A stretch of 64,000 bases of DNA. It comes from Pseudogymnoascus verrucosus (taxonomy: Eukaryota). The notes below the pieces were generated by a model. It was not told the origin of the DNA. It worked only from the letters and a program-made list of their open reading frames with translations, and made no database searches. The position numbers were made by a program, and so were the translations under genes. Location of the stretch: NCBI GenBank assembly GCA_001662655.1, contig KV460206.1; one strand, 5' to 3'. Each line of letters starts with the position of its first letter. The first letter of the stretch is position 1. This document shows, piece by piece, positions 1 through 64,000 of the stretch.

Positions 1-64
1 TCTGTTAAGTAAACCAACGTAACAAAACCTCTATGAGTCTTATAGTTTAAGACCCAGCGTTACA
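1..64 (+). mobile_element. 3' end of an LTR, truncated by window edge
   Basis: Near-identical to the last ~64 bp of the LTR at 465-945 (…TTTAAGACCCAGCGTTACA). Confidence 0.8.
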
Positions 65-464
65 TATACTATGGACAGGATCATATAAAAACATATTTAT
101 AACTATATAAACCTAATACCCTATGTATTTAGCAATAGAAACACCCTACGACTACAAACCCCTATTTCCTCTTTTACTATAACTCTTTCACTAGAAAGCG
201 CGCTAGGTAGGGGTAGCTTTAGCTAATTACCAACTTGTAATTTTACTCTTTTACTGAAAAAGGAGCCTTATATAAGTAGTAGGTACCTTCTAAGAAAGGT
301 ACCTTTTCCTAAAGGTGCCCTTATTAACTAAGCTACCTATAATCTCTACGTCCATTTCCTATTACTAATTAGCTATAAGCTATTTTACCTTATTATTCTA
401 TCCTATAGCATATAGGTTGCATGTTTTAGCTATAACAGAATGTTCTAAGACAATATAGGCATAG

Positions 465-945
465 TGTTACAGCTGGGGTTTTTAGCGGCACTATCGCCGA
501 CACCCCGAATATAGTAGTAATGAGGATGTTAGCGATTCGACCGCCCTTAAGGCAGGGTCAGTTATTAGGCACCTGATGAGTGTCCGGCACCTGAGTTTAC
601 AGGTACTAGAAGACAGTTAGGCACCTAGGAATTAGGAGGTACTGGAGTTGCAGGTACCGGAAACAGCACAGGTACCAGAATAGCACTCACGTGATGGAAC
701 CGTGAGAACTGCTAGAACTCTTACAGTTCCTATAGTTCCTCACAGTCCCCTTTGGCACGACGCCTCTATATAAGTAGGTAGTTAGTTCTTAGATAGGAGC
801 TTCGTGCTCAACTCAATATAGTATTCTATTATATACTGTAACGTGTTTTACGAAAGCCTTTGTGTCTGATCCCCTGCCTCCTCTGTTAAGTAAACCAACG
901 CAACGAAACCTCTGTAAGTCTTATAGTTTAAGACCCAGCGTTACA
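465..945 (+). mobile_element. Solo LTR of a retrotransposon (481 bp)
   Basis: TG…CA termini (TGTTACAGCTGGG…CCCAGCGTTACA); perfect 5-bp TSD CATAG at 460-464 and 946-950; inserted in older AT-rich sequence. Confidence 0.9.
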
Positions 946-1052
946 CATAGGTGTCTTAGCCCTACTAATAACGCTTCCCTTAGGACTAAGTATGTTCTTT
1001 AACATAATTACTTTATATATAAGCTAGTACCTTATAGAAGTAGTGCTTAAAG

Positions 1053-1588
1053 TGTAACGCTAGGTCTTAAACTATAAGACTTATAGAGGTTTTATTATGT
1101 TAGTTTACTTAATAGAGGAGGTAGGGGATTAGACATAAAGGCTTTTATAAAACACATTACTAGTATATAACAAATACTATATTAAGTTAAGCATAAAGCT
1201 CCTATCTAAGAACTAACTATCTACTTATATAGTAGCGTTATACTAAAGGGAATAGTTAGAATAGTAAACTCCTTTGCTATTCTTACTATTCCTACTATTC
1301 CATTATGTAGGGTTCTTATAAGGAGGTGCCTATAAATAGTCTAGTACCTGCTATGTCTAGTACCTAGTAATAGTTAGGTACCTAGAAAGAGTTAGGTGCC
1401 TGTTCTATCTAGTACCTAGCAATTCTTAGGTACCTAGGAATTCTCTAGTACCTACAGAAGCAGGTGCCTAAGAAAACTCTGTTACCTGATGTTGACCCTG
1501 CCTTAAGGGCAGTTAAACTACTAACATGTTTATTACTACTGTACTTAGGGTGTTAGCGATAGTGCTGCTGAAAACCCTAGCTATAACA
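1053..1588 (-). mobile_element. Inverted, RIP-degraded LTR of the same family
   Basis: Both ends are the reverse complement of 465-945 with many C>T/G>A changes; no matching TSD. Confidence 0.8.
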
Positions 1589-2082
1589 GTTAGCGCCATT
1601 TCTACGCTTAGTACAAATGTGAGTCTATATATTCATAGGTTACAACGCTGTCTACTATAATAATCTATATCAAATATATTAAATATAGTTGCAAATAGTT
1701 TATACTAATAGTCAATTCAACTTTCTTTTACTTAAACTTCTAATGTGGGCGTTGAATAGTCCTTTCTCTGAAAAACCCCAATTAGGAAAGGCGGTAGGCA
1801 ATGCATTCTGCTAGGCTATTTGCCGAATCGGGCAATTAGGGCCTAAACCACAACCTTTCATCCAGTATATCTTCCGCCCTAACCCTCTGATCGGGAAAAG
1901 GAGACCTATTTACCGTTACTAGACTCAATTCCAACAAGTTTTGTACTAAAAGTTTCGCAAGTTTGTTCTAACCTTCACCCCCATTTTAGTATTCCTAACG
2001 TACAAACAATAGTCTAGAATAAATAACAAAGATTTAATAATTTCCTTCCTAAAAACTTAGCCCCTAAGAAAATGCTATTAAA

Positions 2083-3682
2083 TCAAACTAATCCCATCCT
2101 TAGCAATTTATTGCCTAGTTCTAAGAAATAATAATCTGCATACACTAGGCCATGATCGCTGTAGCGAAATATCGCGAACTCATTGTTATTTGCCGTTGCA
2201 TTCTTTAATATCGATGCCCAATCGGGCTCGGCGACTTCGATCTTGCCAGAGGCTGCATTGACTTTAAGTGGTGCTAGATCTGTCGCGAGGGAGAGATCGA
2301 CAGTATCTTTGACGATGTGCCGCACTGCATCCAGATAAGGTGATCTCTCGGTAGCAAGTTGCTGGTGAAGGATCAGTAAGCCGTTAGCAGCGATCATGCC
2401 AGCGGATGTATCTCGCAATAAGGACGGCTCATTGTCGTCGAAATCCCACAGTGGCACATATGGGTGGTGGTGCGTCGCGGATGCAAGCTGCTTCAAGAAG
2501 TGATCAGACAATGCGGTGGCTGCTTGCAGGATCGCGGGATCTTTGGTCCAGGCGTACGTCTGGGCGAAGCCGAGGATGCCCCATGCTTGGCCACTACAGC
2601 AGTCCATGGTCAGAACGAAAAGGCGTATAATGGGGCCTCATACGTACCGACTCCATGTTGACTTGTCCTTGTATCCCTGATGTGTGAACTGTCGCTGAAT
2701 AGCGCCTGTTTGAGGATGGAAATTGCACACATGGAAACTCGAGCCGTCAGGTCGAATGATGGCTCTCGCAACAGCGTGTGCATGCGCAGTAGCGATGTTG
2801 ATGTATCGCTGATTACCTGTGTGATGGCCAGCGTAGTAGAGAAGGTCGAGATCTGCACACATCAATCAGCATCTCACAATCGATATTAAAGTGCGCGTGA
2901 TGGAAAATGCATACTGCACATGCTATCAATGATAACTAAGAAGTTCTCTTCCTTGTCCGTGATGCTGTAGCGATTGCTAAACTGTTTATCCCAGCTCCTA
3001 ATTGCGCCCACTCGCTCATCATACCGTGATGCTAGACTCTCGGCAGCGGTCAAGATGGACTTGAAGCTTCGCGCATTGCCTGTCAACTCCCAATCAAGTC
3101 GCAGCGCGGGCATGATGATGAACCCAATATCGTGCGTGTTTCGTCGAAGCGCCATACTATGCAGTGGTTCGGACCATATTTGACATAGGTCAAGGAGCTG
3201 CTCGTGCAAATTTGTGCGGTCGATCTCAGGGTCGGAAATGGGGAAGTTTTGGGGAAATCTGACACTCCGCTCGAGCAAAGTGTACACACTGCCAGGGAAA
3301 AACCCACATGTCCAGAAGGTGGCTTCACGGCTTATATATTTACCAGCTGTTTCGCCTGAGGGGAGGACGTGTTCGGGAAAGCCCTATGAATAGGTTCAGT
3401 CGGTCTGGATACGGCAATTCAAGTTGGAGTACTTACCCCAGCTGGCGAAAGATGGGCAGCAGTCCTCCAGATCTTGCCGGCTCGTGACTCGCCGAACAAC
3501 TTCTGCATATCGACGTCTAGCTGCTTGGTGCGTGCAACGGGGGAGAGGGGATTTTCTTGCGTTTCGAATACCAGCGAGGAACTCCCATTTGAGGTGATAT
3601 TGCCGCTGCCATTGAGGTGACCGACTAAAGCGTTCGAATTTCCACGCTCTGATTCGGATGAAGGTGGATCTGCCACAGCCAT
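2083..3682 (-). CDS. GH88 unsaturated glucuronyl hydrolase, multi-exon, no signal peptide
   Basis: Spliced pieces give WTCGFFPGS, THDIGF, IIDSM, STWSRGQAWG, RDTSA and YADYYFLE, motifs of GH88/UGL. Confidence 0.85.
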
Positions 3683-4369
3683 TATATCTGGTGCAGTGAC
3701 GCAAGGTAGTATTATAATCAATGTCGATTTCAATATCTGTTTCTAGTCACTATCGCTCCCTAAACGCAGTGTATAATGGAACAACTGCATTGTTCGGAGG
3801 TATCACCGGGTTATATACGTTGATATATGCCATAATTATCTATACAGTAATAAATTTATTGCCTAATTCACCTACCATACCCGTGCTGGAACTGTAAAGG
3901 ACACATCTTGCAGAGCCAAGGAGAAGATGGCTCCGTCATCCCTGTGCGGGGCAGCCATATCCAACCCCTTTGGATGGGAAGGTCGCTTTGGAGAGGTGGG
4001 TGAATCGTCGGCCGATCAATATGCGCTTTGCGGCTCTCCCATTTCAGTTGATGTTAATTCATGTTGTGTCTGTACGTAGTAGGTGGGATAATTATAGCGG
4101 GATATTCGGGATGTTCAAGCCCGGCCGATCATCGCGCCGATGCCCGTTGCCCCAGAGAGAGAGTCGCGCTTCCCACACTGAACCACAGCCAATTGCCAAT
4201 TGCCCCACCAAAGTCTTTCCCCATTTCACATATGAGCACAACAGCGCACGAAGAACCCCAGTAGGAAAAGACTGTCGATGTATAAACTAGAGTTTATGAA
4301 ATATAGACATCGACGAGAACAAATATAAAATAGAGAAGAGGGCCGCATTGAAAATTCAGCTACAGCCGC

Positions 4370-6322
4370 ATGCAATATATATCTGAATCTGTCGTTACAG
4401 AGGCCACCAACATGGCCATCGACTCTAGCCCAATGCCACAATCCTGCTTTAATCCCCTTGCCGGGAATCCTCACAAAACCCGCGACGATATAATCGCTGC
4501 TGTTCATACCCTCTTTAATCCATTGCTGCCCGCTTTCTCTGCAGGCAGGGCGCGCGTACAGCTCGATTCATCAGGCTCAACCTGGGACCGCGCCGCCTGC
4601 GATTTGGAAGGATTCGCGCGTCCCCTCTTCGGACTTGTACCTCTCGCCGCAGGCGGATCCCACTTTGAGCATTGGGACATATATCGTGAGGGCCTGAAAA
4701 ACGGTACTAACCCAGCACACCCGGAATACTGGGGCCCGGTCACGGACATGGATCAGCGACATGTTGAAGCCACAGCTCTTGGATATGCATTACTCGTCGT
4801 TCCACAGCACGTCTGGGACCCCTTCGATGAGACTACAAAGAAAAATGTTGCCGACTGGTTGATTGAAAGCCGGAATACAAAACACGCGAATAATAACCAC
4901 AAGTTCTTCCGAGTTGTGGTCGATCTTGGGCTTGAGAAAGTCGGAGTCGCGGTTGATCAAAGCGGCACGGAACAATATCTCCAAGACCTGGAAGAGATGT
5001 ATGTTGGCGAGGGCTGGTTCCGTGATAATGGCAATATAGAGGATTCCCGACGGCTTGATTGGTATAACGCCTTCGCATGGCACTACTACGGACTCCTCTA
5101 CGCCGTGCATCGTCCTGAGGACCAGGCTCGTAGCGCTCGATTCCGGGAACGAGCGCGGCTGTATGCCCAGCATCTTGTTCATTGGTATGCGGATAGTGGT
5201 GCCAATGTGCCCTATGGGCGAAGCCTGATCTATCGCCAGGCGACAGCTGCATTCTGGGGGGCGTTGGCTGTCGCCAACGAGGAGGTCCTGCCTTGGGGTG
5301 TGCTTAAGGGCTTATACCTGCGAAACCTGCGATGGTGGGCTTCGCAACCTATCTGTCGACGCGACGACGGCCTTCTGACTTTGGGATACGCCTACCCGAA
5401 TCAACTGCCGACTGAGCGCTACTGCTCGACCGGTTCGCCATGGTGGTCGATGAAGGCCTTTGCACCCTTGGCTCTTTCAGCAGACCACCCCTTCTGGACA
5501 GCGGACGAACTACCCATGCCCAGCAGATCTCCAGTATATGCAGACCCAACTGCAGGAATGGTCTTCACACACCAGCAAAGTCATACCGTGATGCTGGTGT
5601 CGGGCCCAGGCACTACGCAGATGATGAGAGGCGTGCCGGAGAAATACTTCAAGTTTGCGTACTCTTCTCGCTACGGATTCAGCGTGGAGAGCGATGCTTT
5701 GGCCTTCAATCAAGCCGTATTCGATAGCATGATTGGCTTCAGCGATGACGGGAAGCACTATCGTGTGCGCGAACATGTTAATACTGCTGCCCTGGCGGGA
5801 GACGTTCTCTTTTCAACCTGGACACCATGGAGCGATGTCACGGTTGAAACATGGATCATACCAAGTGGAGCATGGCACCTTCGTGTCCATCGCATCACTT
5901 CTCTACGGTCCCTTCAAACGATAGAAGGTGGCTTCGCCGCCCCTCGCACGGATTTTGATGCTGACCAAAGGTTTGAGGTAGGTTCCTCGGCGTATGTGGT
6001 GAGCAAACTGGGCGACTTTAGCGGTATTCTCGACGATTCGCCTCACGAACGGCTTGCTAGAGTCAATGCTCCTCATGGAAACACTAGTTTGATGTTTCCC
6101 CGGACTTTGATTCCGCAGCTCCTCGGGAACGTGGAGGCGAACGTACCAGCTGTATTTGCGAGTGCTATTCTGGCGGGTCCCGATGTGCAAGCGCTGTTGC
6201 AGACGTGGACTAGTCCTCCAAAGATTCCGACAGTAGAAGAGCTGGAGAAGCTAGTGGAAGAAAGGGGAGTCACGATCAAGATTACAGAGGACTACAATCC
6301 GACGCGTCAATGGTACCCTTAA
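4370..6322 (+). CDS. DUF2264 (GH154-related) protein, intronless, 650 aa
   Basis: LEGFARPLFG, PEYWG, GRSLIYR, Y.STGSPWW, KFAYSS.YGFSV motifs typical of DUF2264; divergent from GH88. Confidence 0.8.
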   Translation: MQYISESVVTEATNMAIDSSPMPQSCFNPLAGNPHKTRDDIIAAVHTLFNPLLPAFSAGRARVQLDSSGSTWDRAACDLEGFARPLFGLVPLAAGGSHFEHWDIYREGLKNGTNPAHPEYWGPVTDMDQRHVEATALGYALLVVPQHVWDPFDETTKKNVADWLIESRNTKHANNNHKFFRVVVDLGLEKVGVAVDQSGTEQYLQDLEEMYVGEGWFRDNGNIEDSRRLDWYNAFAWHYYGLLYAVHRPEDQARSARFRERARLYAQHLVHWYADSGANVPYGRSLIYRQATAAFWGALAVANEEVLPWGVLKGLYLRNLRWWASQPICRRDDGLLTLGYAYPNQLPTERYCSTGSPWWSMKAFAPLALSADHPFWTADELPMPSRSPVYADPTAGMVFTHQQSHTVMLVSGPGTTQMMRGVPEKYFKFAYSSRYGFSVESDALAFNQAVFDSMIGFSDDGKHYRVREHVNTAALAGDVLFSTWTPWSDVTVETWIIPSGAWHLRVHRITSLRSLQTIEGGFAAPRTDFDADQRFEVGSSAYVVSKLGDFSGILDDSPHERLARVNAPHGNTSLMFPRTLIPQLLGNVEANVPAVFASAILAGPDVQALLQTWTSPPKIPTVEELEKLVEERGVTIKITEDYNPTRQWYP

Positions 6323-7557
6323 CTTTGCCTAGATATCATTAGAAAACATGTCATGTATTTCGTGGTCTTACATCTAAGTGGCATAAAGACTTCTGTAAGG
6401 CCTAATTACCGGAATTGAGTTCTATTGATTAGCTACCTGACCTACATATTATATACTGAGCTAACTTATATCTTATATAACCTGGTTTCCATAACAGGCC
6501 ACAAGCGTTGCATCCTAATAGTACGTGTAAGCCACTCTAGAAAGTTGAATTGAGACCACTCGGCATTTCGCTCGGCCACAGTGCCCATATCACGCTTTCA
6601 GACAAAACGAAACTTTCAATACTCAACATATTATAGACACTGTATTCAATTTAAACGTCAGGTTGCCCATTTGAATTACCATTACTTGCACTGGTGTATC
6701 GTTGAGGTATAGTCGGTAAGTAGGGTTCATTGGTGGAAAAACAACTAAAGTAGCTCGGCTGACTAACCGAGTCGACGTCGTTGGAAAGCGGGGAAAGCTG
6801 CATTTCCCCGGATTCTTCACTTAGTCTCTTAACTTACCATAAGATCTCTTGGTAAGAAATTAAGTAAGCAATATAGGAGGTTGAAACAACTGAATTCGCG
6901 ACTCTAATAACAGCACTATGTAGGCTCTATATATACACATGTAAACCCCTTCTAAGAGGGCTTTATACCCTCTAATCCTCATATATATCCACTTGATAAA
7001 CTATAACAAGTTATTGAGCCGCGTTACGAAGTCTAGGCTTCGCTGATCAATATGTTTGCACGATACGTATATCCCTTTTAACCAGGGGTCGCAGCACAAT
7101 CTGTTGGGGGAAACGGACATTCCCGTGGGATACGGTAGGCTTTTACGCCCAAAATGACAGTTTTCCCCAGGGAATTGTCCCAGCTTCCCGGTCGGCTTGC
7201 GAGTAAGACAGTGGCACCATACTATTGGAAGCCACTGACTCAAGCCCAGCTGAGCCCAGGAAGCCCAGCTCGTCAGGGTTTTGGGGGTTTCCCCCAGGCC
7301 TACAAATAGCGTACGTAGGCCCGTAGATTAGGTAGGAATTCAATTGATCTATATACCCTAGTTACTGTATTCTACTGTGAAGCTTCTGCTCCGTTGCCCG
7401 AAGGATTGATTACGGTAGTCGGAGATTACCACACAAGTTCGTGTGTGGTTCCCCGCATTCTGCAATTACCTTCAACACAATCCTGCACTCCAATTCTGCG
7501 CGTGACCATAACTCTATTTGAACGAGCTTGGAGTTGAAAAAAGGCTCAAGGTACTCA

Positions 7558-10489
7558 ATGATGCGACCTACAATCCTTCCAGACTCCGATGAGGCGATTA
7601 CGGATCAAGACCCAGAGCAATGGAGGTTGTCCCGGGTCACAGAAGAGACCACCGCATGCCAGTCATGTCGGCATCGAAAGTTAAAGTGCTCTCGTGAAAC
7701 GCCTTCCTGCTCTCAATGCTCCCGACTGAGTGCGTTTCTGTATCCATGGTTGATATGGCACAGGACTGACGATTGAAGCGTGCCCTTGCGTGTACGATAA
7801 GAAACGGCAGAAGCCCGGCCTGAAGAACGGCGCGATCGAGGGTCTCAATAGACGAATTGGTCGGCCACTCATGCAAATACTCATTGGCTCCAGTAGCTGA
7901 CACTCTATAGGTGTCTTAGAGAGGCTTATAGTCAACGGTAGTGGCGAGGAAACGGGGCCAGCGCCCCTGGGAGCTGGATCCCACGGCTGCATCTACCATG
8001 CAGCACTCCTTATCACCAATTCAATGGGTGGAGATATCGGCGGCCGTAACGGATGTCTTGACGAAGCAATGTTGCCCGATTGCAATTTAGCAAGAAACCC
8101 TTTAACAGAGCTAGGGAAATCCAACCATACAACGCTAGAAGCAAATAGCGCCAAGAGACAGAGAATCGATTCGCCGGGTCCTACATTTGACGATCAGCTC
8201 ACATCATTACCTTCAGAGCATATTTTGGACTTGGTCTTCCAGGTATATTTTATGAAGATCCATCCATGGCTGCCCTGTATTCATCAGCCTAGATTCGAGG
8301 CGCGGCTGAAGGATCCCCAAAACGCGACAAAGTTGACAGTCGTTGTTCATGCCATGATCTGTATCACAATGAAACACCTAAAGCTAGACGATATCCGGCT
8401 AGAGGAGTCAGAGAGAGATCGGCAGGTTCGAGTATCTCGCGATGCAGTCACGCGGATTGCAATGACAAGTATGTCAGTAGAAAGCTTGCAGGCCTTGGTC
8501 ATTGTTGCCTCTGATTATGTACGTTACGGTGTGATAATTGTCGGCCATGCTAATCCCAATTATAGATGGGTGAAGGCAGTCTAGTCAGCGCGTGGCCTAT
8601 TATTGGATCTCTGACAAGGACTGTCGAATATCTGCAGCTCACCATCGAGGTAGATGAGAAACCGCCGCCAGCGCTTCACGGGGCTCTCAGACTGCTGGGA
8701 GATTCGACGAGTTGGGCCGAGACTGAAGAGAGAAGGAGAGTATTCTGGAACGTTTTCATTTTAGACCGGTGTGTTCTCTACAATATTCCTCACTAGTCAT
8801 TATCTGATCAGTGCATAGGCTATGTTCTGTCATCACGGGGTAAGCCGTTCAATCTGACTTGACTGGCTTGAGCAACAACTAACCAATTTAGATGGAGCAC
8901 GAGTCTAACATCCGAAGATGTTTGCCGCCGACTCCCTAGCGATGGCAATATATGGGCCAGAGGCGAGCGAGCTATCACTCCGTATTTTGGAATCTGGAAT
9001 AAATCTGCTGCCAAGATCGGAAACCCAATCACTTTCCACCAGGCGCTCTCTCCGTTGTCTCCTAACGGCTTTGCGACCAAGCTAACTGATACATCTCCCG
9101 CGTCAGAGTCCTTGAATGTAGGCGCATTTGCATATCGAATCGAGGCAACTGAGTCACTGAGCCAGGTGACCTCGTATTTCCTACAACAACCAGTCAACTT
9201 TCATAATAAGCAGGAGGTTCGCAGCTGGTTAACGAGGTTTAAGGAATTAGATCTGAGATTAGTTCAGTATGTCTCCTAACCACTACACTTTGACCAAAGC
9301 CCTGATTCTTATAGCTGGAAAACCTTTCTCCCCCCAAAGTTCAAAGATTCCAATATATCTCATGATCAAGCAGTCGTCACAATGGATCCCAACCTGACTT
9401 TAGCCCACATTACTCACAACGCGTCCATGATCTTACTGCATCAGCACATTGCTTACCCGCCTGCTGAGCTCCGAAATATGGTTCGACTTCCTAGCTCTTG
9501 CAGCGCCGAGACATGCCAGCTCGCCGCAGTTGAGACGTCGTCAATAACCTATAAATTTCTCACATACGGCGGGTCTGAAGTGGCTGTAGCACAGTTCCCT
9601 TTCTGTGCGTTTGTTGCTGCCCGAGTATTACTTGGTGAGTCGTGATGCACTATTTACGGATAGCAATTAATTCAAGCTAGTACACTGGAAAGCTACTGGA
9701 AACAGCCTGACTAATGAGTTCTTTATTCTACTGGAGAGTTTACGGGATATGTCTCGCAGGTGGCAAGGTAATTTATCTACGTCTCCTCATCGTCAGGCGA
9801 GCACCGGTGAAATTGATCAAGGACACCTTGATCTTGCTGCGGAATATGCTGCCTTGCTCGAAGCAATGCACGCAAAGATTCTCAACAAGCCCGACTTGTC
9901 GACCGATAATCTATTCCAATTCAACATTACCTCAGACCTAATAGCGGTCATGGCTCAACCAGTCACGTCACATCACTCGACTGCTTATTCAAGCGACACA
10001 GCTGATGGCTGTGGGCTCTCTACAGCTGTGGATGAAAATGGTATCGTTGATAAAAGCAGCTCCGCTACTACGTGGAGAGCTCCACAAGCAGGAGGTAGCC
10101 ATTGTCCTGCCTTAGATCAATCGTTTAACAACATCAACCCATATGCCAAAAATGACGGCAAACAATCTTACAATCTACTTTCTCCAGAGACAATCTCCTC
10201 AGTACATACCTTTTTGGGTAACGAAAATACGTCAGTATCTGCCATGACAGCGCTGACCAACCTGCACCACACTCGAGGTCAGATGGTCCAGGAACCGATC
10301 GTGGATCCGAGCAGTAACGGTAACATCAGTGTAGGAGATGGAGTGGGCGAAATCGCCGAGGATGACTTGGCCGTCATGTCAAATGGGCTATTTGACCAAA
10401 CGTTTTCTGAATTAGATCGAGTTATCACGCTTGATGGAACGGATTTTAACTTTAATCTAGTTTACTGGAATAGGAATGAGTTTATATAA
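7558..10489 (+). CDS. Zn(II)2Cys6 transcription factor with fungal-specific TF domain, multi-exon
   Basis: [22 protein letters not shown]..(intron)..[24 protein letters not shown]. Confidence 0.9.
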
Positions 10490-10618
10490 GAGGAAGAGTT
10501 TGTATTAAGAGGTACTATTTGTCTTCATAACTCTAAAGTTAATATTTAACCTATATATATTTGCTGTATTTCACTAGTGTACTGTGTAGGTTTATGCTAT
10601 AATAAGTTCAATTCTGTA

Positions 10619-10680
10619 ACGTATTTCACAAGCGAACGAGGCACACAAGCGGGCGAGGCACGAAAACACCAAAATCTAAC
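10619..10680 (+). mobile_element. Orphan Fot1/pogo-like terminal repeat
   Basis: TA|ACGTATTTCACAAGCG start with an internal direct repeat CACAAGCG..CGAGGCAC x2; no partner end seen. Confidence 0.45.
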
Positions 10681-10739
10681 TATTACTACTGCTACTACAC
10701 TGCCACCCTATATAATGACCCTTATTTAATTGCAATTGA

Positions 10740-11714
10740 TTCCTAGTGCCTCTTACACGTACGGGTATTATGTCTAATCTTCTCACATTAGCTATAGTTA
10801 TAGTAGTAATAACTTCTATTATAAAACCTACTTTATTAAAGTTATAGATATCCTACTCTAAGATTCTATATTTTATAACTCTATTTTATATAAGAGAGAA
10901 CTACTCTTAAATTATCTTTAGATCTTTATATTTTACTTGTTTATAATTATACTTCTAACTAAACTTTACTTTGATTTCTATATAACGATTAATGAAGTTA
11001 GTAGTCTAGTTCTTCCTAATAAGGCTCTTACCTTATTTAGACCTTTAGCGTTAACAGCTTTAATGACTATTATAGATGTATGATTGTTAAGGTTGTCTAT
11101 AATCTACTAGTTAGTTAGCATCTATACTTTAATAGACAGTTAGATTATATAAACCTATTTAATTTCTATAGGCATAATAACTTAAGTAGACTTATAGCAC
11201 CTAATTATATAGCTTGTCTCGTTAAAATTCTAGAGGTTCTGTGGCTTAATTTGATATTAAGTTAAGAGTGCATTATACTCTATAAAGAAGGCTTTAAAAT
11301 TAGCTCTATTCTAAGCTTGCTTCTACTAGGTGTTTAAGGATCTTGTACAAATCGTATGGAATTTAGGGTGCGCCTTTAGGAATCGTTGTAGCTAGCGTTA
11401 AGAGGGGGGTAGTTTGCCTAGCTGTAGGTCTATAATAGCCTATAGAATCATAGATCTATCTGTAGGCATTCCGCGAGCCAATTGGTCATATATGAACTAG
11501 CATATTGCAGCTTCCTGCGACGGCGTCAAAAAATTCGATTCTGGCCTCCATGCGCTAGTTGTACAGGCTTTTGTATATGTCGTCAAAGCGTTTCATCGCT
11601 AACCTTGTATTTCGTAGCGACCTAGTTGATTGTATAGGTGTTAGGATGGCTATTATAGAACTCAATTGCATTTGCAAGACGGGTTTTATATTCAGAATCG
11701 CGTTTTGGGGGCAT
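10740..11714 (-). pseudogene. RIP-inactivated Fot1/pogo (Tc1-mariner superfamily) transposase
   Basis: Minus-strand translation from ATG 11714: MPPKRDSEYKTRLANAIEF…ETL*RHI…HGGQNRIFLTPSQEAAIC…R*LQRFLKAHP, then PQNL*NFNETS, the W-N-F-D-E-T-G motif altered by G>A transitions; many in-frame stops. Confidence 0.85.
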
Positions 11715-12856
11715 GCTTGTGGTATTGTGGTGGTATTGAGATGATAATTATGAGGCTACGTGTCAACCACAACTCGCTGTCGCCGCCTACGAGCGAAGCG
11801 AGTGGGTGGACCCGCCAAGTAGACGTTTTAAACAATAAAGATAAAAATGCAGATTCGAGACTCCCTAAGTAAAGTGACTCTGAATACCAGACATGCTCGA
11901 AGTGATACGGAAGGGAGAAAATGCAACATGAGAGCTTCATCTGCTCCCCACCCGCAGACGCCTTGAAATCCTCTCCATTATCACCTCTTGGATCAACAGA
12001 ATCCAAGATAATGCAAAGCATGGGGTTTTAGTGTCAGATACCTATGTTACTTTTTTAAACGGTATCCAAATGGGTATGATTTTAACAGAGATGGTTGTTA
12101 TGGAGACCTAGCGACTTAATAAACCGAATACGACGTAGCCAGCCAATCGCGAGTGGATTACAGTAATTAGACGACTTAGGTCTCAAGATTGTCTAATGCT
12201 ACCATTATAATCATAAAAGAACAACATCTTCTCTCTGCACGGTTTGAGGGGTATACCCCGCGAGTGGGTACGTGCAGTGTGTGAGAATTGCTGGGCACCA
12301 AATTATTTTAGATTTGAATAGGTTTAGCACTTCAATCAGCATCTAGAGTGTTGTACGATTGGAGGAAAACGTTTGTCTTTCTAAGATGGCCAGAGAGCCT
12401 CTTTTTCGGTTAACTTCTGGCATATCGCCATGGAAACGAGATTATTACACTCTACATGCGGCTTATTCCTGTTCGTTCTTGGAACCTCCTGATGTAAGCT
12501 ATTTCTCACCATTGTAGCGGTTAATGAGTTAACCCAAAGAGAAAGGAGAGGGTATTATAATATCTGCGACGATAATTGTTCCACTCTACTGGCTACTTAC
12601 AGGCAGTGAAAATTAGGCAAAGTAGGGAGCAGGTAGATAGACACTGTTATCACTATGCCACGCGAGCGACAATTGATTCATATTATGAGTAGGAATAGCA
12701 AATTGAATTCAATCAGCCTTTTTTGAGTTGGAATATCAATTTTAAACTACTAGATAAGTTCTAACGAGAGGCCACGCAAAAGCTGATTGAAACTGAGCAA
12801 GCCAAGGTCAAACCCATTCTCACTTGTAGCACCACTCTTTCCTTGCCGGGGATATC

Positions 12857-13633
12857 TCAGTGCTGCACAGAGACTGCAAAAAAATGCACTTCTGAAGAAG
12901 CATTTCCTTGGTTGTAGTTCCCGGCCTTGAAATAACTCAACGGCGGGTTCAAGTTTCCCAAACTAATTGTCTTCGCAGCGCCACCATTAATACCCAAGGT
13001 CAGGATACTATTCTCATACCGAATATCATAGCTGAAAGTCGTCTTTAAAGGAATATTTCCAAAAGACGTGTAGTATTCAGGACCACCCGATCGTGACTTG
13101 TGGACTCCCATAGTAAGGTCTCCTTTCGAGTTATAATAAAGCTTTGCCACTGGATAGTTTGATACGCTCGAGTCCATGTGGATCTGGCCAACTATTGTGC
13201 CATGTTTGCTGTCATCGGCCTTAGGTACAGAGAGGGTGGCGCTGAGTCGGTTTTTAGCAGCCTTCGGGTCCCAGCTCGAAGGATTCTCTTCGCGAAGCTC
13301 CGTTCGACAGTACTTGGTGTTTGGAGTTGTCACGCATCCGGAGGACGAAGGTGAACCAGGAACTTTCATGACCATAGCGCCATCTCCACTCTCCGTGAAG
13401 AAGTAATCATGTCCCGGATCCTGGTATCCAGAGCACCCTTCAAGGGCTGACTCGGAAATCGTCGTCGGGCTGCCCGGACTGCCAATGGGAAGTTGAAGTT
13501 CCCAAGTAGAAAAGTCAAAGTTGCCACCAGGAGCGCAGCTGGGATTGAGAGCCCGAGTCTCCAATGCGTAGCCTAGAACCACCGCACCAAAAGCGAGCGA
13601 GAATGCAAGAGTTGACAGGGCAAGACGAGACAT
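12857..13633 (-). CDS. Secreted polysaccharide lyase family 7 (alginate/glucuronan lyase), intronless
   Basis: N-terminal signal peptide; all three PL7 motifs RTELRE, QIH and YFKAGNYNQ. Confidence 0.92.
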   Translation of the reverse strand: MSRLALSTLAFSLAFGAVVLGYALETRALNPSCAPGGNFDFSTWELQLPIGSPGSPTTISESALEGCSGYQDPGHDYFFTESGDGAMVMKVPGSPSSSGCVTTPNTKYCRTELREENPSSWDPKAAKNRLSATLSVPKADDSKHGTIVGQIHMDSSVSNYPVAKLYYNSKGDLTMGVHKSRSGGPEYYTSFGNIPLKTTFSYDIRYENSILTLGINGGAAKTISLGNLNPPLSYFKAGNYNQGNASSEVHFFAVSVQH

Positions 13634-13896
13634 TGTGCAATAATTGATTTATAAACCTAATGAAGAGGCAGCGACCTGATGCAATATTCGTAGGAGCAGT
13701 GGGGATGGTGTTATTTATAGAATTACCGAAATCGTACAAATTATATGCCCCACGCACTTATAAGAGGGAAACGAAATTACTGTATATGCCCCCCGCACTT
13801 CTAATACGGAAACTTGGTCTGGTTCGTGGAATAAAATTCCCGATACGAATAACTACATGTCATCCTTGAATCCTGCTAGGCTTGTGTGGGGAGAAT

Positions 13897-14126
13897 TTAA
13901 TCTGCTTTGATCATTCAATAATAATTGGAGCTTGGACTCGGATTTGACCGGCCGATTATTGCTCGATATCCGTTGCTAAAACATGCATGTCTCACAACCC
14001 CATGTTCTCGCAGCCAAATTGCACGGGGCTACAAACAAAAGTTAATCTGCTCTAATTCATTCAATAATACATCGAGCATTGACTCGGATTTGAGCGTCCG
14101 AGCAACGCTGCGGTATCCGTTGCTAA
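13897..14126. repeat. Degenerate ~85-bp direct duplication in the PL7/MFS divergent promoter
   Basis: 13897-13979 vs 14042-14126 share TTAATCTGCT, TCATTCAATAATA, GACTCGGATTTGA and TATCCGTTGCTAA. Confidence 0.8.
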
Positions 14127-14939
14127 TATAGCCATTTCTCCCGACACCGAGGCTCTGGCCAAACTACGGAGGATGATGAGGGATGATGAGAGACTACGAC
14201 CAGCAGTCTTATGTAATGAGTACCAAACCCTGGATGGGGCTCGGGATACATTCGCACCACCCTGTGGGGCTTACACTCGCACCACCGAAGATCACTTTCC
14301 CTTTTCGGTCAGGCTTCGTGCGAATATAAAGATTGTGCGGTGAGTGCGCACTGTAAAGTTAGTGAGTAGCCACTGCAGAAATACTAATAATGCATTATAA
14401 CTACTTCTCTAAGTGCTTAAGCATAAGAATACATTAGAAAGCGATTTATTTAAGTAATAAAGGTCCATTTAAGCTTAAGTATTATTTCCAGCTTCCGTGG
14501 TTGTAAATTTGCGGAGTTAAATAAGCAACCCCTAGCGGTCACACACTCGTTCACTCCCGGTTGTGAGGAACAATTCTGTTCCACCACTCGGATCAAATAC
14601 AATAGGTCTGCTTTTGTCGAAGGTCCTAAAGGGACGCTGATTATTCCGCTGGGGCCCCGCGATACAGGAAGAAGAAGAATAAGAAGGGTGGAGGGAGTAC
14701 CTAGAGTGGCGCTCTGTACCGTCCTTGTAGGCTGAGCCCGGCCGACCTTTACCCCGGGTTCCGACTGAGATAAAGCTAATAAGTCAACATCTATCTGTCT
14801 CCCCGCATTTTTCGAATATTGTGGAATCCATCGCCGACATTCACACGCTCGAACTGAGCAAAAGCCAACGCTTGGACAACGGCAGACATCAACCCGACAC
14901 GCACAACAGACTCGGCAGCATCTCTCATAACCCGCCATA

Positions 14940-16541
14940 ATGTTACATATCGACCCAGCAGCCTCCCCTGGAATTAGAGGCATGATGCTCCAAGATGTCT
15001 TGCCAAAGCGAAATAAAATGTGGTGGTCATACAAGAACTTGCGAACCCTCAATCTTCTTCTCCTATGTGCAATAGTCACTGATATCACAAACGGCTACGA
15101 TGGATCAATGTTGAACGGCATTCAAAGCGTTCCGCAATGGCAGAAGTTCTTCGGTCATCCTACTGGTGCCAGGCTAGGAACTATCTCAAACGGAGTCAGA
15201 TATGGTCAAATTGGAGGCCTCTTTCTTTGTGCACCAATTATCCAGAGGTTTGGAAGGAAATGGCCAATTGCTTTTGGATCTTCCCTTCTTCTAATCGGAG
15301 TTGTGCTTCAAGCTTCTGCACAAAGCTACGCCATGTTTGTTATTGGCCGTATTCTGATCGGATTCGGTAATACTATCCAGCAAACCGCATGCCCAATCCT
15401 TATTTCAGAGCTCGCATATCCAGATCAGCGAGCTCAGATAGTTGGATTCATGATCAGCACTGGATCCTTAGGCTCGCTGATGGCTGCTTGGATTACATAC
15501 GGCACAGCGACTATAGCTGGATCCTGGTCTTGGCGTTCTCCGAGTGCACTACAGGCAATATCTTCACTTTTTCAAATTAGCCTGTGCTTCTTTGTACCTG
15601 AGTCGCCGCGATGGCTAGTGCACAACAACCGCAGGGACGAGGCCTTAGAGATCTTAACAAAGTATCATGCCGAAGGGGACCAGAACTCAGAACTACTAAA
15701 GTTTGAGATTGCCGAGATCGATTATGCTCTTGAGATAGAGAGGGCACAATCTACGAGCTCATGGAAAGAGTGGATCAGAACGGCGGCAAACAGACGCAGA
15801 CTTTGGATCGTTATCACGGCTGGCTTTATCCCTCAATGGACTGGAAATGCCTTGATTTCATATTACTTACATCTGGTCTTGAACTCAATCGGCATTACGA
15901 ACTCTAAGACCCAACTCATTATTAACGGATGCATTAACATAAATGGGGTTATCTGGGGAAATATTTTTTCTGTGCTTGTTAATAAGATTGGTCGACGCCC
16001 TCTATTTTTGTACGGCACGGTGGGAATGTTCTGCGCCTTCTTGATTATAACAATCTTGACTGCAATCAACACTGGCCAGGACTTCGCCAACCCTGGTATG
16101 GGTCATACAACGATTGCAATGATATTGATTTTCGGGGCCTTTTATAAAATGCCCGGCGTTGCGTTCCCTAGTTACACAGCGGAAGTCGCACCTTACGAGC
16201 TCCGTGCAAAGGCATTTGTTATCACAGGTTTTGGGGATGCACTTGCAAATCTTTTCAGTGGATACACTAATCCCATTGCTCTTGCTGCCATAGGCTGGAA
16301 GTACTACATTGTCTGGTGCTGTGTTTTGATCAGCAACTTCTTTATTATGTACTTTTTCTATCCTGAAACCAAGAATCTTTCCTTAGAGGAGGTAGCGCAG
16401 ATGTTTGACGACAGCGCAGCGCACAACAAGCTGGTGGATGAAGAGATGCCGGATGTCAATGCTAAGGACACCGTTGAGATGGGGGAGACACCTAAGCATA
16501 TTGAACACTCCCCTGTTCAAACCGGCAAATTAATTATCTGA
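14940..16541 (+). CDS. MFS sugar porter (lactose/cellodextrin permease-like), intronless
   Basis: NGYDGSMLNG, RFGRK, PESPRWL, QWTGN, GRRPL, PETKNLSLEE; multiple hydrophobic helices. Confidence 0.92.
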   Translation: MLHIDPAASPGIRGMMLQDVLPKRNKMWWSYKNLRTLNLLLLCAIVTDITNGYDGSMLNGIQSVPQWQKFFGHPTGARLGTISNGVRYGQIGGLFLCAPIIQRFGRKWPIAFGSSLLLIGVVLQASAQSYAMFVIGRILIGFGNTIQQTACPILISELAYPDQRAQIVGFMISTGSLGSLMAAWITYGTATIAGSWSWRSPSALQAISSLFQISLCFFVPESPRWLVHNNRRDEALEILTKYHAEGDQNSELLKFEIAEIDYALEIERAQSTSSWKEWIRTAANRRRLWIVITAGFIPQWTGNALISYYLHLVLNSIGITNSKTQLIINGCININGVIWGNIFSVLVNKIGRRPLFLYGTVGMFCAFLIITILTAINTGQDFANPGMGHTTIAMILIFGAFYKMPGVAFPSYTAEVAPYELRAKAFVITGFGDALANLFSGYTNPIALAAIGWKYYIVWCCVLISNFFIMYFFYPETKNLSLEEVAQMFDDSAAHNKLVDEEMPDVNAKDTVEMGETPKHIEHSPVQTGKLII

Positions 16542-17399
16542 GTTTTTTTTACTCCCTTTGTAATCTACTAGTCCACCCAGGAGAGTTTCGTTAGAAAGGG
16601 GACCACCCACCTAATTAGCAATATGGCGTTTTTTAACTCTTTCTTCTCGCTCCATGGAGACTCCATTGTAGAGGTACGCAATAAATCCAGTTAGCAGTTT
16701 TACCAATTAAAAATGAGAGAGGCGACAACAAGGGCAAAGGTCTAGCACAAAGGGTTGAACAGGGAGCTATTACATTGAAAATTGAGGAGGACTTACTTAC
16801 AGATGATTTGTCTGACTGATTTGTCTAACTTAGAATTGGGTACCGTTAGTTGTATTAGTAGAAAAATGATTTGAAGTTGGAAGATGGGGGTTGTGGTGTC
16901 AATTACGCCATTATGCCATTGCCCACGTTATGCTTTAGTCCCTGGCACGATTGGTTCTCATTTAAGCTTTCTGCATAAGAACGAGGTGACAAAGAGCGAG
17001 AGAAGGGATTGTGTTAAGATATGGAAATACAAGCTGCTCCAGCGTGCCCGGGATATCCACTAGCTTGATCTCCCTCTAAATACCTCACCTATCCCTAACC
17101 TAGCCTTGCTATAATAGCATGCGCTGCCGCCTCTGTACTAAGTGTCTTCATATCTATGATGGTGGCAAGATCAAGGAGTAGTAAAATAGACAGTCCTCTC
17201 ATTAATGATTGCCACCCCTGTCTTGTATCAGACCTTCTACTAGAGTGGTTTCACACACTTTTCTTAAGTCGCTACACGTTAGAACTTGATTAGAGAAGAT
17301 CCGACGTAGACCAGCCACCTCCTCCCACTTCACTTAAGACTAAGGTTGAGTTTCAGCTAGCCAAGAAGACGCGGGTTTTAGAGGTGAGAGCTGGTGCAG

Positions 17400-17950
17400 T
17401 ACTTCAGCCTCCCCTAGAGCAGTCAGCCTGGTAGCACCTTAGTAAATCCACCTTCGCTATAAAAAGATCACTTCCTCCCGTTGGAAATTCACATCTGGCC
17501 TCCCCCCTTAATGCTCGATCCCGCGAGAGAAAGGATGATACTAGGAACAGATTCCGCCTGTGTTCGAGCTCCGTAACTGGGTCCGCCGGCTTGTGAGCCC
17601 CCTCTTGTAACATGCTACACCAAAGTTGTTCCATTTTAGGAGAGATTTGACACAAAATCTTGCATCTGAATCGTGTAGCCACAATATTGAAAACTGTTTC
17701 CCACGTCGGTCGAAGCCTATATCTTTAAGGAGGTGTAGCAACTTTGTAAATATACGCATACACTGCATTTATCTTTCTTGATTGGCTGACTCCACTCGGT
17801 AAAGCTGTCAACTCCTCTGATCGCTAATGTCGCCTTCACCATTAAGTTTTCCCATCCATCAACTTTGAGGCTGTCGATCTAATGGAAAAGAGGCTCTTCG
17901 ATTAGGGTTGACAGAGTACTCTTCGGGTAAGACTTGTCTATAAAGATCGG
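17400..17950 (-). pseudogene. Possible frameshifted relic of a fungal hypothetical protein
   Basis: Protein-like segments in two adjacent frames (KDIGFDRRGKQFSILW.HDSDARFCVK then QLWCSMLQ); recognised by eye only. Confidence 0.3.
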
Positions 17951-18105
17951 GCTGTTCTTGGCTCCCTATGCCTTGCTAACCGCCTTGGATTAGTGGCACA
18001 GAGTCGGCCCTTAATAGTGGTCTTAAACCTTCATCTGGTCCGGGTCTAAAAATTGGGACCAAAACTCTTACATGAGCGGTCTAATGCAGTCTGGTATGGC
18101 CAGTT

Positions 18106-18255
18106 TAGTAATTGTGGGTTCTCGAAAACCTCTGCTGTCATCATGCTACAGTGACGAGAGTAGCAGTCAGAAAGTTCGTCAGAAAGTTTGTCAGAAAATC
18201 AGTGGGTCCAGCTAATCGTCCCCGTTACGACGGGTTCGAGAACCCACAATTACTA
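18106..18255. repeat. MITE-like 150-bp inverted-repeat element
   Basis: Perfect 21-bp inverted repeat TAGTAATTGTGGGTTCTCGAA (18106-18126 / 18235-18255), TA at both ends. Confidence 0.7.
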
Positions 18256-18720
18256 CCATACCTTGTTAATTAGTCTAATTGCGTTCACATTGATTCCAAA
18301 TCTTTCTTATACTGCTGAGAGTCAACTACCGAGACCTTAAGCTCGCAGCAGAGAGTCGGCCCTTATTTCACTCTGTCGTAGTTCCAGCCGTAGAGCTAAG
18401 CGGTCTAGTCCCTGTCTGGTCTCTGCAGTTTAATCTGGCAAGCCTAGTATGTAGTGTAATCCAACATTTTGCTAAGGTCTACCCTACTAAAAATATATAT
18501 TCCCTTGGTAGAAATGGGAATTCCATCTCTATGATCTAACTTAAGTTCACTTGCCTTCGAAATCTGCGTCCTCGCGCTGTTATTAGGCAATGTCCACCCA
18601 TCCTTAGCCACTTCATCACGTGCGGTAGAGCCTGGGGAAGTCACCTAATGAGGGGGTTAAATTTGGAGCTAGCTATAATAGTACTAATGTATGCTGAAAT
18701 GTGGGTCAGAATAGCCGTCC

Positions 18721-18851
18721 GTGCAGACACTGACGATTAGCTGGACCCACTGATTTTCTGACAAACTTTCTGACGAACTCCCTTCCCTCAAATTCTGACT
18801 GCTCCCTTCTCTTCACTGTCGCATGATGATCTACCTAGCCCATCAAGAGAA
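18721..18851 (+). promoter_or_regulatory. Shared TTCTGAC-rich promoter module, copy upstream of bZIP gene
   Basis: Aligns with 20151-20277 and, inverted, with 18137-18220. Confidence 0.7.
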
Positions 18852-18890
18852 CAGCAAGCATCTTGAACCTTGAATTTTGTCATCATCATC

Positions 18891-19781
18891 ATGAAACCCT
18901 TCTGGCTGCCCTTCATCAAGTCTCAAAGCGATGACTGGAGCGCAGTGTTAGATCGTAAGGAGCGCAAAAGGATACAAGATCGACTTTCACAGAGAGCAAG
19001 ACGTAATTACTCACGTTTCATTTCCAACATATAAAACTAACGTGAGCTGCTTCTAGGCCGGAAACTGGCTGGGAAAGGAGCAGACCTACTTTGCAGATCA
19101 TGGGAGTCAGCCCGTGACATAGATCTCTCAGAAGTGGGGGGTTCTAATTCTGACCACACCACACAAGCTCTGGGCAATGAAGAAAATCTGGTCTCTGCAA
19201 ATGAAACTCGACCAGGATACAGCTGTGCTGTGTCTCCTACCCATTTCGAACCTCTGCCATCGGCATCAATCGACCTTCAGACCTCAAATTCACTACCACT
19301 TCCGGATCCCGCTATTGACAGTAAATGGCTGGCCCTCTATTCTATGGACTCATTGCATGCCTTCACTACTCTTGGCCGTATGCTCCAGCTAGTCTGTATT
19401 GGATCGCCACAGCCCTATCTAAGCCCCCATCCATCAGCGTCAACTCCTGCAACGCTTGCTCCAACATTGCAGCAACAGCTGGTTCTGCACCATACCTTTG
19501 TGGACATCTTACCTTTTCCGTCGCTTCGTGATAGTATTATCGGTGCACTGCAAATCACGGATCAGGACACACTTTGTAAGGACTTGCCACACGACGAGTG
19601 GCGGCTTTGGGGCTCTGAGCCATGGGACCCTTGTGGGTGGGAGATTAGTGAGGTATTCGTGAAAAAATGGTGGTGGCTGTTAGATCAGGAGATGTTGGAG
19701 ATGACGAATTTTTGGAGGAGGCAGCAGGGTATGTGTCCCTTGGTGTTAGCAGACATCAGGGAAAATTTTAGGACTAGTTAA
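18891..19781 (+). CDS. bZIP-like transcription factor with DUF3425 domain, 2 exons
   Basis: Exon 1 DDWSAVLDRKERKRIQDRLSQRARR spliced (gtaatt…ctaac…tag) in frame to the ORF with HHTFVDILPFPSLRD, WG..PWDP..WEIS..FVKKWWWLL, TNFWR. Confidence 0.85.
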
Positions 19782-20150
19782 CTTATAGCAGTGTCACTTG
19801 GTGCAATTGAATCGCCCTGAATCGTGAACAGTATACCGCTAGTTTAGTTAGGATACCTAGTGAAGTGGATAATTGTTATTTTGTCGCTTCAAACGTAGCT
19901 CTGCTCCACCTCTCTTACTCTATGGCTCTCTCAATTATAACTTAAATCCCGTTTTAGTTAACTTCTGCTTAATGGTCTTGTGCAGACCGCCTAGCGTTGG
20001 TCGGATTGAGAGCCGACGGTTAGCGTATCAGTACATTCTGTCGTGGTTCCTTCTTTAAATATTATACTGTTAAGAAACTTTCGGAACTTCGGTTCATATT
20101 TGATACGTCGATATAGCTTGGAAATTGTATCGATTTACTATTAATCGTTG

Positions 20151-20277
20151 GTGCGGACACCGACGATTAGCTGGATCCACTTATTTTCTGACGAACTGTC
20201 TGACGCGTCTTCTCTCAATTTCTGACTGCTCCTCTCGTCACTGTCTCATGATGACCCACCTAGCCCATCAAAAGAAC
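20151..20277 (+). promoter_or_regulatory. Shared TTCTGAC-rich promoter module, copy upstream of SDR gene
   Basis: Direct paralogue of 18721-18851. Confidence 0.7.
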
Positions 20278-20474
20278 CATGAAGAGCCAGAGAAGAAGTA
20301 AAGTACTCCTTCTCTGACGGCTTTTCTGACATAGCTGTAACGCCCATCATTTCTCCCACTCATTGCCACTTCTATAAGAGCTTATGCTTGCCTTCTCTCC
20401 TTTTTAGTGTCAAATACATCACTATCTATCAATTCTTTGTACCCCATCTTCTTCACCTTCAGTGCCTCATTAAA

Positions 20475-21466
20475 ATGTCATTTCCCAAGACCTTGAGTCT
20501 TCTCTCCTGTACAGCTATTGTAACGGGCGGCACCCGTGGCATTGGCAAAGGAATTTCGATGGAGCTAGCCCGCCGAGGAGCTTCAGTTGCACTAGTCTAT
20601 GGGAATCCTGCCCGTGCCTCCGATGCTGCCTCAACAGTCGCCGAGATCGTGGCTCTTAACAAAGACATCAAAGCAATTGCAATCTGCGCCGATTTAAGGG
20701 ACAGAGAATCTCCAAAACGAATCGTGGAGGAGACCCTTAGAGCTCTGGGCACAGAAAAGATTGATATTCTAGGTACGTGGCGCTTCGCTGGCCTCTTTTA
20801 GTTCTGCTGGCTTACGCGCAATGAAACATAGTTCACAATGCAGCAAACCCAGAGACAACACCAACGCCGAACGTGACACATGAAATATTTGATACCGTTA
20901 TGGATGTCGGCTTGCGTGCCCCTTTTTTCCTGACACAAGCTGCACAGCCGTATATGCACCCAGGCAGTCGTATCATCTTCATATCTAGCACTTCAGCCCG
21001 ATCGCCTTCACCGGGAATTACACTACCGCTATATGCAGCAAGCAAAGCCGCAGGGGAAAGCTTGGTACGGAGTTGGGCGTTCGAGGTTCGCCAGCTACTT
21101 CCTGAGCCTATAGATTTGCAATGTTGCAACTGACCATGCGTAGTTTGGACACTCACACGGTATAACCGTTAACGGTGAGGACCTACTTTTACAATTGATT
21201 TGGGCACGTTCTAGAATAAGCAAAGTTTGAAGCTGACTGTCTTTCTAGCCGTCTCTGTAGCCTATGTCGAGACTGAAGCTGTTTCCGTGGTTCCCGCTGC
21301 TCAGCTAGAAGCGTACCGTATGGCGAGTGCCAAAATTACTGCTGCAGCACCGCGCCCTGGAACCCCAGATGATATTGCGCAGATTGTGGCCTTTTTGGCT
21401 AGTGATAGTGCAAGGTGGGTGACGGGAAGCACAGTGAGTGCTAATGGTGGGCGACTCTTATTCTAA
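20475..21466 (+). CDS. Short-chain dehydrogenase/reductase, multi-exon
   Basis: TGGTRGIG cofactor motif, YAASK catalytic motif, GTPDDIAQIVAFLAS…WVTG C-terminus. Confidence 0.9.
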
Positions 21467-21599
21467 AGACGTTCAAATGAATGATAAAGCATTTCACGGA
21501 CTGAACATAATTCTTTAGAAAATCATTTTTAAACTTGAAATTTCATTAAGAGATTATTGCGTTTAATACGCAGAAATGTTGTTTAATTTGTAGCGAGAC

Positions 21600-22700
21600 A
21601 AAGCCTAGTGTTTAGCATAGGTAGGTAAATACCTAGCTTAAACGCTATTTCCCTACATAAGTTAGTTATATGCTTTACCCCCTAGGAGTGAAAACCCCTA
21701 AATTTTTACCTTAACTCTAAAGAAGTAATTAGGTTGCTAACCTTACTAGGATAGTAAGGTAGCCTAGGACTACCCTACCTAGAAGCTAACTACTACTACT
21801 ACTATAGTTAGTTATAGGGGTTAAAGGTGTTACGACATAACCTAACAAAACTAGTCTATACTTTAATAAGGGTTTCACTAGAACTATATGTATTACGTTA
21901 TAACCCCTATTTATAGGATGTACACTTATAAGGGACATGCTAGAACTATAGCAAGTGTTATATTATAGATTTATTTTCTAAAATACATTACTATCTTTCT
22001 ATATAATATTAAAAACGTTACAATTATATTAAGGATTATAAATTATAGCAATTATAGAGTGACTCTATTACTAATTTATAGCTAGAGTATAGTAATCATT
22101 AAGCTTCTTTAGTGTAATTAAAGTAGCATTAGTAATTAGGCTTTGTTCTAGTAGCATACTTCTTATATCTTTAAGCTTCTTAATCATTCTTATATACTAT
22201 AGAAAAGCGTAGTTAAGAGTTAGATAAGAAGAGCCCTATAGCTTCTTAGTTAGGTAGCTAAAGATATATAATAGCTTTAACAAGTTATAAAGTAGAAGTA
22301 GAAGTAGAAGTAGAAGTAGAAGTAGAAGTAGAAGTAGAAGTAGAAGTAGAAGTAGAAGTAGAAGTAGAAGTAGAAGTAGAAGTAGAAGTAGAAGTAGAAG
22401 TAGAAGTAGAAGTAGAAGCAGACAGCGTTAACGAGCTTCTACTTAAGGAGGATAGCTTCTCGTATTTTGCGTGTATAGATGGGTGCATCTTCTTAAGATG
22501 CTTCTAAAGATTGCTCGTCGTCTAGCTCTTTAGTAGCTAGCTCAGCATATAGCTACAATCAGTTTGAAGGCATTAGTATTAGATTCTAGCATGTATTATA
22601 TCTAATAAAGTACGGTAGAATAGCCCTTTTGAAAAGAGGATTAATGTAGAATCAGGTAATTAAACTCTTAAAGGCATATATAGCATTAGAATAAGGGGCG
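21600..22700. mobile_element. Heavily RIP-degraded repeat, family not identifiable
   Basis: Abrupt AT- and TpA-rich block without ORFs between intact genes. Confidence 0.6.
22290..22418. repeat. (GAAGTA)n hexanucleotide microsatellite, ~21 units
   Basis: Perfect tandem repeat read directly. Confidence 0.95.
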
Positions 22701-22864
22701 GCAGCTCTAGAGCATCAGACTAATACTCAGCCAGCACTAGCGACAGAGAAGAGCCACTCATTTTCACAGTTAGGAAGTAATACGGAACGTTCAAGTAGAA
22801 GAAAGCTTCAATTATCTATTCTATTCTACGCCTAGTTACCCCTCATTCCCAAAGGCTTGGCAGC

Positions 22865-22986
22865 ACTCGGAGTACTCGGAGTAGTACTCGGCGAGTCCCC
22901 AAGTACTCAAAAATATCACCCGAGTACAGTAGTACTCGGGGACTCACCGAGTACTACTCACGGCGAGTACTACTCGGGCAACACTG
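22865..22986 (-). mobile_element. hAT-like terminus with GAGTACT subterminal repeats
   Basis: Ends …GGGCAACACTG (reverse complement CAGTGTTGCCC); 29-bp imperfect inverted repeat 22879-22907 / 22931-22959. Confidence 0.5.
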
Positions 22987-23100
22987 ACACCTTGTAGTAG
23001 ATATATTTGTAGCTATATTTATAAATTATGCATGAAAAAGTATAGTGCGTATTAAATTAAGAGGCATGATTTTTGGTGCTTGTATCAATGTGTGTTGTTT

Positions 23101-24309
23101 TTATATAACCTTGCCATTAAACCTCTCGACCTTGCTAATCGACACATCATCAAGCTGTTCAACTGCTGGACGCAGTGCCCATAGGTCTGTTCCAGGTGGC
23201 GCTTGTAATTTGCTGACAGCCTCTTCTGTTGTCGGATTTCCAGCATCAGCTGAAGCATGAATAACATCAGACGCAGCATATGCTGCAAAGCTCATCTCTG
23301 GGAATTTCCATTGACTCGTACAAGTAGCAGCGGGAACAATAAAATCAATTCCAGCATGGATGCTTTGACCTTCAGGACCTTTGTAGCCCCAGAGATCGAT
23401 TCCGACTTTCGTACCCATTGCAGCCGCTCGTGTGTATGCAACAAGGTTGAAGACAGAGTAATGCCAGCTGCGTGTCCGTACAAGTTCCTTAGGTTGTGAG
23501 CCATCGGCATTTATATCGTCTTTGATACGGGATTGTATCAAGAGTAACTCCTGCTTTGCTATTTCAGCCTTGCCGACAAAAAGTGCTATGCCAGCTTTTT
23601 GCATGATCGCGAATGTGCCATGATTATTTTCGGCAGCACTTTCTATAATCCCAAAGGTGCTATTCGACAGCCAATCTAGGAATTCTAGGTTCCACTGGTG
23701 GAATCCTTCCATGTCACTTCGGGTCCAATCAGAAGCCCCCACCCCTAGAATAGCAGCAGCATCTAAAACGCTAGTATAGCCTTGTGCAAAATCAATGATC
23801 CCAATGTGTCGTCCTGTATTAACCCCAGGGATAATTTGTGCGTGGTTCAGATTCGGTCTCATACGCGTCTCCTCTGACAGGAACCAGGTGCGGATAATAT
23901 TGCTAGCATGTTTTGCATAAGCTTCTCTCTCGGTATAATACCACGCAAGGCTGAGAATCAAGGAGGCTTGAAAGAGGTTCCTGCGGCCTGCATGATCTGT
24001 GTAATTATCTACTTCGGGATTTCGTTCTCCATCGCGTTGCATGTAAGGAACGCCGATAGAACTGCCAGAGGGCCACCAGTATGGGGCCTGGCTAGCGTAG
24101 TCGTGTTTATCGCCGCTTGGTGGATATATAGCTTTAGTTGTGACCGACCAGGGTCCTTGTTTTAACCACTTATCTGCTTGTGCAGTCAAGTAACTCAATC
24201 GAGTCTTCAGTTGAGCATCGCCAAGTTTGATCAGCAACTTCGCCTTCAGGAGCCTGGATCCATCTAAGACGATGGTGTTTGGAACCACATCTTTGTTAGG
24301 TTGTGCCAT
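23101..24309 (-). CDS. PL38-type (Alginate_lyase PF05426 fold) lyase, no signal peptide, intronless
   Basis: DKHDYASQAPYWWP, RDGERNPE, M.PNLNHAQ, NNHGT, QPKEL.RTRSWHYS; first ATG gives MAQPNKDVVP with no hydrophobic leader. Confidence 0.85.
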   Translation of the reverse strand: MAQPNKDVVPNTIVLDGSRLLKAKLLIKLGDAQLKTRLSYLTAQADKWLKQGPWSVTTKAIYPPSGDKHDYASQAPYWWPSGSSIGVPYMQRDGERNPEVDNYTDHAGRRNLFQASLILSLAWYYTEREAYAKHASNIIRTWFLSEETRMRPNLNHAQIIPGVNTGRHIGIIDFAQGYTSVLDAAAILGVGASDWTRSDMEGFHQWNLEFLDWLSNSTFGIIESAAENNHGTFAIMQKAGIALFVGKAEIAKQELLLIQSRIKDDINADGSQPKELVRTRSWHYSVFNLVAYTRAAAMGTKVGIDLWGYKGPEGQSIHAGIDFIVPAATCTSQWKFPEMSFAAYAASDVIHASADAGNPTTEEAVSKLQAPPGTDLWALRPAVEQLDDVSISKVERFNGKVI

Positions 24310-24710
24310 AGCGTGTAATGATAATTCCGAGAAAGGGTGGACTCTGATTCCAGAAGAGCAACCCAAAGTCGGGAGATACTATATATCTCAGATTCGTCAC
24401 CGGTATTAGAAAACACACTTTTCCACCGAATCTGTACTTCCAGTTAACAAGGTGATCCAATATTAATAACAATTTTAAGAGGGTCATGCTTTCTTAGCGT
24501 TGTCGTTCTGCAAACTTGTCGACGAATTGCCGAGGTTTTGCCTCATTCACTGGGTGCGAAGAACAAAAGCAATTCCTTGACGGAGACACGGAACTGGTAG
24601 TCTCAGGGTGTCGCGCCAAATTGGCTCATCGGCAATTTGATTGCGAGAATAAGGTTCGGGAACATGGCATATTCGATGGCAAACACCTATAAGACCTTGA
24701 GCACCATCAA

Positions 24711-24747
24711 CGGAATCTCGGAATCTCGGAATCTCGGAATCTCGGAA
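24711..24747. promoter_or_regulatory. (CGGAATCT)x4 + CGGAA array in PL38/AKR divergent promoter
   Basis: Tandem CGG triplets at 8-bp period; CGG is the usual Zn2Cys6 half-site (function inferred). Confidence 0.55.
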
Positions 24748-24975
24748 CATTGTTCGGACAAGCAAATCCGAGCCAATTCTCTACCATGAGTGAACTAGCA
24801 GGGTTACACAACCGGACACTCCCATTCGCCTAGTATAATGCGGTCCGTGGCGAGTACTGCGACTGCTGACCTTATAGAAGGTCGGATTTCCTATTATCGC
24901 TCTCTGTCTAATCCTGCTTATCTCTCCGCCGTCTTAATTCTATGATTCCTCCCTAGAAAATCTAAATAAATCACG

Positions 24976-26228
24976 ATGGCTTTGAATCGCTCCTTCAAAT
25001 TGAATTCGGGACACAGTATCCCGGCTGTGGGCCTTGGGACATGGCAGTCAAAACCAAACGAGGTCAAACATGCTGTTGTAGCAGCGCTGAAAGCTGGATA
25101 TCGCCATATCGACGCTGCAGCTGCATACGGTAATGAGATAGAGGTTGGAGAGGGGATTAAGGCGTCAGGGGTAAATAGGAAGGACATTTTTGTAAGCAGT
25201 TTAAAGTTCGGGTATAGTTAAGGTACGTCACTTACATTACAATCCGGTAGATCACGAGCAAACTCTGGAATACGGACCACAAGCACGAAGATGTCGAACG
25301 CGCCCTCGATACTACATTGAAAGAGCTTCAAACGGATTATCTTGATCTGTATCTGGTATGAATTATACTTCGCACACAATTTTTTCGTCTTTTTTTGGGG
25401 GCGAAAGCTAATAAATCTCGCAAGATCCATTGGCCGGTTGCATTTGCCCATTCCTCTCAACGATTTCCGGTTAATCCAAGCTCAGGTCGAATCCAAGTCA
25501 TCGATGTTCCTATAGCTGATACATGGAAGGCCATGGAAGCTCTGGTTAAAAAGGGAAAGGTTAGAAGTATTGGTGTTAGCAATTTCACACGAGCCAGGAT
25601 CGAAAATCTTTTATCCAGGTAGGGTTAGTTTGCTCTACTTTCTGGGCAATTGTTGATAAGAGTAAACAGCGCAGTTATTCCGCCTGCAGTCAACCAAGTC
25701 GAGGCACATCCGTATTTCCAGCAGCCAGAACTCTTAGAATGGCTAAATAAAATGGTAAGTTCCTCGAAGATCTCCTGTATGGAAGGCTGACCGGAGACAG
25801 AACATCCTTGTGGAAGCGTACAGCCCACTTGGAAATAATATATACAGTCTCCCAAGGGCTGTAGACGATCCAGACATTGTTTCTCTAGCCAAGGATCTCA
25901 ACAGGCAACCCGCTCAGCTTTTGATCAGCTGGGCTGTCCAAAGAGGCACTGTCGTGCTCCCAAAGAGTATCACCGAATCGCGTATCAAAGACAACTTTCA
26001 AGGTAAGAGTGTTAAGTAGCCCAATCGCTGGATTAAATTTGACACTTTGCCCTAGACTTTAAACTTCCCCAGGATGCATTTGATAAAATCACGGCGATGA
26101 ATCGAAACTGCAGGTACAACTTCCCAGCTCGTTGGGGTGTGGATGTTTTCAGTGAGGTCAGCCAAGAGAGCTTAGAGAAAAGTGTAGAAGAGTGGTTGGA
26201 GGGACAGAGAAAGTTGAAAGTAACCTAG
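24976..26228 (+). CDS. Aldo-keto reductase (NADP-dependent), multi-exon
   Basis: GLGTWQ, GYRHID.A..YGNE, TSKLWN, DLYLIHWP, IGVSNF, LPKS. Confidence 0.92.
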
Positions 26229-26691
26229 ATGATCGGTCTTCGGCCACACAATGAGATAGGCGGCCATTTACGTAGACAGTGCTCAAATTACTCAATGTTA
26301 CTCTGCTGCCGAATCCATCCATAGCAAAGTTAGCTCATTCTCGCCAGACGGGACTTGCAGTTCCTAAAAGCCGCCTAGGAATTAAAACTTAACCATAAAC
26401 AAGCTGAGAGGCTGTTGGTATTTGGCCATAATTCTAGGCCATGCTGTATAAAGCTCGTCAGGTTATGATGTTCGATTGTAAGAGGCGGAAGCCCTTGAAT
26501 TGGAGCCCGAATATGGAGACTTACTACGTTATTACATATTGATCGTGATTTCTGAACACCATCTGCTGCCTGCCCCATAATACAGTAGCTGAAACGTGCG
26601 CAGACGAACTTTACCCCATCCCATAAATACGAAATCTTATTTTTCCGCTTTTCATAAATTAGGGAGATATTAGGCCTGCCACCTTAATCTA

Positions 26692-27189
26692 GTGACCAGT
26701 TTCCAGCGTCGGGGCCAGGCCATAGTGCGCTTTCCTTCTTGTTTGTCAAACTTTCTAGCTGCGATAGAGATGTATGGTCCACATCAAAGCTTCCTGATGC
26801 AGCATATTTACAGACTTTCACCCGCTTTCGCTCCTGCTTGCCATTATCCCCATACACAGGCGTGCGCCCAAGTTGACACCCCACGGCTCCATATCTCTAA
26901 CTGGCAGCAGATGTCGGTCATCATTGTCAAGACCAAGTTGGCGGATGACCTTGCATGCTTTGAGGTGGACGAGGGGGCTGACGATGAGAGTGATGAGGAG
27001 TTTGGAGCTGACATCCGGGTCATAACCAAACAATGGAACCATAGTACGCGAGCCGCAAACCGCGCTTATGCGAACCAGCTTAATCCAAACTTTGGGGAAC
27101 GTGTGGGATGGCCTCACCACCACGACACAATTCAGAGCCAGTTTCTAGAATGTTTTTTAAGTCCGTTATTCTATACTTTCGGCACGTGA
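26692..27189 (+). pseudogene. Relic resembling the middle region of telomere-linked RecQ helicase (DUF3505-associated) genes
   Basis: RLHISNWQQM…HSTRAANRAYANQ…FG, then a frameshift to NVWDGL; recognised from memory of this family. Confidence 0.45.
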
Positions 27190-27795
27190 TCTGGCAGCTT
27201 AGATCACGTGCGAGATATCCAGGTAGAGCATGAACAGAGCGACGGAATACAATATATTTGCGTTGGAAGCGCAAGCCATGTTCTCATCATGGGCAAATCT
27301 TCCGTCTGTCCGAGGGAATTGCCCTCGAGAGCTGGCCAATCTTTCCACCAATAACCAATATCTTCAACTCGTCACTCTAAGTCCAACTGCAGTCCTTCCG
27401 TGGCAGCAAGGCCCAGCTTGTTGTAAAACCGGCATTTGGTGGCAGCAGATTATCCGAGCTCTGCATGAGTTCTCGGCATGGTGGTTACCGGTGACAAAGT
27501 ATGGGAGTCAGCGGAAGGGTGTCCTTGCGGGCATTCAAGCTCGCCCATTCAAGCTATTCTATTGAACTGAATCCGACATCTCGGAACTTGATGAGTTCTG
27601 TCCGCGTCTATCGCGTAGTCCATGTTGTCAATTGGTGGGAAATTATCTAATATCGCGATTGAGCTAGCTTAATGAGTCAGCTACCCTGGTTCGTTAGAGT
27701 CCCCTGCAAAATAACTTGCACATCCCCGCATCTCATATTTAACAGCAGTTCCTGGTTGCAGTCCTGTTCTAGTTGTTATTTCGTTAATGGACAGA

Positions 27796-29135
27796 ATGGT
27801 GCAAATAGAACAGTAAATATTCACTTATCCCTCTATGTCGGCCGTTTCATCTAACACCGTAACCATAGCCTCTCGTGGACCCGGGCTGTCATCGCGAGCT
27901 TGTTGCTCGCTCCTCTTGCGGGTGCATCCGCTACCCCACCTGTCCCCAGCAATCACGCATTGAACCAGCGGGGACTATGGCCAGATACTGCAGTATTGGA
28001 TGGCTTTAGATTGTTTGAAACCAAGCTTCTGCTTAAGCTTGGATTGCCCAACCTAAAGACTGCGTTAAATCATTTAACTGCACAAGCGGATGACTGGCTC
28101 ACAAAAGGACCTTATACTGTTACAAGTAAGACAATTGTCCCCCCAGGTGGTGACAAGCATGACTATGCCAGTCAAGCACCATACTGGTGGCCAAACCCTG
28201 ATACTGCGGACGGCTGTCCTTATCTCCAACGCGACGGAATTCGCAATCCCGAAGTTGATAACTACACGGATCATGGAGACCGAGGGGATATGTTCCAGTC
28301 TTCATATATCCTTAGTCTCGCTTGGTACTACACTGGGAAGAAAGAATATGCAACGCATGCTGCTGGTATTCTTCGCACCTGGTTCTTGACCCCTGAGACA
28401 CGCATGAATCCGAATCTTAACCACGCACAAATCATTCCTTGTAAGAATACTGGACGAGCTATTGGAATCATCGATTTCTCGCAACAATATACGGCCGTGT
28501 TAGATGCTGCTGCCATCCTAGCCTCTGGTGCACCTGGCTGGACTAAAACGGACCAGAGCAGCTTCCAGCAGTGGAACGTTGAGTTCCTAGATTGGCTCGC
28601 GAACAGCCCATTCGGCATCGAGGAAAGTGCAGCCGCGAATAACCACGGCACATTTGCGTCTATGCAGAAGGCAGGCATTGCCGTTTTCGTTGGAAATAAA
28701 ACTGTCGCCAAGCAAGAAGCTGTCGGGATGAAGGCTCGTATCGATGCCTATATCAGTCCCAACGGCTCGCAGCCTTTGGAACTCATCCGAACTCGCAGCT
28801 GGCATTACTCCACGTTCGATCTCGTTGCATATACACGGATAGCTGACATTGGCAAGAAAGTCGGCGTCGATCTGTGGAAGTACAAAGGACCCCAGGGTCA
28901 GAGCATCCAGGGCGCTGTTGATTTTATCGTTGCGGGTGCTACTGGCGGAGCAGCCGCCTGGGTATATCCAGAGCTTGAGTTTTATGGTTATGCTGCGAGT
29001 GATATTGTGCATGCCGCAGCTGACGCTGGGAACCTCAAAGCGTTAAAGGCGGTTAGTAAGTTGCAAACACCTCCTGGAGGAGACTTGTGGGCACTTCGCC
29101 CTGCAGTCGAGCAGCTCGATGCTATCTCGAATTAG
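27796..29135 (+). CDS. Secreted PL38-type lyase, paralogue of 23101-24309
   Basis: Exon 27796-27812 + 56-nt intron gives signal peptide MVQIEHLSWTRAVIASLLLAPLAGASA; same DKHDYASQAPYWWP / NNHGT / RTRSWHYS motifs. Confidence 0.88.
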
Positions 29136-29437
29136 TCGTTGAGGAGATCAGATAAAGCATCGAGGACAAGGGCAATACGTCAATTTAACAGCTATTTGTG
29201 TCAAACCACCGTTGCATCAACTAAACCCTCCCGTTGCTCAAAACCCTTTGCTACTCTAATACAGCTGTTCAGTGATTCCCACAGATACTTGAGTATCCGG
29301 GGTATCTGGATACTTTATTCCGGATACTTGCCAAGAATAGCCAAGAGTAGCCAAGACTATAAACTCCAACGTCACTACACCGCCGATAGGAGGCTTTAAG
29401 AGTTGCTATGCTGTGACTTTGCTAATATAAGCCAAGT

Positions 29438-29651
29438 TGTTGGACTTCGGGTGTGTTGAGTAGCGGAACAGCATTGGACGAAGCAAATCACAGGTGACGG
29501 GTACAGTGGTATCAACAGCATCAATAATAATATATTAGATAGATATCTAGAATAGTAGGATAGATCATAGGAATATATAAATCTATATGTCCGTGATCGA
29601 CGATGTGAGTTGACGTGGCTCAGCTGCGTGGTGACTAAGCATATTCCAACA
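29438..29651 (-). mobile_element. Ty1/copia-like solo LTR (214 bp)
   Basis: TGTTGGA…TCCAACA inverted termini; perfect 5-bp TSD CAAGT (29433-29437, 29652-29656); minus strand starts TGTTGGAATA. Confidence 0.88.
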
Positions 29652-29683
29652 CAAGTGAGTGTGATTTCCGGGCGCGAACCAAA

Positions 29684-29784
29684 CTTTTACGAAAGCCTTT
29701 GTGTCTAATCCCCTGCCTCCTCTGATAAGTAAACTATATAACAAAACCTCTATGTGTCTTATACGTTTAAGACCTAGCGTTACA
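29684..29784 (+). mobile_element. 3' fragment of the LTR family seen at 465-945
   Basis: TTTTACGAAAGCCTTTGTGTCT…TTTAAGACCTAGCGTTACA matches 846-945. Confidence 0.8.
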
Positions 29785-30243
29785 CCCATCTTGCGCACTA
29801 CCCTCTCTTAAACTCTGCAGCAACCTCCCTAGATCAACGCGACAGGCTCTCTCATATGACCACTATATCCATGCAACAACCGTATTGAACTATGCTGCTT
29901 TCTTAGACATCAGCGACCCATGCTCGAGGTGGTAGTAGAACTAGTATTGCAAGCTGTATGGCATAAACGCTATAAGGACGGATACAGACGCACTGCAAGC
30001 TTCCTTGGGGCCGGTACAGTAATTCCTAATAGTGTGGCCTTGCTGCTTTCGGTAGAAATTCGTCGATCTTGGATCCTGTTAGCCTTTCGCCCTGTGTCCT
30101 TCAGAACTGACCCTAGGGCTACTAACACAAAATCCTAAGCTAAATAGGATGGACAAGCAGGTAGGAAGAAGCGAAGACAATTGCTTAGGATCATCGCTTG
30201 GCTAGTGAGCCCTTCTACTATGCATTCCTAATACCAACTCCGA

Positions 30244-31752
30244 TTATACTGCCAGCCCAGCCAAGACAATATCCTTTACGCTCTCTAAGAACCTTAAAAC
30301 CTCATCTTCGCTATGATAGGCATCATTATAGCCTGCGCCCAAACACAACACGCCTTCCCATGTACTCAAGAACAATCCCATCCCAGTCCTATACTCCGCC
30401 CCAATAACCCACGGATTCTCCACCTTGAATACCCCCCGTTGTGGCTTTATGATTCGGTCAAGAACGCCCATGCTAGACAACGAGACGGAAGGTGAATGGT
30501 CGGGAGGAGGAACAGGGCCAGTCTCAGGCGAGTAAGGAGGTAATTTCCCCGTAGCAATAAAGGGGACCATACTGAGGAAGTCGGCGTTAGGTGTCCAGGA
30601 TTGATAGAAGTCTTTAACTTGATTCAAAGCCAACTCGAATTCATTGAGACTCTTAGTGGCGATCTTGGATTGCCCAACCGCGGGAATGACAACGTCAATG
30701 ACTAAAGAGTAGGCGGAGGCACTGTGATAAACAGCAGCGGCGTGCTGCGGTGAGTTATATGGCTCTTTGCAGGATTGTCGTAGGTTGTTGAGAGAGTAGC
30801 CGATATATCTAGCCTTGCGCTCTTCTTGACCTTTCTCTTGCAGGTCTCTTAATGCCAGGGCGATCCCAGCGTGAAATGCATGCGTAGGAGTTACACCAAG
30901 AGCCTTGCACCTGGCCAAAACCGCCTGCGTGTCTGTGGGCGACAAGTTAATGGCAATCCGCGTAGAGTTCCCTGCGATTTCTGGCACCGAATTGAACGGG
31001 AGGGTGAGGATTTCCGCATCTTTGCGGGCATCTGCATTGGCAGATTGTATTTCCTGAAGCTTCTTTTCTTGGGCAGCATTACGTGTAGGCGGGATGTTAC
31101 CCGCAACTCTGAGATGTGGTGAAAGATTCTTTGATTCGTCTCCGAAGACGACTTCGGACTGGCTGCTGAGCGACGAGAATGCTTCAGAGGCTACACGGAT
31201 GAGATTATCAAGAAGCATAAGCGTGCCGACGCCGTCGATTATGTCGTGAGGACTGTGGAGCACAAGCTCCTTTGTCATCTCGGACTGATGAGAATCGTGA
31301 CGAGGCGTGACTAGATACAAAGTTGCGAATCGACCAATGGGTGGATCCGAGTTAGCAAACTCTTGACCGGTTTGTGCCTTGTCGATAACTTTGAACGTTT
31401 CCTCGAGCCAGTCATTAACTTCAGAAGCGTTTTGAGGTGTCTGATAGACCTTTTTGCATGATTCCGTATCAGGATCATACACCACAGGAGCGGCTAGAGT
31501 TGGATGATCATATCGCATTTGTTTCCATGAGTGTCGAAATGCTTTCTCGATTTGTGCTTCCAAATATGACAGACTCTCACCGATTGTGGTGGGAACTGTG
31601 AGTGTAACACAAGCAGTAATTGCGAAGAAAGTGTGGCCAGTACCTTCATGCATCTTTGCCAACGTCGTATATAACTGCTCAAGTTCGTCGACATTGCGTT
31701 CGTATTTACCAGGAGAAGTCTCCTCCCAGAACTTATTAACTGAATTCACCAT
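30244..31752 (-). CDS. Tri3-like CoA-dependent O-acyltransferase, intronless
   Basis: W.QMRYDHPTLA, HDIIDG (HxxxDG) catalytic motif, SLSSMG..DRII, YNDAYH C-terminus. Confidence 0.7.
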   Translation of the reverse strand: MVNSVNKFWEETSPGKYERNVDELEQLYTTLAKMHEGTGHTFFAITACVTLTVPTTIGESLSYLEAQIEKAFRHSWKQMRYDHPTLAAPVVYDPDTESCKKVYQTPQNASEVNDWLEETFKVIDKAQTGQEFANSDPPIGRFATLYLVTPRHDSHQSEMTKELVLHSPHDIIDGVGTLMLLDNLIRVASEAFSSLSSQSEVVFGDESKNLSPHLRVAGNIPPTRNAAQEKKLQEIQSANADARKDAEILTLPFNSVPEIAGNSTRIAINLSPTDTQAVLARCKALGVTPTHAFHAGIALALRDLQEKGQEERKARYIGYSLNNLRQSCKEPYNSPQHAAAVYHSASAYSLVIDVVIPAVGQSKIATKSLNEFELALNQVKDFYQSWTPNADFLSMVPFIATGKLPPYSPETGPVPPPDHSPSVSLSSMGVLDRIIKPQRGVFKVENPWVIGAEYRTGMGLFLSTWEGVLCLGAGYNDAYHSEDEVLRFLESVKDIVLAGLAV

Positions 31753-31916
31753 CTCTTAATATGCATCAAAACCAAGAATGAAGATGGGCTTGTTTTGTCC
31801 TAGAATGTCTAAGTTGAGAAACTATTATATAAAAGGAAACTTCCTTTTATATACAACTAATGTGAGGAGACTTGACGGTATGTCTCTAAAGAATGTCAAT
31901 ATCGTAGAGCTGCGGC

Positions 31917-32342
31917 TTGTCGGAAGAACGGACCTTATACCGCAAAATGCCGAAGATTTACCGCCACTGATAATGAGCAACCCGCTAAGTGTCAGCGGCG
32001 CAGATCGATGTTCCGTCTTTCCGCGGTGGGCTGTTTTAGCTTTGTGTGTGGGCACAGTACTATTACAGGCGATTCATGCTACTTCTACAGATGAAAGTTA
32101 TATGAAAATCACTTCTAAATCCGTGAATATTGTCGGAAGAACGGACCTTGTACCGCAAAATGCCGAAGATTTACCGCCACTAATAATGAGCAACCCGCTA
32201 AGTGTCAGTGGCGCAGATTGATGTTCCGTCTTTCCGCGGTGGGCTGTTTTAGCTTTTTGTGTAGGCACAACACTATTACAGGCGATTCATGCTACTTCTA
32301 CACATGAAAGTTATATAAAAATCACTTCCAAATCCGTGAATA
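31917..32342. repeat. Tandem duplication, 2 x 213 bp
   Basis: 31917-32129 and 32130-32342 differ only by scattered substitutions. Confidence 0.95.
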
Positions 32343-32372
32343 TTCACGGCGCAAAACACAAAGAAGAACACG

Positions 32373-33143
32373 ATGGCCAGCCAGCAGAAAAATGAAGCTA
32401 TGATAGCTATTGCAAAACAAATGCACAATGTGCCATGGTGCGAAGACTACGAAAGAATGATTTCTGGGATGCTGTCAGTCACACATGTAGTGGTCGCGCA
32501 AGGACTCTTCACTCACGTCGTATAGTTACAACTGCATTGCCCCGGAGCTAATGGATGCTCGATTCCGTGCAAGACGACTGACTACAAAATACAACACTCA
32601 TTTCCCAGATGATGCAACGATGGATTCGCTTCAGGCAGATCGTAACCGCGTGCTGGAGGAATTAATAGGCAGGATTGGGCCTGACTCATACATTGAGCCT
32701 CCTTTCTATGTTGACTACGGTTGTAATATTCGTCTAGGTGACCGCTTTTACGCAAATTTCAAGTATACGTCACTATCCTCTTTTGAAGGTTTCAAGGCAG
32801 ACAGACTACTAACGTTGACCTCAGCATGGTAATCCTCGACTGTGGGATGGTCACAATCGGAAAGCGAGTCATGTTTGGACCTTTCGTCAGCATTTTCGCA
32901 GCAACCCACGAAACGGAAGTCGAATCTCGTAGAGACAACGTTGAATATGCGCGAGAAGTCTCAATTGGGGACGATTGCTGGATTGGCGGTCATGTTACTA
33001 TTTTGCCAGGAGTTACTATTGGCGAGGGCTGTACGATTGGTGCCGGATCAATCGTGACAAAGGATATTCCGCCGTTTTGTGTTGCGATTGGTAGCCCAGC
33101 ACGGGTTGTGAAGAGCGTCAAACCTGTGGCACAACTTAATTAA
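32373..33143 (+). CDS. Maltose/galactoside O-acetyltransferase (hexapeptide repeat), 3 exons
   Basis: PWCEDYERMISG, IEPPFYVDYGCNI, IGDDCWIGG…ILPGVTIG…GAGSIVTKDIP. Confidence 0.9.
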
Positions 33144-34291
33144 GGACAAATTTTAACGTTCCGGGCATCTCTCTTCCGTATATTCAATTCCTGAGAACTC
33201 CATCAGCACCCTTCTGCATCGACCTCTCGCACAAAATCTTCGATAGCGTGGTGTAGCTGAGTTATGAGCTCGCTCCAACGCTCGGAACCATGGTCGAGAT
33301 AATGTGTACAGTGCTGTTGGGAGTTGAAAGGTCCCAAAATAAATAAAAATGACTTCAATACTAATTTAAACGATATTGAGGCACCATTTCTGTGTATTTA
33401 TCCTCCTAGTTGTCGTCCGATCATCGACTCTCGGCGGGCAGCATAACCCTCATCAACTGCAAACAGCACTGCCCCTCTCTGGCAGCTGCGCGGGTCACAG
33501 TATTCACTATCGACGAACTCGGTAAGAGATAGGCCCTTGGATAGCGAACCTCTGAAGCCCTCCAAATCATCATATTCAATCTTGTTGTCCTAAACACAAT
33601 TGCCATGTACGTCCAGCCGCATCACTTTGATCAGCTTCTCCTGTCGACCCAGCTGTCTGTAGATCGCCATCACAAGAATCAGCAGCCATATTTAATTATG
33701 GATGGAGCTGGCTCCAGAGGCTCGTGCGGGGGTGTTCCAGTGAATAAACGCGGATACGTATAGTCGCGGGCGATATATGTGCTCAAGAAGAGATCTAGGT
33801 GTGTAAGTGAAAATGCAGCGAGGATTTCATAGCTCGTATGTGGTGTCCCGCTTGCGGTGTGCTGAGACGAGAGGCCAACCCTGTCGGTAGAAAGAACTAG
33901 ACGAAGAAGACGGTACTGCTGTCCCGTTTAAAGAGAAATAGGTCTCCTACTATATTATTTATGTACGAGATAACCTTGTCAGCGCAACTTCCACTTCCTA
34001 TCCCGCGGAGCACATCGACTCTAACGTAAAAGGGTATATAGCTTATGTATGTATGTTCAGGCTGAGCAGGACACATCGAGGTTGTCTCAAGGACTTCTAT
34101 AGAAATGCGGTCAGGAATCTCCATGACCCTCAGTGATCGAAGGACAACAGGGAAAGTCTTTCCCGCGTATGTCCGGATGTTAGGCAGATTCACCCCGCAA
34201 ACCGCCACTAGAGTAGTAATAATAACTATAGCTATGGGATAGCGCGATAGGGATCGTACTAGAGGGACATGCAATGCGATAGTAATTTCTT

Positions 34292-34424
34292 GTCGCATGA
34301 CCTTCCCGATTGCCACTTCAACACGTTATACAACCCCTCATGCCCCAAACACCCCTACGTCGTCCCCTCTTACAATACGCATCGCGGCGCTTAATATCCT
34401 ACCGGTCGCGTCTCCAGTCACAGA
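34292..34424 (+). repeat. Degenerate duplicate of the DUF1992 gene 5' region
   Basis: Aligns with 43781-43902 (CCGATTGCCACTTC, CTCATGCCCC, CACCCCTACGTCGTCCC, TTACAATACGCATCGCG). Confidence 0.85.
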
Positions 34425-34656
34425 CAGCCAACGATGCCAAACCCAGTAAGAAACTTGTGTCTAGCGTGGTATCTCTAGTGTGGTACTAGTACTATAAAGG
34501 TACGCTAGTACTATCGTATCACTAACGTATTTCACAAAGTGTAAATACTTTTTACGGTTTCTATGCTTGTGTACGAGGATCAGAGTGTTGTACAAATGTT
34601 TAGATTGAAGCTAAGTGATTTTCCTTCGTTATTTATCCTAAAAGAAACGTTTAATT

Positions 34657-36739
34657 CTACATCTTCATAAATCCTGAGAAGAACCTATCCATATCCTGAA
34701 CATCCTCAAGCTCTCCTACCCACGAAACATACTGATCCGGACGCAGGATAACTGCACAACCCTTCTTCTTGTCAACACCGTAGTTCTCATAGGCCTTTCC
34801 GTGGCCCTCGTGGTACGAAATGTCGTCTGCGTAGATCTTCCAGTAGTCCCAGCCGTCACGTTTCGAGTATGGGTGGAAAATATCGTGGAAATCGTGGAGC
34901 TCGGTGGACGCACGTGGCGCGCTGTGGATGGTCAAGATCTCGATCACAGAGTTGATCGGCTTGCTAGCGGGAGTGAAGCGCGAGATAAAGGAATCGTTAG
35001 CCGCGAGGGTCTCGCCCAACTTCTGCACTCGGCTCATCTGTCCCTTGTCCGAAACATCGCCGGCGAAGACGACGAGTCTCCACTGACCAGTGCTTCGTAG
35101 GATCTCCTGGAAGTGCCATGGGCGAGCATCGGACTGATTGAGGACCTTGAAGCTGGGCATTCGCATGCCGAGCTTTACATTGGTAGCGAGCTGTTGCTTG
35201 CTGACAGCGCGTTTAGAATTGATAACTCCCACGTCAGTACCGTCGCCCTGATCAATACTGCTACCGTCCTTAGCAACAATTAAACTTGCTCCGTAGTCAA
35301 CAGCCACGCCGCTAGCGAACAAGTTGCCCTTCTCGAAGGCGTTCTTGAATTCCTCCATGCTGATACCGGCCTCATCCATCATATCCTTTGCTGGACGTCC
35401 AGAGAAGAGACGGGAGAACTTGTGGTCGAATGCAATCAAATCTTGTGCGATACGTCTCCTCTCCGATTGGTACGTCTTCAAAATTCGTCGGTCTGCGGTG
35501 CCGTTCAAAACCGCTGAGATCTTCCAGCATAGGTTGTAGGTGTCTTGCATGCTGACATTCATCCCCTGGCCAGCCTTTGGAGAATGGGTATGAACCGCGT
35601 CACCGGCAAGGAAGATACGCTCGTTCTTGGAGAAGTTGGAGCCAACTCTTTGACCGATCTGATATGCTGTCCACCAGTCACAGTACTCGTAGCTGAGCTT
35701 GTACGGTGCAAGCGTGCGGTTGGCACACTCTAAGATCATGGCCGGGGTGATATTGGTTCTGTCGACGGGCTCTCCTCCCTTTTCAGTTGTGGTCATTTGA
35801 ATGTACAGGCGGACAAGTTTGTTTTCACGTGGGATGACCATGACTGATCCAGAATTTGCCGAGTGAATAGCGCATCTCTGGCGAATGTCAGGGAAGTCGG
35901 TGATTGGGATAATATCCAAAACACCCCAGATGTAATCAGTTTGTTCACCATCGAGAGTGTATCCAAGCTGCTTTCTCGTCCAGGAGTGTGCACCGTCGCA
36001 TCCTATCATATATTTTGCCTGAATGGTCTCTTGTGTGCCTACCTTGTCGTTGGCGGTCTTGTTCAGGAGTTCTTCGGTATCATCTGGAGCCATGTTGCTA
36101 CGGTAAAGACCATCGGAGGGTGCTGCTCCGCATTTTGTTGCATTGCTTTGTGGAGGATTGATTTCATCCTCCGTTAGATGCTTAAGGGTGACTTTGATAG
36201 GATAGGCATCATCATCTTCCGCCTTTGACTCATCAAATGTTAACGACTGGGGTAACACGCCGCGTTCCACGCGAATATCGCTGTGGTCCTTGAGCGAATC
36301 GAGGAAGAAGCGCTCGATACGGCCTTGGTGAAGAACGAGCTGTTGAAACCTCGAAATGCCGGGGATAGTATCTGGGATGCGATCTGAGCGCCGGATGACA
36401 CCATCCCGTCCGGGGTTCCAGAGGCAGATCTCGAGCATATGGTTGCCCTCCTTCCATGCGCGGTCGGCAAACTCGAAGGAATCGAGGATCTCTAAGGTCC
36501 TACACTGCAACCCATCGGCCTGGCCGTTATAGATCTTGGTGCCACGCTTGTCGACGATTTTGGCCTTGATTCCACACCGCGCGAACCAAGTGACGGCCAT
36601 CATGCTAAAAGATCCCGTCAGTCAAATGTTCTTGGTACGAAAGCGACTGCAATCGCATTATCACTCACCCAGCTGGGCCAGCACCAACGACAAGGACATC
36701 CACCTTAGAGTTGTCGCCGGCATTTGTTATGGAACCCAT
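34657..36739 (-). CDS. Phenol 2-monooxygenase (FAD-dependent phenol hydroxylase), 2 exons
   Basis: DVLVVGAGPAG, GQADGLQCRTLE, GCDGAHSW, FLAGDAVHTHSPKAGQGMN, C-terminal RPDQYV. Confidence 0.92.
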
Positions 36740-37197
36740 GTCGACTGTTGTACTGTTGGATTTAGAGTAATGGATACGCTCGTGTGTTGAATAATAGACG
36801 CAGACAAAATTCTGCAGAGCACAGGAGTTGTCTTGCTCCTGAAGAAGCTGAGAAGAGCAGTAATATGGGGTGTGGTGATGAGGAATACAGAAAGAATAAG
36901 TATAAGAAGCATGATGAAGAGTGGGCAGGTCGAATAGTTTTAGGTTATCTTTGATTCGAGGACTACGAGTGGAGGTTAGTGTGGTGGGGTTAGCACCGGG
37001 TAGCTTTACAAACTCTAATGCCTTCGCAGCACTATTGTGGTTAGAAGGCACTAGCAGACATCCGAAGGACCAATCAGAACACATTCCGTTCGGAAGCAAA
37101 ATCATTACATCGCCACATCGGCTCAAGGTTGGAGTCCCGGAGTGGTCCGAGCGCGAATGGGGAATGGAGGATAGAAAGAGGGGAAATGATACTTTAC

Positions 37198-37251
37198 ATC
37201 CGGGGTATAGATCCGGGGTATAGCACTATAATCCTGAACATCCGGGGTATA
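37198..37251. promoter_or_regulatory. ATCCGGGGTATA x3 upstream of phenol hydroxylase
   Basis: Identical 12-mers at 37198, 37211 and 37240; CGG core; function inferred. Confidence 0.55.
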
Positions 37252-38084
37252 AACGACAATTAGCTTGTATGTACTCTACCTGCAAATCGTCGCCCACATT
37301 GACTTCCGGTGTGGTTAAACTTCCGGCCCTCAACTCCGCAGTAGAGACAGCTTCCCTCATTACCTTCAATCCTCTCTCGTATCCCTCAAGCACAGCATCA
37401 CGTACGTGCTCTTGCCGTAGTACCTCTTCCAGCCCGGTCAACTCCATCTCCGCCACGTCTGCTGGAACGCCCTCTTTCTACGTTGTTCCTCTATGCGGCT
37501 TCAGTGCCTCGGTTCCTGTGCTGAAGACGAGATTCCGATAAGCCTCGACAAGATTAAAAGAGCCGAACATACTGCTATCCGTAAAGTGGATCATCCGGTA
37601 GAACATCTATAACCGTGTAATTGGCACTTTGGTGGGTTTCTTCAGTGGGGCTGCGGAAGGGAGCAGGCCTAGATGTCTCGGAAGACGTCATCAGCAACAT
37701 CTAGCAAGTGTTTACATATGTATATGCTAGAAAACTGCCTGCAGGCAAAGCAAAAAAGGACAGGTTTTACACACCTTAGATGGCTTAGAGCAACATCTCC
37801 TAAATATGGCTCATTCAACCCGGATTCGGACAATCCAACATCACCATACAGACGCCGGCAGAGGCTCTGCATCATTCGAGCTAGTAGATGTAGAAGGCCT
37901 CCGTTGCATTCTTAGTCCACGCACTACCCGCCCACAACGACGATATCCCTAGCACAGTACCCACCCCAGCTCACCACCCGCTCATCTAGGGTATATCAAC
38001 AGCTCACTTCTAGCATCCTCATTCACACTTCTCAGAACCGTCGCTTCCTCACTCCGCGTGTATCTTCCTCTAAACCAAGCTCAA

Positions 38085-40838
38085 CTAAACACCCATCGTC
38101 CCATAAAGCGGCATCCACATATCCTGCGCATACGCCTGGTCCGAGCTAACACTCGTCAGGAACGCATCGAAGTCCAGGCTATAATCCGGCGGGCTAATCC
38201 CCGTCCCCGTCAGGTCAGCCGCGGGCCGCATCATAATCTCCGGCCTACTACTGCACATCCCCTGCGCTTGGTAACCATGCCACTCTGCGCCAGGCGGCAT
38301 GCCTGTCGCTTGTATGGTGTTACCCATGCTGCCATCCGCGCCGAGCCCAGTCGAAGGACCGCTCTGGGACCCGCCAAAGAAGGCGGAGAAGATATCCTCC
38401 CCCGCCGCTTTGCCCATCGTCGGCGCAACTCGTACAACTGTGTCGCACGCGATGGCGTCTTTGAAGGCATTGAGGATTTGGAGGTTGCGTCGCGCAACCG
38501 GGTCGAGTTCAGCTAGGTATCGGTGCAGGTTTAGCGCCGTCTGCATGGCGTGCGCCTTGTCGCCGTAGACGGTGCAAAACCCGTTGGAGAAGATGATGAG
38601 AGAGGCAGCGAAGAGCCAATAACTAATAATATATTAGTCCTGTTCGGAGATCGAGCGTTAGGATAGCCAAGGCTTACATCACGAATGGATCTCGCAGTGG
38701 GAGTGCCCGCTTTAACAACGCTAACTGGACGGCGTCGATGCTATATAATGCGCTCCTCACACATGCACCCGGAAAGGGCTCTGCTTTCTCACTCCCAGTT
38801 TCGCTCCGAGGGGTCTGGCTCCCGCTCGGCGCGCGTATCTCATTGATAATTTTCTGCAGCAGAAACGGTCTGGTCAACAGGATAATGCTATGGAAATAAC
38901 CGAGATTTACATGTAGCTGCGCGAGGGTGATTCTGGGGTCCTCGTTCGGCAGGCTGATGTTCTGCCAGTGCAGAATTGGCGGGAGCGAGTTCTTCCACGC
39001 TTGGAACTTGGCGGAGATTTGGTGGGCGAGTTTGACGCTGATTTTACGCTCGGCGTAGACGTTGGAGAGGATGTCGGCGACGAGGCAGGAGGCGCGAACA
39101 GAGGCAGTGAGGGCGGCGAGTTCAAGGGCGTCTGAGGACGGAGTGGATAGGTCGCTGGATAGGTCTTCTTCGGTGTCGTCGAAGAAGTCGGCGGCGTCGC
39201 GGCTATTGATGCCATTTGGTCGGCCAAGCATGGCTGAGAGAAAACAGTCCATGACGTAAAGACTGCGCCAGACGTTCTTCCTGAAGGGACGCAGTCAGTG
39301 TCTTAGAGAATAGTAAAGGTAAGAATATATTGACCTGACTCGTTGTTCGGCGTCAGAAAACGCAAAGGCCGTTTGTTTCCTATGCAAACCGAGTGCATAT
39401 GCTGATCTAACCGCCATGCCTGAACCCATTAGTCATAAACACAAAAACCTAGCAGTAACACGTACCTAAATAAGCCCAGGCAGAATTTCGTTTCGCTATC
39501 GTCAACATGAACACCGTAATCAGCAGCAGCGCCTGTATGGACGTAATATCCCCGTCCTCAAAGCCTGAAACCGGATCATTTAAATGCGTCGCATTCAAGT
39601 AAAACATCTCAGCCCTTTCGGTATTCCCGCCGTCTAAACGTTTGAGAATCTGAGACTCTCTAAAGCTATGTGCCGAAGAACTCTTCGTCCCCTGTAATCC
39701 CACTGCAAATACGAGATTTAGGATTGAGAGACGAGACTGCTCGGTTTGCAGGGGATTCTCATATATCTTGGCGACCTCAAGACTGAAAGCCTCGCGATCA
39801 AAGATATAGATAATTCCTACAGTCTGTAGTACTGTTAGCGAATTCCTATGGTCTCGAAAGCCGAAGATTCACATTTGAGAAAAAAGAATCGACCAAAAAT
39901 TCACCCGCTTCTCGATCAGGAAGCACATGCGTCGGCCTTGCCGTAGATATCAATCCTTCCAAAATCCTTTGCTTATGTTTATCTCTCGTAAACTCACTGG
40001 GTCCCAGCGTGCTTTCCACCAGTCGTCTAATCGTATCTAAATATGATAGACTTGCCGAGTCGCCCAGATAAACTTGGTTCTCATCAGCCCCCTTCATTAT
40101 CATCAGCGGAACTATACTCACGCAGCCTTCCCTTTCCATCCAGCAACATTCTTGATTGCTCACTCAAACTCTCCCTTTCATCTTTGCCTTGACTCGTACT
40201 CCAACTAGCCTCTGCCGCTGGCCGTCCTCCAGATCGTGCTTGCGTTAAGTGTGGCAGCTCCGGGCTTGCAACATTGATACCCGGCGAAGGGTATTGACTA
40301 ATCTGACGTTGGCGATGCGTCTGGGCCGATTGTTGCGAAGAAGGTTCCGAGTTTCCTTCTCTTCGGCTTGATGCCAACGGCGGATGGTTCAGGCGAATGT
40401 TATTCTCGAGCTGGGAGTCTGTGAGGTTGCCGTTGCCAGGCCTAGGAGACGGCAACGGAAGCTGCGGTATCGGATTGGAATGGTAGTTTGGCTGAGTCGA
40501 GGCCGTAGACTGCCGGGCTTGATGTTTGGCTTGCGAACGAGCACCATCAGGAGAGTAGATGCATTGGTTTGAGCGAGAGGAGCAGCTGGCACATGGTTGG
40601 AGGCCGTTGCACTATGGTGCATTAGTATACTGTATACATATATAACACTCTGTATATCTTCATATGTGGTCTGACCATAATGGTCAGGCGAAATCTGGAT
40701 AAAGGTAGCGCTTAATCTTGACGCGCAGCAGGCGTCGTCGCAACGTCATACCTTGAGCTTCTTCGTCTGACACGTGATGCATGCCTTCTTTGTTCGCCTT
40801 CTCGATTCCGGCGTCACTCTCCTAAGAGCATCGGACAT
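38085..40838 (-). CDS. Zn(II)2Cys6 transcription factor, multi-exon
   Basis: KKACITCQTKKLK(intron)CNGLQPCASC….C; AYALGLHR, WRSLYVMDCFLSAMLGRP. Confidence 0.9.
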
Positions 40839-41002
40839 GGCTACATCAATTCCTTGTGTTTCCCGGAGATTTGCTCAGTTGGATAGATCCGACATAAAAA
40901 GGGGATCTGTTGTTGAGAATGAGGAAGAGGGATACCCCGCATTTCCAACGTCACGTGCCCTAGATGCTAGACGCGAATCTTCTTTAATCTGTCTCCTATT
41001 AA

Positions 41003-41655
41003 CAGTGTTCGGCGGATACATATCCGGGTAGTATCCGTGATGCTCACGGGTAGGGTATATACCCAGCTAAGATCTTACAGGTAGAGTAGGGTATATATCC
41101 GGATACATGAGGCTGAAATAGAGCATATAAAAATGAAGCCTTTAAGAATAGTAATACCCTAACCGACCTAACCCCCTATACTCTCTATATTCCCTATACT
41201 CCCTCTACTCCCTATACCTACTATACTTATTCATTTACCTTATTATTATTACTATTACTATTAGCCTCTTATAACTAACTATAATTCTATAAGTAAAGTA
41301 AATAATTATTAGTAGTAATAACCTATTTTGCTTTTTTATAATAATATTACTACTATTACTATAGACTTATTCTAAGGCTATAGAGGTTACTAGAACTACT
41401 AAATAGTCTAAGTAATAGATAATAACTAGATATTAAGGATATTAGTATGCTTATAAGGTTATAGTTTAAGCATAACGTTAAGACGACGTCTGTAAAAAGA
41501 AGCCTTAGCTATGCTTAGCTACTCTTAGCATGTATCTGGATATATACTCGAGAGTATCTGGATACGCTAGATACTCTTCAAATATCGCCGGGTAGGTATA
41601 TACTTGAGGATATACCCGGATACTACGGGTATATTCGTATCCGTGCCGAACACTG
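41003..41655. mobile_element. Non-autonomous hAT-type DNA transposon (653 bp)
   Basis: TIR CAGTGTTCGGC / GCCGAACACTG; perfect 8-bp TSD CCTATTAA (40995-41002, 41656-41663); GGATAC/GTATCC subterminal repeats; AT-rich RIP-like core. Confidence 0.92.
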
Positions 41656-42028
41656 CCTATTAATCTTATATGTAATCTTTTTCGAATCTTTATACAAACG
41701 TATCCTCGTACTCTGTACCCCACGCTCGGTCTTACTCCGCACTCTACTTCTAACGCGGACGGTGCAACATCTCTTACTCCGTGAAGCCATAGAAAGCCAG
41801 CCACATCTAGCCCCAATTAAACTTAGTCCGAAATCCGAGTCAACAATGGCCTCCCCACCAATTAGACAAGAAGCCGAGGATTTCCACACTTCCGACCCCG
41901 CACGGCACGGATGCAAACGCTGGAAAATGCGGGGTTCATAGGATCGAGGGGCAAACCCCAGCCTCAACCTAGAAGGATAGTAATATTCTCACTATGACTA
42001 GTCTGATACCTTATACAAAATCGCGCGA

Positions 42029-42140
42029 TATTCATTCTTCTATATATCTCATCTTTCTCTCTTCTATGTCTTAAGCTTCTAGAAGCATCGTGTATTCATT
42101 CTCCTCTATATCTCATCTTTCTCTCTTCTGTATCTTAAGC
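42029..42140. repeat. Pyrimidine-rich 48-bp direct duplication upstream of dioxygenase
   Basis: 42029-42076 vs 42093-42140. Confidence 0.85.
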
Positions 42141-42201
42141 ACATTCCTCTCGAGATACCCCTCATAGCTTCCAGCTTCAGAAACATCACCCCATTTTCAA
42201 A

Positions 42202-43216
42202 ATGGGCGCCGACAAGTTTGACCCAAACTTCACCCAGAATGTCATCGACGCCACAGGCCCCAATGCCTCCGCTCGCACCCGCGAGATCATCGGCCCTCTG
42301 ATCCGTCACATCCACGATTTCGCCCGTGAGGTCAACCTCACCGTCGATGAGTGGATGGAGGGCGTGAACCTGATCAACTGGGCGGGCCAGATGAGCGATG
42401 ACCGCAGGAACGAGGGGCAGCTGGTCTGCGACGTCATCGGCCTGGAGTCGTATGTGTCTCTCCACCTTTGCACATTGTTCCCCATCAACCCCCCCGGGCA
42501 TTATATTACATTTGGTTTCGAAATCTGACGAACTCCAGTCTAGTCGACGAAATCACCTTCGCCGCAGCTGCCAACGCCCCAGACGCCCACACCGCAACCG
42601 CCATTCTAGGCCCATTCTTCCGCCATGACGCCCCCATGATCCCCAACGGCGGTACCATCATCAAGAACCCTGTCGCCGACGGCATCGTCACTTACATGCA
42701 TGGCAAGGTTGTCGACTCTCTAACCGCCGAGCCTATCCCTGGCGTCATCATCGACACCTGGGAGGCCTCTACCAACGGCCTCTACGAGCAGCAGGACCCA
42801 GAGCAGGACGACTGCAACCTGCGCGGCCGCATTACCACAGATGAGAACGGGGAGTATGGATTTTACTGTCTTAAGCCGACGCCGTATCCTGTCCCAGATG
42901 ATGGTCCGGCAGGGAAGATTTTGAAGATGCTAGATAGGCATCCCATGCGCCCTGCTCACATCCACTTGATCGTAAGTTCTGCCCCAGAGTCGTAGCTTAA
43001 TATGTTTAGCTGACCGAAGAGACTACACACGATGAATATATGCCCATCACCACCCAGATTTTCTCTAGCGACGACAAGTACCTAAAGAACGACTCGGTCT
43101 TTGCTGTTAAGGACTCGCTGATCGTTGATTTCACGCCGCTGGAGGGCAACGATAAGGCGACACGCGAGCTGGTTTACAATATGAAGCTCAAGAAGCAGCC
43201 GGTTAAGACGGCATAA
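42202..43216 (+). CDS. Catechol 1,2-dioxygenase (intradiol), 3 exons
   Basis: [56 protein letters not shown]. Confidence 0.92.
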
Positions 43217-43476
43217 GGTGGACGACGATGTAACGTATGAAGTGGTTTGTATATAAGACTTTCGAGGATAGTTTGCATAATATGATCTTCGTTATAGCAC
43301 TATCCTAGGCTAGAGATCTAAAGGAGTTTCTTAAGTAGTATTCTCTAACAAACATTAAGAATTAGAGTATAGTTTTATTGCATGGCTATGACAGGATATC
43401 GTGCTGTATCCAAGGAAACTGCAACTTTAGGGGTTGCTAGTCATGACATATACTGTAAAATAAAATTATAAATAGA

Positions 43477-43633
43477 AACTATAGCAACAGGGATCCGCGA
43501 TAGAGATCGTGGTAACGGGGATGTACATTAGGAACTATAGTGAGGGGGATGCGCGACAGGAACTATAGCGACAGGGATGCGCAACAGAGATCGTAGCGAC
43601 GGGGATGCGCGACAGGAATTGTAGCGATGGGGA
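43477..43633. repeat. 28-bp minisatellite, ~5.6 units
   Basis: Units start at 43477, 43505, 43533, 43561, 43589 and 43617. Confidence 0.8.
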
Positions 43634-43823
43634 AGTTCAAGCAGGAAATCATCTTGGCTGCTAAATCAACTACAGAGGAATCTAGCAAGGTTATGGCCGA
43701 GCTTCAAAACAATGGTAAAGCGCGATAGCAATTAGGGAGGCACACGCGATAGCAATGTCTTATCATCGACGGAAAACCTTATCGCATAACCTTTCCGATT
43801 GCCACTTCCCTTTACAACTCCTC

Positions 43824-45380
43824 ATGCCCCGATCACCCCTACGTCGTCCCTTACAATACGCATCGCGTCGGTCTATATCCTACCGATCGCGTCTCGAGTC
43901 AGAATCACGGGCGGTAGATGATGCGTCGAGCAGAACGGTAACAGACGATGGCAAACCCGGCGCCATGTCGCGGCGCCTCGCCCAAGCTACCGAAGACGCC
44001 CTCCTCGATGGCGGCCGTGCCGGGCAGCAGGCGATTGAAGCGGCCGGATTCTCGGACGAGCTAAAAGCAGAGCTCCTCGACAAAATCGCCGGCCAGCAGT
44101 TCAAGAGCGACAATCTCGCCGCGTTCACGGAAGCCGAGCTCTCGCCTCCTGTTGGTCGCGGCACGAGGGATATCGCCGTTGCAGCGCCATGGACGGGGTC
44201 GGAGGGGCAGGGAGACGCCATTCTCCGCATGCTACACGATGCGCATAAGCCGTTGAAGCCAGTCGTGGATATGCGACTGCAGCGCGCCCCGAAGAAGACG
44301 CCAGCCCAGCGGATCTCAAACGCAAAAGAACGCACAACCTCATATACTACCGCAAACGACAGCAGCATGTCCCTAAAGGAACGGGAGGAGCTGCGCGCGA
44401 GCCTAAAAGAACGATTTGGCTCTGGCGTCCAGACTGGCTCTATGCCGACGTCATTCCGTGGGTTAGAGTCCCTCGCAAACCGGCGTATCGAGGATGCCAT
44501 CGCTCGGGGACAGTTCAAGGTAAGCAACTTACTCAAATCGCAAATCACGCTAACCCCTCAGGATATCCCCCGTGGCACCTCTACCGTCCGCGACCGTCGA
44601 GTCGACAGCCCCTTCGTTGACACAACCGAGTATATCATGAACAACATGATCAAGCGCCAGGCCCTCGTCCCACCGTGGATTGAGAAGCAGCAGGCCCTCC
44701 ATACCGCGGCAGCCAATTTCCGTGCCCGTCTGCGAAAGGATTGGACGAGGCACGCGGTTGGGGTAGTGGTTGCTACTAGCGGTAGCGTTCAGGAACAAGT
44801 TCGCAGGGCGGAGGCATACGCGCGGGCTGAGATGGGGCTTCGAGTCGGAGGCATACAACCCCCTGGCTCGGATTTGCTCGAAGAGAAGAGTCGGGAGCAG
44901 AGAGGCGGGGACATACAAGCCCCTGACTCCTCGGATCCCCCTCTAGAAAAAGCGAGCACCGGAGACATATCACCTCAGGGAAATGCGACTCAACAGACAA
45001 TCGCGGATGACCCCCCGCAAGCTCTGGACCTCCCACCCCTCCGCGATCCAGCGTGGGAGCGCCAGCATCTGTCATACCACACCCTAGCCATCGCAGAGCT
45101 CAACGCAACTGCGCGATCGTATAACCTCCAAGCCCCTGACCTGGCGAAGAAGCCGTATTACGCGCTAGAGAGGGAGATGGCGTCTTGCTTCGCTGATGTT
45201 GCGATGGTGTTGGCGAGGGAGGTTGTAGGGGGTGGGGACAAACCTGAGGAAGGGAAAGTTTGGAACAAAGAGCGCGATCGGGGAGTCATGTGGCGGATTG
45301 TGGGGGAGAAGGCAGTGGTGAGGGATGAGAGGGGACCGAAGTATGGGTTCAAGGAGTTGTGGAGGGACTTTTTTAGATAG
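43824..45380 (+). CDS. DUF1992 (DnaJC28 conserved domain) protein, likely mitochondrial
   Basis: LANRRIEDAIARGQFK, DTTEYIMN.MIKRQ.LVPPWIEKQ, RSYNLQAP; Arg/Ser-rich N-terminus; in-frame 42-nt intron 44520-44561. Confidence 0.8.
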   Translation: MPRSPLRRPLQYASRRSISYRSRLESESRAVDDASSRTVTDDGKPGAMSRRLAQATEDALLDGGRAGQQAIEAAGFSDELKAELLDKIAGQQFKSDNLAAFTEAELSPPVGRGTRDIAVAAPWTGSEGQGDAILRMLHDAHKPLKPVVDMRLQRAPKKTPAQRISNAKERTTSYTTANDSSMSLKEREELRASLKERFGSGVQTGSMPTSFRGLESLANRRIEDAIARGQFKVSNLLKSQITLTPQDIPRGTSTVRDRRVDSPFVDTTEYIMNNMIKRQALVPPWIEKQQALHTAAANFRARLRKDWTRHAVGVVVATSGSVQEQVRRAEAYARAEMGLRVGGIQPPGSDLLEEKSREQRGGDIQAPDSSDPPLEKASTGDISPQGNATQQTIADDPPQALDLPPLRDPAWERQHLSYHTLAIAELNATARSYNLQAPDLAKKPYYALEREMASCFADVAMVLAREVVGGGDKPEEGKVWNKERDRGVMWRIVGEKAVVRDERGPKYGFKELWRDFFR

Positions 45381-45521
45381 AGGCATAGACGGGATGGTCG
45401 GAAGACGGAAATACGGGTTCAAGGAGTTGCGGAGAGTTCTTAGATATAATATACCCGGTTGGACGTTGACATATCCCATATTATCCCACTCTGACGTACG
45501 TAAAAATATAATTCAAATCTA

Positions 45522-48158
45522 CTACAACCCCCTCTCATCCATCCACTTCAACCTAATCCCCACCGCCCTCCTATGCGCCTCTAGCTCCTCCACCTTTGCC
45601 AGCTGCATCACCGCGCCGCCTACATTCCTCAGCCCCTGTGCCGTTAGGTTGGAGCTGGTGATGTGCTTGACGTATGATCCGAGGTTCACACCTGAATACT
45701 GCTTGGCGTAGCCATATGTGGCTGTCACAGTCAGCATCGTTCAATCACAGGGACATTGCTCGATCACAAACTTACGCAAAGAATGGTTGACACCAGCCGA
45801 ATAATCACCAACGCTCTCTGGCGTCCACTCGCCTACAAACACACTACCAGCATTCTCAACAAGGTCGACAGCAGCCGCAGCATCCTTGATCTGGAGAATT
45901 AGATGCTCTGGCGCATAATCATTTGAAAGCCTCATTGCCTCCTCAAGACTTTTCACGACGAGCGTGACAGAGTGGGCAATGGCGCCGCGCACAATATCCA
46001 CCCTCGGCAAGGCGATAGCCTGCTCGTGCAGAGCATCTTCAATCGCCTTCAACTCAGTCTCCGACAGGTCAATCGCAATTAGGATGACCTGGCTATCGAC
46101 GCCGTGCTCGGCTTGCGACAGGAGATCAGACGCAACAAACGCAGGGTTGGCAGACTTATCAGCCACAACAAGAACCTCAGACGGTCCAGCAGGCATGTCG
46201 ATGCTGACGCCCGCATTGGTGTCATTGCTAACGTGCATCTTCGCAGCCGTGACAAACTGGTTTCCTGGTCCAAGGATCTTATCGACCTTTGGCACACTCT
46301 CCGTTCCATACGCCATCGCAGCGACGGCTTGCGCACCGCCAGCAAGCACAATGCACTCAGCTCCCACCTTGTGGGCAGCGTAAATCACCTCAGGTGTGAT
46401 ACTACCGTCAGCACGCGGCGGGGTCGCCATGACAATTCTCTTGCATCCTGCGACCATGGCCGGCACACCCAACATCAGAGCGGTGCTGGGCAACACGGCA
46501 GTTCCACCTGGAACGTACAGACCAACCCGCTCAATCGGGCGCACAAATCTGCTGCAGATGATCCCTGGCATCGTCTCGACCTCCAGAGGCTTATCTTCCT
46601 TCTGCGCGGCGTGGAATTTGCGGATGTTCTCAAACGAGATGTCAATCGCGTCAATGGTCTCCTGTGGAAGGTTCATCATCGATTGCGGGAATGGCGCTCT
46701 AAGAATTGGCGATGTAAGGGAGGTGGCTTTCTCGAATTTGTGGGTGTACTCCAAAACAGCAGCATCTCCTCTCGTCCGCACTGCCGTGATAATAGGGTTA
46801 ACAATTCCCATAATCATATCGTTGGACTTCTGCGACGGACGCTGAAGCACGTCCAGCAGCTCCTTTTCAGAAATCTGAGAAGCGTCGTATCGCTTCATCA
46901 GGATTGGCCCGTCCTCCTTCTTCACCTCAGCGGGAGCCTTGGCTGCCTCCTTCGGCTGCGCAACAGCAATCCCCTCCTTCGCCGCCCACTGTCCCTTTGC
47001 GTCACCCTGCCTTCTCTTGACCTTGACACTCTTGGCATCCAGACTTGTCTCAATGTCTGCCAACGTCACGCCAGCAGCGACAGCCTTTGTGAGGGCAAAA
47101 TAAATCAAATCCGCCGCCTCAAAGGCAATCTCCTCCTTCGTTTTCGCGTCGCACAGCTCTTCCGCCTCCTCCATAATCTTTGCCCGCAACAATTTCTCGT
47201 CCGAGAACAGACGCGCCGTGTATGATCCCTCTGGAGCTGAGATCTTCCTCGACTGCAAAGTCTTCTCAAGTTTGGAGATCCCCCCCAACTCCCCAAAGCA
47301 TGTCGGCTGTGGTAGGTGGCAGAATCCCCTTCCCTTCTGCCTCACGACAAACTTCAAGCAGTCCTGATCACAATCCAGCGACAATCTGACAAGCTCCTGT
47401 GTATCCCCCGAACTAGCTCCCTTGTACCATAACCCACGCTTTCGGCTCTGATAAACCCCCGTGCTTGTCCTCAGCGATTCTGAAATGCTCTCCTGGCTGC
47501 TGTATACCAATCCCAGTGCAACCCCTTTCTCGTCAGTGACAACGGTCGGGATCAACTTATCGGCCCTGTCGCTCGCCCATTGCGACCCAATTATCGCTGG
47601 AACAGACAACTTCCCATCCGTATCCTTATTCTCCATCGTCAACGCCGTCGCTGGCACGATTGGCACAACTCCCAACTCCTGTGCGATAGTCACGGTCTCC
47701 TGTGCCTTTGATTCCTCTGGTGTAACCAGGAAAACTGGTGACGTCTTCTGGTCGACAAAGCTCTTCAGAAGTGCTTTTGACGCAGCAGCATCTCCTTCGA
47801 AATCAATCAAAGCGCCTCCAGCGGGCACTTTCGATGCAGCGCTTGTTGCTACCAGGCCGATACGGTCGCCATATTTCTCCAGCGACGCTGCTTGCTCCTC
47901 CTTGACAAAAACGCAGCGTGCGCCGGCATCCAGAAGGCTCAAGATATCCGATTCTTCAAGAGCGGCGGCATTGACAAATGTTCGTACAGCAGTGTGTCCC
48001 TGGAGGAATCCAAAGACCAAGTCGAACGTCTCGTTTTTGGCGACGAAGAAGATGCTTCCCAGATGGCTGAGTTGCTTTCGGGGCAGGCCAGTCTCAAAGT
48101 ACGGCTGGGACGCAAGATCCAGCGAGGGAACGAGAGGAAGCGGAAGTGTCGTCTCCAT
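45522..48158 (-). CDS. HIS4: Trifunctional histidine biosynthesis protein
   Basis: SRKRGLWYKG…DCDQD cyclohydrolase, EEAEEL pyrophosphohydrolase and histidinol dehydrogenase (DMPAGPSE, SQAEHG, GDYSAGVNH) domains; one 3' intron. Confidence 0.97.
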
Positions 48159-48563
48159 CTTGCAGAATGGCGTGTTGACAGTGAGTCGCAATTGAACGTC
48201 TTTTGTGATCCCTTCAACAAATTATGACTGATCCGTCACCGGCGGCGGGGCGGATGGTGGGGTAGCACAATACTCCTGGACTGGCTTATCGGTTGTGGGC
48301 CCACCGGCGATTCGTTTCTCCGCATCGCCGAAATCCAGAAGTGAGGTCGCGTTCACATCTTGCGACAAGCCAATCCGCCCAAGCACCAAACATATCATCA
48401 ACGGACTCTCACTGCCGTCAGGTGAATACAACACTTCAAGCAAGACATCCCGCCACCTGCGAAGTAGGGGAGTTGGCGCACCGACCTCATTGGAAGCTCC
48501 AACTACCACAATCTTCAACCTCATTCAAGCACCCCAATACCATCACCGACCTCACTCTCCACC

Positions 48564-49286
48564 ATGGAAGCCCAAACCAACGGCGTCGCCACGCCCTCCG
48601 TGCCAACGCAAGCTGCTCGCAGCCTCCCCACGCCACCACCTCTCCCACTCCCGTCGCATCCAACGGTCTCTACCCAGATCCCCGGCTACGACAAGCGCCC
48701 TCGCGACGCGCGCCTCATTCACCTCCTCCTCACATCGCTCGGCATCTCTGCCTACCAGGAGCGCGTGCCACTCCAGCTCCTCGACTTTGCCTACCGCCAT
48801 ACCTCGGCTATCCTGGCCGATGCCCTCCACCTCTCCTCCGACGCGTACATCTCCCAGCAGAATCGCGCGCGCGACCCTCCCGCCGGCAGCAACCTGCGCG
48901 ACGCCGATGGCCAGGTCAGCATGGGCGCCGTGCAGCTCGCGATTCAGAGTCGCCTACAATACCAACTCAGCTCGGGGGGGACAAGTAAGGAATTCTTGAT
49001 GGAGGTCGCGGAGGCGAGGAATAAGATTCGGCTGCCAGCTGTGGGACAGACAGAGTGGGGTGTCAGGTTGCCCAATGAGAAGTTTGTGTTGACGGGCGTG
49101 CCGTGGGGTGTCAAGGAGGTGTGGGAGAAGGATGACAGTGAGGATGAGGAGGCGAATGAAACGGAAGATGTGAAGATGGAGGATGGAGGTGAGGATGAGG
49201 AGGTGTTTGGGGAGGATGTGGAGGGTGGCACGTTTGATGATGTCTTTGGTTCTACCGAGGATCAGGAGATGGGTGAGGGCGCATAG
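48564..49286 (+). CDS. TAF9: TFIID/SAGA subunit 9
   Basis: RPRDARLIHLLL…YQERVPLQLLDFAYR histone fold; RN.I.LP…GVRLP.EKF.LTG; acidic tail. Confidence 0.93.
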   Translation: MEAQTNGVATPSVPTQAARSLPTPPPLPLPSHPTVSTQIPGYDKRPRDARLIHLLLTSLGISAYQERVPLQLLDFAYRHTSAILADALHLSSDAYISQQNRARDPPAGSNLRDADGQVSMGAVQLAIQSRLQYQLSSGGTSKEFLMEVAEARNKIRLPAVGQTEWGVRLPNEKFVLTGVPWGVKEVWEKDDSEDEEANETEDVKMEDGGEDEEVFGEDVEGGTFDDVFGSTEDQEMGEGA

Positions 49287-49610
49287 ATTGGGAGATGGTG
49301 GCGTTTGGGCATTGATGGCGTTACGGGGTGCAGGGGTGAATACCAAAGATGGCAATAGTCTTGCTGGGAGTAGGATGTCTGGTGGATAAAATTCCAAAGA
49401 TAGGAATCGTCCTGCTGGGACTAGGATGTCCCGTGGATAATACAACAAGAACATCAAAGCATTTAATTGTCTAACCTCAAGAATATGCGTCTACCCATGA
49501 CATAGCACACAGTGATGGCACATCTCATTTCCCAATCATAGATCCTGCTCATTTACAAGCACCATCTCTACCCAATTCTTCTAATCTCGCTCTCCGCCAA
49601 TTCAAACACC

Positions 49611-50339
49611 TTACTCAGTATTCAACCTCCACAACCCATCTCCCAAGAAATGCGCCTCCTCCACCACCGGTCCCTTGCCCACTTCCTCCACCTCCTTCGT
49701 GCCAACCGTCAACAATCCCACGGCACATGCCTCCTCCTTCCCCTCCGCTGCCACCACCACCGGAGCACCCTTCTCCAGATGCTCTCCTGCTGCGCCCCAC
49801 TCCTCTCCATCATCTCCTGGCAACCTGCCGCCGTCGCTTGTGATTCCAGGTGCCATCAGTGTTGCGCCGGACAGCACAAAGCGGATTGCGCCGCGGTCGA
49901 TCCGTATGCGTGGGAAGGCTTGAGGGAAGCGGTGGACGAGCTTGAGGTGAGGAAGTAGGGGATCGGTCATGTGTTGGAAGAATACGGGTTCGCCGTTGAT
50001 GAGGTAGAGGGTTACTCTCTCAGGGCTGTAGTGTGTCAGTGTCAGATTTTCTGATTGAATGGGTCGATGTCGTAACGGGTTGTGAGGTCGACGTCGAGAT
50101 GGAGATGAGGAAGGGTAGAACTAACATCTTCATAGCATCCAACTGCTCCTTCTTTGGCACAACCTCATCGATATATGGCGTAAGAAGCGGGTAGGTTGTG
50201 CATAGTTGCGTCCTCAGCGCGCGCTGAATGGACGACTTGACCTTCGACTTGGAGCCGGGTGAGATGCTTTCGAGATGTTAGCTGATCTGCCTCATTGCAC
50301 GCTGCGAAGCTGTTTCGTAACATACTCTTTCTTAAACAT
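49611..50339 (-). CDS. TMA20: Translation machinery-associated protein 20 (MCTS1, PUA domain), multi-exon
   Basis: MFKK…KVKSSIQR…PHLKLVHRFP…DRGAIRFVLSGA.LMAPG…HFLGDGLW. Confidence 0.93.
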
Positions 50340-50621
50340 CGTGATGGCTGGTTTGGGGTTGTTGTGAGGTCGTGTGGGTTGGTGAGGGATGTGTTGTGTT
50401 GTGCTGGTTTGACCCCGCGATCGTTGCCCCTCGTTTAGCGTGGTTGGTGGAAGGCATGGCTTTTGGTGGGGCAGATGGAGATGTGGGATGGCAATTTCAT
50501 GGACAGGTTACTCTATACACATATAAAAGATTCGAGCATAGGACAAGAATTGATAATTTTTTACTTTATTTTATTTCACTTTACATATATCCTTCGCGGC
50601 TCAGTTTCCCGGATATCCTAT

Positions 50622-50974
50622 CTATCCCTGGGTAACCTGGCGCACCGTCCCATCCTTCCCAAGGTGGACATTCAACCTATTTCTCTCCAGTCAGCCTTCG
50701 TCGCAGAGCATCGAGCTGGCCGTACTCACCTATTCTCTTGGAAGTCCAAGGCCGCGGGCTGGCCCTCGGGGATGATCCGTGTGTTCTCGGGCAGGTCGGA
50801 CATTGCGAAAGTCTGCGTGGCAAGTCAGTGATGGATTCTCCCCCGGAGGCACACATATCTGGCACTCACAGTTACACTGTTCTCGTCTCCAATCGTCTTT
50901 CCCATCAGCCTGTTCGTCCAGTCTTGAGTCTGAGGCACCACATCCCCTGAGATCTGTGGGGCAACGAGAGGCAT
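50622..50974 (-). CDS. Small peptidase inhibitor I78-like protein, 3 exons
   Basis: Spliced: MPLVAPQI…WTNRLMGKTIGD…FAMSDLPENTRII…LDFQENRLNVHLGKDGTVRQVTQG. Confidence 0.75.
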
Positions 50975-51380
50975 TCTGGCTGCGGTAGTTGCGTGGAGAG
51001 GTCGAGTTTGAAGGTTTTGGGATTTAGTGTAAGTGAGTATTTCGATATTTGTAGACACCTTTTCGAATATACGACTATTTACGAGAGAAAGAGGCGGGGA
51101 TAGGGTGGGCAAGTATTTAAAGTCGAGGGCGTCTAGAGAGGCGTAGAGCATGTGGAGGATGATGATAGTGATGACGTATGTCCACACAGCTTGATTTCTC
51201 TCACCACAGTCGGCCTCGATGATGCGGACCGACAGTCCCGACCAATGAAGTGTTCGCGGATGGGAGATGCACGTCTAGTTTATCATAGAATATATAGAAT
51301 ATATCTAGAATTAATGAATGATGAATAGATTCGATTCTCCTCACGTGTATTACACGTAGACTATAGAGCGTGCAATCTAT

Positions 51381-51753
51381 CTAGCCACGGCTTACACCAA
51401 GGACGGTTCCATCTTGAGCGAGGTAGATATTGAACCTGTATTCTCGTCAGCTCAGCACCTAAAATAAGCTCTTCTCATATTGACCTGTCCCGGCAGTATT
51501 CCAGAGTGTATGCGCAGTTATACGATATAATGCGCTGGACCGATGGCAGGTCGAACTTTGCAAAGGTCTGTAGAAGGTGGTTAGTGGGCAATACTGCAAA
51601 GGCCAAGGCGCAAGTCTGACAGTTGGCATCGGTCTTCTCTCCAAGCTTCTTTCCTTTCAGTTTATCATTCCATTCTTCGACCTCGTGGTCCACAGGAGGC
51701 ACATTCACGGGACGTGCGTCCTCTGGGTCAGCATCGTAAACAGCGTGAGGCAT
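51381..51753 (-). CDS. Second, divergent I78-like paralogue, 3 exons
   Basis: Spliced: …WNDKLKGKKLGE…FAKFDLPSVQRII…TLEYCRDRFNIYLAQDGTVLGVSRG; same intron positions as neighbour. Confidence 0.7.
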
Positions 51754-52975
51754 TCTGGCTACTGTGGCAGCGAGCTTGAGGTTTGGTTATATTGAATACG
51801 TTGGTGGTTCCTAGAGGGGGAAGGAGAGAAGGGAGTGTCTTCAAAACAGCATTTTATAGTCGCTGTTAGTGTAGGAACATCGGCTGTCTGAATAGAGTCA
51901 CACCGCGGAAGCTTGTATAGTCGCAGGACCGGACCTGAGCTTCATATCTTCCTAGTTGGGAATTATACGTAAATCAAGGGATGAAGCAGGGACGCATCGC
52001 ACAATGACGACGTTGTTTCTTCGGCGTGTTTTCTCTACTGAGTGAGGAATGACTGGTCTTCATGTTCATCGTAAGAGTTTTGGTCTTATAAATGCATCTC
52101 GCCGGCTTGTCCCTACCACATCTATCACATCTTCAATCTTCACATGTCGTCGTCGCTCTCTGTCTCATGTTCTCAGCCTTGCGACGTTGGTGTGTGGACA
52201 ACAAAGTGGGTGGTAGGTGGTGAGTGGTGGGGAGATGGCTGCCGACGCCAATCCCAATCTGGCGATCTCGCTTCGGCATCCACCGCCTGTCTCAGCCACA
52301 TCCATGCCAGCCACCCGAAACGTCAGCCTCTGGGGCTGTGCTGTGCTAAGCTGCTTACACCTTACCTCGAAATTCGTCGGCCGAAAGTTATGAGGCAAGG
52401 GGAACAAACGCAGTGATAATTTGTGTTTTCCTCATCCCACGGCTGTTCAAACCTTGATATTTCATAGTTCATATTTCAACCTTCTCTATTGAAATCTCCC
52501 CCCCTCTAACCCACAAAATCATATGACTTACATCACATGACTTTATCTTGACACTGACACTGACAGGAAACATCCTGCTGACATCGTTGACATCGGTCGC
52601 GAAACCCTTTGTGCAGGACTCCACTCCCACCCCAGCCGTCATCTGATTGGCCATCACCACAAGTCTTACACTCCCCCGTCAGCGCGGTCCTAAAATACAT
52701 TTCGTGGTTACGAGGCCCTCAATCTTCTCCTTTTCAGCTCTTTCCCATACTTTCTCTCCAACTGCCGGTCATCTGTTTGCCATTTATCCTGTCGTCACGA
52801 TATGGGATTATAGCAGTCTCGGAGTTCTCCTCGCCGTTTACACAGCTGCATCCTCCTCAAAAGGGCCTCACCCTCGGACCCATCGGCGGTGATTGACTCT
52901 GAAACGAAAACTGTCCGCGAGGCTGCCTCGATTCATACACATCAACCTTCATAACCCACGACCTCACACATCACA

Positions 52976-53776
52976 ATGCGCGGAGCCTCTATAATTGCGG
53001 CTGTGGCCACGGCCCTGCTCCTTCCCCTCGCGTCCGCCATACCCCAAATAACCGCCATTCCCACCGTTGCTCCTCGTCGCGCTCAAGAGGGCGCAGTGAC
53101 CATTGCAACCGTCCCGGTCGTCACTGCCTTGGCCCAGGAAGCCACTTCCCTCACCTGCCTCAAGACCGAGATAATCGACACAACCGAGTGTGCGACCTAC
53201 ACCAACGAGGCCGGCTCGCCGACATCCACACAGTGCCAGCCCACTACCACCGAATCGATCGGCTGCAATGACGGCCTCATCTGCTCCAAGGACTCCAAGG
53301 GCCTCACCCTCTGCATGAAGTCCCAACCCCCTGACCTCGCCGGCATCATTGTCTCTGGCTGCCTCTCCGCCGCCTTCTGCGCCATGTTCGGCTCCGTCCT
53401 CTTCATGTGCTGCCGCACCCGCTCCCGCAACCGCCTCGCCGAGAAGCAACGTGAGGCTATGCTCATCGCCAGCGGCTCCAAGCTCGGCGCCTCAGCCAGT
53501 GAGGCGCACCTCCCGCTCATGCAGCCGCAGGTCGCGCAAGCAGGGCATGGTCGCGACGTCTCTGCTGATTACGGCGCCCCGAGAGGGTATGGCAGGCCTA
53601 ACTCGCGCCGGGCGTCGCCGAGTGGGAGTCCGTTCCGGGATGTGTCAGCCAGCCGTGGTTCCAATGTTTTGACGAAGTCGCCACCGCCAGGGTCGGGAGA
53701 CGTGGGGTTGAACACTGAGGCGAGGAACCCGTTGAATATGGATGATAACGATATTGGGTACAACAGGCACTCTTGA
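52976..53776 (+). CDS. Uncharacterised single-pass membrane protein
   Basis: Signal peptide, small Cys/Thr-rich ectodomain, one hydrophobic helix followed by CCRTRSR, disordered tail. Confidence 0.75.
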   Translation: MRGASIIAAVATALLLPLASAIPQITAIPTVAPRRAQEGAVTIATVPVVTALAQEATSLTCLKTEIIDTTECATYTNEAGSPTSTQCQPTTTESIGCNDGLICSKDSKGLTLCMKSQPPDLAGIIVSGCLSAAFCAMFGSVLFMCCRTRSRNRLAEKQREAMLIASGSKLGASASEAHLPLMQPQVAQAGHGRDVSADYGAPRGYGRPNSRRASPSGSPFRDVSASRGSNVLTKSPPPGSGDVGLNTEARNPLNMDDNDIGYNRHS

Positions 53777-56700
53777 GTGGGTGGCTGAGAGGCTGCGAGG
53801 GGGTTGGGATATTAGAGGGGTGTATATGAATTCGGGATATTTTTGCTAGAGGAAGTGGAACTGCTGCGGCCTTCCATTTGAGCGCATCAGGGGGGTTTTT
53901 GTTTGCTATATGGAGGTTATTTCTATACCACGTGGAATCCAAAATCGCCTTGTGCCAACGAGGGTACAGTCTGAGAAACTAATGTGTGCTCAATGATATA
54001 TCCACACTTCAATTTTCATTGTTATTGAATTGCTGTTTCGTTCTACCTCGCCCTTGAACACTTTCTAGGGAAGCTACTCTTACACGTCAAATCATCTTCC
54101 CAACCCAACCCCACAGCCAAGACTTACCCCACGACCAGCATAAACATCCCTTACATCCCGCCGCTACTGCACCACCACTTCTTGCTAATCAGCCGCCCCC
54201 CTTCCCCTCTAATACTCCCGTCGCTCCGATGTCTACGGCGATTTCGTGGGCTTAGAGGCGGTGCCACTGGCCTCAATGGTCGCCACGTCGGATATCAACG
54301 GTAACGTAGAGTCCATTCCCTGAGTCTGAGATTAAACCTTTGGCTAGGACACAGATGAATGACTACAGTGGACAAGATGGTTGTCAATTGGATCCAGATC
54401 CGGCTGCAGAGCAACTCCGAGTACCGGACCGACAACATCCGTTTCTGGTACTACGTCAAGCCTTGAGATATTCGCCATACTTGCTGCTTTTCCTTGCCTT
54501 TGTGGAGCGGGAGAGAGGAGGAGGCTTCCATTCTCGTCAAGAAATTGACAAACGTAATCTATGTCGGTGACAGCAGGTTTTGGTGGTGGCTTGGGGGCTG
54601 TGGATATAGCGTGGAATTATGATAACATAGACTGCCTACATCCACACCTTGATGGCTGGATGTCTTCGGATGACATGTGCATCTAGGGATCCAACAAATA
54701 CGGTCTACCATGTGCTTCTATCACCAGTCATAGTTCCAACACTCTAGTGGCGAAGCTGTGTAGATCTCCAACATCGTTTCATTATGTTCTAGAAAACATG
54801 GCCTCCATACGATGTTCACGTTGAACTTATGGTATCACATTATTACCAGCCTCTGCAAGACTTGTCTAAAGGGGGACAAATAGTACGAATAGTTGCAGGC
54901 ATTCCAACAAGCGCAATCGCTTTTGTAAGGTCCAACAATCGAGCGTTGTTGGCCACAGGCTCTCGGAACCGTCGGGGCTGTGCCGGCCCAGGCAACAGTG
55001 GGAAACGACAGCGGCCAACGCCGCTTTGTCCCTGACGAGTGTTCCCCCAACATCTAGATCGTGCGACGACTCCGATCGTGATGCCAGATCTAGAGTAGCA
55101 CAATATGCTGAGACTACCTCTGCATTTTAGCGCGTGAAGGGTGCCTAGAACCTCATACAAGTAGGTACAAATCCGATTTGCGGATTCTCGGTGTGTAATC
55201 TTTGGAGAAAAATCGGTTGGCTTGATGCCGTCGTTCAGATCTGCAGGCTGGGTCACAATGGCCTGCAAATCTGGGAATGGGAATGTCTTGTGGCCGAACA
55301 TATACAGGCAGATGCTATGCGCTAAAAATTAAACTGCAGACAGGCTGAGAACGGACTGCATTCCACTTAATTATGCCATGTCCCGCCAAAGAGCCATCGC
55401 AAAATGTAACTATCTATGCAAGGCAATGGAATGGGCGTATAGCGGTCAAGAGACCATCCACTGCCAGGGAACTTTCGGCTAGCTGCTATGGCCACGCGCC
55501 ACAGGGGGGATCTCTAAAATTTTCCAAATCCTGGGGTTCAACAAGAACAGAGCAGGGAACCTCTCCTCCCATTGCTTGAGTATTTACCAATGTGGGGTTT
55601 GGTTGTTGGTTCCAGCGGTAAATCCTCCGCCCTGGGACTCCTGGCTGGCGCCGCTAAATCAAAAATGGGTGCCGGACGAGATAATCATCGGGATACAGTA
55701 AGCTGGAATCCATCCCACTGGGTAATAATGTGTCATGTTACCGCTAGGGCATGAGGATGGCTCGCTCAATATTGATAACAGTATACTCTTCATAGACCTG
55801 TATCTTGGAGACTTGCAAGCTCACAAACGGCTCCCAGCACGCTTGTGCAACAACATCAAACCATATGTAGGCGCAGATGCATTACAGCGCATTTGTACAT
55901 ACGGCCGATGTTGCGTTTGGTGCATAGGCGGCCCTAGAAAAGCCAACTTCAGGGGCCACCTCTCACTGGCATATCACCCTGTTGCCACTGTGCTCCATAT
56001 GGGCGCCGATGGCGCAGCGTTGCAGTGGCGGGAACCAGGAAGTCCACACCGGTTATGGTCGATCACCTTATCGCTTTGTCACCGAATGACTGGCCTGGCT
56101 GGCCAAGGCATCTTATAAAAGTGCCGTCCAATCCCCTCTTGCGCGTTGACACGGAGCTTGAAGGCCATTGCTGTGGAAGCCCTCTGGCAAAATCAGGCTG
56201 CGACTTATCTAACAAGGCTGACAAGTTCAACAACCTGTGCTCTCGACATCGACTGTGGCAAACCCAATTAGTACTATAGTCATTATTTTTCAAGAAGATT
56301 AAGGCCGAATTCTGTGGAATGTGACTCAACTAATAGTCCTGCATCAACGTTGGTTCCGGCCATCGTCGCCATTGTTCGGCCCTCAGTCTCGCTCAGCCGC
56401 TGGCCACCAACGAGGCCATAGATCTCACCAAGGGTTTATCACTCGAGAATTCCCCATCGTCAAAATCCACGCCAGTAATCCAATAAAACGACAAAAGTTG
56501 AAAAGAGGATAATACGCAAGAAGGAAATTAAGAGGAAGAGGGGATTCCTGCCTGAATATAAATTGTGGGTAGCTCGCATATCCCATTCGCGTAGAACCGG
56601 CAGTCTCACCCACCTTCAGGAGGGGAATATCCACCAAGGTAGCAAGCACAACATCCATACGTTCCTTCTTTCCTGCGTGTAACCAGCCCACTGAGACATA

Positions 56701-56912
56701 ACATTTGAATTCCCCAACGCGCCACAGATTTTTTCTTTCTTCTTTATCTGCCTCAATCTCTACTATCTCCCTTCGTCCGCGAGAAGACCTCTTTCATCAA
56801 CTCATGAATTGACTCTATAACAGCACTCTTACAGGAAGCCCGCTGGTCTCAACCGTCCCAATCAATAGCAGGAAAACTACTCATACCGCTGCCGTTTGGC
56901 AGCCCAATTGAA

Positions 56913-59900
56913 ATGGATTCAACACGTCCGCATCAGGTAAATCTCCCAGCCACCGAACAGGATGCTTTTTATTATCGACTACATGCTAAAATCATCCCAA
57001 TAGGCCACTCTGGCTGTGGAAGTCTTACACTACGGCTACCCTGCACTATCGCTCCTGTATTTCATATTTACATCTACGCTTGGATTTTGCACGACGCCGG
57101 CAGGTGCCAAGAAGAAAACCGAACAACATGACAAACGACGAGCCCTTCTGTCACTTATGGTCTTGGTTGTAGGAACATATGTAAGTTCCCCTTGTCATGT
57201 TGAGATGGAGGAAACCGAGTCTTTCGAGCAACTACCAAGCGATACGAATGCTGACCATGGTATATAGGCTGCCAATTCTGTCAATATCTTAATTCGGACG
57301 CTCGTCGATAAGCCATGGGCCGCAGAGCAACACGAGACAGTAAGTCATTGACGTATATTACCTTCAAATATATACTGACTCTGGCAGGTTTACCTCGTCT
57401 CATCCTTTCTGACATGGTTAATTCTGACTACGGCGCTTCTGGAGTTTGAGTTGCCCGTGTGGTATCCTCACTATGGAGCATCAGCGATAGCTGCTGTATC
57501 TGAAATCGCGCTTTTCATTCTTTTCAATATCTTCATTCGCAAGTATGGACTGTTCGACTTGATTTCGTTGTCTATTCAAGGTGTACGGATATGTACGCTG
57601 GTAATATTGCTATCCTTTTACATCACACTTGGAAACCGCAAAAGTTTCGACGAAGACGATGAAGAGCGCCAGTCTCTGCTGCCAGGTAACTCCAAGACCA
57701 ACGGGGATGCAAATGGGAATGGTTCCAGCTATGGGGCTACAACAAACTCTTCAGAAACTGCAAACGATAATTCCAAGGACGGCAGTTCGTCCGACTCTGA
57801 CGAGGATGATGTGTTAGCTAAGCGACGCAATAAAGCCCAGGAACGAGTACAGAAACGATTAGAGACGGACGGCAACTGGTGGGCATATGTGAAAGGCTTT
57901 TCGGTATAGTGCACTCAAAATACAATACACTGCAATTTGCTAACTCCTCCAAGATTTTTATTCCACATGTCTGGCCAGTCCATGATAGATCAATGCAACT
58001 TCGCGCTGTTGCAGTAGGGGCCTGTCTTTTGACGGGCAACTTTCTAAACATGATGATTCCACGACAGCTGGGTGTGGTCACCGACGCTCTTGTCAAAGGT
58101 TGGTCGCCTATTCCAGATCCCTGACATTTCTAACTTTTTGCAGGAAATTCTCCGTGGGTTGCGGCAACAGTATATGCCTCCCTGACATTTTTGAATTCCG
58201 GTAGCTGCATTGGCTGGGTGCAGTTTTGGTTATGGCGACCTCTTGAACAATACGCTGAACAGTCACTGAGTACTGCATCTCATCAACACGTAATGAGCTT
58301 GTCGTCGGATTTCCACGAAGGCAAAGACTCTGCAGACATTCACCGCGCCGTTAACCAGGGACAGTCAGTCACCAAGCTCGTGGAAATGATGATTTTTGAA
58401 GTTATGCCCATGATGATTGATCTCTCCGCCGTTTGCATATACTTGAACTACCTCTTTGGGCCATACATGGGACTCATCCTAGCTGTTACGAGTGTCGTAT
58501 TTGTGTATTGCACTACGAAGCTAGTGTCACTGGCGACCAACAAACGCAGGCAATACATGAAAAGCTACCGGAAAGAGTGGATATCAGTTTACACGAGCAT
58601 CGATAACTGGCGAACGGCCAGTTACTTCAACAACATCCCGTATGAAGAAAATCGGTACTCGTCAAATGTGAAGAATCGGTTGAGGCGAGAGAAGGACTAC
58701 CGGTTGGGGATATTTCTTGTCGGCGCTGTTCAAATCTTCGCCCTTACAGTCGGTCTCGTCGGTGCATGCTTCCTTGCTATATACCAAGTCATGCGCCATG
58801 AGAGATCACCTGGAGATTTCGTCATTCTTTTGACCTACTGGGCGCAGCTCAGGGGGCCTCTGACATTTTTCAGTAACGCCTACAAGAAAATATCCGAGGC
58901 CCTGATGGATGCTGAGCACTTGCTGGAACTATTTCGAGCCAAACCTACCGTCGTGGACAGGGAGGATGCACAGCCATTGGTTTTCAAAAAAGGTGAAGTG
59001 GTTTTTGAAGATGTACACTTCCACTACGAGGCTCGAAAGGAGACCCTCAGAGACATCAACTTTTCCGTCCCCGGCGGCTCAACGATTGCTCTCGTGGGCG
59101 AAACCGGAAGTGGAAAATCAACGATACTCAAGCTTCTCGACCGATTTTACGACGTTACTGATGGCAGCATAAAGATTGATGGGCAAGACATCCGAGATGT
59201 GACCGTAAGAAGTCTTCGAGACAAAATTGGAGTGGTACCCCAGGATCCAGACCTTTTCAACGAGTCCATCCTGAATAATATACGTTATGCTAGACTGGGA
59301 TCTAGTATTGAAGACGTCCATAAAGCCTGCAAAGCAGCTGCTATCCACGATAAAATCCTTTCGTTTCCTGACGGTTATCAATCGGTGGTTGGCAGTCATG
59401 GGGTGCGACTTTCTGGTGGCGAGAAGCAACGCATCGCCATTGCTCGGGCAATTCTAAAACGTCCAGAGATAATTGTTCTTGACGAAGCAACTAGCGCAGT
59501 TGACAGTGCTACGGAGCAGTTGATACAGGACGCATTTAGGGAACTGTGCAGAGGGCGAACCACTTTCATTGTTGCCCATCGCCTTTCCACGATAATGAGA
59601 GCAGATCGCATATTGGTTATCAAAGACGGAGAAATTATCGAAAACGGCTCGCACGACGAACTTATCCATGCAAAGGGCAAGTACACTGACCTCTGGTCGA
59701 AGCAGCTGCTTGTGAAGCCAGGAGAGAGCCTTTCGTCTCCTGGGAGCCCCAAAAATTCCGACGCGACCATTGTAAACGATGTTCAAAAGCAAAAGGGAAC
59801 CACGACTCTTGCTGCAGCATTGAAAAAGACAGACCATTCTGAGAAGGACTGCTCAGTAGCCTCAACCGATGGATCAAAGGTGCAGAAAACCAAACTCAAG

Positions 59901-60530
59901 GCGGACAGTCCGGAGTTTGTGCCTATCCGCTTAAGGACTGCCACACAAGAACAGAACCAAAGTCCAGAATCAAAGGGCAGTTTTGGTAGTGGGAGTTTGC
60001 ATGGTACTCAAATCCAAGGCGAGAGCAAGGTTTTCTCAAACGGTTTCCATGAAACAGCTGAGACGAATGATGACTCCAAGGGAGTGAGATCAAGTTCCAA
60101 GCGCCCACTCTCACGGTATGGGCGTCGAAATCATACGAAGAGCGACCCAGCAAACTATGTGAATGGCTCTTCGAACGAGACTGAGGCGTCTGGGAGTGGA
60201 ATAAACAGCTCCGGTGAGATACAACTATCATTTACCCCCTATGTCCAGGCAGTACGACATCTTAGTTTGTAACCTCGTGTTAATGATATGCTAATATAAC
60301 AATAGAACCATCGACGCGTGACAGCTCCAAGTGATCCGCCGCCCGATTATTCGGACAGTCGAAGTCCGTCGCGAGGGAGGCCATCCAGACGCGGTCGTCA
60401 TTGGAGGCTTAGGAGCAAGGTCAGTCGCGGCTCTGCTTTGTCGGAGCAGAGTAAATCGCAGGACGGTTCGACTGATACTGGGCCACCGCCGATGGGTCTC
60501 TCCACCATGCCTGCCGACCGTTTTCTGTAA
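56913..60530 (+). CDS. ABC half-transporter, HMT1/ABCB6-like, multi-exon
   Basis: N-terminal TM extension, LS.DFH, Walker A GETGSGKST, LSGGEKQR, ILDEATS-like Walker B, IVAHRLST. Confidence 0.88.
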
Positions 60531-61179
60531 TCTCCTGGTCATACACACAGAAATCTTTCGAGGCAGCATGATTGCTCTCGTGGAATACCTGAGGGGCGGG
60601 ATATCGCTATGATATGAGCGAACAGCGAAAGGGGTGGTGAAATTATAGCAGGTTCATATGGGCGTCTGGAGGGAAGGGTTTCAATTTCATATCACCGTTT
60701 GAAAAAGGCTGGAATTACTGTTCACATTCTTATCCTATTTGACATTTGTCGGTCTATACAAGCTGCGTCAGGGAACATTTTTAGAGGTTTTAGAGGTATA
60801 AATGGATTGGCGGCGAAGCGCAGGTGAACGTCAGCTTTGTAGTCTTTAGGTTACAGAAAAGTTTGGTTTCAGTAGTTATTCTCGTTGGCGCATCATTAGA
60901 TTTGGTACTGTCTATCTGTATGCGCTCGAGGTTCTTGAGAAATGTGTTGTGGTGAACATTTAGGCCGGGGTGATCGTGGCGAGGGTTCAAACACGTAAAG
61001 GCTGCCAAAGTCGATTTGAAGCGCAAATCCAAACATAATCCAAACATACATTCACTTTGCAAATTCAGCATAGCACTTATGGGACATTAAAGTATTTCTC
61101 TATCCAATGCTCTTTTATGTTGTACCCAAACGAAAGTCGTGGCATCATATCCTCATACTCCAGTCGCAGCCCTTCAAAG

Positions 61180-62367
61180 TTAGTTTCCAGCTCCGCGCCC
61201 AGCGCCACCGGCGCCACGACCAGCACCGCCCATCATATTCCTCGCCCTGGGGACCTGTATTAGCATCTATCTTCAAACCCGAGCACGGAAGGGAAACTCA
61301 CATCTCGGCAATGCTGGGATCCTGCATCAAGCTTGCCAAATCTGGGGTTCCGGCACCCTCCCCTCCGCCACCACCACCGCCGAATCGGCTCGCCATGTCC
61401 CGTAGTTGCGGGTTGCTCATCAGGTTGTTCATCATGTCCGGGTTGCTCATCAAGTTCTGGGCCATCGACGCAAACATTGGGTTGCTCATGATGCTGCTCA
61501 GATCTGGCATGCCACCACCTCCAGCTCCGCCTGCACCACCGCCGAACATGCCCGCCAACGAGCTCAAATCCGGCATTCCCCCGGCACCGCCCGCGCCACC
61601 AAAACCCCGCGCACTTGGCAGCTCATCATCATCCCCGCCACCGGTGAGAGCCTCCTGCTCGGTCCTCTTCTTCGCCGTCTCGAATCCCCTCCTCATCGCC
61701 TCGCTTCCTCCGTTACCCTCATACTCGATCCCCTTCTCGTACGCCTCCATGCTGCCCTTGGCGTCGCCGAGGGCGAAGCGAGCTAGTCCGAGCCGCGACC
61801 ACGCCTTGGTGTACTTTGGATCCGCAGCGACGGAGGCCTCTGCGTCGGCACGCGCGGACTCGTGGTCCTTGGATGCCGAGTAGGCGGCTGCGCGGTTGGA
61901 GAGGAAGATGGGGTTTCCTGGGACGAGCGCGAGGGCCTGGGTGTACAGGTCGATGGCGGAGGCGTAGTCCTTGGTGGCCATGGCGGAGTTGCCGCGGCTC
62001 TTGAGGGACTCAGCTTGCTTCTTCTCCTCGTCGGTTGGGGCTGCTGCGGTGGGCGCAGGGGCGGCTGCCGAAGCGGCGGAGGAGGCGGCGGTCTTGGAGC
62101 GCAGGTTCTCGTAGACGCTGTATACCTGGAGGAGCGACTGGGACTCGGTCGATGGGCCGGAGGGCGTCACGTTGAAAGCCTCGGAGATGCAGTTGGTGGC
62201 GATCTCGATGGACTCGGCATCGTCGGCGGTGAGGGTGCCGTCCTTGAGGGAGGTGTTGAGGAAGTCAATGATGGACAGCGCGAGGCGCTGCTTGGTGGTT
62301 TGAGTCGCCTGGATCACGGTTAGAGGGGTATGCTGAACTGTACGTGAGGATTGGGTGAACTCACCAT
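61180..62367 (-). CDS. SGT2: TPR co-chaperone Sgt2, 3 exons
   Basis: KQRLALSIIDFL dimerisation domain, three TPRs (AESLKSRGN, SNRAAAY, YTKAWSRLG), Met/Asn-rich STI1 C-terminus. Confidence 0.93.
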
Positions 62368-62999
62368 TTTTGCGACGAGTAGAGATGCAAGTTTGTAGGT
62401 TGTTGAGTTGGGTGGGGGTGAGGTGGGAGAAGGCGATGGATGCAGCTGGTTCTTTATGAACGTGTGCGCTAGGGAATTTGGGTTTGGCGGGGCAAGGCTA
62501 TCGTGGCGTTGGGTGCCTTTTTGGAATTTATCAAACGTGGTATCTTAGCGCCAAGCGACGAAACCAAAGCGTATGAGAAGACTATAATATGGGCTAAATG
62601 AAGCTAAATGAAGTTAAATAGGATTCATATTTTGGTTCTGGGGTGAGTCTGTTTAATTCAATGATGCCAGATCAATATTATCGAGCCTTTCTTTTAAAAA
62701 TGATTGATTTGCGACGTAGTATTAAATACCCCGCACAGTCGCATCATAATATAACGTCGCACAATCCACGAGATGAGCACACATCTTGATTTCTTAAGTT
62801 CATTGCCTTGAATCTATGGCATACGTTTTGAATTATGGCTGCTTATCCCGTATATTCTACGGAATACCCTCATTCCATGCGAGTGATTGGGTTCATTTCC
62901 GCTGACGCAACCCAAGCCAAGCCAGCCTCAGCTATACAAAAGACATAGCGTCAAAAAGCATGAAACCACGACAGATCTTCTTTATTAAGATATGTAGAT

Positions 63000-64000
63000 T
63001 TAGCTCTTTGCAGCTCCAGCCTTGATCAGAAGGATGTCACCATCGTTAACCACGTAGTCCTTGCCCTTGGTCTGAATCTGTCCCTTCGCCTTAATCTCAG
63101 CTTCGCTACCGAGCTCCTTGAGCTTCTCAAAGTTGTAGACGATGGCCTGGATGAAAGTCTTCTCGAAATCACCGTGGATGACACCAGCCGCCTGGGGTGC
63201 CTTGGTGCCGTTGCGGATAGTCCACTGGCGGACCTCATCGGTTCCGGTGGTGAAGAAGCTGCCAAGGTTCAGGACCTTGCGCATAGTGACGACGATCTTG
63301 GGGAGGGCGGACTCGACGCCGAGGGACTTCAGCTCAGCCTGGACCTCCTCCTCGGTCTCGAAGCGGGTCAGACGCTCCTCGAGGCAGACGGACAGGGGTA
63401 GAATTGGGTCTCCAGCGGCGTGCTCCTTCAGCCACTCTGCGATCTTGCCGAGATGCTTGTTCTTCTTGCGGATGTAATCCTTCTCGCTGAGGTTGACCAA
63501 GTACACGACGGGCTTGGCGCTGAGCAGGAACAGAGGGTTGATGTGCTCGACCTGTATTATTGGTCAGTATCCAAGACGCCAATGTATTATCATATAATAT
63601 TGAAGATGTTGTAATCAGAACATGTTTCTTATCTCATAGTGCACGTTGTGCCTCGACGAGCTGGGTTATATATCTGGTCTCTTGACCATTTGTCATCATA
63701 TAAGGGGGGGAAGATGAAAACCGATTTACATACCTCCTTTGGTGTCCAGGTGCCCTTGCGGACATCCTTGCCATCCTTCAGCATGGCGAGGACCTTCTCA
63801 ATAGTAGCCTCCTCCTCCTTGAGCTTCTTGACCTCAAGACTCTGGCCACCGCGGCGGGTAAGCTTCTTCATGGCCTCGAGCGCCTTCTCGGTGAACTCGA
63901 TATCCTTGATGCGCAGCTCCTCGCTGATAATGTCCAAATCTCTGCAGGGGTTGACATCGCCCTCGACGTGAATAATCTCGGCATCATCGAAGCAGCGAAC
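63000..64000 (-). CDS. OLA1: Obg-like ATPase 1 (YchF), 5' part outside window
   Basis: IIHVEGDVNPCRD, AKPVVYLVNLSE, DEVRQWTIR.GTKAPQAAGVIHGDFEK, KGKDYVV.DGD. Confidence 0.95.

Follow-up and report, generated by a model that had tools for sequence, protein, structure and literature searches.

Ten adjoining genes on a contig of the soil fungus Pseudogymnoascus verrucosus (KV460206.1) form a real and probably functional cluster, judging from their sequences, and we consider with moderate confidence that this cluster is catabolic and serves an acidic polysaccharide containing beta-linked glucuronate, most likely beta-1,4-glucuronan. The window, by which we mean the whole stretch of 64,000 nucleotides that was analysed, was searched with Pfam models and against solved structures, and the ends of the coding sequences were determined. 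All ten genes are present and intact, and they lie in the positions and orientations given in a preliminary description of this DNA (Table 1). Five of the genes encode enzymes of polysaccharide breakdown, namely the secreted lyases PL7 and PL38b and, lacking a signal peptide, GH88, DUF2264 and PL38a; the other five encode a sugar porter, a pair of regulators and a pair of reductases. The presence of three divergent pairs was confirmed: the start codons are 687 bp apart for GH88 with DUF2264, 1306 bp for PL7 with the MFS porter and 666 bp for PL38a with the aldo-keto reductase (ATG to ATG). Signal-peptide-like N-termini are found on PL7 and PL38b only: the maximum hydropathy over 10 residues is 2.4 and 2.5 for these two in comparison with 0.5-1.4 for GH88, DUF2264 and PL38a, and this supports the division into secreted and cytosolic enzymes that had been proposed. 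If about a dozen GH88, GH154, PL7 and PL38 genes are assumed among about 10,000 per genome, fewer than 1e-8 ten-gene stretches holding five of them are expected by chance per genome. Pfam searches of the locus gave no SusC/SusD-like pair; the transporter is an MFS sugar porter and the host is a fungus. The locus is therefore not a bacterial polysaccharide utilization locus (PUL) in the strict sense, and the analogy drawn previously holds for its working at most.

Table 1. Genes and intergenic elements of the cluster, with positions in the window
Feature	Position	Strand	Evidence
GH88 unsaturated glucuronyl hydrolase	2083..3682	-	4 exons, no signal peptide
DUF2264 / CAZy 'GH154'-type, predicted beta-D-glucuronate dehydratase	4370..6322	+	single exon, two domains, no signal peptide
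Repeated element, DUF2264-regulator gap	7100..7400	.	word depth, joints, loose ends
Zn2Cys6 / fungal-specific transcription factor	7558..10489	+	several exons; Zn_clus E 5e-8, Fungal_trans E 4e-6
AT-rich repetitive insertion (1227 bp), regulator-PL7 gap	10616..11842	.	absent from relatives, GC 0.38
PL7 lyase, secreted	12857..13633	-	PF08787 E 8e-48, signal-peptide-like N-terminus
MFS sugar porter	14940..16541	+	Sugar_tr E 6e-87
DUF3425 protein, bZIP-like putative regulator	18891..19781	+	PF11905 E 1e-11, basic stretch
Classical SDR	20475..21466	+	3 exons, adh_short/adh_short_C2 on three consecutive ORFs
PL38a lyase	23101..24309	-	single exon, no signal peptide, PF05426 E 2e-82
Tandem CGGAATCT repeat, PL38a<>AKR promoter	24711..24750	.	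four overlapping 16-nt copies, 8-nt period
Aldo-keto reductase (AKR)	24976..26228	+	about 6 exons
PL38b lyase, secreted	27787..29135	+	PF05426 E 2e-88

Comparison with solved structures agrees with the families named previously for PL7, both PL38 proteins and GH88, and the catalytic residues are kept. The GH88 exons were placed at 3682-3437, 3383-2910 and 2862-2086 (the last of these spans a further intron) by tblastn of protein P0001, which is 99% identical to the window GH88 over the last exon. This exon is 99% identical to VE00_08932 of Pseudogymnoascus sp. WSF 3629. P0001 matches the Bacillus unsaturated glucuronyl hydrolase (UGL) 1VD5 over residues 164-401 with an E-value of 2e-38. In this alignment HDIGF and IIDS fall on the UGL Asp positions, showing that both catalytic Asp residues are kept; the first is marked by the D88N mutant entry 2AHF, and we take the pair in the Bacillus enzyme to be D88 and D149. 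The Pfam GH88 model, PF07470, gives P0001 only 16.5 bits (cut-off 26.6), a point against the glucuronan explanation. Three further homologues from fungi that carry a GH88 or glucuronyl hydrolase annotation are likewise below the cut-off (16.7-19.8 bits), and the model appears to be insensitive to the fungal GH88 clade. The assignment to GH88 consequently rests on homology to the solved enzymes.

The gene divergent from GH88 can be assigned to the GH154 type and is predicted to encode a beta-D-glucuronate dehydratase. Its product matches PF10022 (E 6e-116) and PF20938 (E 3e-45); the earlier reading of the sequence gave this gene no function. It aligns with BcGDH (9O4U) with an E-value of 4e-22 as a single sequence and 6e-33 with a profile. 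The accessible part of a 2025 study of Bacteroides caccae shows that GH154 enzymes are beta-D-glucuronate dehydratases, which dehydrate a saturated beta-GlcA residue at the non-reducing end to give an end that GH88 can cleave, and that their genes often co-localize with those of GH88 or GH105 (Alvarez et al., J Biol Chem, PMC12269599). The same text reports that Ala mutants of ten active-site residues of BcGDH (E74, R78, N176, N177, W178, F181, Y229, R285, Y289 and Y354) are inactive, W178A included, and proposes Y289 as the acid and Y229 as the base (PMC12269599). Nine of the ten are identical in the window protein, including Y229, R285 and Y289. The residue corresponding to W178 is H163, and His is also found here in the Talaromyces, Cladophialophora and Umbelopsis homologues (four of the ten aligned sequences). 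Given the inactivity of W178A, His at this position in the fungal dehydratase clade counts against a cluster for glucuronan. Taken with the GH154 assignment, the nine conserved residues suggest that the divergent GH88 and DUF2264 genes encode a two-enzyme exo-cycle. Membership of a family that works with GH88 strengthens the case for a pathway and tilts the likely substrate towards glucuronate polymers and away from alginate.

The PL7 protein matches PF08787 over the whole of the model (positions 1-225 of 225). Among solved structures it is most closely related to a glucuronan lyase, 7NDE (E 2e-57, residues 34-263), whereas matches to solved alginate lyases have E-values of 8e-16 or weaker. 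The conserved motifs of PL7 are R-(S/T)-E-L-R, Q-(I/V)-H and Y-F-K-A-G-x-Y-x-Q, and the translation contains RTELRE, GQIHMD and YFKAGNYNQ. There is Q-I-H where the solved glucuronan lyase has Q-V-F; Q-I-H is typical of alginate lyases, so the enzyme may be active on alginate. Both PL38 proteins are predicted lyases that are nearer to PL38 than to PL5: PL38a matches BoPL38 (8BDQ) with an E-value of 1e-58 and the PL5 lyase A1-III (1HV6) with one of 3e-3. The accessible text on BoPL38, the closest solved PL38, describes an alginate lyase that degrades all three alginate block types and gives its catalytic and substrate-shaping residues as Y91, D108, Q173, E236, N242, H243, R292, H297 and Y298 (10.1101/2024.12.11.627697). 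Each of the nine has an identical counterpart in the PL38a alignment, and the same motifs can be read by eye in the translation of PL38b, which is 67% identical to PL38a. PL38b has a short first exon (27787-27812) followed by an intron (27813-27868) with GTAAAT...CTAAC...TAG, and the spliced N-terminus fits the annotated protein of a relative (P0258).

The porter scores 257.6 bits with TIGR00879, above the cut-off of 237.8. In the Zn2Cys6 gene the Zn_clus match lies in ORF 7522-7773 and the Fungal_trans matches in ORF 7901-8581 (E 5e-4) and ORF 8566-8793 (the match in Table 1); translation starts at the Met at 7558 and the 3' end was inferred from consecutive ORFs. The second regulator had been called a bZIP protein. 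The DUF3425 domain is present and there is a short basic stretch, rich in R/K, in the first exon, but no Pfam bZIP model matches the protein at E up to 1, which qualifies that name. The SDR has generic relatives only (FabG, glucose 1-dehydrogenase and THN reductase); those of the AKR, for which Aldo_ket_red matches on three ORFs were supplemented with exons from three-frame translation, are DkgA and aldose and aldehyde reductases. The generic nature of both reductases is a point against catabolism of glucuronan by the cluster, as is the finding that no KduI-like isomerase was seen at the locus. The two repeat insertions in intergenic regions weigh in the same direction. In each of the four runs, the element upstream of the Zn2Cys6 gene has a word depth 6 to 35 times as great as that of adjacent bins, and many joints and loose ends fall within it. 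At the AT-rich insertion, which has a very high word depth, the contigs of three relatives (X3, X4 and X5) join 10615 straight to 11820 or 11843.

We propose that the ten-gene set would cut up a uronic-acid polysaccharide, import the products and digest them. For the opening step, membership of the enzyme families is observed and we infer the substrate. The MFS sugar porter would import the oligomers, from which the cytosolic GH88 would take off the unsaturated end residue to expose a saturated glucuronate. The GH154-type dehydratase would then turn the exposed residue into a new unsaturated end for GH88 to cut again, and PL38a, having no signal peptide, may assist by splitting oligomers. Between them, GH88 and the dehydratase could dismantle an oligomer residue by residue without a beta-glucuronidase. 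The cycle has been shown for bacterial homologues; here it is suggested by homology, conserved active-site residues and gene linkage. The product, 4-deoxy-L-threo-5-hexosulose uronate, would be reduced by the AKR and/or the SDR, and stereochemistry predicts that reduction of the aldehyde would give 2-keto-3-deoxy-L-galactonate, through which the D-galacturonate pathway of fungi passes. By their position, the Zn2Cys6 and DUF3425 proteins are candidate regulators.

The preliminary description held that unlinked orthologues in other fungi would argue against a cluster; for GH88, DUF2264 and PL38, however, there is linkage. GH88 and DUF2264 are at most two genes apart in five of the six named ascomycetes that have both among the matches. 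Talaromyces proteolyticus has consecutive accessions for GH88, DUF2264 and PL38, and in Cladophialophora chaetospira the locus tags are _009293 (PL38), _009295 (GH88) and _009296 (DUF2264). GH88 adjoins DUF2264 in Escovopsis weberi, and a single gene separates them in two Rasamsonia species. In Hyphodiscus the best GH88 match and DUF2264 are on separate contigs, which speaks against the glucuronan explanation. Like PL38a, the PL38 proteins encoded beside this pair in Talaromyces and Cladophialophora have no signal peptide. The GH88 and PL38 matches are on separate contigs in Xylogone, Zopfia, Periconia and Pseudogymnoascus VKM F-103, so these two genes are linked in two of six named species. 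Further proteins come from contigs of identical length: 13,725 bp for GH88, DUF2264 and PL38, and 34,151 bp and 26,357 bp for DUF2264 and PL38. Contigs of a close relative are collinear with the window at about 98% identity over GH88-DUF2264 (2083-7026) and regulator-PL7-porter (7473-17132). Beyond near-identical strains, conserved linkage is seen among the matches for the core of GH88 and DUF2264 and in part for PL38. In Rhizobiales, 33 of 80 loci have GH88 and DUF2264 in one operon-like row, which consists of a heparinase II/III-like lyase, two ABC permeases, GH88, a MalK-type ATPase, DUF624, a solute-binding protein and DUF2264. Neither PL7 nor PL38 was found in any of the 80 bacterial DUF2264 loci, and this too must be set against the glucuronan explanation.

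It is unlikely that the cluster serves alginate, the polymannuronate/polyguluronate of brown algae or of soil Pseudomonas and Azotobacter. Pfam does name both lyase families 'alginate lyase', the window PL38 keeps the catalytic Tyr and His with which BoPL38 degrades all three block types, PL7 has the Q-I-H motif in place of Q-V-F, and DEH reductases of the SDR and AKR types exist in other organisms. However, the residues attacked by GH88 enzymes and by the GH154-type dehydratase have the glucuronate configuration, and we know of no role for either enzyme in alginate breakdown. Additionally, the E-value of PL7 against the fungal glucuronan lyase is better by about 40 orders of magnitude than that against any of the solved alginate lyases, and what is conserved is a core of GH88, DUF2264 and PL38 rather than lyases alone. 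Glucuronan is favoured over alginate as the substrate.

Nor is it very likely that only the cytosolic core (GH88, DUF2264, PL38a and perhaps the porter) is functional, the other genes being separate neighbours. Such a core would act on imported glucuronate-capped oligosaccharides from bacterial exopolysaccharides, fungal glucuronoxylomannan-type glycans, plant arabinogalactan or glycosaminoglycan-like material. Consistent with this, conservation across fungi is seen for the core alone, the SDR and AKR are generic, the bacterial DUF2264 operons have another lyase family, and one metagenome contig (L002) has a sugar porter adjoining DUF2264 and nothing else recognizable. The founding GH154 member is from an arabinogalactan locus and BcGDH is from a chondroitin locus, so the family serves several glycans. 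Yet the secreted PL7, with a glucuronan lyase as its nearest relative, and the secreted PL38 paralogue (67% identity) are less than 25 kb from the core, which is unlikely to be due to chance, and PL7 is head-to-head with the porter. We regard it as highly improbable that the genes are together by chance or as remnants, with neither shared regulation nor a common pathway. Repeat insertions in two intergenic regions and the weakness of the shared promoter motif would fit such an origin, but none of the ten reading frames is disrupted, the 27 kb hold five genes from four rare families specific to uronates, and linkage of the core is seen again in bacteria and in three classes of ascomycetes.

The accessible text on the chondroitin locus PUL25 of B. 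caccae describes a comparable system, in which GH88 takes off the unsaturated ends left by a lyase and GH154 regenerates such an end on the saturated GlcA thereby exposed (PMC12269599). As in the window, genes for transport and regulation belong to the cluster, and the catalytic Tyr/Arg/Tyr set is common to both. PUL25 has SusC/D-type uptake, periplasmic enzymes, a PL35 lyase, GH109 and chondroitin as its target (PMC12269599), whereas the window has a eukaryote host, PL7/PL38 lyases, an MFS porter and cytosolic enzymes. The window dehydratase also differs from BcGDH in having two domains and His for W178. The Rhizobiales operon, which includes LacI, resembles the window in that a lyase, an importer, GH88 and DUF2264 are in one unit, and its DUF2264 proteins share 50-53% identity with their fungal counterpart. 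It has another lyase family and an ABC importer in place of an MFS porter, and is without PL7/PL38 and reductases. Fungal clusters for sugar-acid catabolism include the D-galacturonate genes (the gaaA/gaaC pair, gatA and GaaR) and the quinate cluster; like the window, they have enzyme genes in divergent pairs, a porter of their own and a regulator of the Zn2Cys6 type. These handle monomers, whereas the window also has enzymes that degrade polymers and oligomers, some of them secreted; its predicted reduction product would feed the galacturonate pathway. Pilgaard et al. reportedly described secreted lyases of four families from Trichoderma parareesei (Appl Environ Microbiol, 2022), and we know of no gene cluster, GH88, GH154, transporter, regulator or reductases from that work. 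In the accessible part of a review, the T. parareesei glucuronan lyase system consists of fungal lyases, including PL7 and PL38 members, that degrade beta-1,4-glucuronan (PMC10512326). Among solved enzymes, the nearest to the window PL7 is the fungal glucuronan lyase 7NDE.

Catabolic gene clusters are already known in fungi, as is every enzyme family at the locus. A fungal cluster of this make-up was said to be undescribed, and full-text literature searches found none. Polymers rich in glucuronate, beta-1,4-glucuronan among them, are present in some fungal walls, bacterial slimes and oxidized cellulose, and to our knowledge their use by fungi beyond secreted lyases is largely undescribed. The locus offers a complete testable route, in which every step has its candidate enzymes and there are candidates for the oligouronate importer and the pathway regulator, and would extend glucuronate removal by a dehydratase plus GH88 from bacteria to eukaryotes. 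Possible uses are enzyme sets that make or degrade polyglucuronates such as cellouronate, and the engineering of uronate use in fungi. Fungal GH154 entries, which are given as 'function unknown' in a preprint survey of CAZymes in lichen fungi (10.64898/2026.07.28.741190), would gain a concrete role.

Finally, we suggest tentatively that the locus may be a mobile, PUL-like fungal 'glucuronan utilisation cluster', in which GH154-type and GH88 enzymes cycle in the cytosol with the aid of an intracellular PL38 and the product is reduced into the galacturonate pathway. If true, no eukaryote would have been known to have a cycle of this kind before. Imported oligoglucuronates would be converted fully to 4-deoxy-L-threo-5-hexosulose uronate and, by the aldehyde reductase of the cluster, to 2-keto-3-deoxy-L-galactonate, giving a new route for glucuronan carbon into the galacturonate pathway. 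The core also seems to have passed from one lineage of fungi to another: in a quick tree the window DUF2264 protein groups with Eurotiales and not with the Leotiomycete Hyphodiscus, and the closest named GH88 matches are also from Eurotiales.

The stretch is fungal DNA from a Pseudogymnoascus: its GC content is 37-57%, introns are present, VE00_08932 of Pseudogymnoascus sp. WSF 3629 matches the last exon of the GH88 gene at 99% identity, and DNA near-identical to the window is present in two sequencing runs; no RNA run with this region is among the 11 runs listed. Stop-to-stop frames of at least 55 residues were translated over the first 33 kb (n=218) and the relevant frames (24 + 97) were scanned against Pfam. 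All ten genes claimed in the preliminary description were recovered with the places and strands it had given them, by Pfam matches of the translated frames or, for GH88, by homology to a solved structure. The gene it had called bZIP is present as a DUF3425 protein that has a short basic stretch but no Pfam bZIP match.

Features of the uronate cluster and its surroundings (positions count along the window)
Feature	Position	Strand	Remarks
GH88	2083-3682	-	no Pfam match from its exons
DUF2264	4370-6322	+	PF10022, E 6e-116; PF20938, E 3e-45
Regulator			Zn_clus / Fungal_trans
PL7	12857-13633	-	PF08787, E 8e-48
Sugar porter	14940-16541	+	E 6e-87; TIGR00879 score exceeds cut-off
DUF3425 protein			Pfam match
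SDR			three exons
PL38a	23101-24309	-	PF05426, E 2e-82
AKR	24976-26228	+	multi-exon
PL38b			PF05426, E 2e-88
Intron of PL38b	27813-27868		56 nt; GTAAAT, CTAAC, TAG
ORF, AKR-PL38b gap	26674-27186	+	171 residues
ORF, AKR-PL38b gap	27227-27562	+	112 residues
TCGGCCG sites	4008-4015, 4118-4128, 13949-13955, 14735-14745, 27838-27844		GH88/DUF2264 and PL7/porter promoters, PL38b 5' end
Repetitive element	~7100-7400		intergenic
Repetitive element	10616-11842		intergenic, AT-rich, 1227 bp
Hexamer array	22290-22422		AAGTAG x 22, perfect; SDR-PL38a gap
Tandem repeat	24711-24750		CGGAATCT, 8-nt period, about five units
Tri3-like acyltransferase	30247-31755	-	directly right of cluster
Mac/hexapeptide acetyltransferase	32491-33140	+	right of cluster
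Phenol hydroxylase	34660-36621	-	second catabolic cluster
Fungal_trans regulator	~39452-39868	-	second catabolic cluster
Catechol dioxygenase	42139-42992	+	second catabolic cluster

The PL38b model requires an intron, and after splicing its N-terminus matches that of P0258, the annotated protein of a relative. A hydrophobic, signal-peptide-like N-terminus is found in PL7 and PL38b only, in agreement with the earlier distinction between a secreted PL38 and one lacking a signal. The two ORFs in the AKR-PL38b gap belong to no Pfam or NCBIfam family and were not counted as genes. The annotation of one relative, P0261, joins the second of these ORFs to the PL38b orthologue; this fusion is probably a mis-prediction.

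P0001, a full-length protein near-identical to the window GH88, scores only 16.5 bits on PF07470 (cut-off 26.6), and three further fungal proteins labelled GH88 or glucuronyl hydrolase by their sources likewise score below the cut-off. In a search of solved structures, however, P0001 matches a Bacillus unsaturated glucuronyl hydrolase (E 2e-38) with both catalytic aspartates kept, and on this ground we accept the assignment to GH88 despite the missed profile threshold. The PL7 and PL38 assignments are borne out by the same kind of search. PL7 is nearest to 7NDE, a fungal enzyme deposited as glucuronan lyase (E 2e-57; best alginate lyase, E 8e-16), and PL38a matches BoPL38 (8BDQ) at E 1e-58 but the PL5 alginate lyase A1-III at just E 3e-3. 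The nine functional residues named for BoPL38 in a preprint on that enzyme (Y91, D108, Q173, E236, N242, H243, R292, H297 and Y298; 10.1101/2024.12.11.627697) are all identical in PL38a in the alignment. PL38b is 67% identical to PL38a and shows the same motifs by eye.

A profile made from the window DUF2264 protein and nine homologues was searched against solved structures and matches three of them: 9O4U and 9NWF, both the beta-D-glucuronic acid dehydratase of Bacteroides caccae (BcGDH, E 6e-33), and a third deposited as beta-galactosidase. The window protein as a single sequence matches BcGDH at E 4e-22. According to Alvarez et al. (J Biol Chem 2025, PMC12269599), the family, named GH154 in CAZy, is not a glycosidase family; BcGDH and BT_3677, the founding member, dehydrate a saturated beta-glucuronate at the non-reducing end, and the 4,5-unsaturated residue so formed is then hydrolysed by GH88. 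The same paper states that GH154 genes frequently adjoin GH88 or GH105 genes, that BT_3677 carries a second domain (the window DUF2264 protein is likewise two-domained), and that alanine mutants of ten BcGDH active-site residues are inactive (PMC12269599). The window protein shares nine of the ten residues named there (E66, R70, N161, N162, F166, Y218, R270, Y274 and Y337, numbered from Met 4412), among them those proposed as acid and base, and the arginine. Where BcGDH has W178, the window protein (H163) and three of the other four aligned fungal sequences carry His; the position is Trp in five Rhizobiales sequences and in Sugiyamaella. The divergent GH88-DUF2264 pair thus reads as an exo-cycle in which GH88 would take off an unsaturated end and the dehydratase would re-create one, the chain shrinking residue by residue.

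Linkage in other fungi was judged from the locus tags, accession numbers and shared contigs of the GH88, DUF2264 and PL38a matches listed. Among these matches, GH88 and DUF2264 are neighbours (within two genes) in five of the six named species: Talaromyces proteolyticus (GH88 KAH8690627, DUF2264 -28, PL38 -29), Cladophialophora chaetospira (PL38 H2200_009293, GH88 _009295, DUF2264 _009296), Escovopsis weberi (DUF2264 KOS18589, GH88 KOS18590), and Rasamsonia emersonii and R. byssochlamydoides, where one gene separates them. In Hyphodiscus hymeniophilus they are on separate contigs. The linkage covers Eurotiomycetes and Sordariomycetes, besides the Leotiomycete of the window. For PL38 and GH88 the named species are another set of six, among the matches listed: the two are linked in Talaromyces and Cladophialophora and on separate contigs in Xylogone, Zopfia, Periconia and Pseudogymnoascus VKM F-103. 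The preliminary description had taken unlinked orthologues in other fungi as evidence against its locus; linkage holds for GH88 with DUF2264 and in part for PL38. Matches on same-sized contigs place GH88, DUF2264 and PL38 together at 13,725 bp, and DUF2264 with PL38 at 34,151 and 26,357 bp. In Talaromyces and Cladophialophora the PL38 linked to the other two has no signal peptide, which indicates that the conserved fungal core is the predicted intracellular trio of GH88, DUF2264 and PL38. In a contig comparison over 2083-22080, contigs of organism C (~98% identity) cover GH88-DUF2264 and, collinearly, the regulator-PL7-porter stretch; as a close relative it adds little independent weight. At ~17.4-21.4 kb, where the DUF3425 regulator and SDR lie, the contigs of two relatives' runs (X4 and X5) give no cover and those of a third (X3) only a trace, with no bridging contig, which speaks neither for nor against the presence of these genes in those relatives.

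The bacterial comparison took in 80 DUF2264 loci, which come entirely or almost entirely from Rhizobiales and hence are non-independent. In 33 of the 80, from Rhizobium, Neorhizobium and Roseibium, a heparinase II/III-like lyase, two ABC permeases, GH88, a MalK-type ATPase, DUF624 and a solute-binding protein stand in a row with DUF2264 last (for example locus L070, 601-11839), in some with a LacI regulator nearby. This operon is probably a uronate-oligosaccharide system. A homologue of the lyase lies within 10 kb of DUF2264 in 41 of the 80 loci. None of the 80 has PL7 or PL38. A metagenome scan with the DUF2264 protein gave two short loci only, one with the DUF2264 gene alone and one with an adjoining sugar-porter fragment and no other recognisable gene.

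Identity to bacterial proteins is unusually high, at 50-53% to Rhizobiales for DUF2264 and 56-58% to Streptomyces for PL38a. In a quick tree the window DUF2264 falls inside a fungal clade (12 Ascomycota and 5 Mucoromycota), where its sister is Talaromyces, not the Leotiomycete Hyphodiscus, and Rasamsonia branches off next. The nearest named GH88 relatives, among the matches listed, are also from Eurotiales. Together these findings hint that the GH88-DUF2264 pair may have moved between fungi and that there may have been an older exchange with bacteria. None of the 120 DUF2264 matches listed is a Pseudogymnoascus-named protein, in contrast with the adjacent GH88 and its 99% match in WSF 3629, and the best named Pseudogymnoascus match of PL38a, among those listed, is 67% identical. 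DUF2264 and PL38a may be either unannotated or absent in the deposited Pseudogymnoascus annotations.

We propose that PL7 and PL38b would be secreted, that the porter would take in unsaturated oligomers and that GH88, the dehydratase and PL38a would break these down in the cytosol. The resulting 4-deoxy-L-threo-5-hexosulose uronate, together with the one free glucuronate that each reducing end leaves, would then be the substrates of the reductases. Judging by stereochemistry, the L-threo aldehyde would be reduced to 3-deoxy-L-threo-hex-2-ulosonate, that is, 2-keto-3-deoxy-L-galactonate, an intermediate of the fungal D-galacturonate pathway. Reduction of the alginate-derived L-erythro compound to 2-keto-3-deoxy-D-gluconate is the known parallel. 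SDR and AKR, searched as single exons (a weak test) against NCBIfam and solved structures, gave generic relatives only; these queries found no KduD- or DEH-reductase-specific match among the matches listed, and no KduI-like gene was seen.

Glucuronan is the favoured substrate of the cluster, because both GH88 and the dehydratase act specifically on glucuronate where characterised, and because the nearest solved relative of PL7 is a glucuronan lyase. Alginate or other glucuronate-capped glycans are a possible alternative. The window PL7 keeps Q-I-H at the site where 7NDE, unlike it, has Q-V-F, and in alginate lyases this His serves as the base for guluronate. PL7 could therefore cleave alginate too, and sequence alone does not decide between the substrates.

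Fungal catabolic clusters, bacterial PULs and every enzyme family found here are already known. No fungal cluster of these families is described in the full-text literature searched, a scope short of most subscription literature and of the main paper on T. parareesei, which accords with the earlier statement that no described cluster of this make-up was known. The term 'DUF2264' is absent from that literature, again with most subscription papers outside it, and the fungal literature on GH154, GH88 and PL38, where examined, names the families just in passing. What is new is the combination of genes, the predicted intracellular core conserved in fungi and the eukaryotic setting of the putative dehydratase/GH88 cycle.

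Leads to shared promoter elements are weak and post hoc. No exact 8- to 10-mer is common to at least four (for 8-mers, at least five) of seven upstream regions. CGG-N13-CGG, the best of 48 CGG-spacer patterns (7 sites against 2.6 expected), is unconvincing as a shared element once multiple testing is considered. TCGGCCGGGCT occurs in two exact copies, one each in the GH88-DUF2264 and PL7-porter promoters; at least two matches with no more than one mismatch arise in 18 of 100 shuffles, and it was rejected as a significant motif. TCGGCCG, which at two sites forms part of TCGGCCGGGCT, has nine matches in the window (5.4 expected; overall counts not above shuffles), six of them lying upstream of cluster genes or at their 5' ends. 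Picked post hoc, it is a lead only. The tandem CGGAATCT repeat lies in the middle of the PL38a-AKR divergent promoter, and with the regular spacing of its CGG triplets it may represent a Zn2Cys6 binding array.

Two repetitive elements lie in cluster intergenic regions, in which no clear terminal repeats were found. Over the larger one, word depth exceeds the single-copy value by a factor of tens. In three other runs, contigs pass from 10615 straight into 11820 or 11843; this strain therefore carries the 1227-bp piece as an insertion.

The 2 kb left of GH88 are AT-rich and hold no ORF of at least 95 residues, and no other carbohydrate-active genes were seen in the window. The two acyl- and acetyltransferase genes to the right have no evident tie to uronate use. 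Further right is a second small catabolic cluster (34660-42992), and housekeeping genes follow to the right of its catechol dioxygenase.

Follow-up and report, generated by a model that had tools for sequence, protein, structure and literature searches.

We propose, with a probability of about 0.7 and by analogy to a bacterial homologue, that the DUF2264 protein encoded near the start of the window (64,000 nucleotides of a Pseudogymnoascus verrucosus contig, beginning at the contig's end; genome of 30 Mb) is a cytosolic 4,5-dehydratase that primes saturated terminal uronate for cleavage by a neighbouring GH88 unsaturated glucuronyl hydrolase, the two enzymes acting in alternation. A secreted lyase would cut the polymer outside the cell, the oligouronates would be imported, and GH88 would take off their unsaturated end residue. 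The DUF2264 enzyme would then dehydrate the newly exposed saturated GlcA into a GH88 substrate and GH88 would cut again, with both enzymes alternating along the chain. Every residue except the last would thus be released as 5-keto-4-deoxyuronate, perhaps to be reduced by an aldo-keto reductase (AKR) or a short-chain dehydrogenase/reductase (SDR) encoded nearby. An earlier note on this DNA had already paired the two enzymes on imported oligouronates, with saturated uronate as the DUF2264 target. That partnership is kept here, but the residue would be converted to a GH88 substrate, not removed.

An intronless DUF2264 gene head-to-head with GH88

4370..6322, + strand: intronless gene for a 650-aa DUF2264 + DUF2264_C protein, a predicted uronate 4,5-dehydratase of the cytosol
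3683..4369, no strand: divergent intergenic region, 687 bp from ATG to ATG; CGGCCGAY occurs on both strands at 4007-4016 and again at 4122-4129
2083..3682, - strand: GH88 unsaturated glucuronyl hydrolase, 476 aa, four exons, no signal peptide

The frame at 4370-6322 runs for 650 codons without internal stops. Pfam DUF2264 covers residues 37-382 (E 6e-116) and DUF2264_C residues 395-622 (E 3e-45), and the DUF2264 profile (PF10022) scored 387.7 bits against a curated cut-off of 25, with profile positions 1-352 of 353 aligned. Since both domains lie in one frame and the closest homologues span 93-99% of it, the gene is intronless, as the earlier note had it. All four DUF2264 paralogues in the genome, in contrast, are split into 2-4 exon pieces. 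A recent bacteria-to-fungus transfer as the cause of intron absence was not adopted: the roughly 60 nearest matches, from a protein search biased toward intronless genes, are 58-84% identical and the named ones are fungal. Translation may start at the second ATG, at 4412, which would give 636 aa and a gap to GH88 of 729 bp; four of the seven members of the protein's 90% cluster are 636 aa long.

Hydropathy revealed neither a signal peptide nor a membrane span in the DUF2264 protein (best 19-residue mean 1.52). Its N-terminal region reached a best 9-residue mean of 0.64, versus 2.40 in the secreted PL7 lyase of the same window, in agreement with the signal-less protein described earlier. The long form had also been called fungal and largely uncharacterised. 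The literature searched, mostly without subscription papers, yielded no characterised fungal GH154/DUF2264 enzyme, with none so titled among the GH154 matches listed, and no paper naming DUF2264. However, the two-domain form is not limited to fungi, as Rhizobiales proteins of 614-621 aa carry both domains at 50-53% identity. The DUF2264_C profile matched none of 14 control genomes, Bacteroides thetaiotaomicron among them, and no NCBIfam family was matched by the DUF2264, GH88, PL7 or PL38 proteins.

The GH88 gene comprises exons 3682-3437, 3383-2915, 2852-2648 and 2593-2083, joined across three GT-AG introns into 476 aa without a stop, and one exon is 99% identical to a Pseudogymnoascus protein. 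Although its Pfam score (PF07470, 16.5 bits) is below the cut-off, a near-identical 476-aa protein (P0121) matched the Bacillus unsaturated glucuronyl hydrolase 1vd5 with E 2e-38 and keeps both aspartate motifs, HDIGF and IID, whose aspartates we take to be the catalytic ones.

The two genes lie head-to-head, with 687 bp from ATG to ATG. The bidirectional promoter of about 690 bp claimed earlier therefore corresponds to a real gap beside an intact GH88 gene, while its role as a promoter is a candidate one, read from the gene geometry. The word CGGCCGAY, picked by eye, occurs eight times versus 2.7 expected (0 of 100 shuffles), with six occurrences in 4.7 kb of upstream DNA of the surrounding cluster versus one in 6.0 kb of control DNA; it is missing from three of the six cluster regions and found elsewhere in the fetched loci. 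It is also present between divergent GH88 and transporter genes on two other contigs (C10 and C32). This distribution lends weak support to a co-regulation of the cluster. Contigs of run X1 gave depth in 30 of 30 bins, with no long piece spanning several genes.

Active-site residues and predicted chemistry

4607..5422, + strand: active-site codon span E80, R84, N175, N176, H177, F180, Y232, R284, Y288, Y351, from alignment to 9nwf/9o4u
4898..4900, + strand: His177 codon, replacing the family's conserved Trp (BcGDH Trp178), from alignment

Just three PDB entries matched the protein up to E 1, and all are GH154 members: 9o4u and 9nwf, both of BcGDH (E 4e-22, or 1e-32 by profile), and 8oi4 (E 6e-34). 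Two of the three carry the name glucuronate dehydratase. Together with the PF10022 score, these matches bear out the earlier assignment to GH154, under which Trichoderma proteins of the same clade are also deposited ('CAZyme family GH154'). The alignment to BcGDH is of low identity and limited to the N-terminal domain. It places BcGDH E74, R78, N176, N177, W178, F181, Y229, R285, Y289 and Y354 (9nwf chain numbering as in PMC12269599) opposite the ten residues of the span, in that order, with E80 and R84 placed via profile alignment. Nine of these ten essential residues are identical, including both catalytic tyrosines: Tyr229, Tyr289 and Arg285 of BcGDH correspond to Y232, Y288 and R284.

N176, F180, Y232, R284, Y288 and Y351 never vary among the 120 nearest homologues, of which 118 keep E80 and R84 (with two gaps) and 104 keep N175. 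Position 177 is variable, with His in 62, Trp in 56 and another residue in two. Among 149 representatives at 50% identity (149 of the best 150), 143 have Trp and one has His, and Trp is found at the equivalent position in all four paralogues of the genome. With His177 in place of Trp178, the protein would thus be a BcGDH-like variant, not an equivalent.

The chemistry and residue roles predicted here are taken from BcGDH, as described by Alvarez et al. 2025 (PMC12269599), who do not mention fungi or eukaryotes. Acting on chondrosine, BcGDH introduces a 4,5 double bond into the terminal GlcA, and the product is cleaved by BcGH88. Tyr229 is the proposed base, Tyr289 the acid and Arg285 a helper, and all ten Ala mutants, Trp178 included, were inactive. 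The GH154 founder BT3677, 22% identical to BcGDH, dehydrates methyl-beta-glucuronate, and the two prefer different aglycones (PMC12269599). The description of GH154 as a beta-glucuronidase family, on which the earlier note had built, is accordingly outdated.

That original label would make the DUF2264 protein an exo-beta-glucuronidase hydrolysing off the saturated uronate. Two family members were indeed first reported as exo-glycosidases (recounted in PMC12269599), and fungal clade members still carry the GH154 name. However, the apparent glycosidase activity of BcGDH was gone when the enzyme was purified from a lacZ-free host, aryl-glycosides were not acted on, and no GlcA was released from chondrosine; its authors see no acid/base or nucleophile beside the glycosidic bond (PMC12269599). 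The invariant set in the homologues studied here likewise consists of Tyr, Arg and Asn plus one Glu. We therefore regard hydrolysis as very improbable. If the protein is a dehydratase, which would convert the saturated uronate and not hydrolyse it, the pNP-GlcA assay should be negative.

The His at position 177 raises a different alternative, that of lyase-type chemistry, in which L-iduronate-type ends would be further targets for dehydration or epimerisation, or the enzyme would act as an exo-lyase on glycosidic bonds. The spacing N176-H177...Y232 (55 residues) equals N242-H243...Y298 of BoPL38, in which H243 is the anti base, used on the C5 epimer, and Y298 the syn base and which also epimerises (bioRxiv 10.1101/2024.12.11.627697). 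The mechanism of BcGDH has itself been called lyase-like (PMC12269599). Furthermore, a tree built from 107 selected sequences unites the His177 proteins in a single clade (FastTree support 1.0). The closest Atlas feature match of DUF2264_C was the C-terminal domain of an ulvan lyase, a lead at 0.82 and under the reliable range; the same search with the N-terminal domain gave no usable match. Against this alternative, a profile comparison of DUF2264 with PL38 (hhalign) returned a probability of 0.09%, leaving the equivalence to motif and spacing. All other BcGDH pocket residues, including the proposed O4 acid, are kept, and His may replace Trp merely as an N-H donor. A precedent also exists in P29_PDnc, which was first reported as a lyase and turned out to be a dehydratase (PMC8511951). 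We consider lyase-type chemistry unlikely; the exo-lyase option raised in the earlier note is thus retained, at a lower likelihood than the dehydratase.

The predicted dehydratase resembles BcGDH, which is encoded in PUL25 of Bacteroides caccae (PDB 9O4U, 9NWF) beside a GH88 and a polysaccharide lyase and with which it is predicted to share the prime-and-cut cycle. It differs from BcGDH in being fungal, in lacking a signal peptide, in its extra DUF2264_C domain and in the Trp178 replacement. The lyases nearby are PL7- and PL38-like, not PL35, and the GH109 step would be superfluous on a homopolymer. BT3677, of the same family, has a second domain near its active site (PMC12269599), which may differ from DUF2264_C, given that this profile found nothing in the B. 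thetaiotaomicron control genome. BD-beta-Gal (PDB 8OI4) is also a family member, but it has one domain only and continues to be named a galactosidase. The logic of dehydrating first and cleaving second was initially demonstrated with P29_PDnc and its GH105 partner (PMC8511951). P29_PDnc likewise dehydrates a saturated terminal uronate, accepting GlcA or IdoA ends, for an unsaturated uronyl hydrolase (PMC8511951), but it comes from a marine bacterium and is unrelated in sequence according to PMC12269599.

Linkage of DUF2264 and GH88 at other loci

The genome holds five DUF2264 loci and at least six GH88 loci, and the two families occur together at four of the five. GH88 lies within 10 kb of three of the four distant paralogues (on contigs C10, C23 and C12), for which the chance would be about 1.5e-7 if the positions were independent. 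With 80 of 96 frames scanned, these three loci all contain transporters and two contain a Zn2Cys6 gene, while no GH88 was found near the fourth paralogue, where the C6 locus showed a sugar porter only. GH105 was rejected as a partner, the three PF07470 matches sitting on contigs without DUF2264.

In other fungi, the orthologues in Talaromyces proteolyticus have consecutive accessions (KAH8690627/8), and in two Rasamsonia species the DUF2264 and GH88 locus tags are two apart. The Hyphodiscus orthologues are on different contigs. Both gene trees group the pair with T. proteolyticus, with SH-aLRT values of 99 for DUF2264 (a group of five rows) and 97 for GH88, and a grouping of the DUF2264 gene with the Leotiomycete Hyphodiscus was rejected (p-AU 8e-81; 27 rows, group chosen after the first tree). 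This placement agrees with the two genes having passed together from one fungal class to another, or with an old duplication followed by losses. The His clade is nested among Trp-bearing proteins from Umbelopsis and Sugiyamaella; Rhizobiales proteins follow, the four paralogues are far off, and the clade's named members are scattered over Eurotiales, Hypocreales, Helotiales, Umbelopsis and Bifiguratus. A more elaborate form of the lyase-type alternative would take this clade as a fungal DUF2264 lineage beside alphaproteobacterial relatives that moved between fungal classes with GH88 and gained a lyase-type His base opposite the catalytic Tyr. Its members would act on both C5 epimers (by syn and anti elimination, or by epimerisation) or as exo-lyases, and would provide the cytosolic step that a PUL-like fungal glucuronan cluster otherwise lacks. 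We hold this, too, to be a doubtful scenario.

In bacteria, GH88 was found within 8 kb at 32 of the 80 best loci, nearly all of them from closely related Rhizobiales, and was not found within the fetched flank at the other 48. The bacterial DUF2264 loci are surrounded by ABC importers. A metagenome scan of 100 candidate stretches returned two DUF2264 loci, neither with a detectable GH88; at one (L016, an error-ridden sequence) a sugar porter is divergent from the DUF2264 gene.

The neighbouring cluster and its likely glycan

7558..10489, + strand: Zn2Cys6 transcription factor with Fungal_trans domain, candidate cluster regulator; Zn_clus E 3e-8, Fungal_trans E 3e-4 (below cut-off), exons partly resolved
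12857..13633, - strand: PL7 lyase, secreted; nearest solved relative 7nde, with a QIH motif versus QVF in 7nde
14940..16541, + strand: MFS transporter of the sugar porter family, divergent from PL7; candidate oligouronate importer
20475..21466, + strand: SDR, of uncertain cluster membership
23101..24309, - strand: PL38-like lyase (PF05426), signal-less, 402 aa
24976..26228, + strand: AKR, divergent from the signal-less PL38; candidate reducer of released keto-deoxy-uronate
27855..29135, + strand: another PL38-like lyase, whose N-terminus resembles a signal peptide; since no ATG precedes it in frame, the gene may be broken or may have a further exon at its start

The cluster genes downstream of DUF2264 all lie within 23 kb, and they probably form a fungal utilisation cluster; that its target is beta-1,4-glucuronan seems to us somewhat better than an even bet. 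The PL7 lyase matched 7nde, a fungal glucuronan lyase that we take to be TpPL7A, with E 2e-57, compared with E 8e-16 for the best alginate lyase. Its active-site motif, however, is QIH as in alginate lyases, whereas both 7nde and an unlinked copy on another contig (C51) have QVF. The nearest solved PL38s of the two PL38-like neighbours are likewise named alginate lyases. GH88 works on gluco/galacto-type unsaturated ends and not on alginate-type ones, a preference that favours glucuronan over alginate.

PL7 subfamily 4 so far contains glucuronan lyases only, and among eukaryotic PL38s the sole characterised one acts as an exo-glucuronan lyase (PMC11890756, PMC11920209). The cluster resembles the system of TpPL7A and TpPL38A, the glucuronan lyases known from Trichoderma parareesei, in having a PL7 nearest to 7nde and fungal PL38 relatives. 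Unlike in that system as so far described, the lyases here are clustered with an importer, a regulator, GH88 and DUF2264, and the PL7 has QIH instead of QVF. A retention of GH88 together with PL38, without GH154, has also been noted for one fungus (PMC11822852). A cytosolic exo-lyase could render the dehydratase cycle partly redundant, which would count against glucuronan.

The main rival to glucuronan disputes the substrate only and shares the mechanism: the same dehydratase chemistry would serve another glycan, such as a GlcA-capped plant or fungal wall glycan or a bacterial exopolysaccharide, with the nearby lyases as looser company. The lyases are indeed 6.5-23 kb from the DUF2264-GH88 pair, with AT-rich repeat blocks between. 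The paralogues are accompanied by other lyase-fold genes, PcRGLX-like on C23 and heparinase II/III-like on C10, and within the fetched flanks of the 80 best bacterial loci a heparinase II/III-like gene was present at 42 and PL7 or PL38 at none. The differing aglycone preferences within the family noted above would also allow for another substrate. On the other hand, this is the only locus of the genome at which PL7 and PL38 meet DUF2264 and GH88, the other copies lying on contigs without either.

The signal-less PL38 also appears to recur with DUF2264 in other records, although contig sharing was judged indirectly, from equal contig size: four of the 63 top DUF2264 matches share the exact longest-contig size with one of 118 PL38 matches, where 0.1 would be expected. 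All four of these PL38s are signal-less and accompany His-clade DUF2264 proteins, two of them on contigs of less than 35 kb. The Rasamsonia and Talaromyces DUF2264 contigs equal none of the 118 PL38 contigs compared in size. On balance, another glycan is a tentative alternative, and glucuronan is the substrate that we favour.

In papers on fungi, GH154 has been listed among the wall glycosidases or left without an assigned function (PMC10055881; bioRxiv 10.64898/2026.07.28.741190). Among the papers searched, GH154 and a dehydratase are mentioned together, since 2025, only in work on B. caccae and on haloarchaea. The literature search returned none linking glucuronan, fungi, a gene cluster and an unsaturated glucuronyl hydrolase. 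The core chemistry is already published, and the two-step of dehydratase plus GH88 has so far been demonstrated in bacteria only.

If the proposed function is correct, the dehydratase-plus-GH88 cycle reaches eukaryotes, and the pairing of GH88 with DUF2264 at four of the five loci of this genome would be explained. The Trp-to-His clade offers a natural test of the distinction between dehydratase and lyase. Glucuronan has been described from Mucor, from Ulva and from Ensifer meliloti (PMC12423752). It belongs to the walls of Mucor and to the slime of rhizobia, and a glucuronan cluster would be directed at this polymer. The DUF2264-GH88 pair would then account for the part of fungal glucuronan use that takes place inside the cell, within a single cluster resembling a bacterial utilisation locus.

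Repeats and a possible insertion within the uronate cluster

The cluster containing the DUF2264 and GH88 genes was found to be interrupted by AT-rich repeat remnants, in which the TpA/ApT ratio reached 1.55-1.9, against 0.73. A high-copy element, identified by depth in the set of contigs aligned over the window (run X1), and a tandem repeat are listed with them.

Window 1-2050, 10500-11500 and 21480-22700: AT-rich remnants of repeats, showing a RIP-like bias in dinucleotides
Window 7100-7450: the high-copy element, which is short and directly upstream of the Zn2Cys6 gene
Window 22296-22420: extended tandem array of a six-base unit within an AT-rich remnant

Over the high-copy element, run X1 depth was 215 versus approximately 6. 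One run X1 contig skipped window 10615-11820, and this block may therefore be a polymorphic insertion. The span of the cluster also includes a DUF3425 gene (window 18880-19781), and past that span lie a Tri3-like acetyltransferase (30244-31755) and a group of phenol hydroxylase, regulator and intradiol dioxygenase (34657-42995).

The second PL38-like gene and a candidate regulator site

For the second PL38-like gene (27855..29135, plus strand), no in-frame ATG was found ahead of the signal-like stretch within window 27835-27930. The closest ATG, at 27835, is out of frame, and the start of P0271, an 87% identical relative, falls at this position. The gene is possibly a copy in decay, or its first exon may be hidden. 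The word CGGCCGAY, a candidate Zn2Cys6 site, recurred as follows.

Window 4007-4016, 4122, 13949, 14739 and 27837: upstream regions of cluster genes
L014:4474 (contig C10) and L097:5997 (contig C32): gaps between GH88 and transporter

DUF2264 elsewhere in the genome and in other organisms

Two additional uronate clusters are present in the same genome, on C23 and C10 (L010:2427-5270, L013:1794-3647, L009, L014).

C23: DUF2264, GH88, PcRGLX-like protein and MFS
C10: DUF2264, GH88, heparinase II/III-like protein, Zn2Cys6 and sugar porter

In bacteria, relatives of the C10 heparinase II/III-like protein adjoin DUF2264 genes. The DUF2264 paralogue on C12 is adjoined by a frame (L007:5950-7500) in which a delta-endotoxin N-terminal domain (E 1e-28) was matched together with a jacalin domain.

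Among the 80 best bacterial loci, a 2-hydroxyacid dehydrogenase family gene was found near DUF2264 in 57, and a hexapeptide-repeat protein in 19 (Rhizobiales loci L038:3144-4790, L082:9824-10834 and related loci). P0398, P0409 and P0500 are fusions of DUF2264 with a xylose-isomerase-like barrel or GT2 glycosyltransferases, hinting at biosynthetic uses of DUF2264 in certain organisms.
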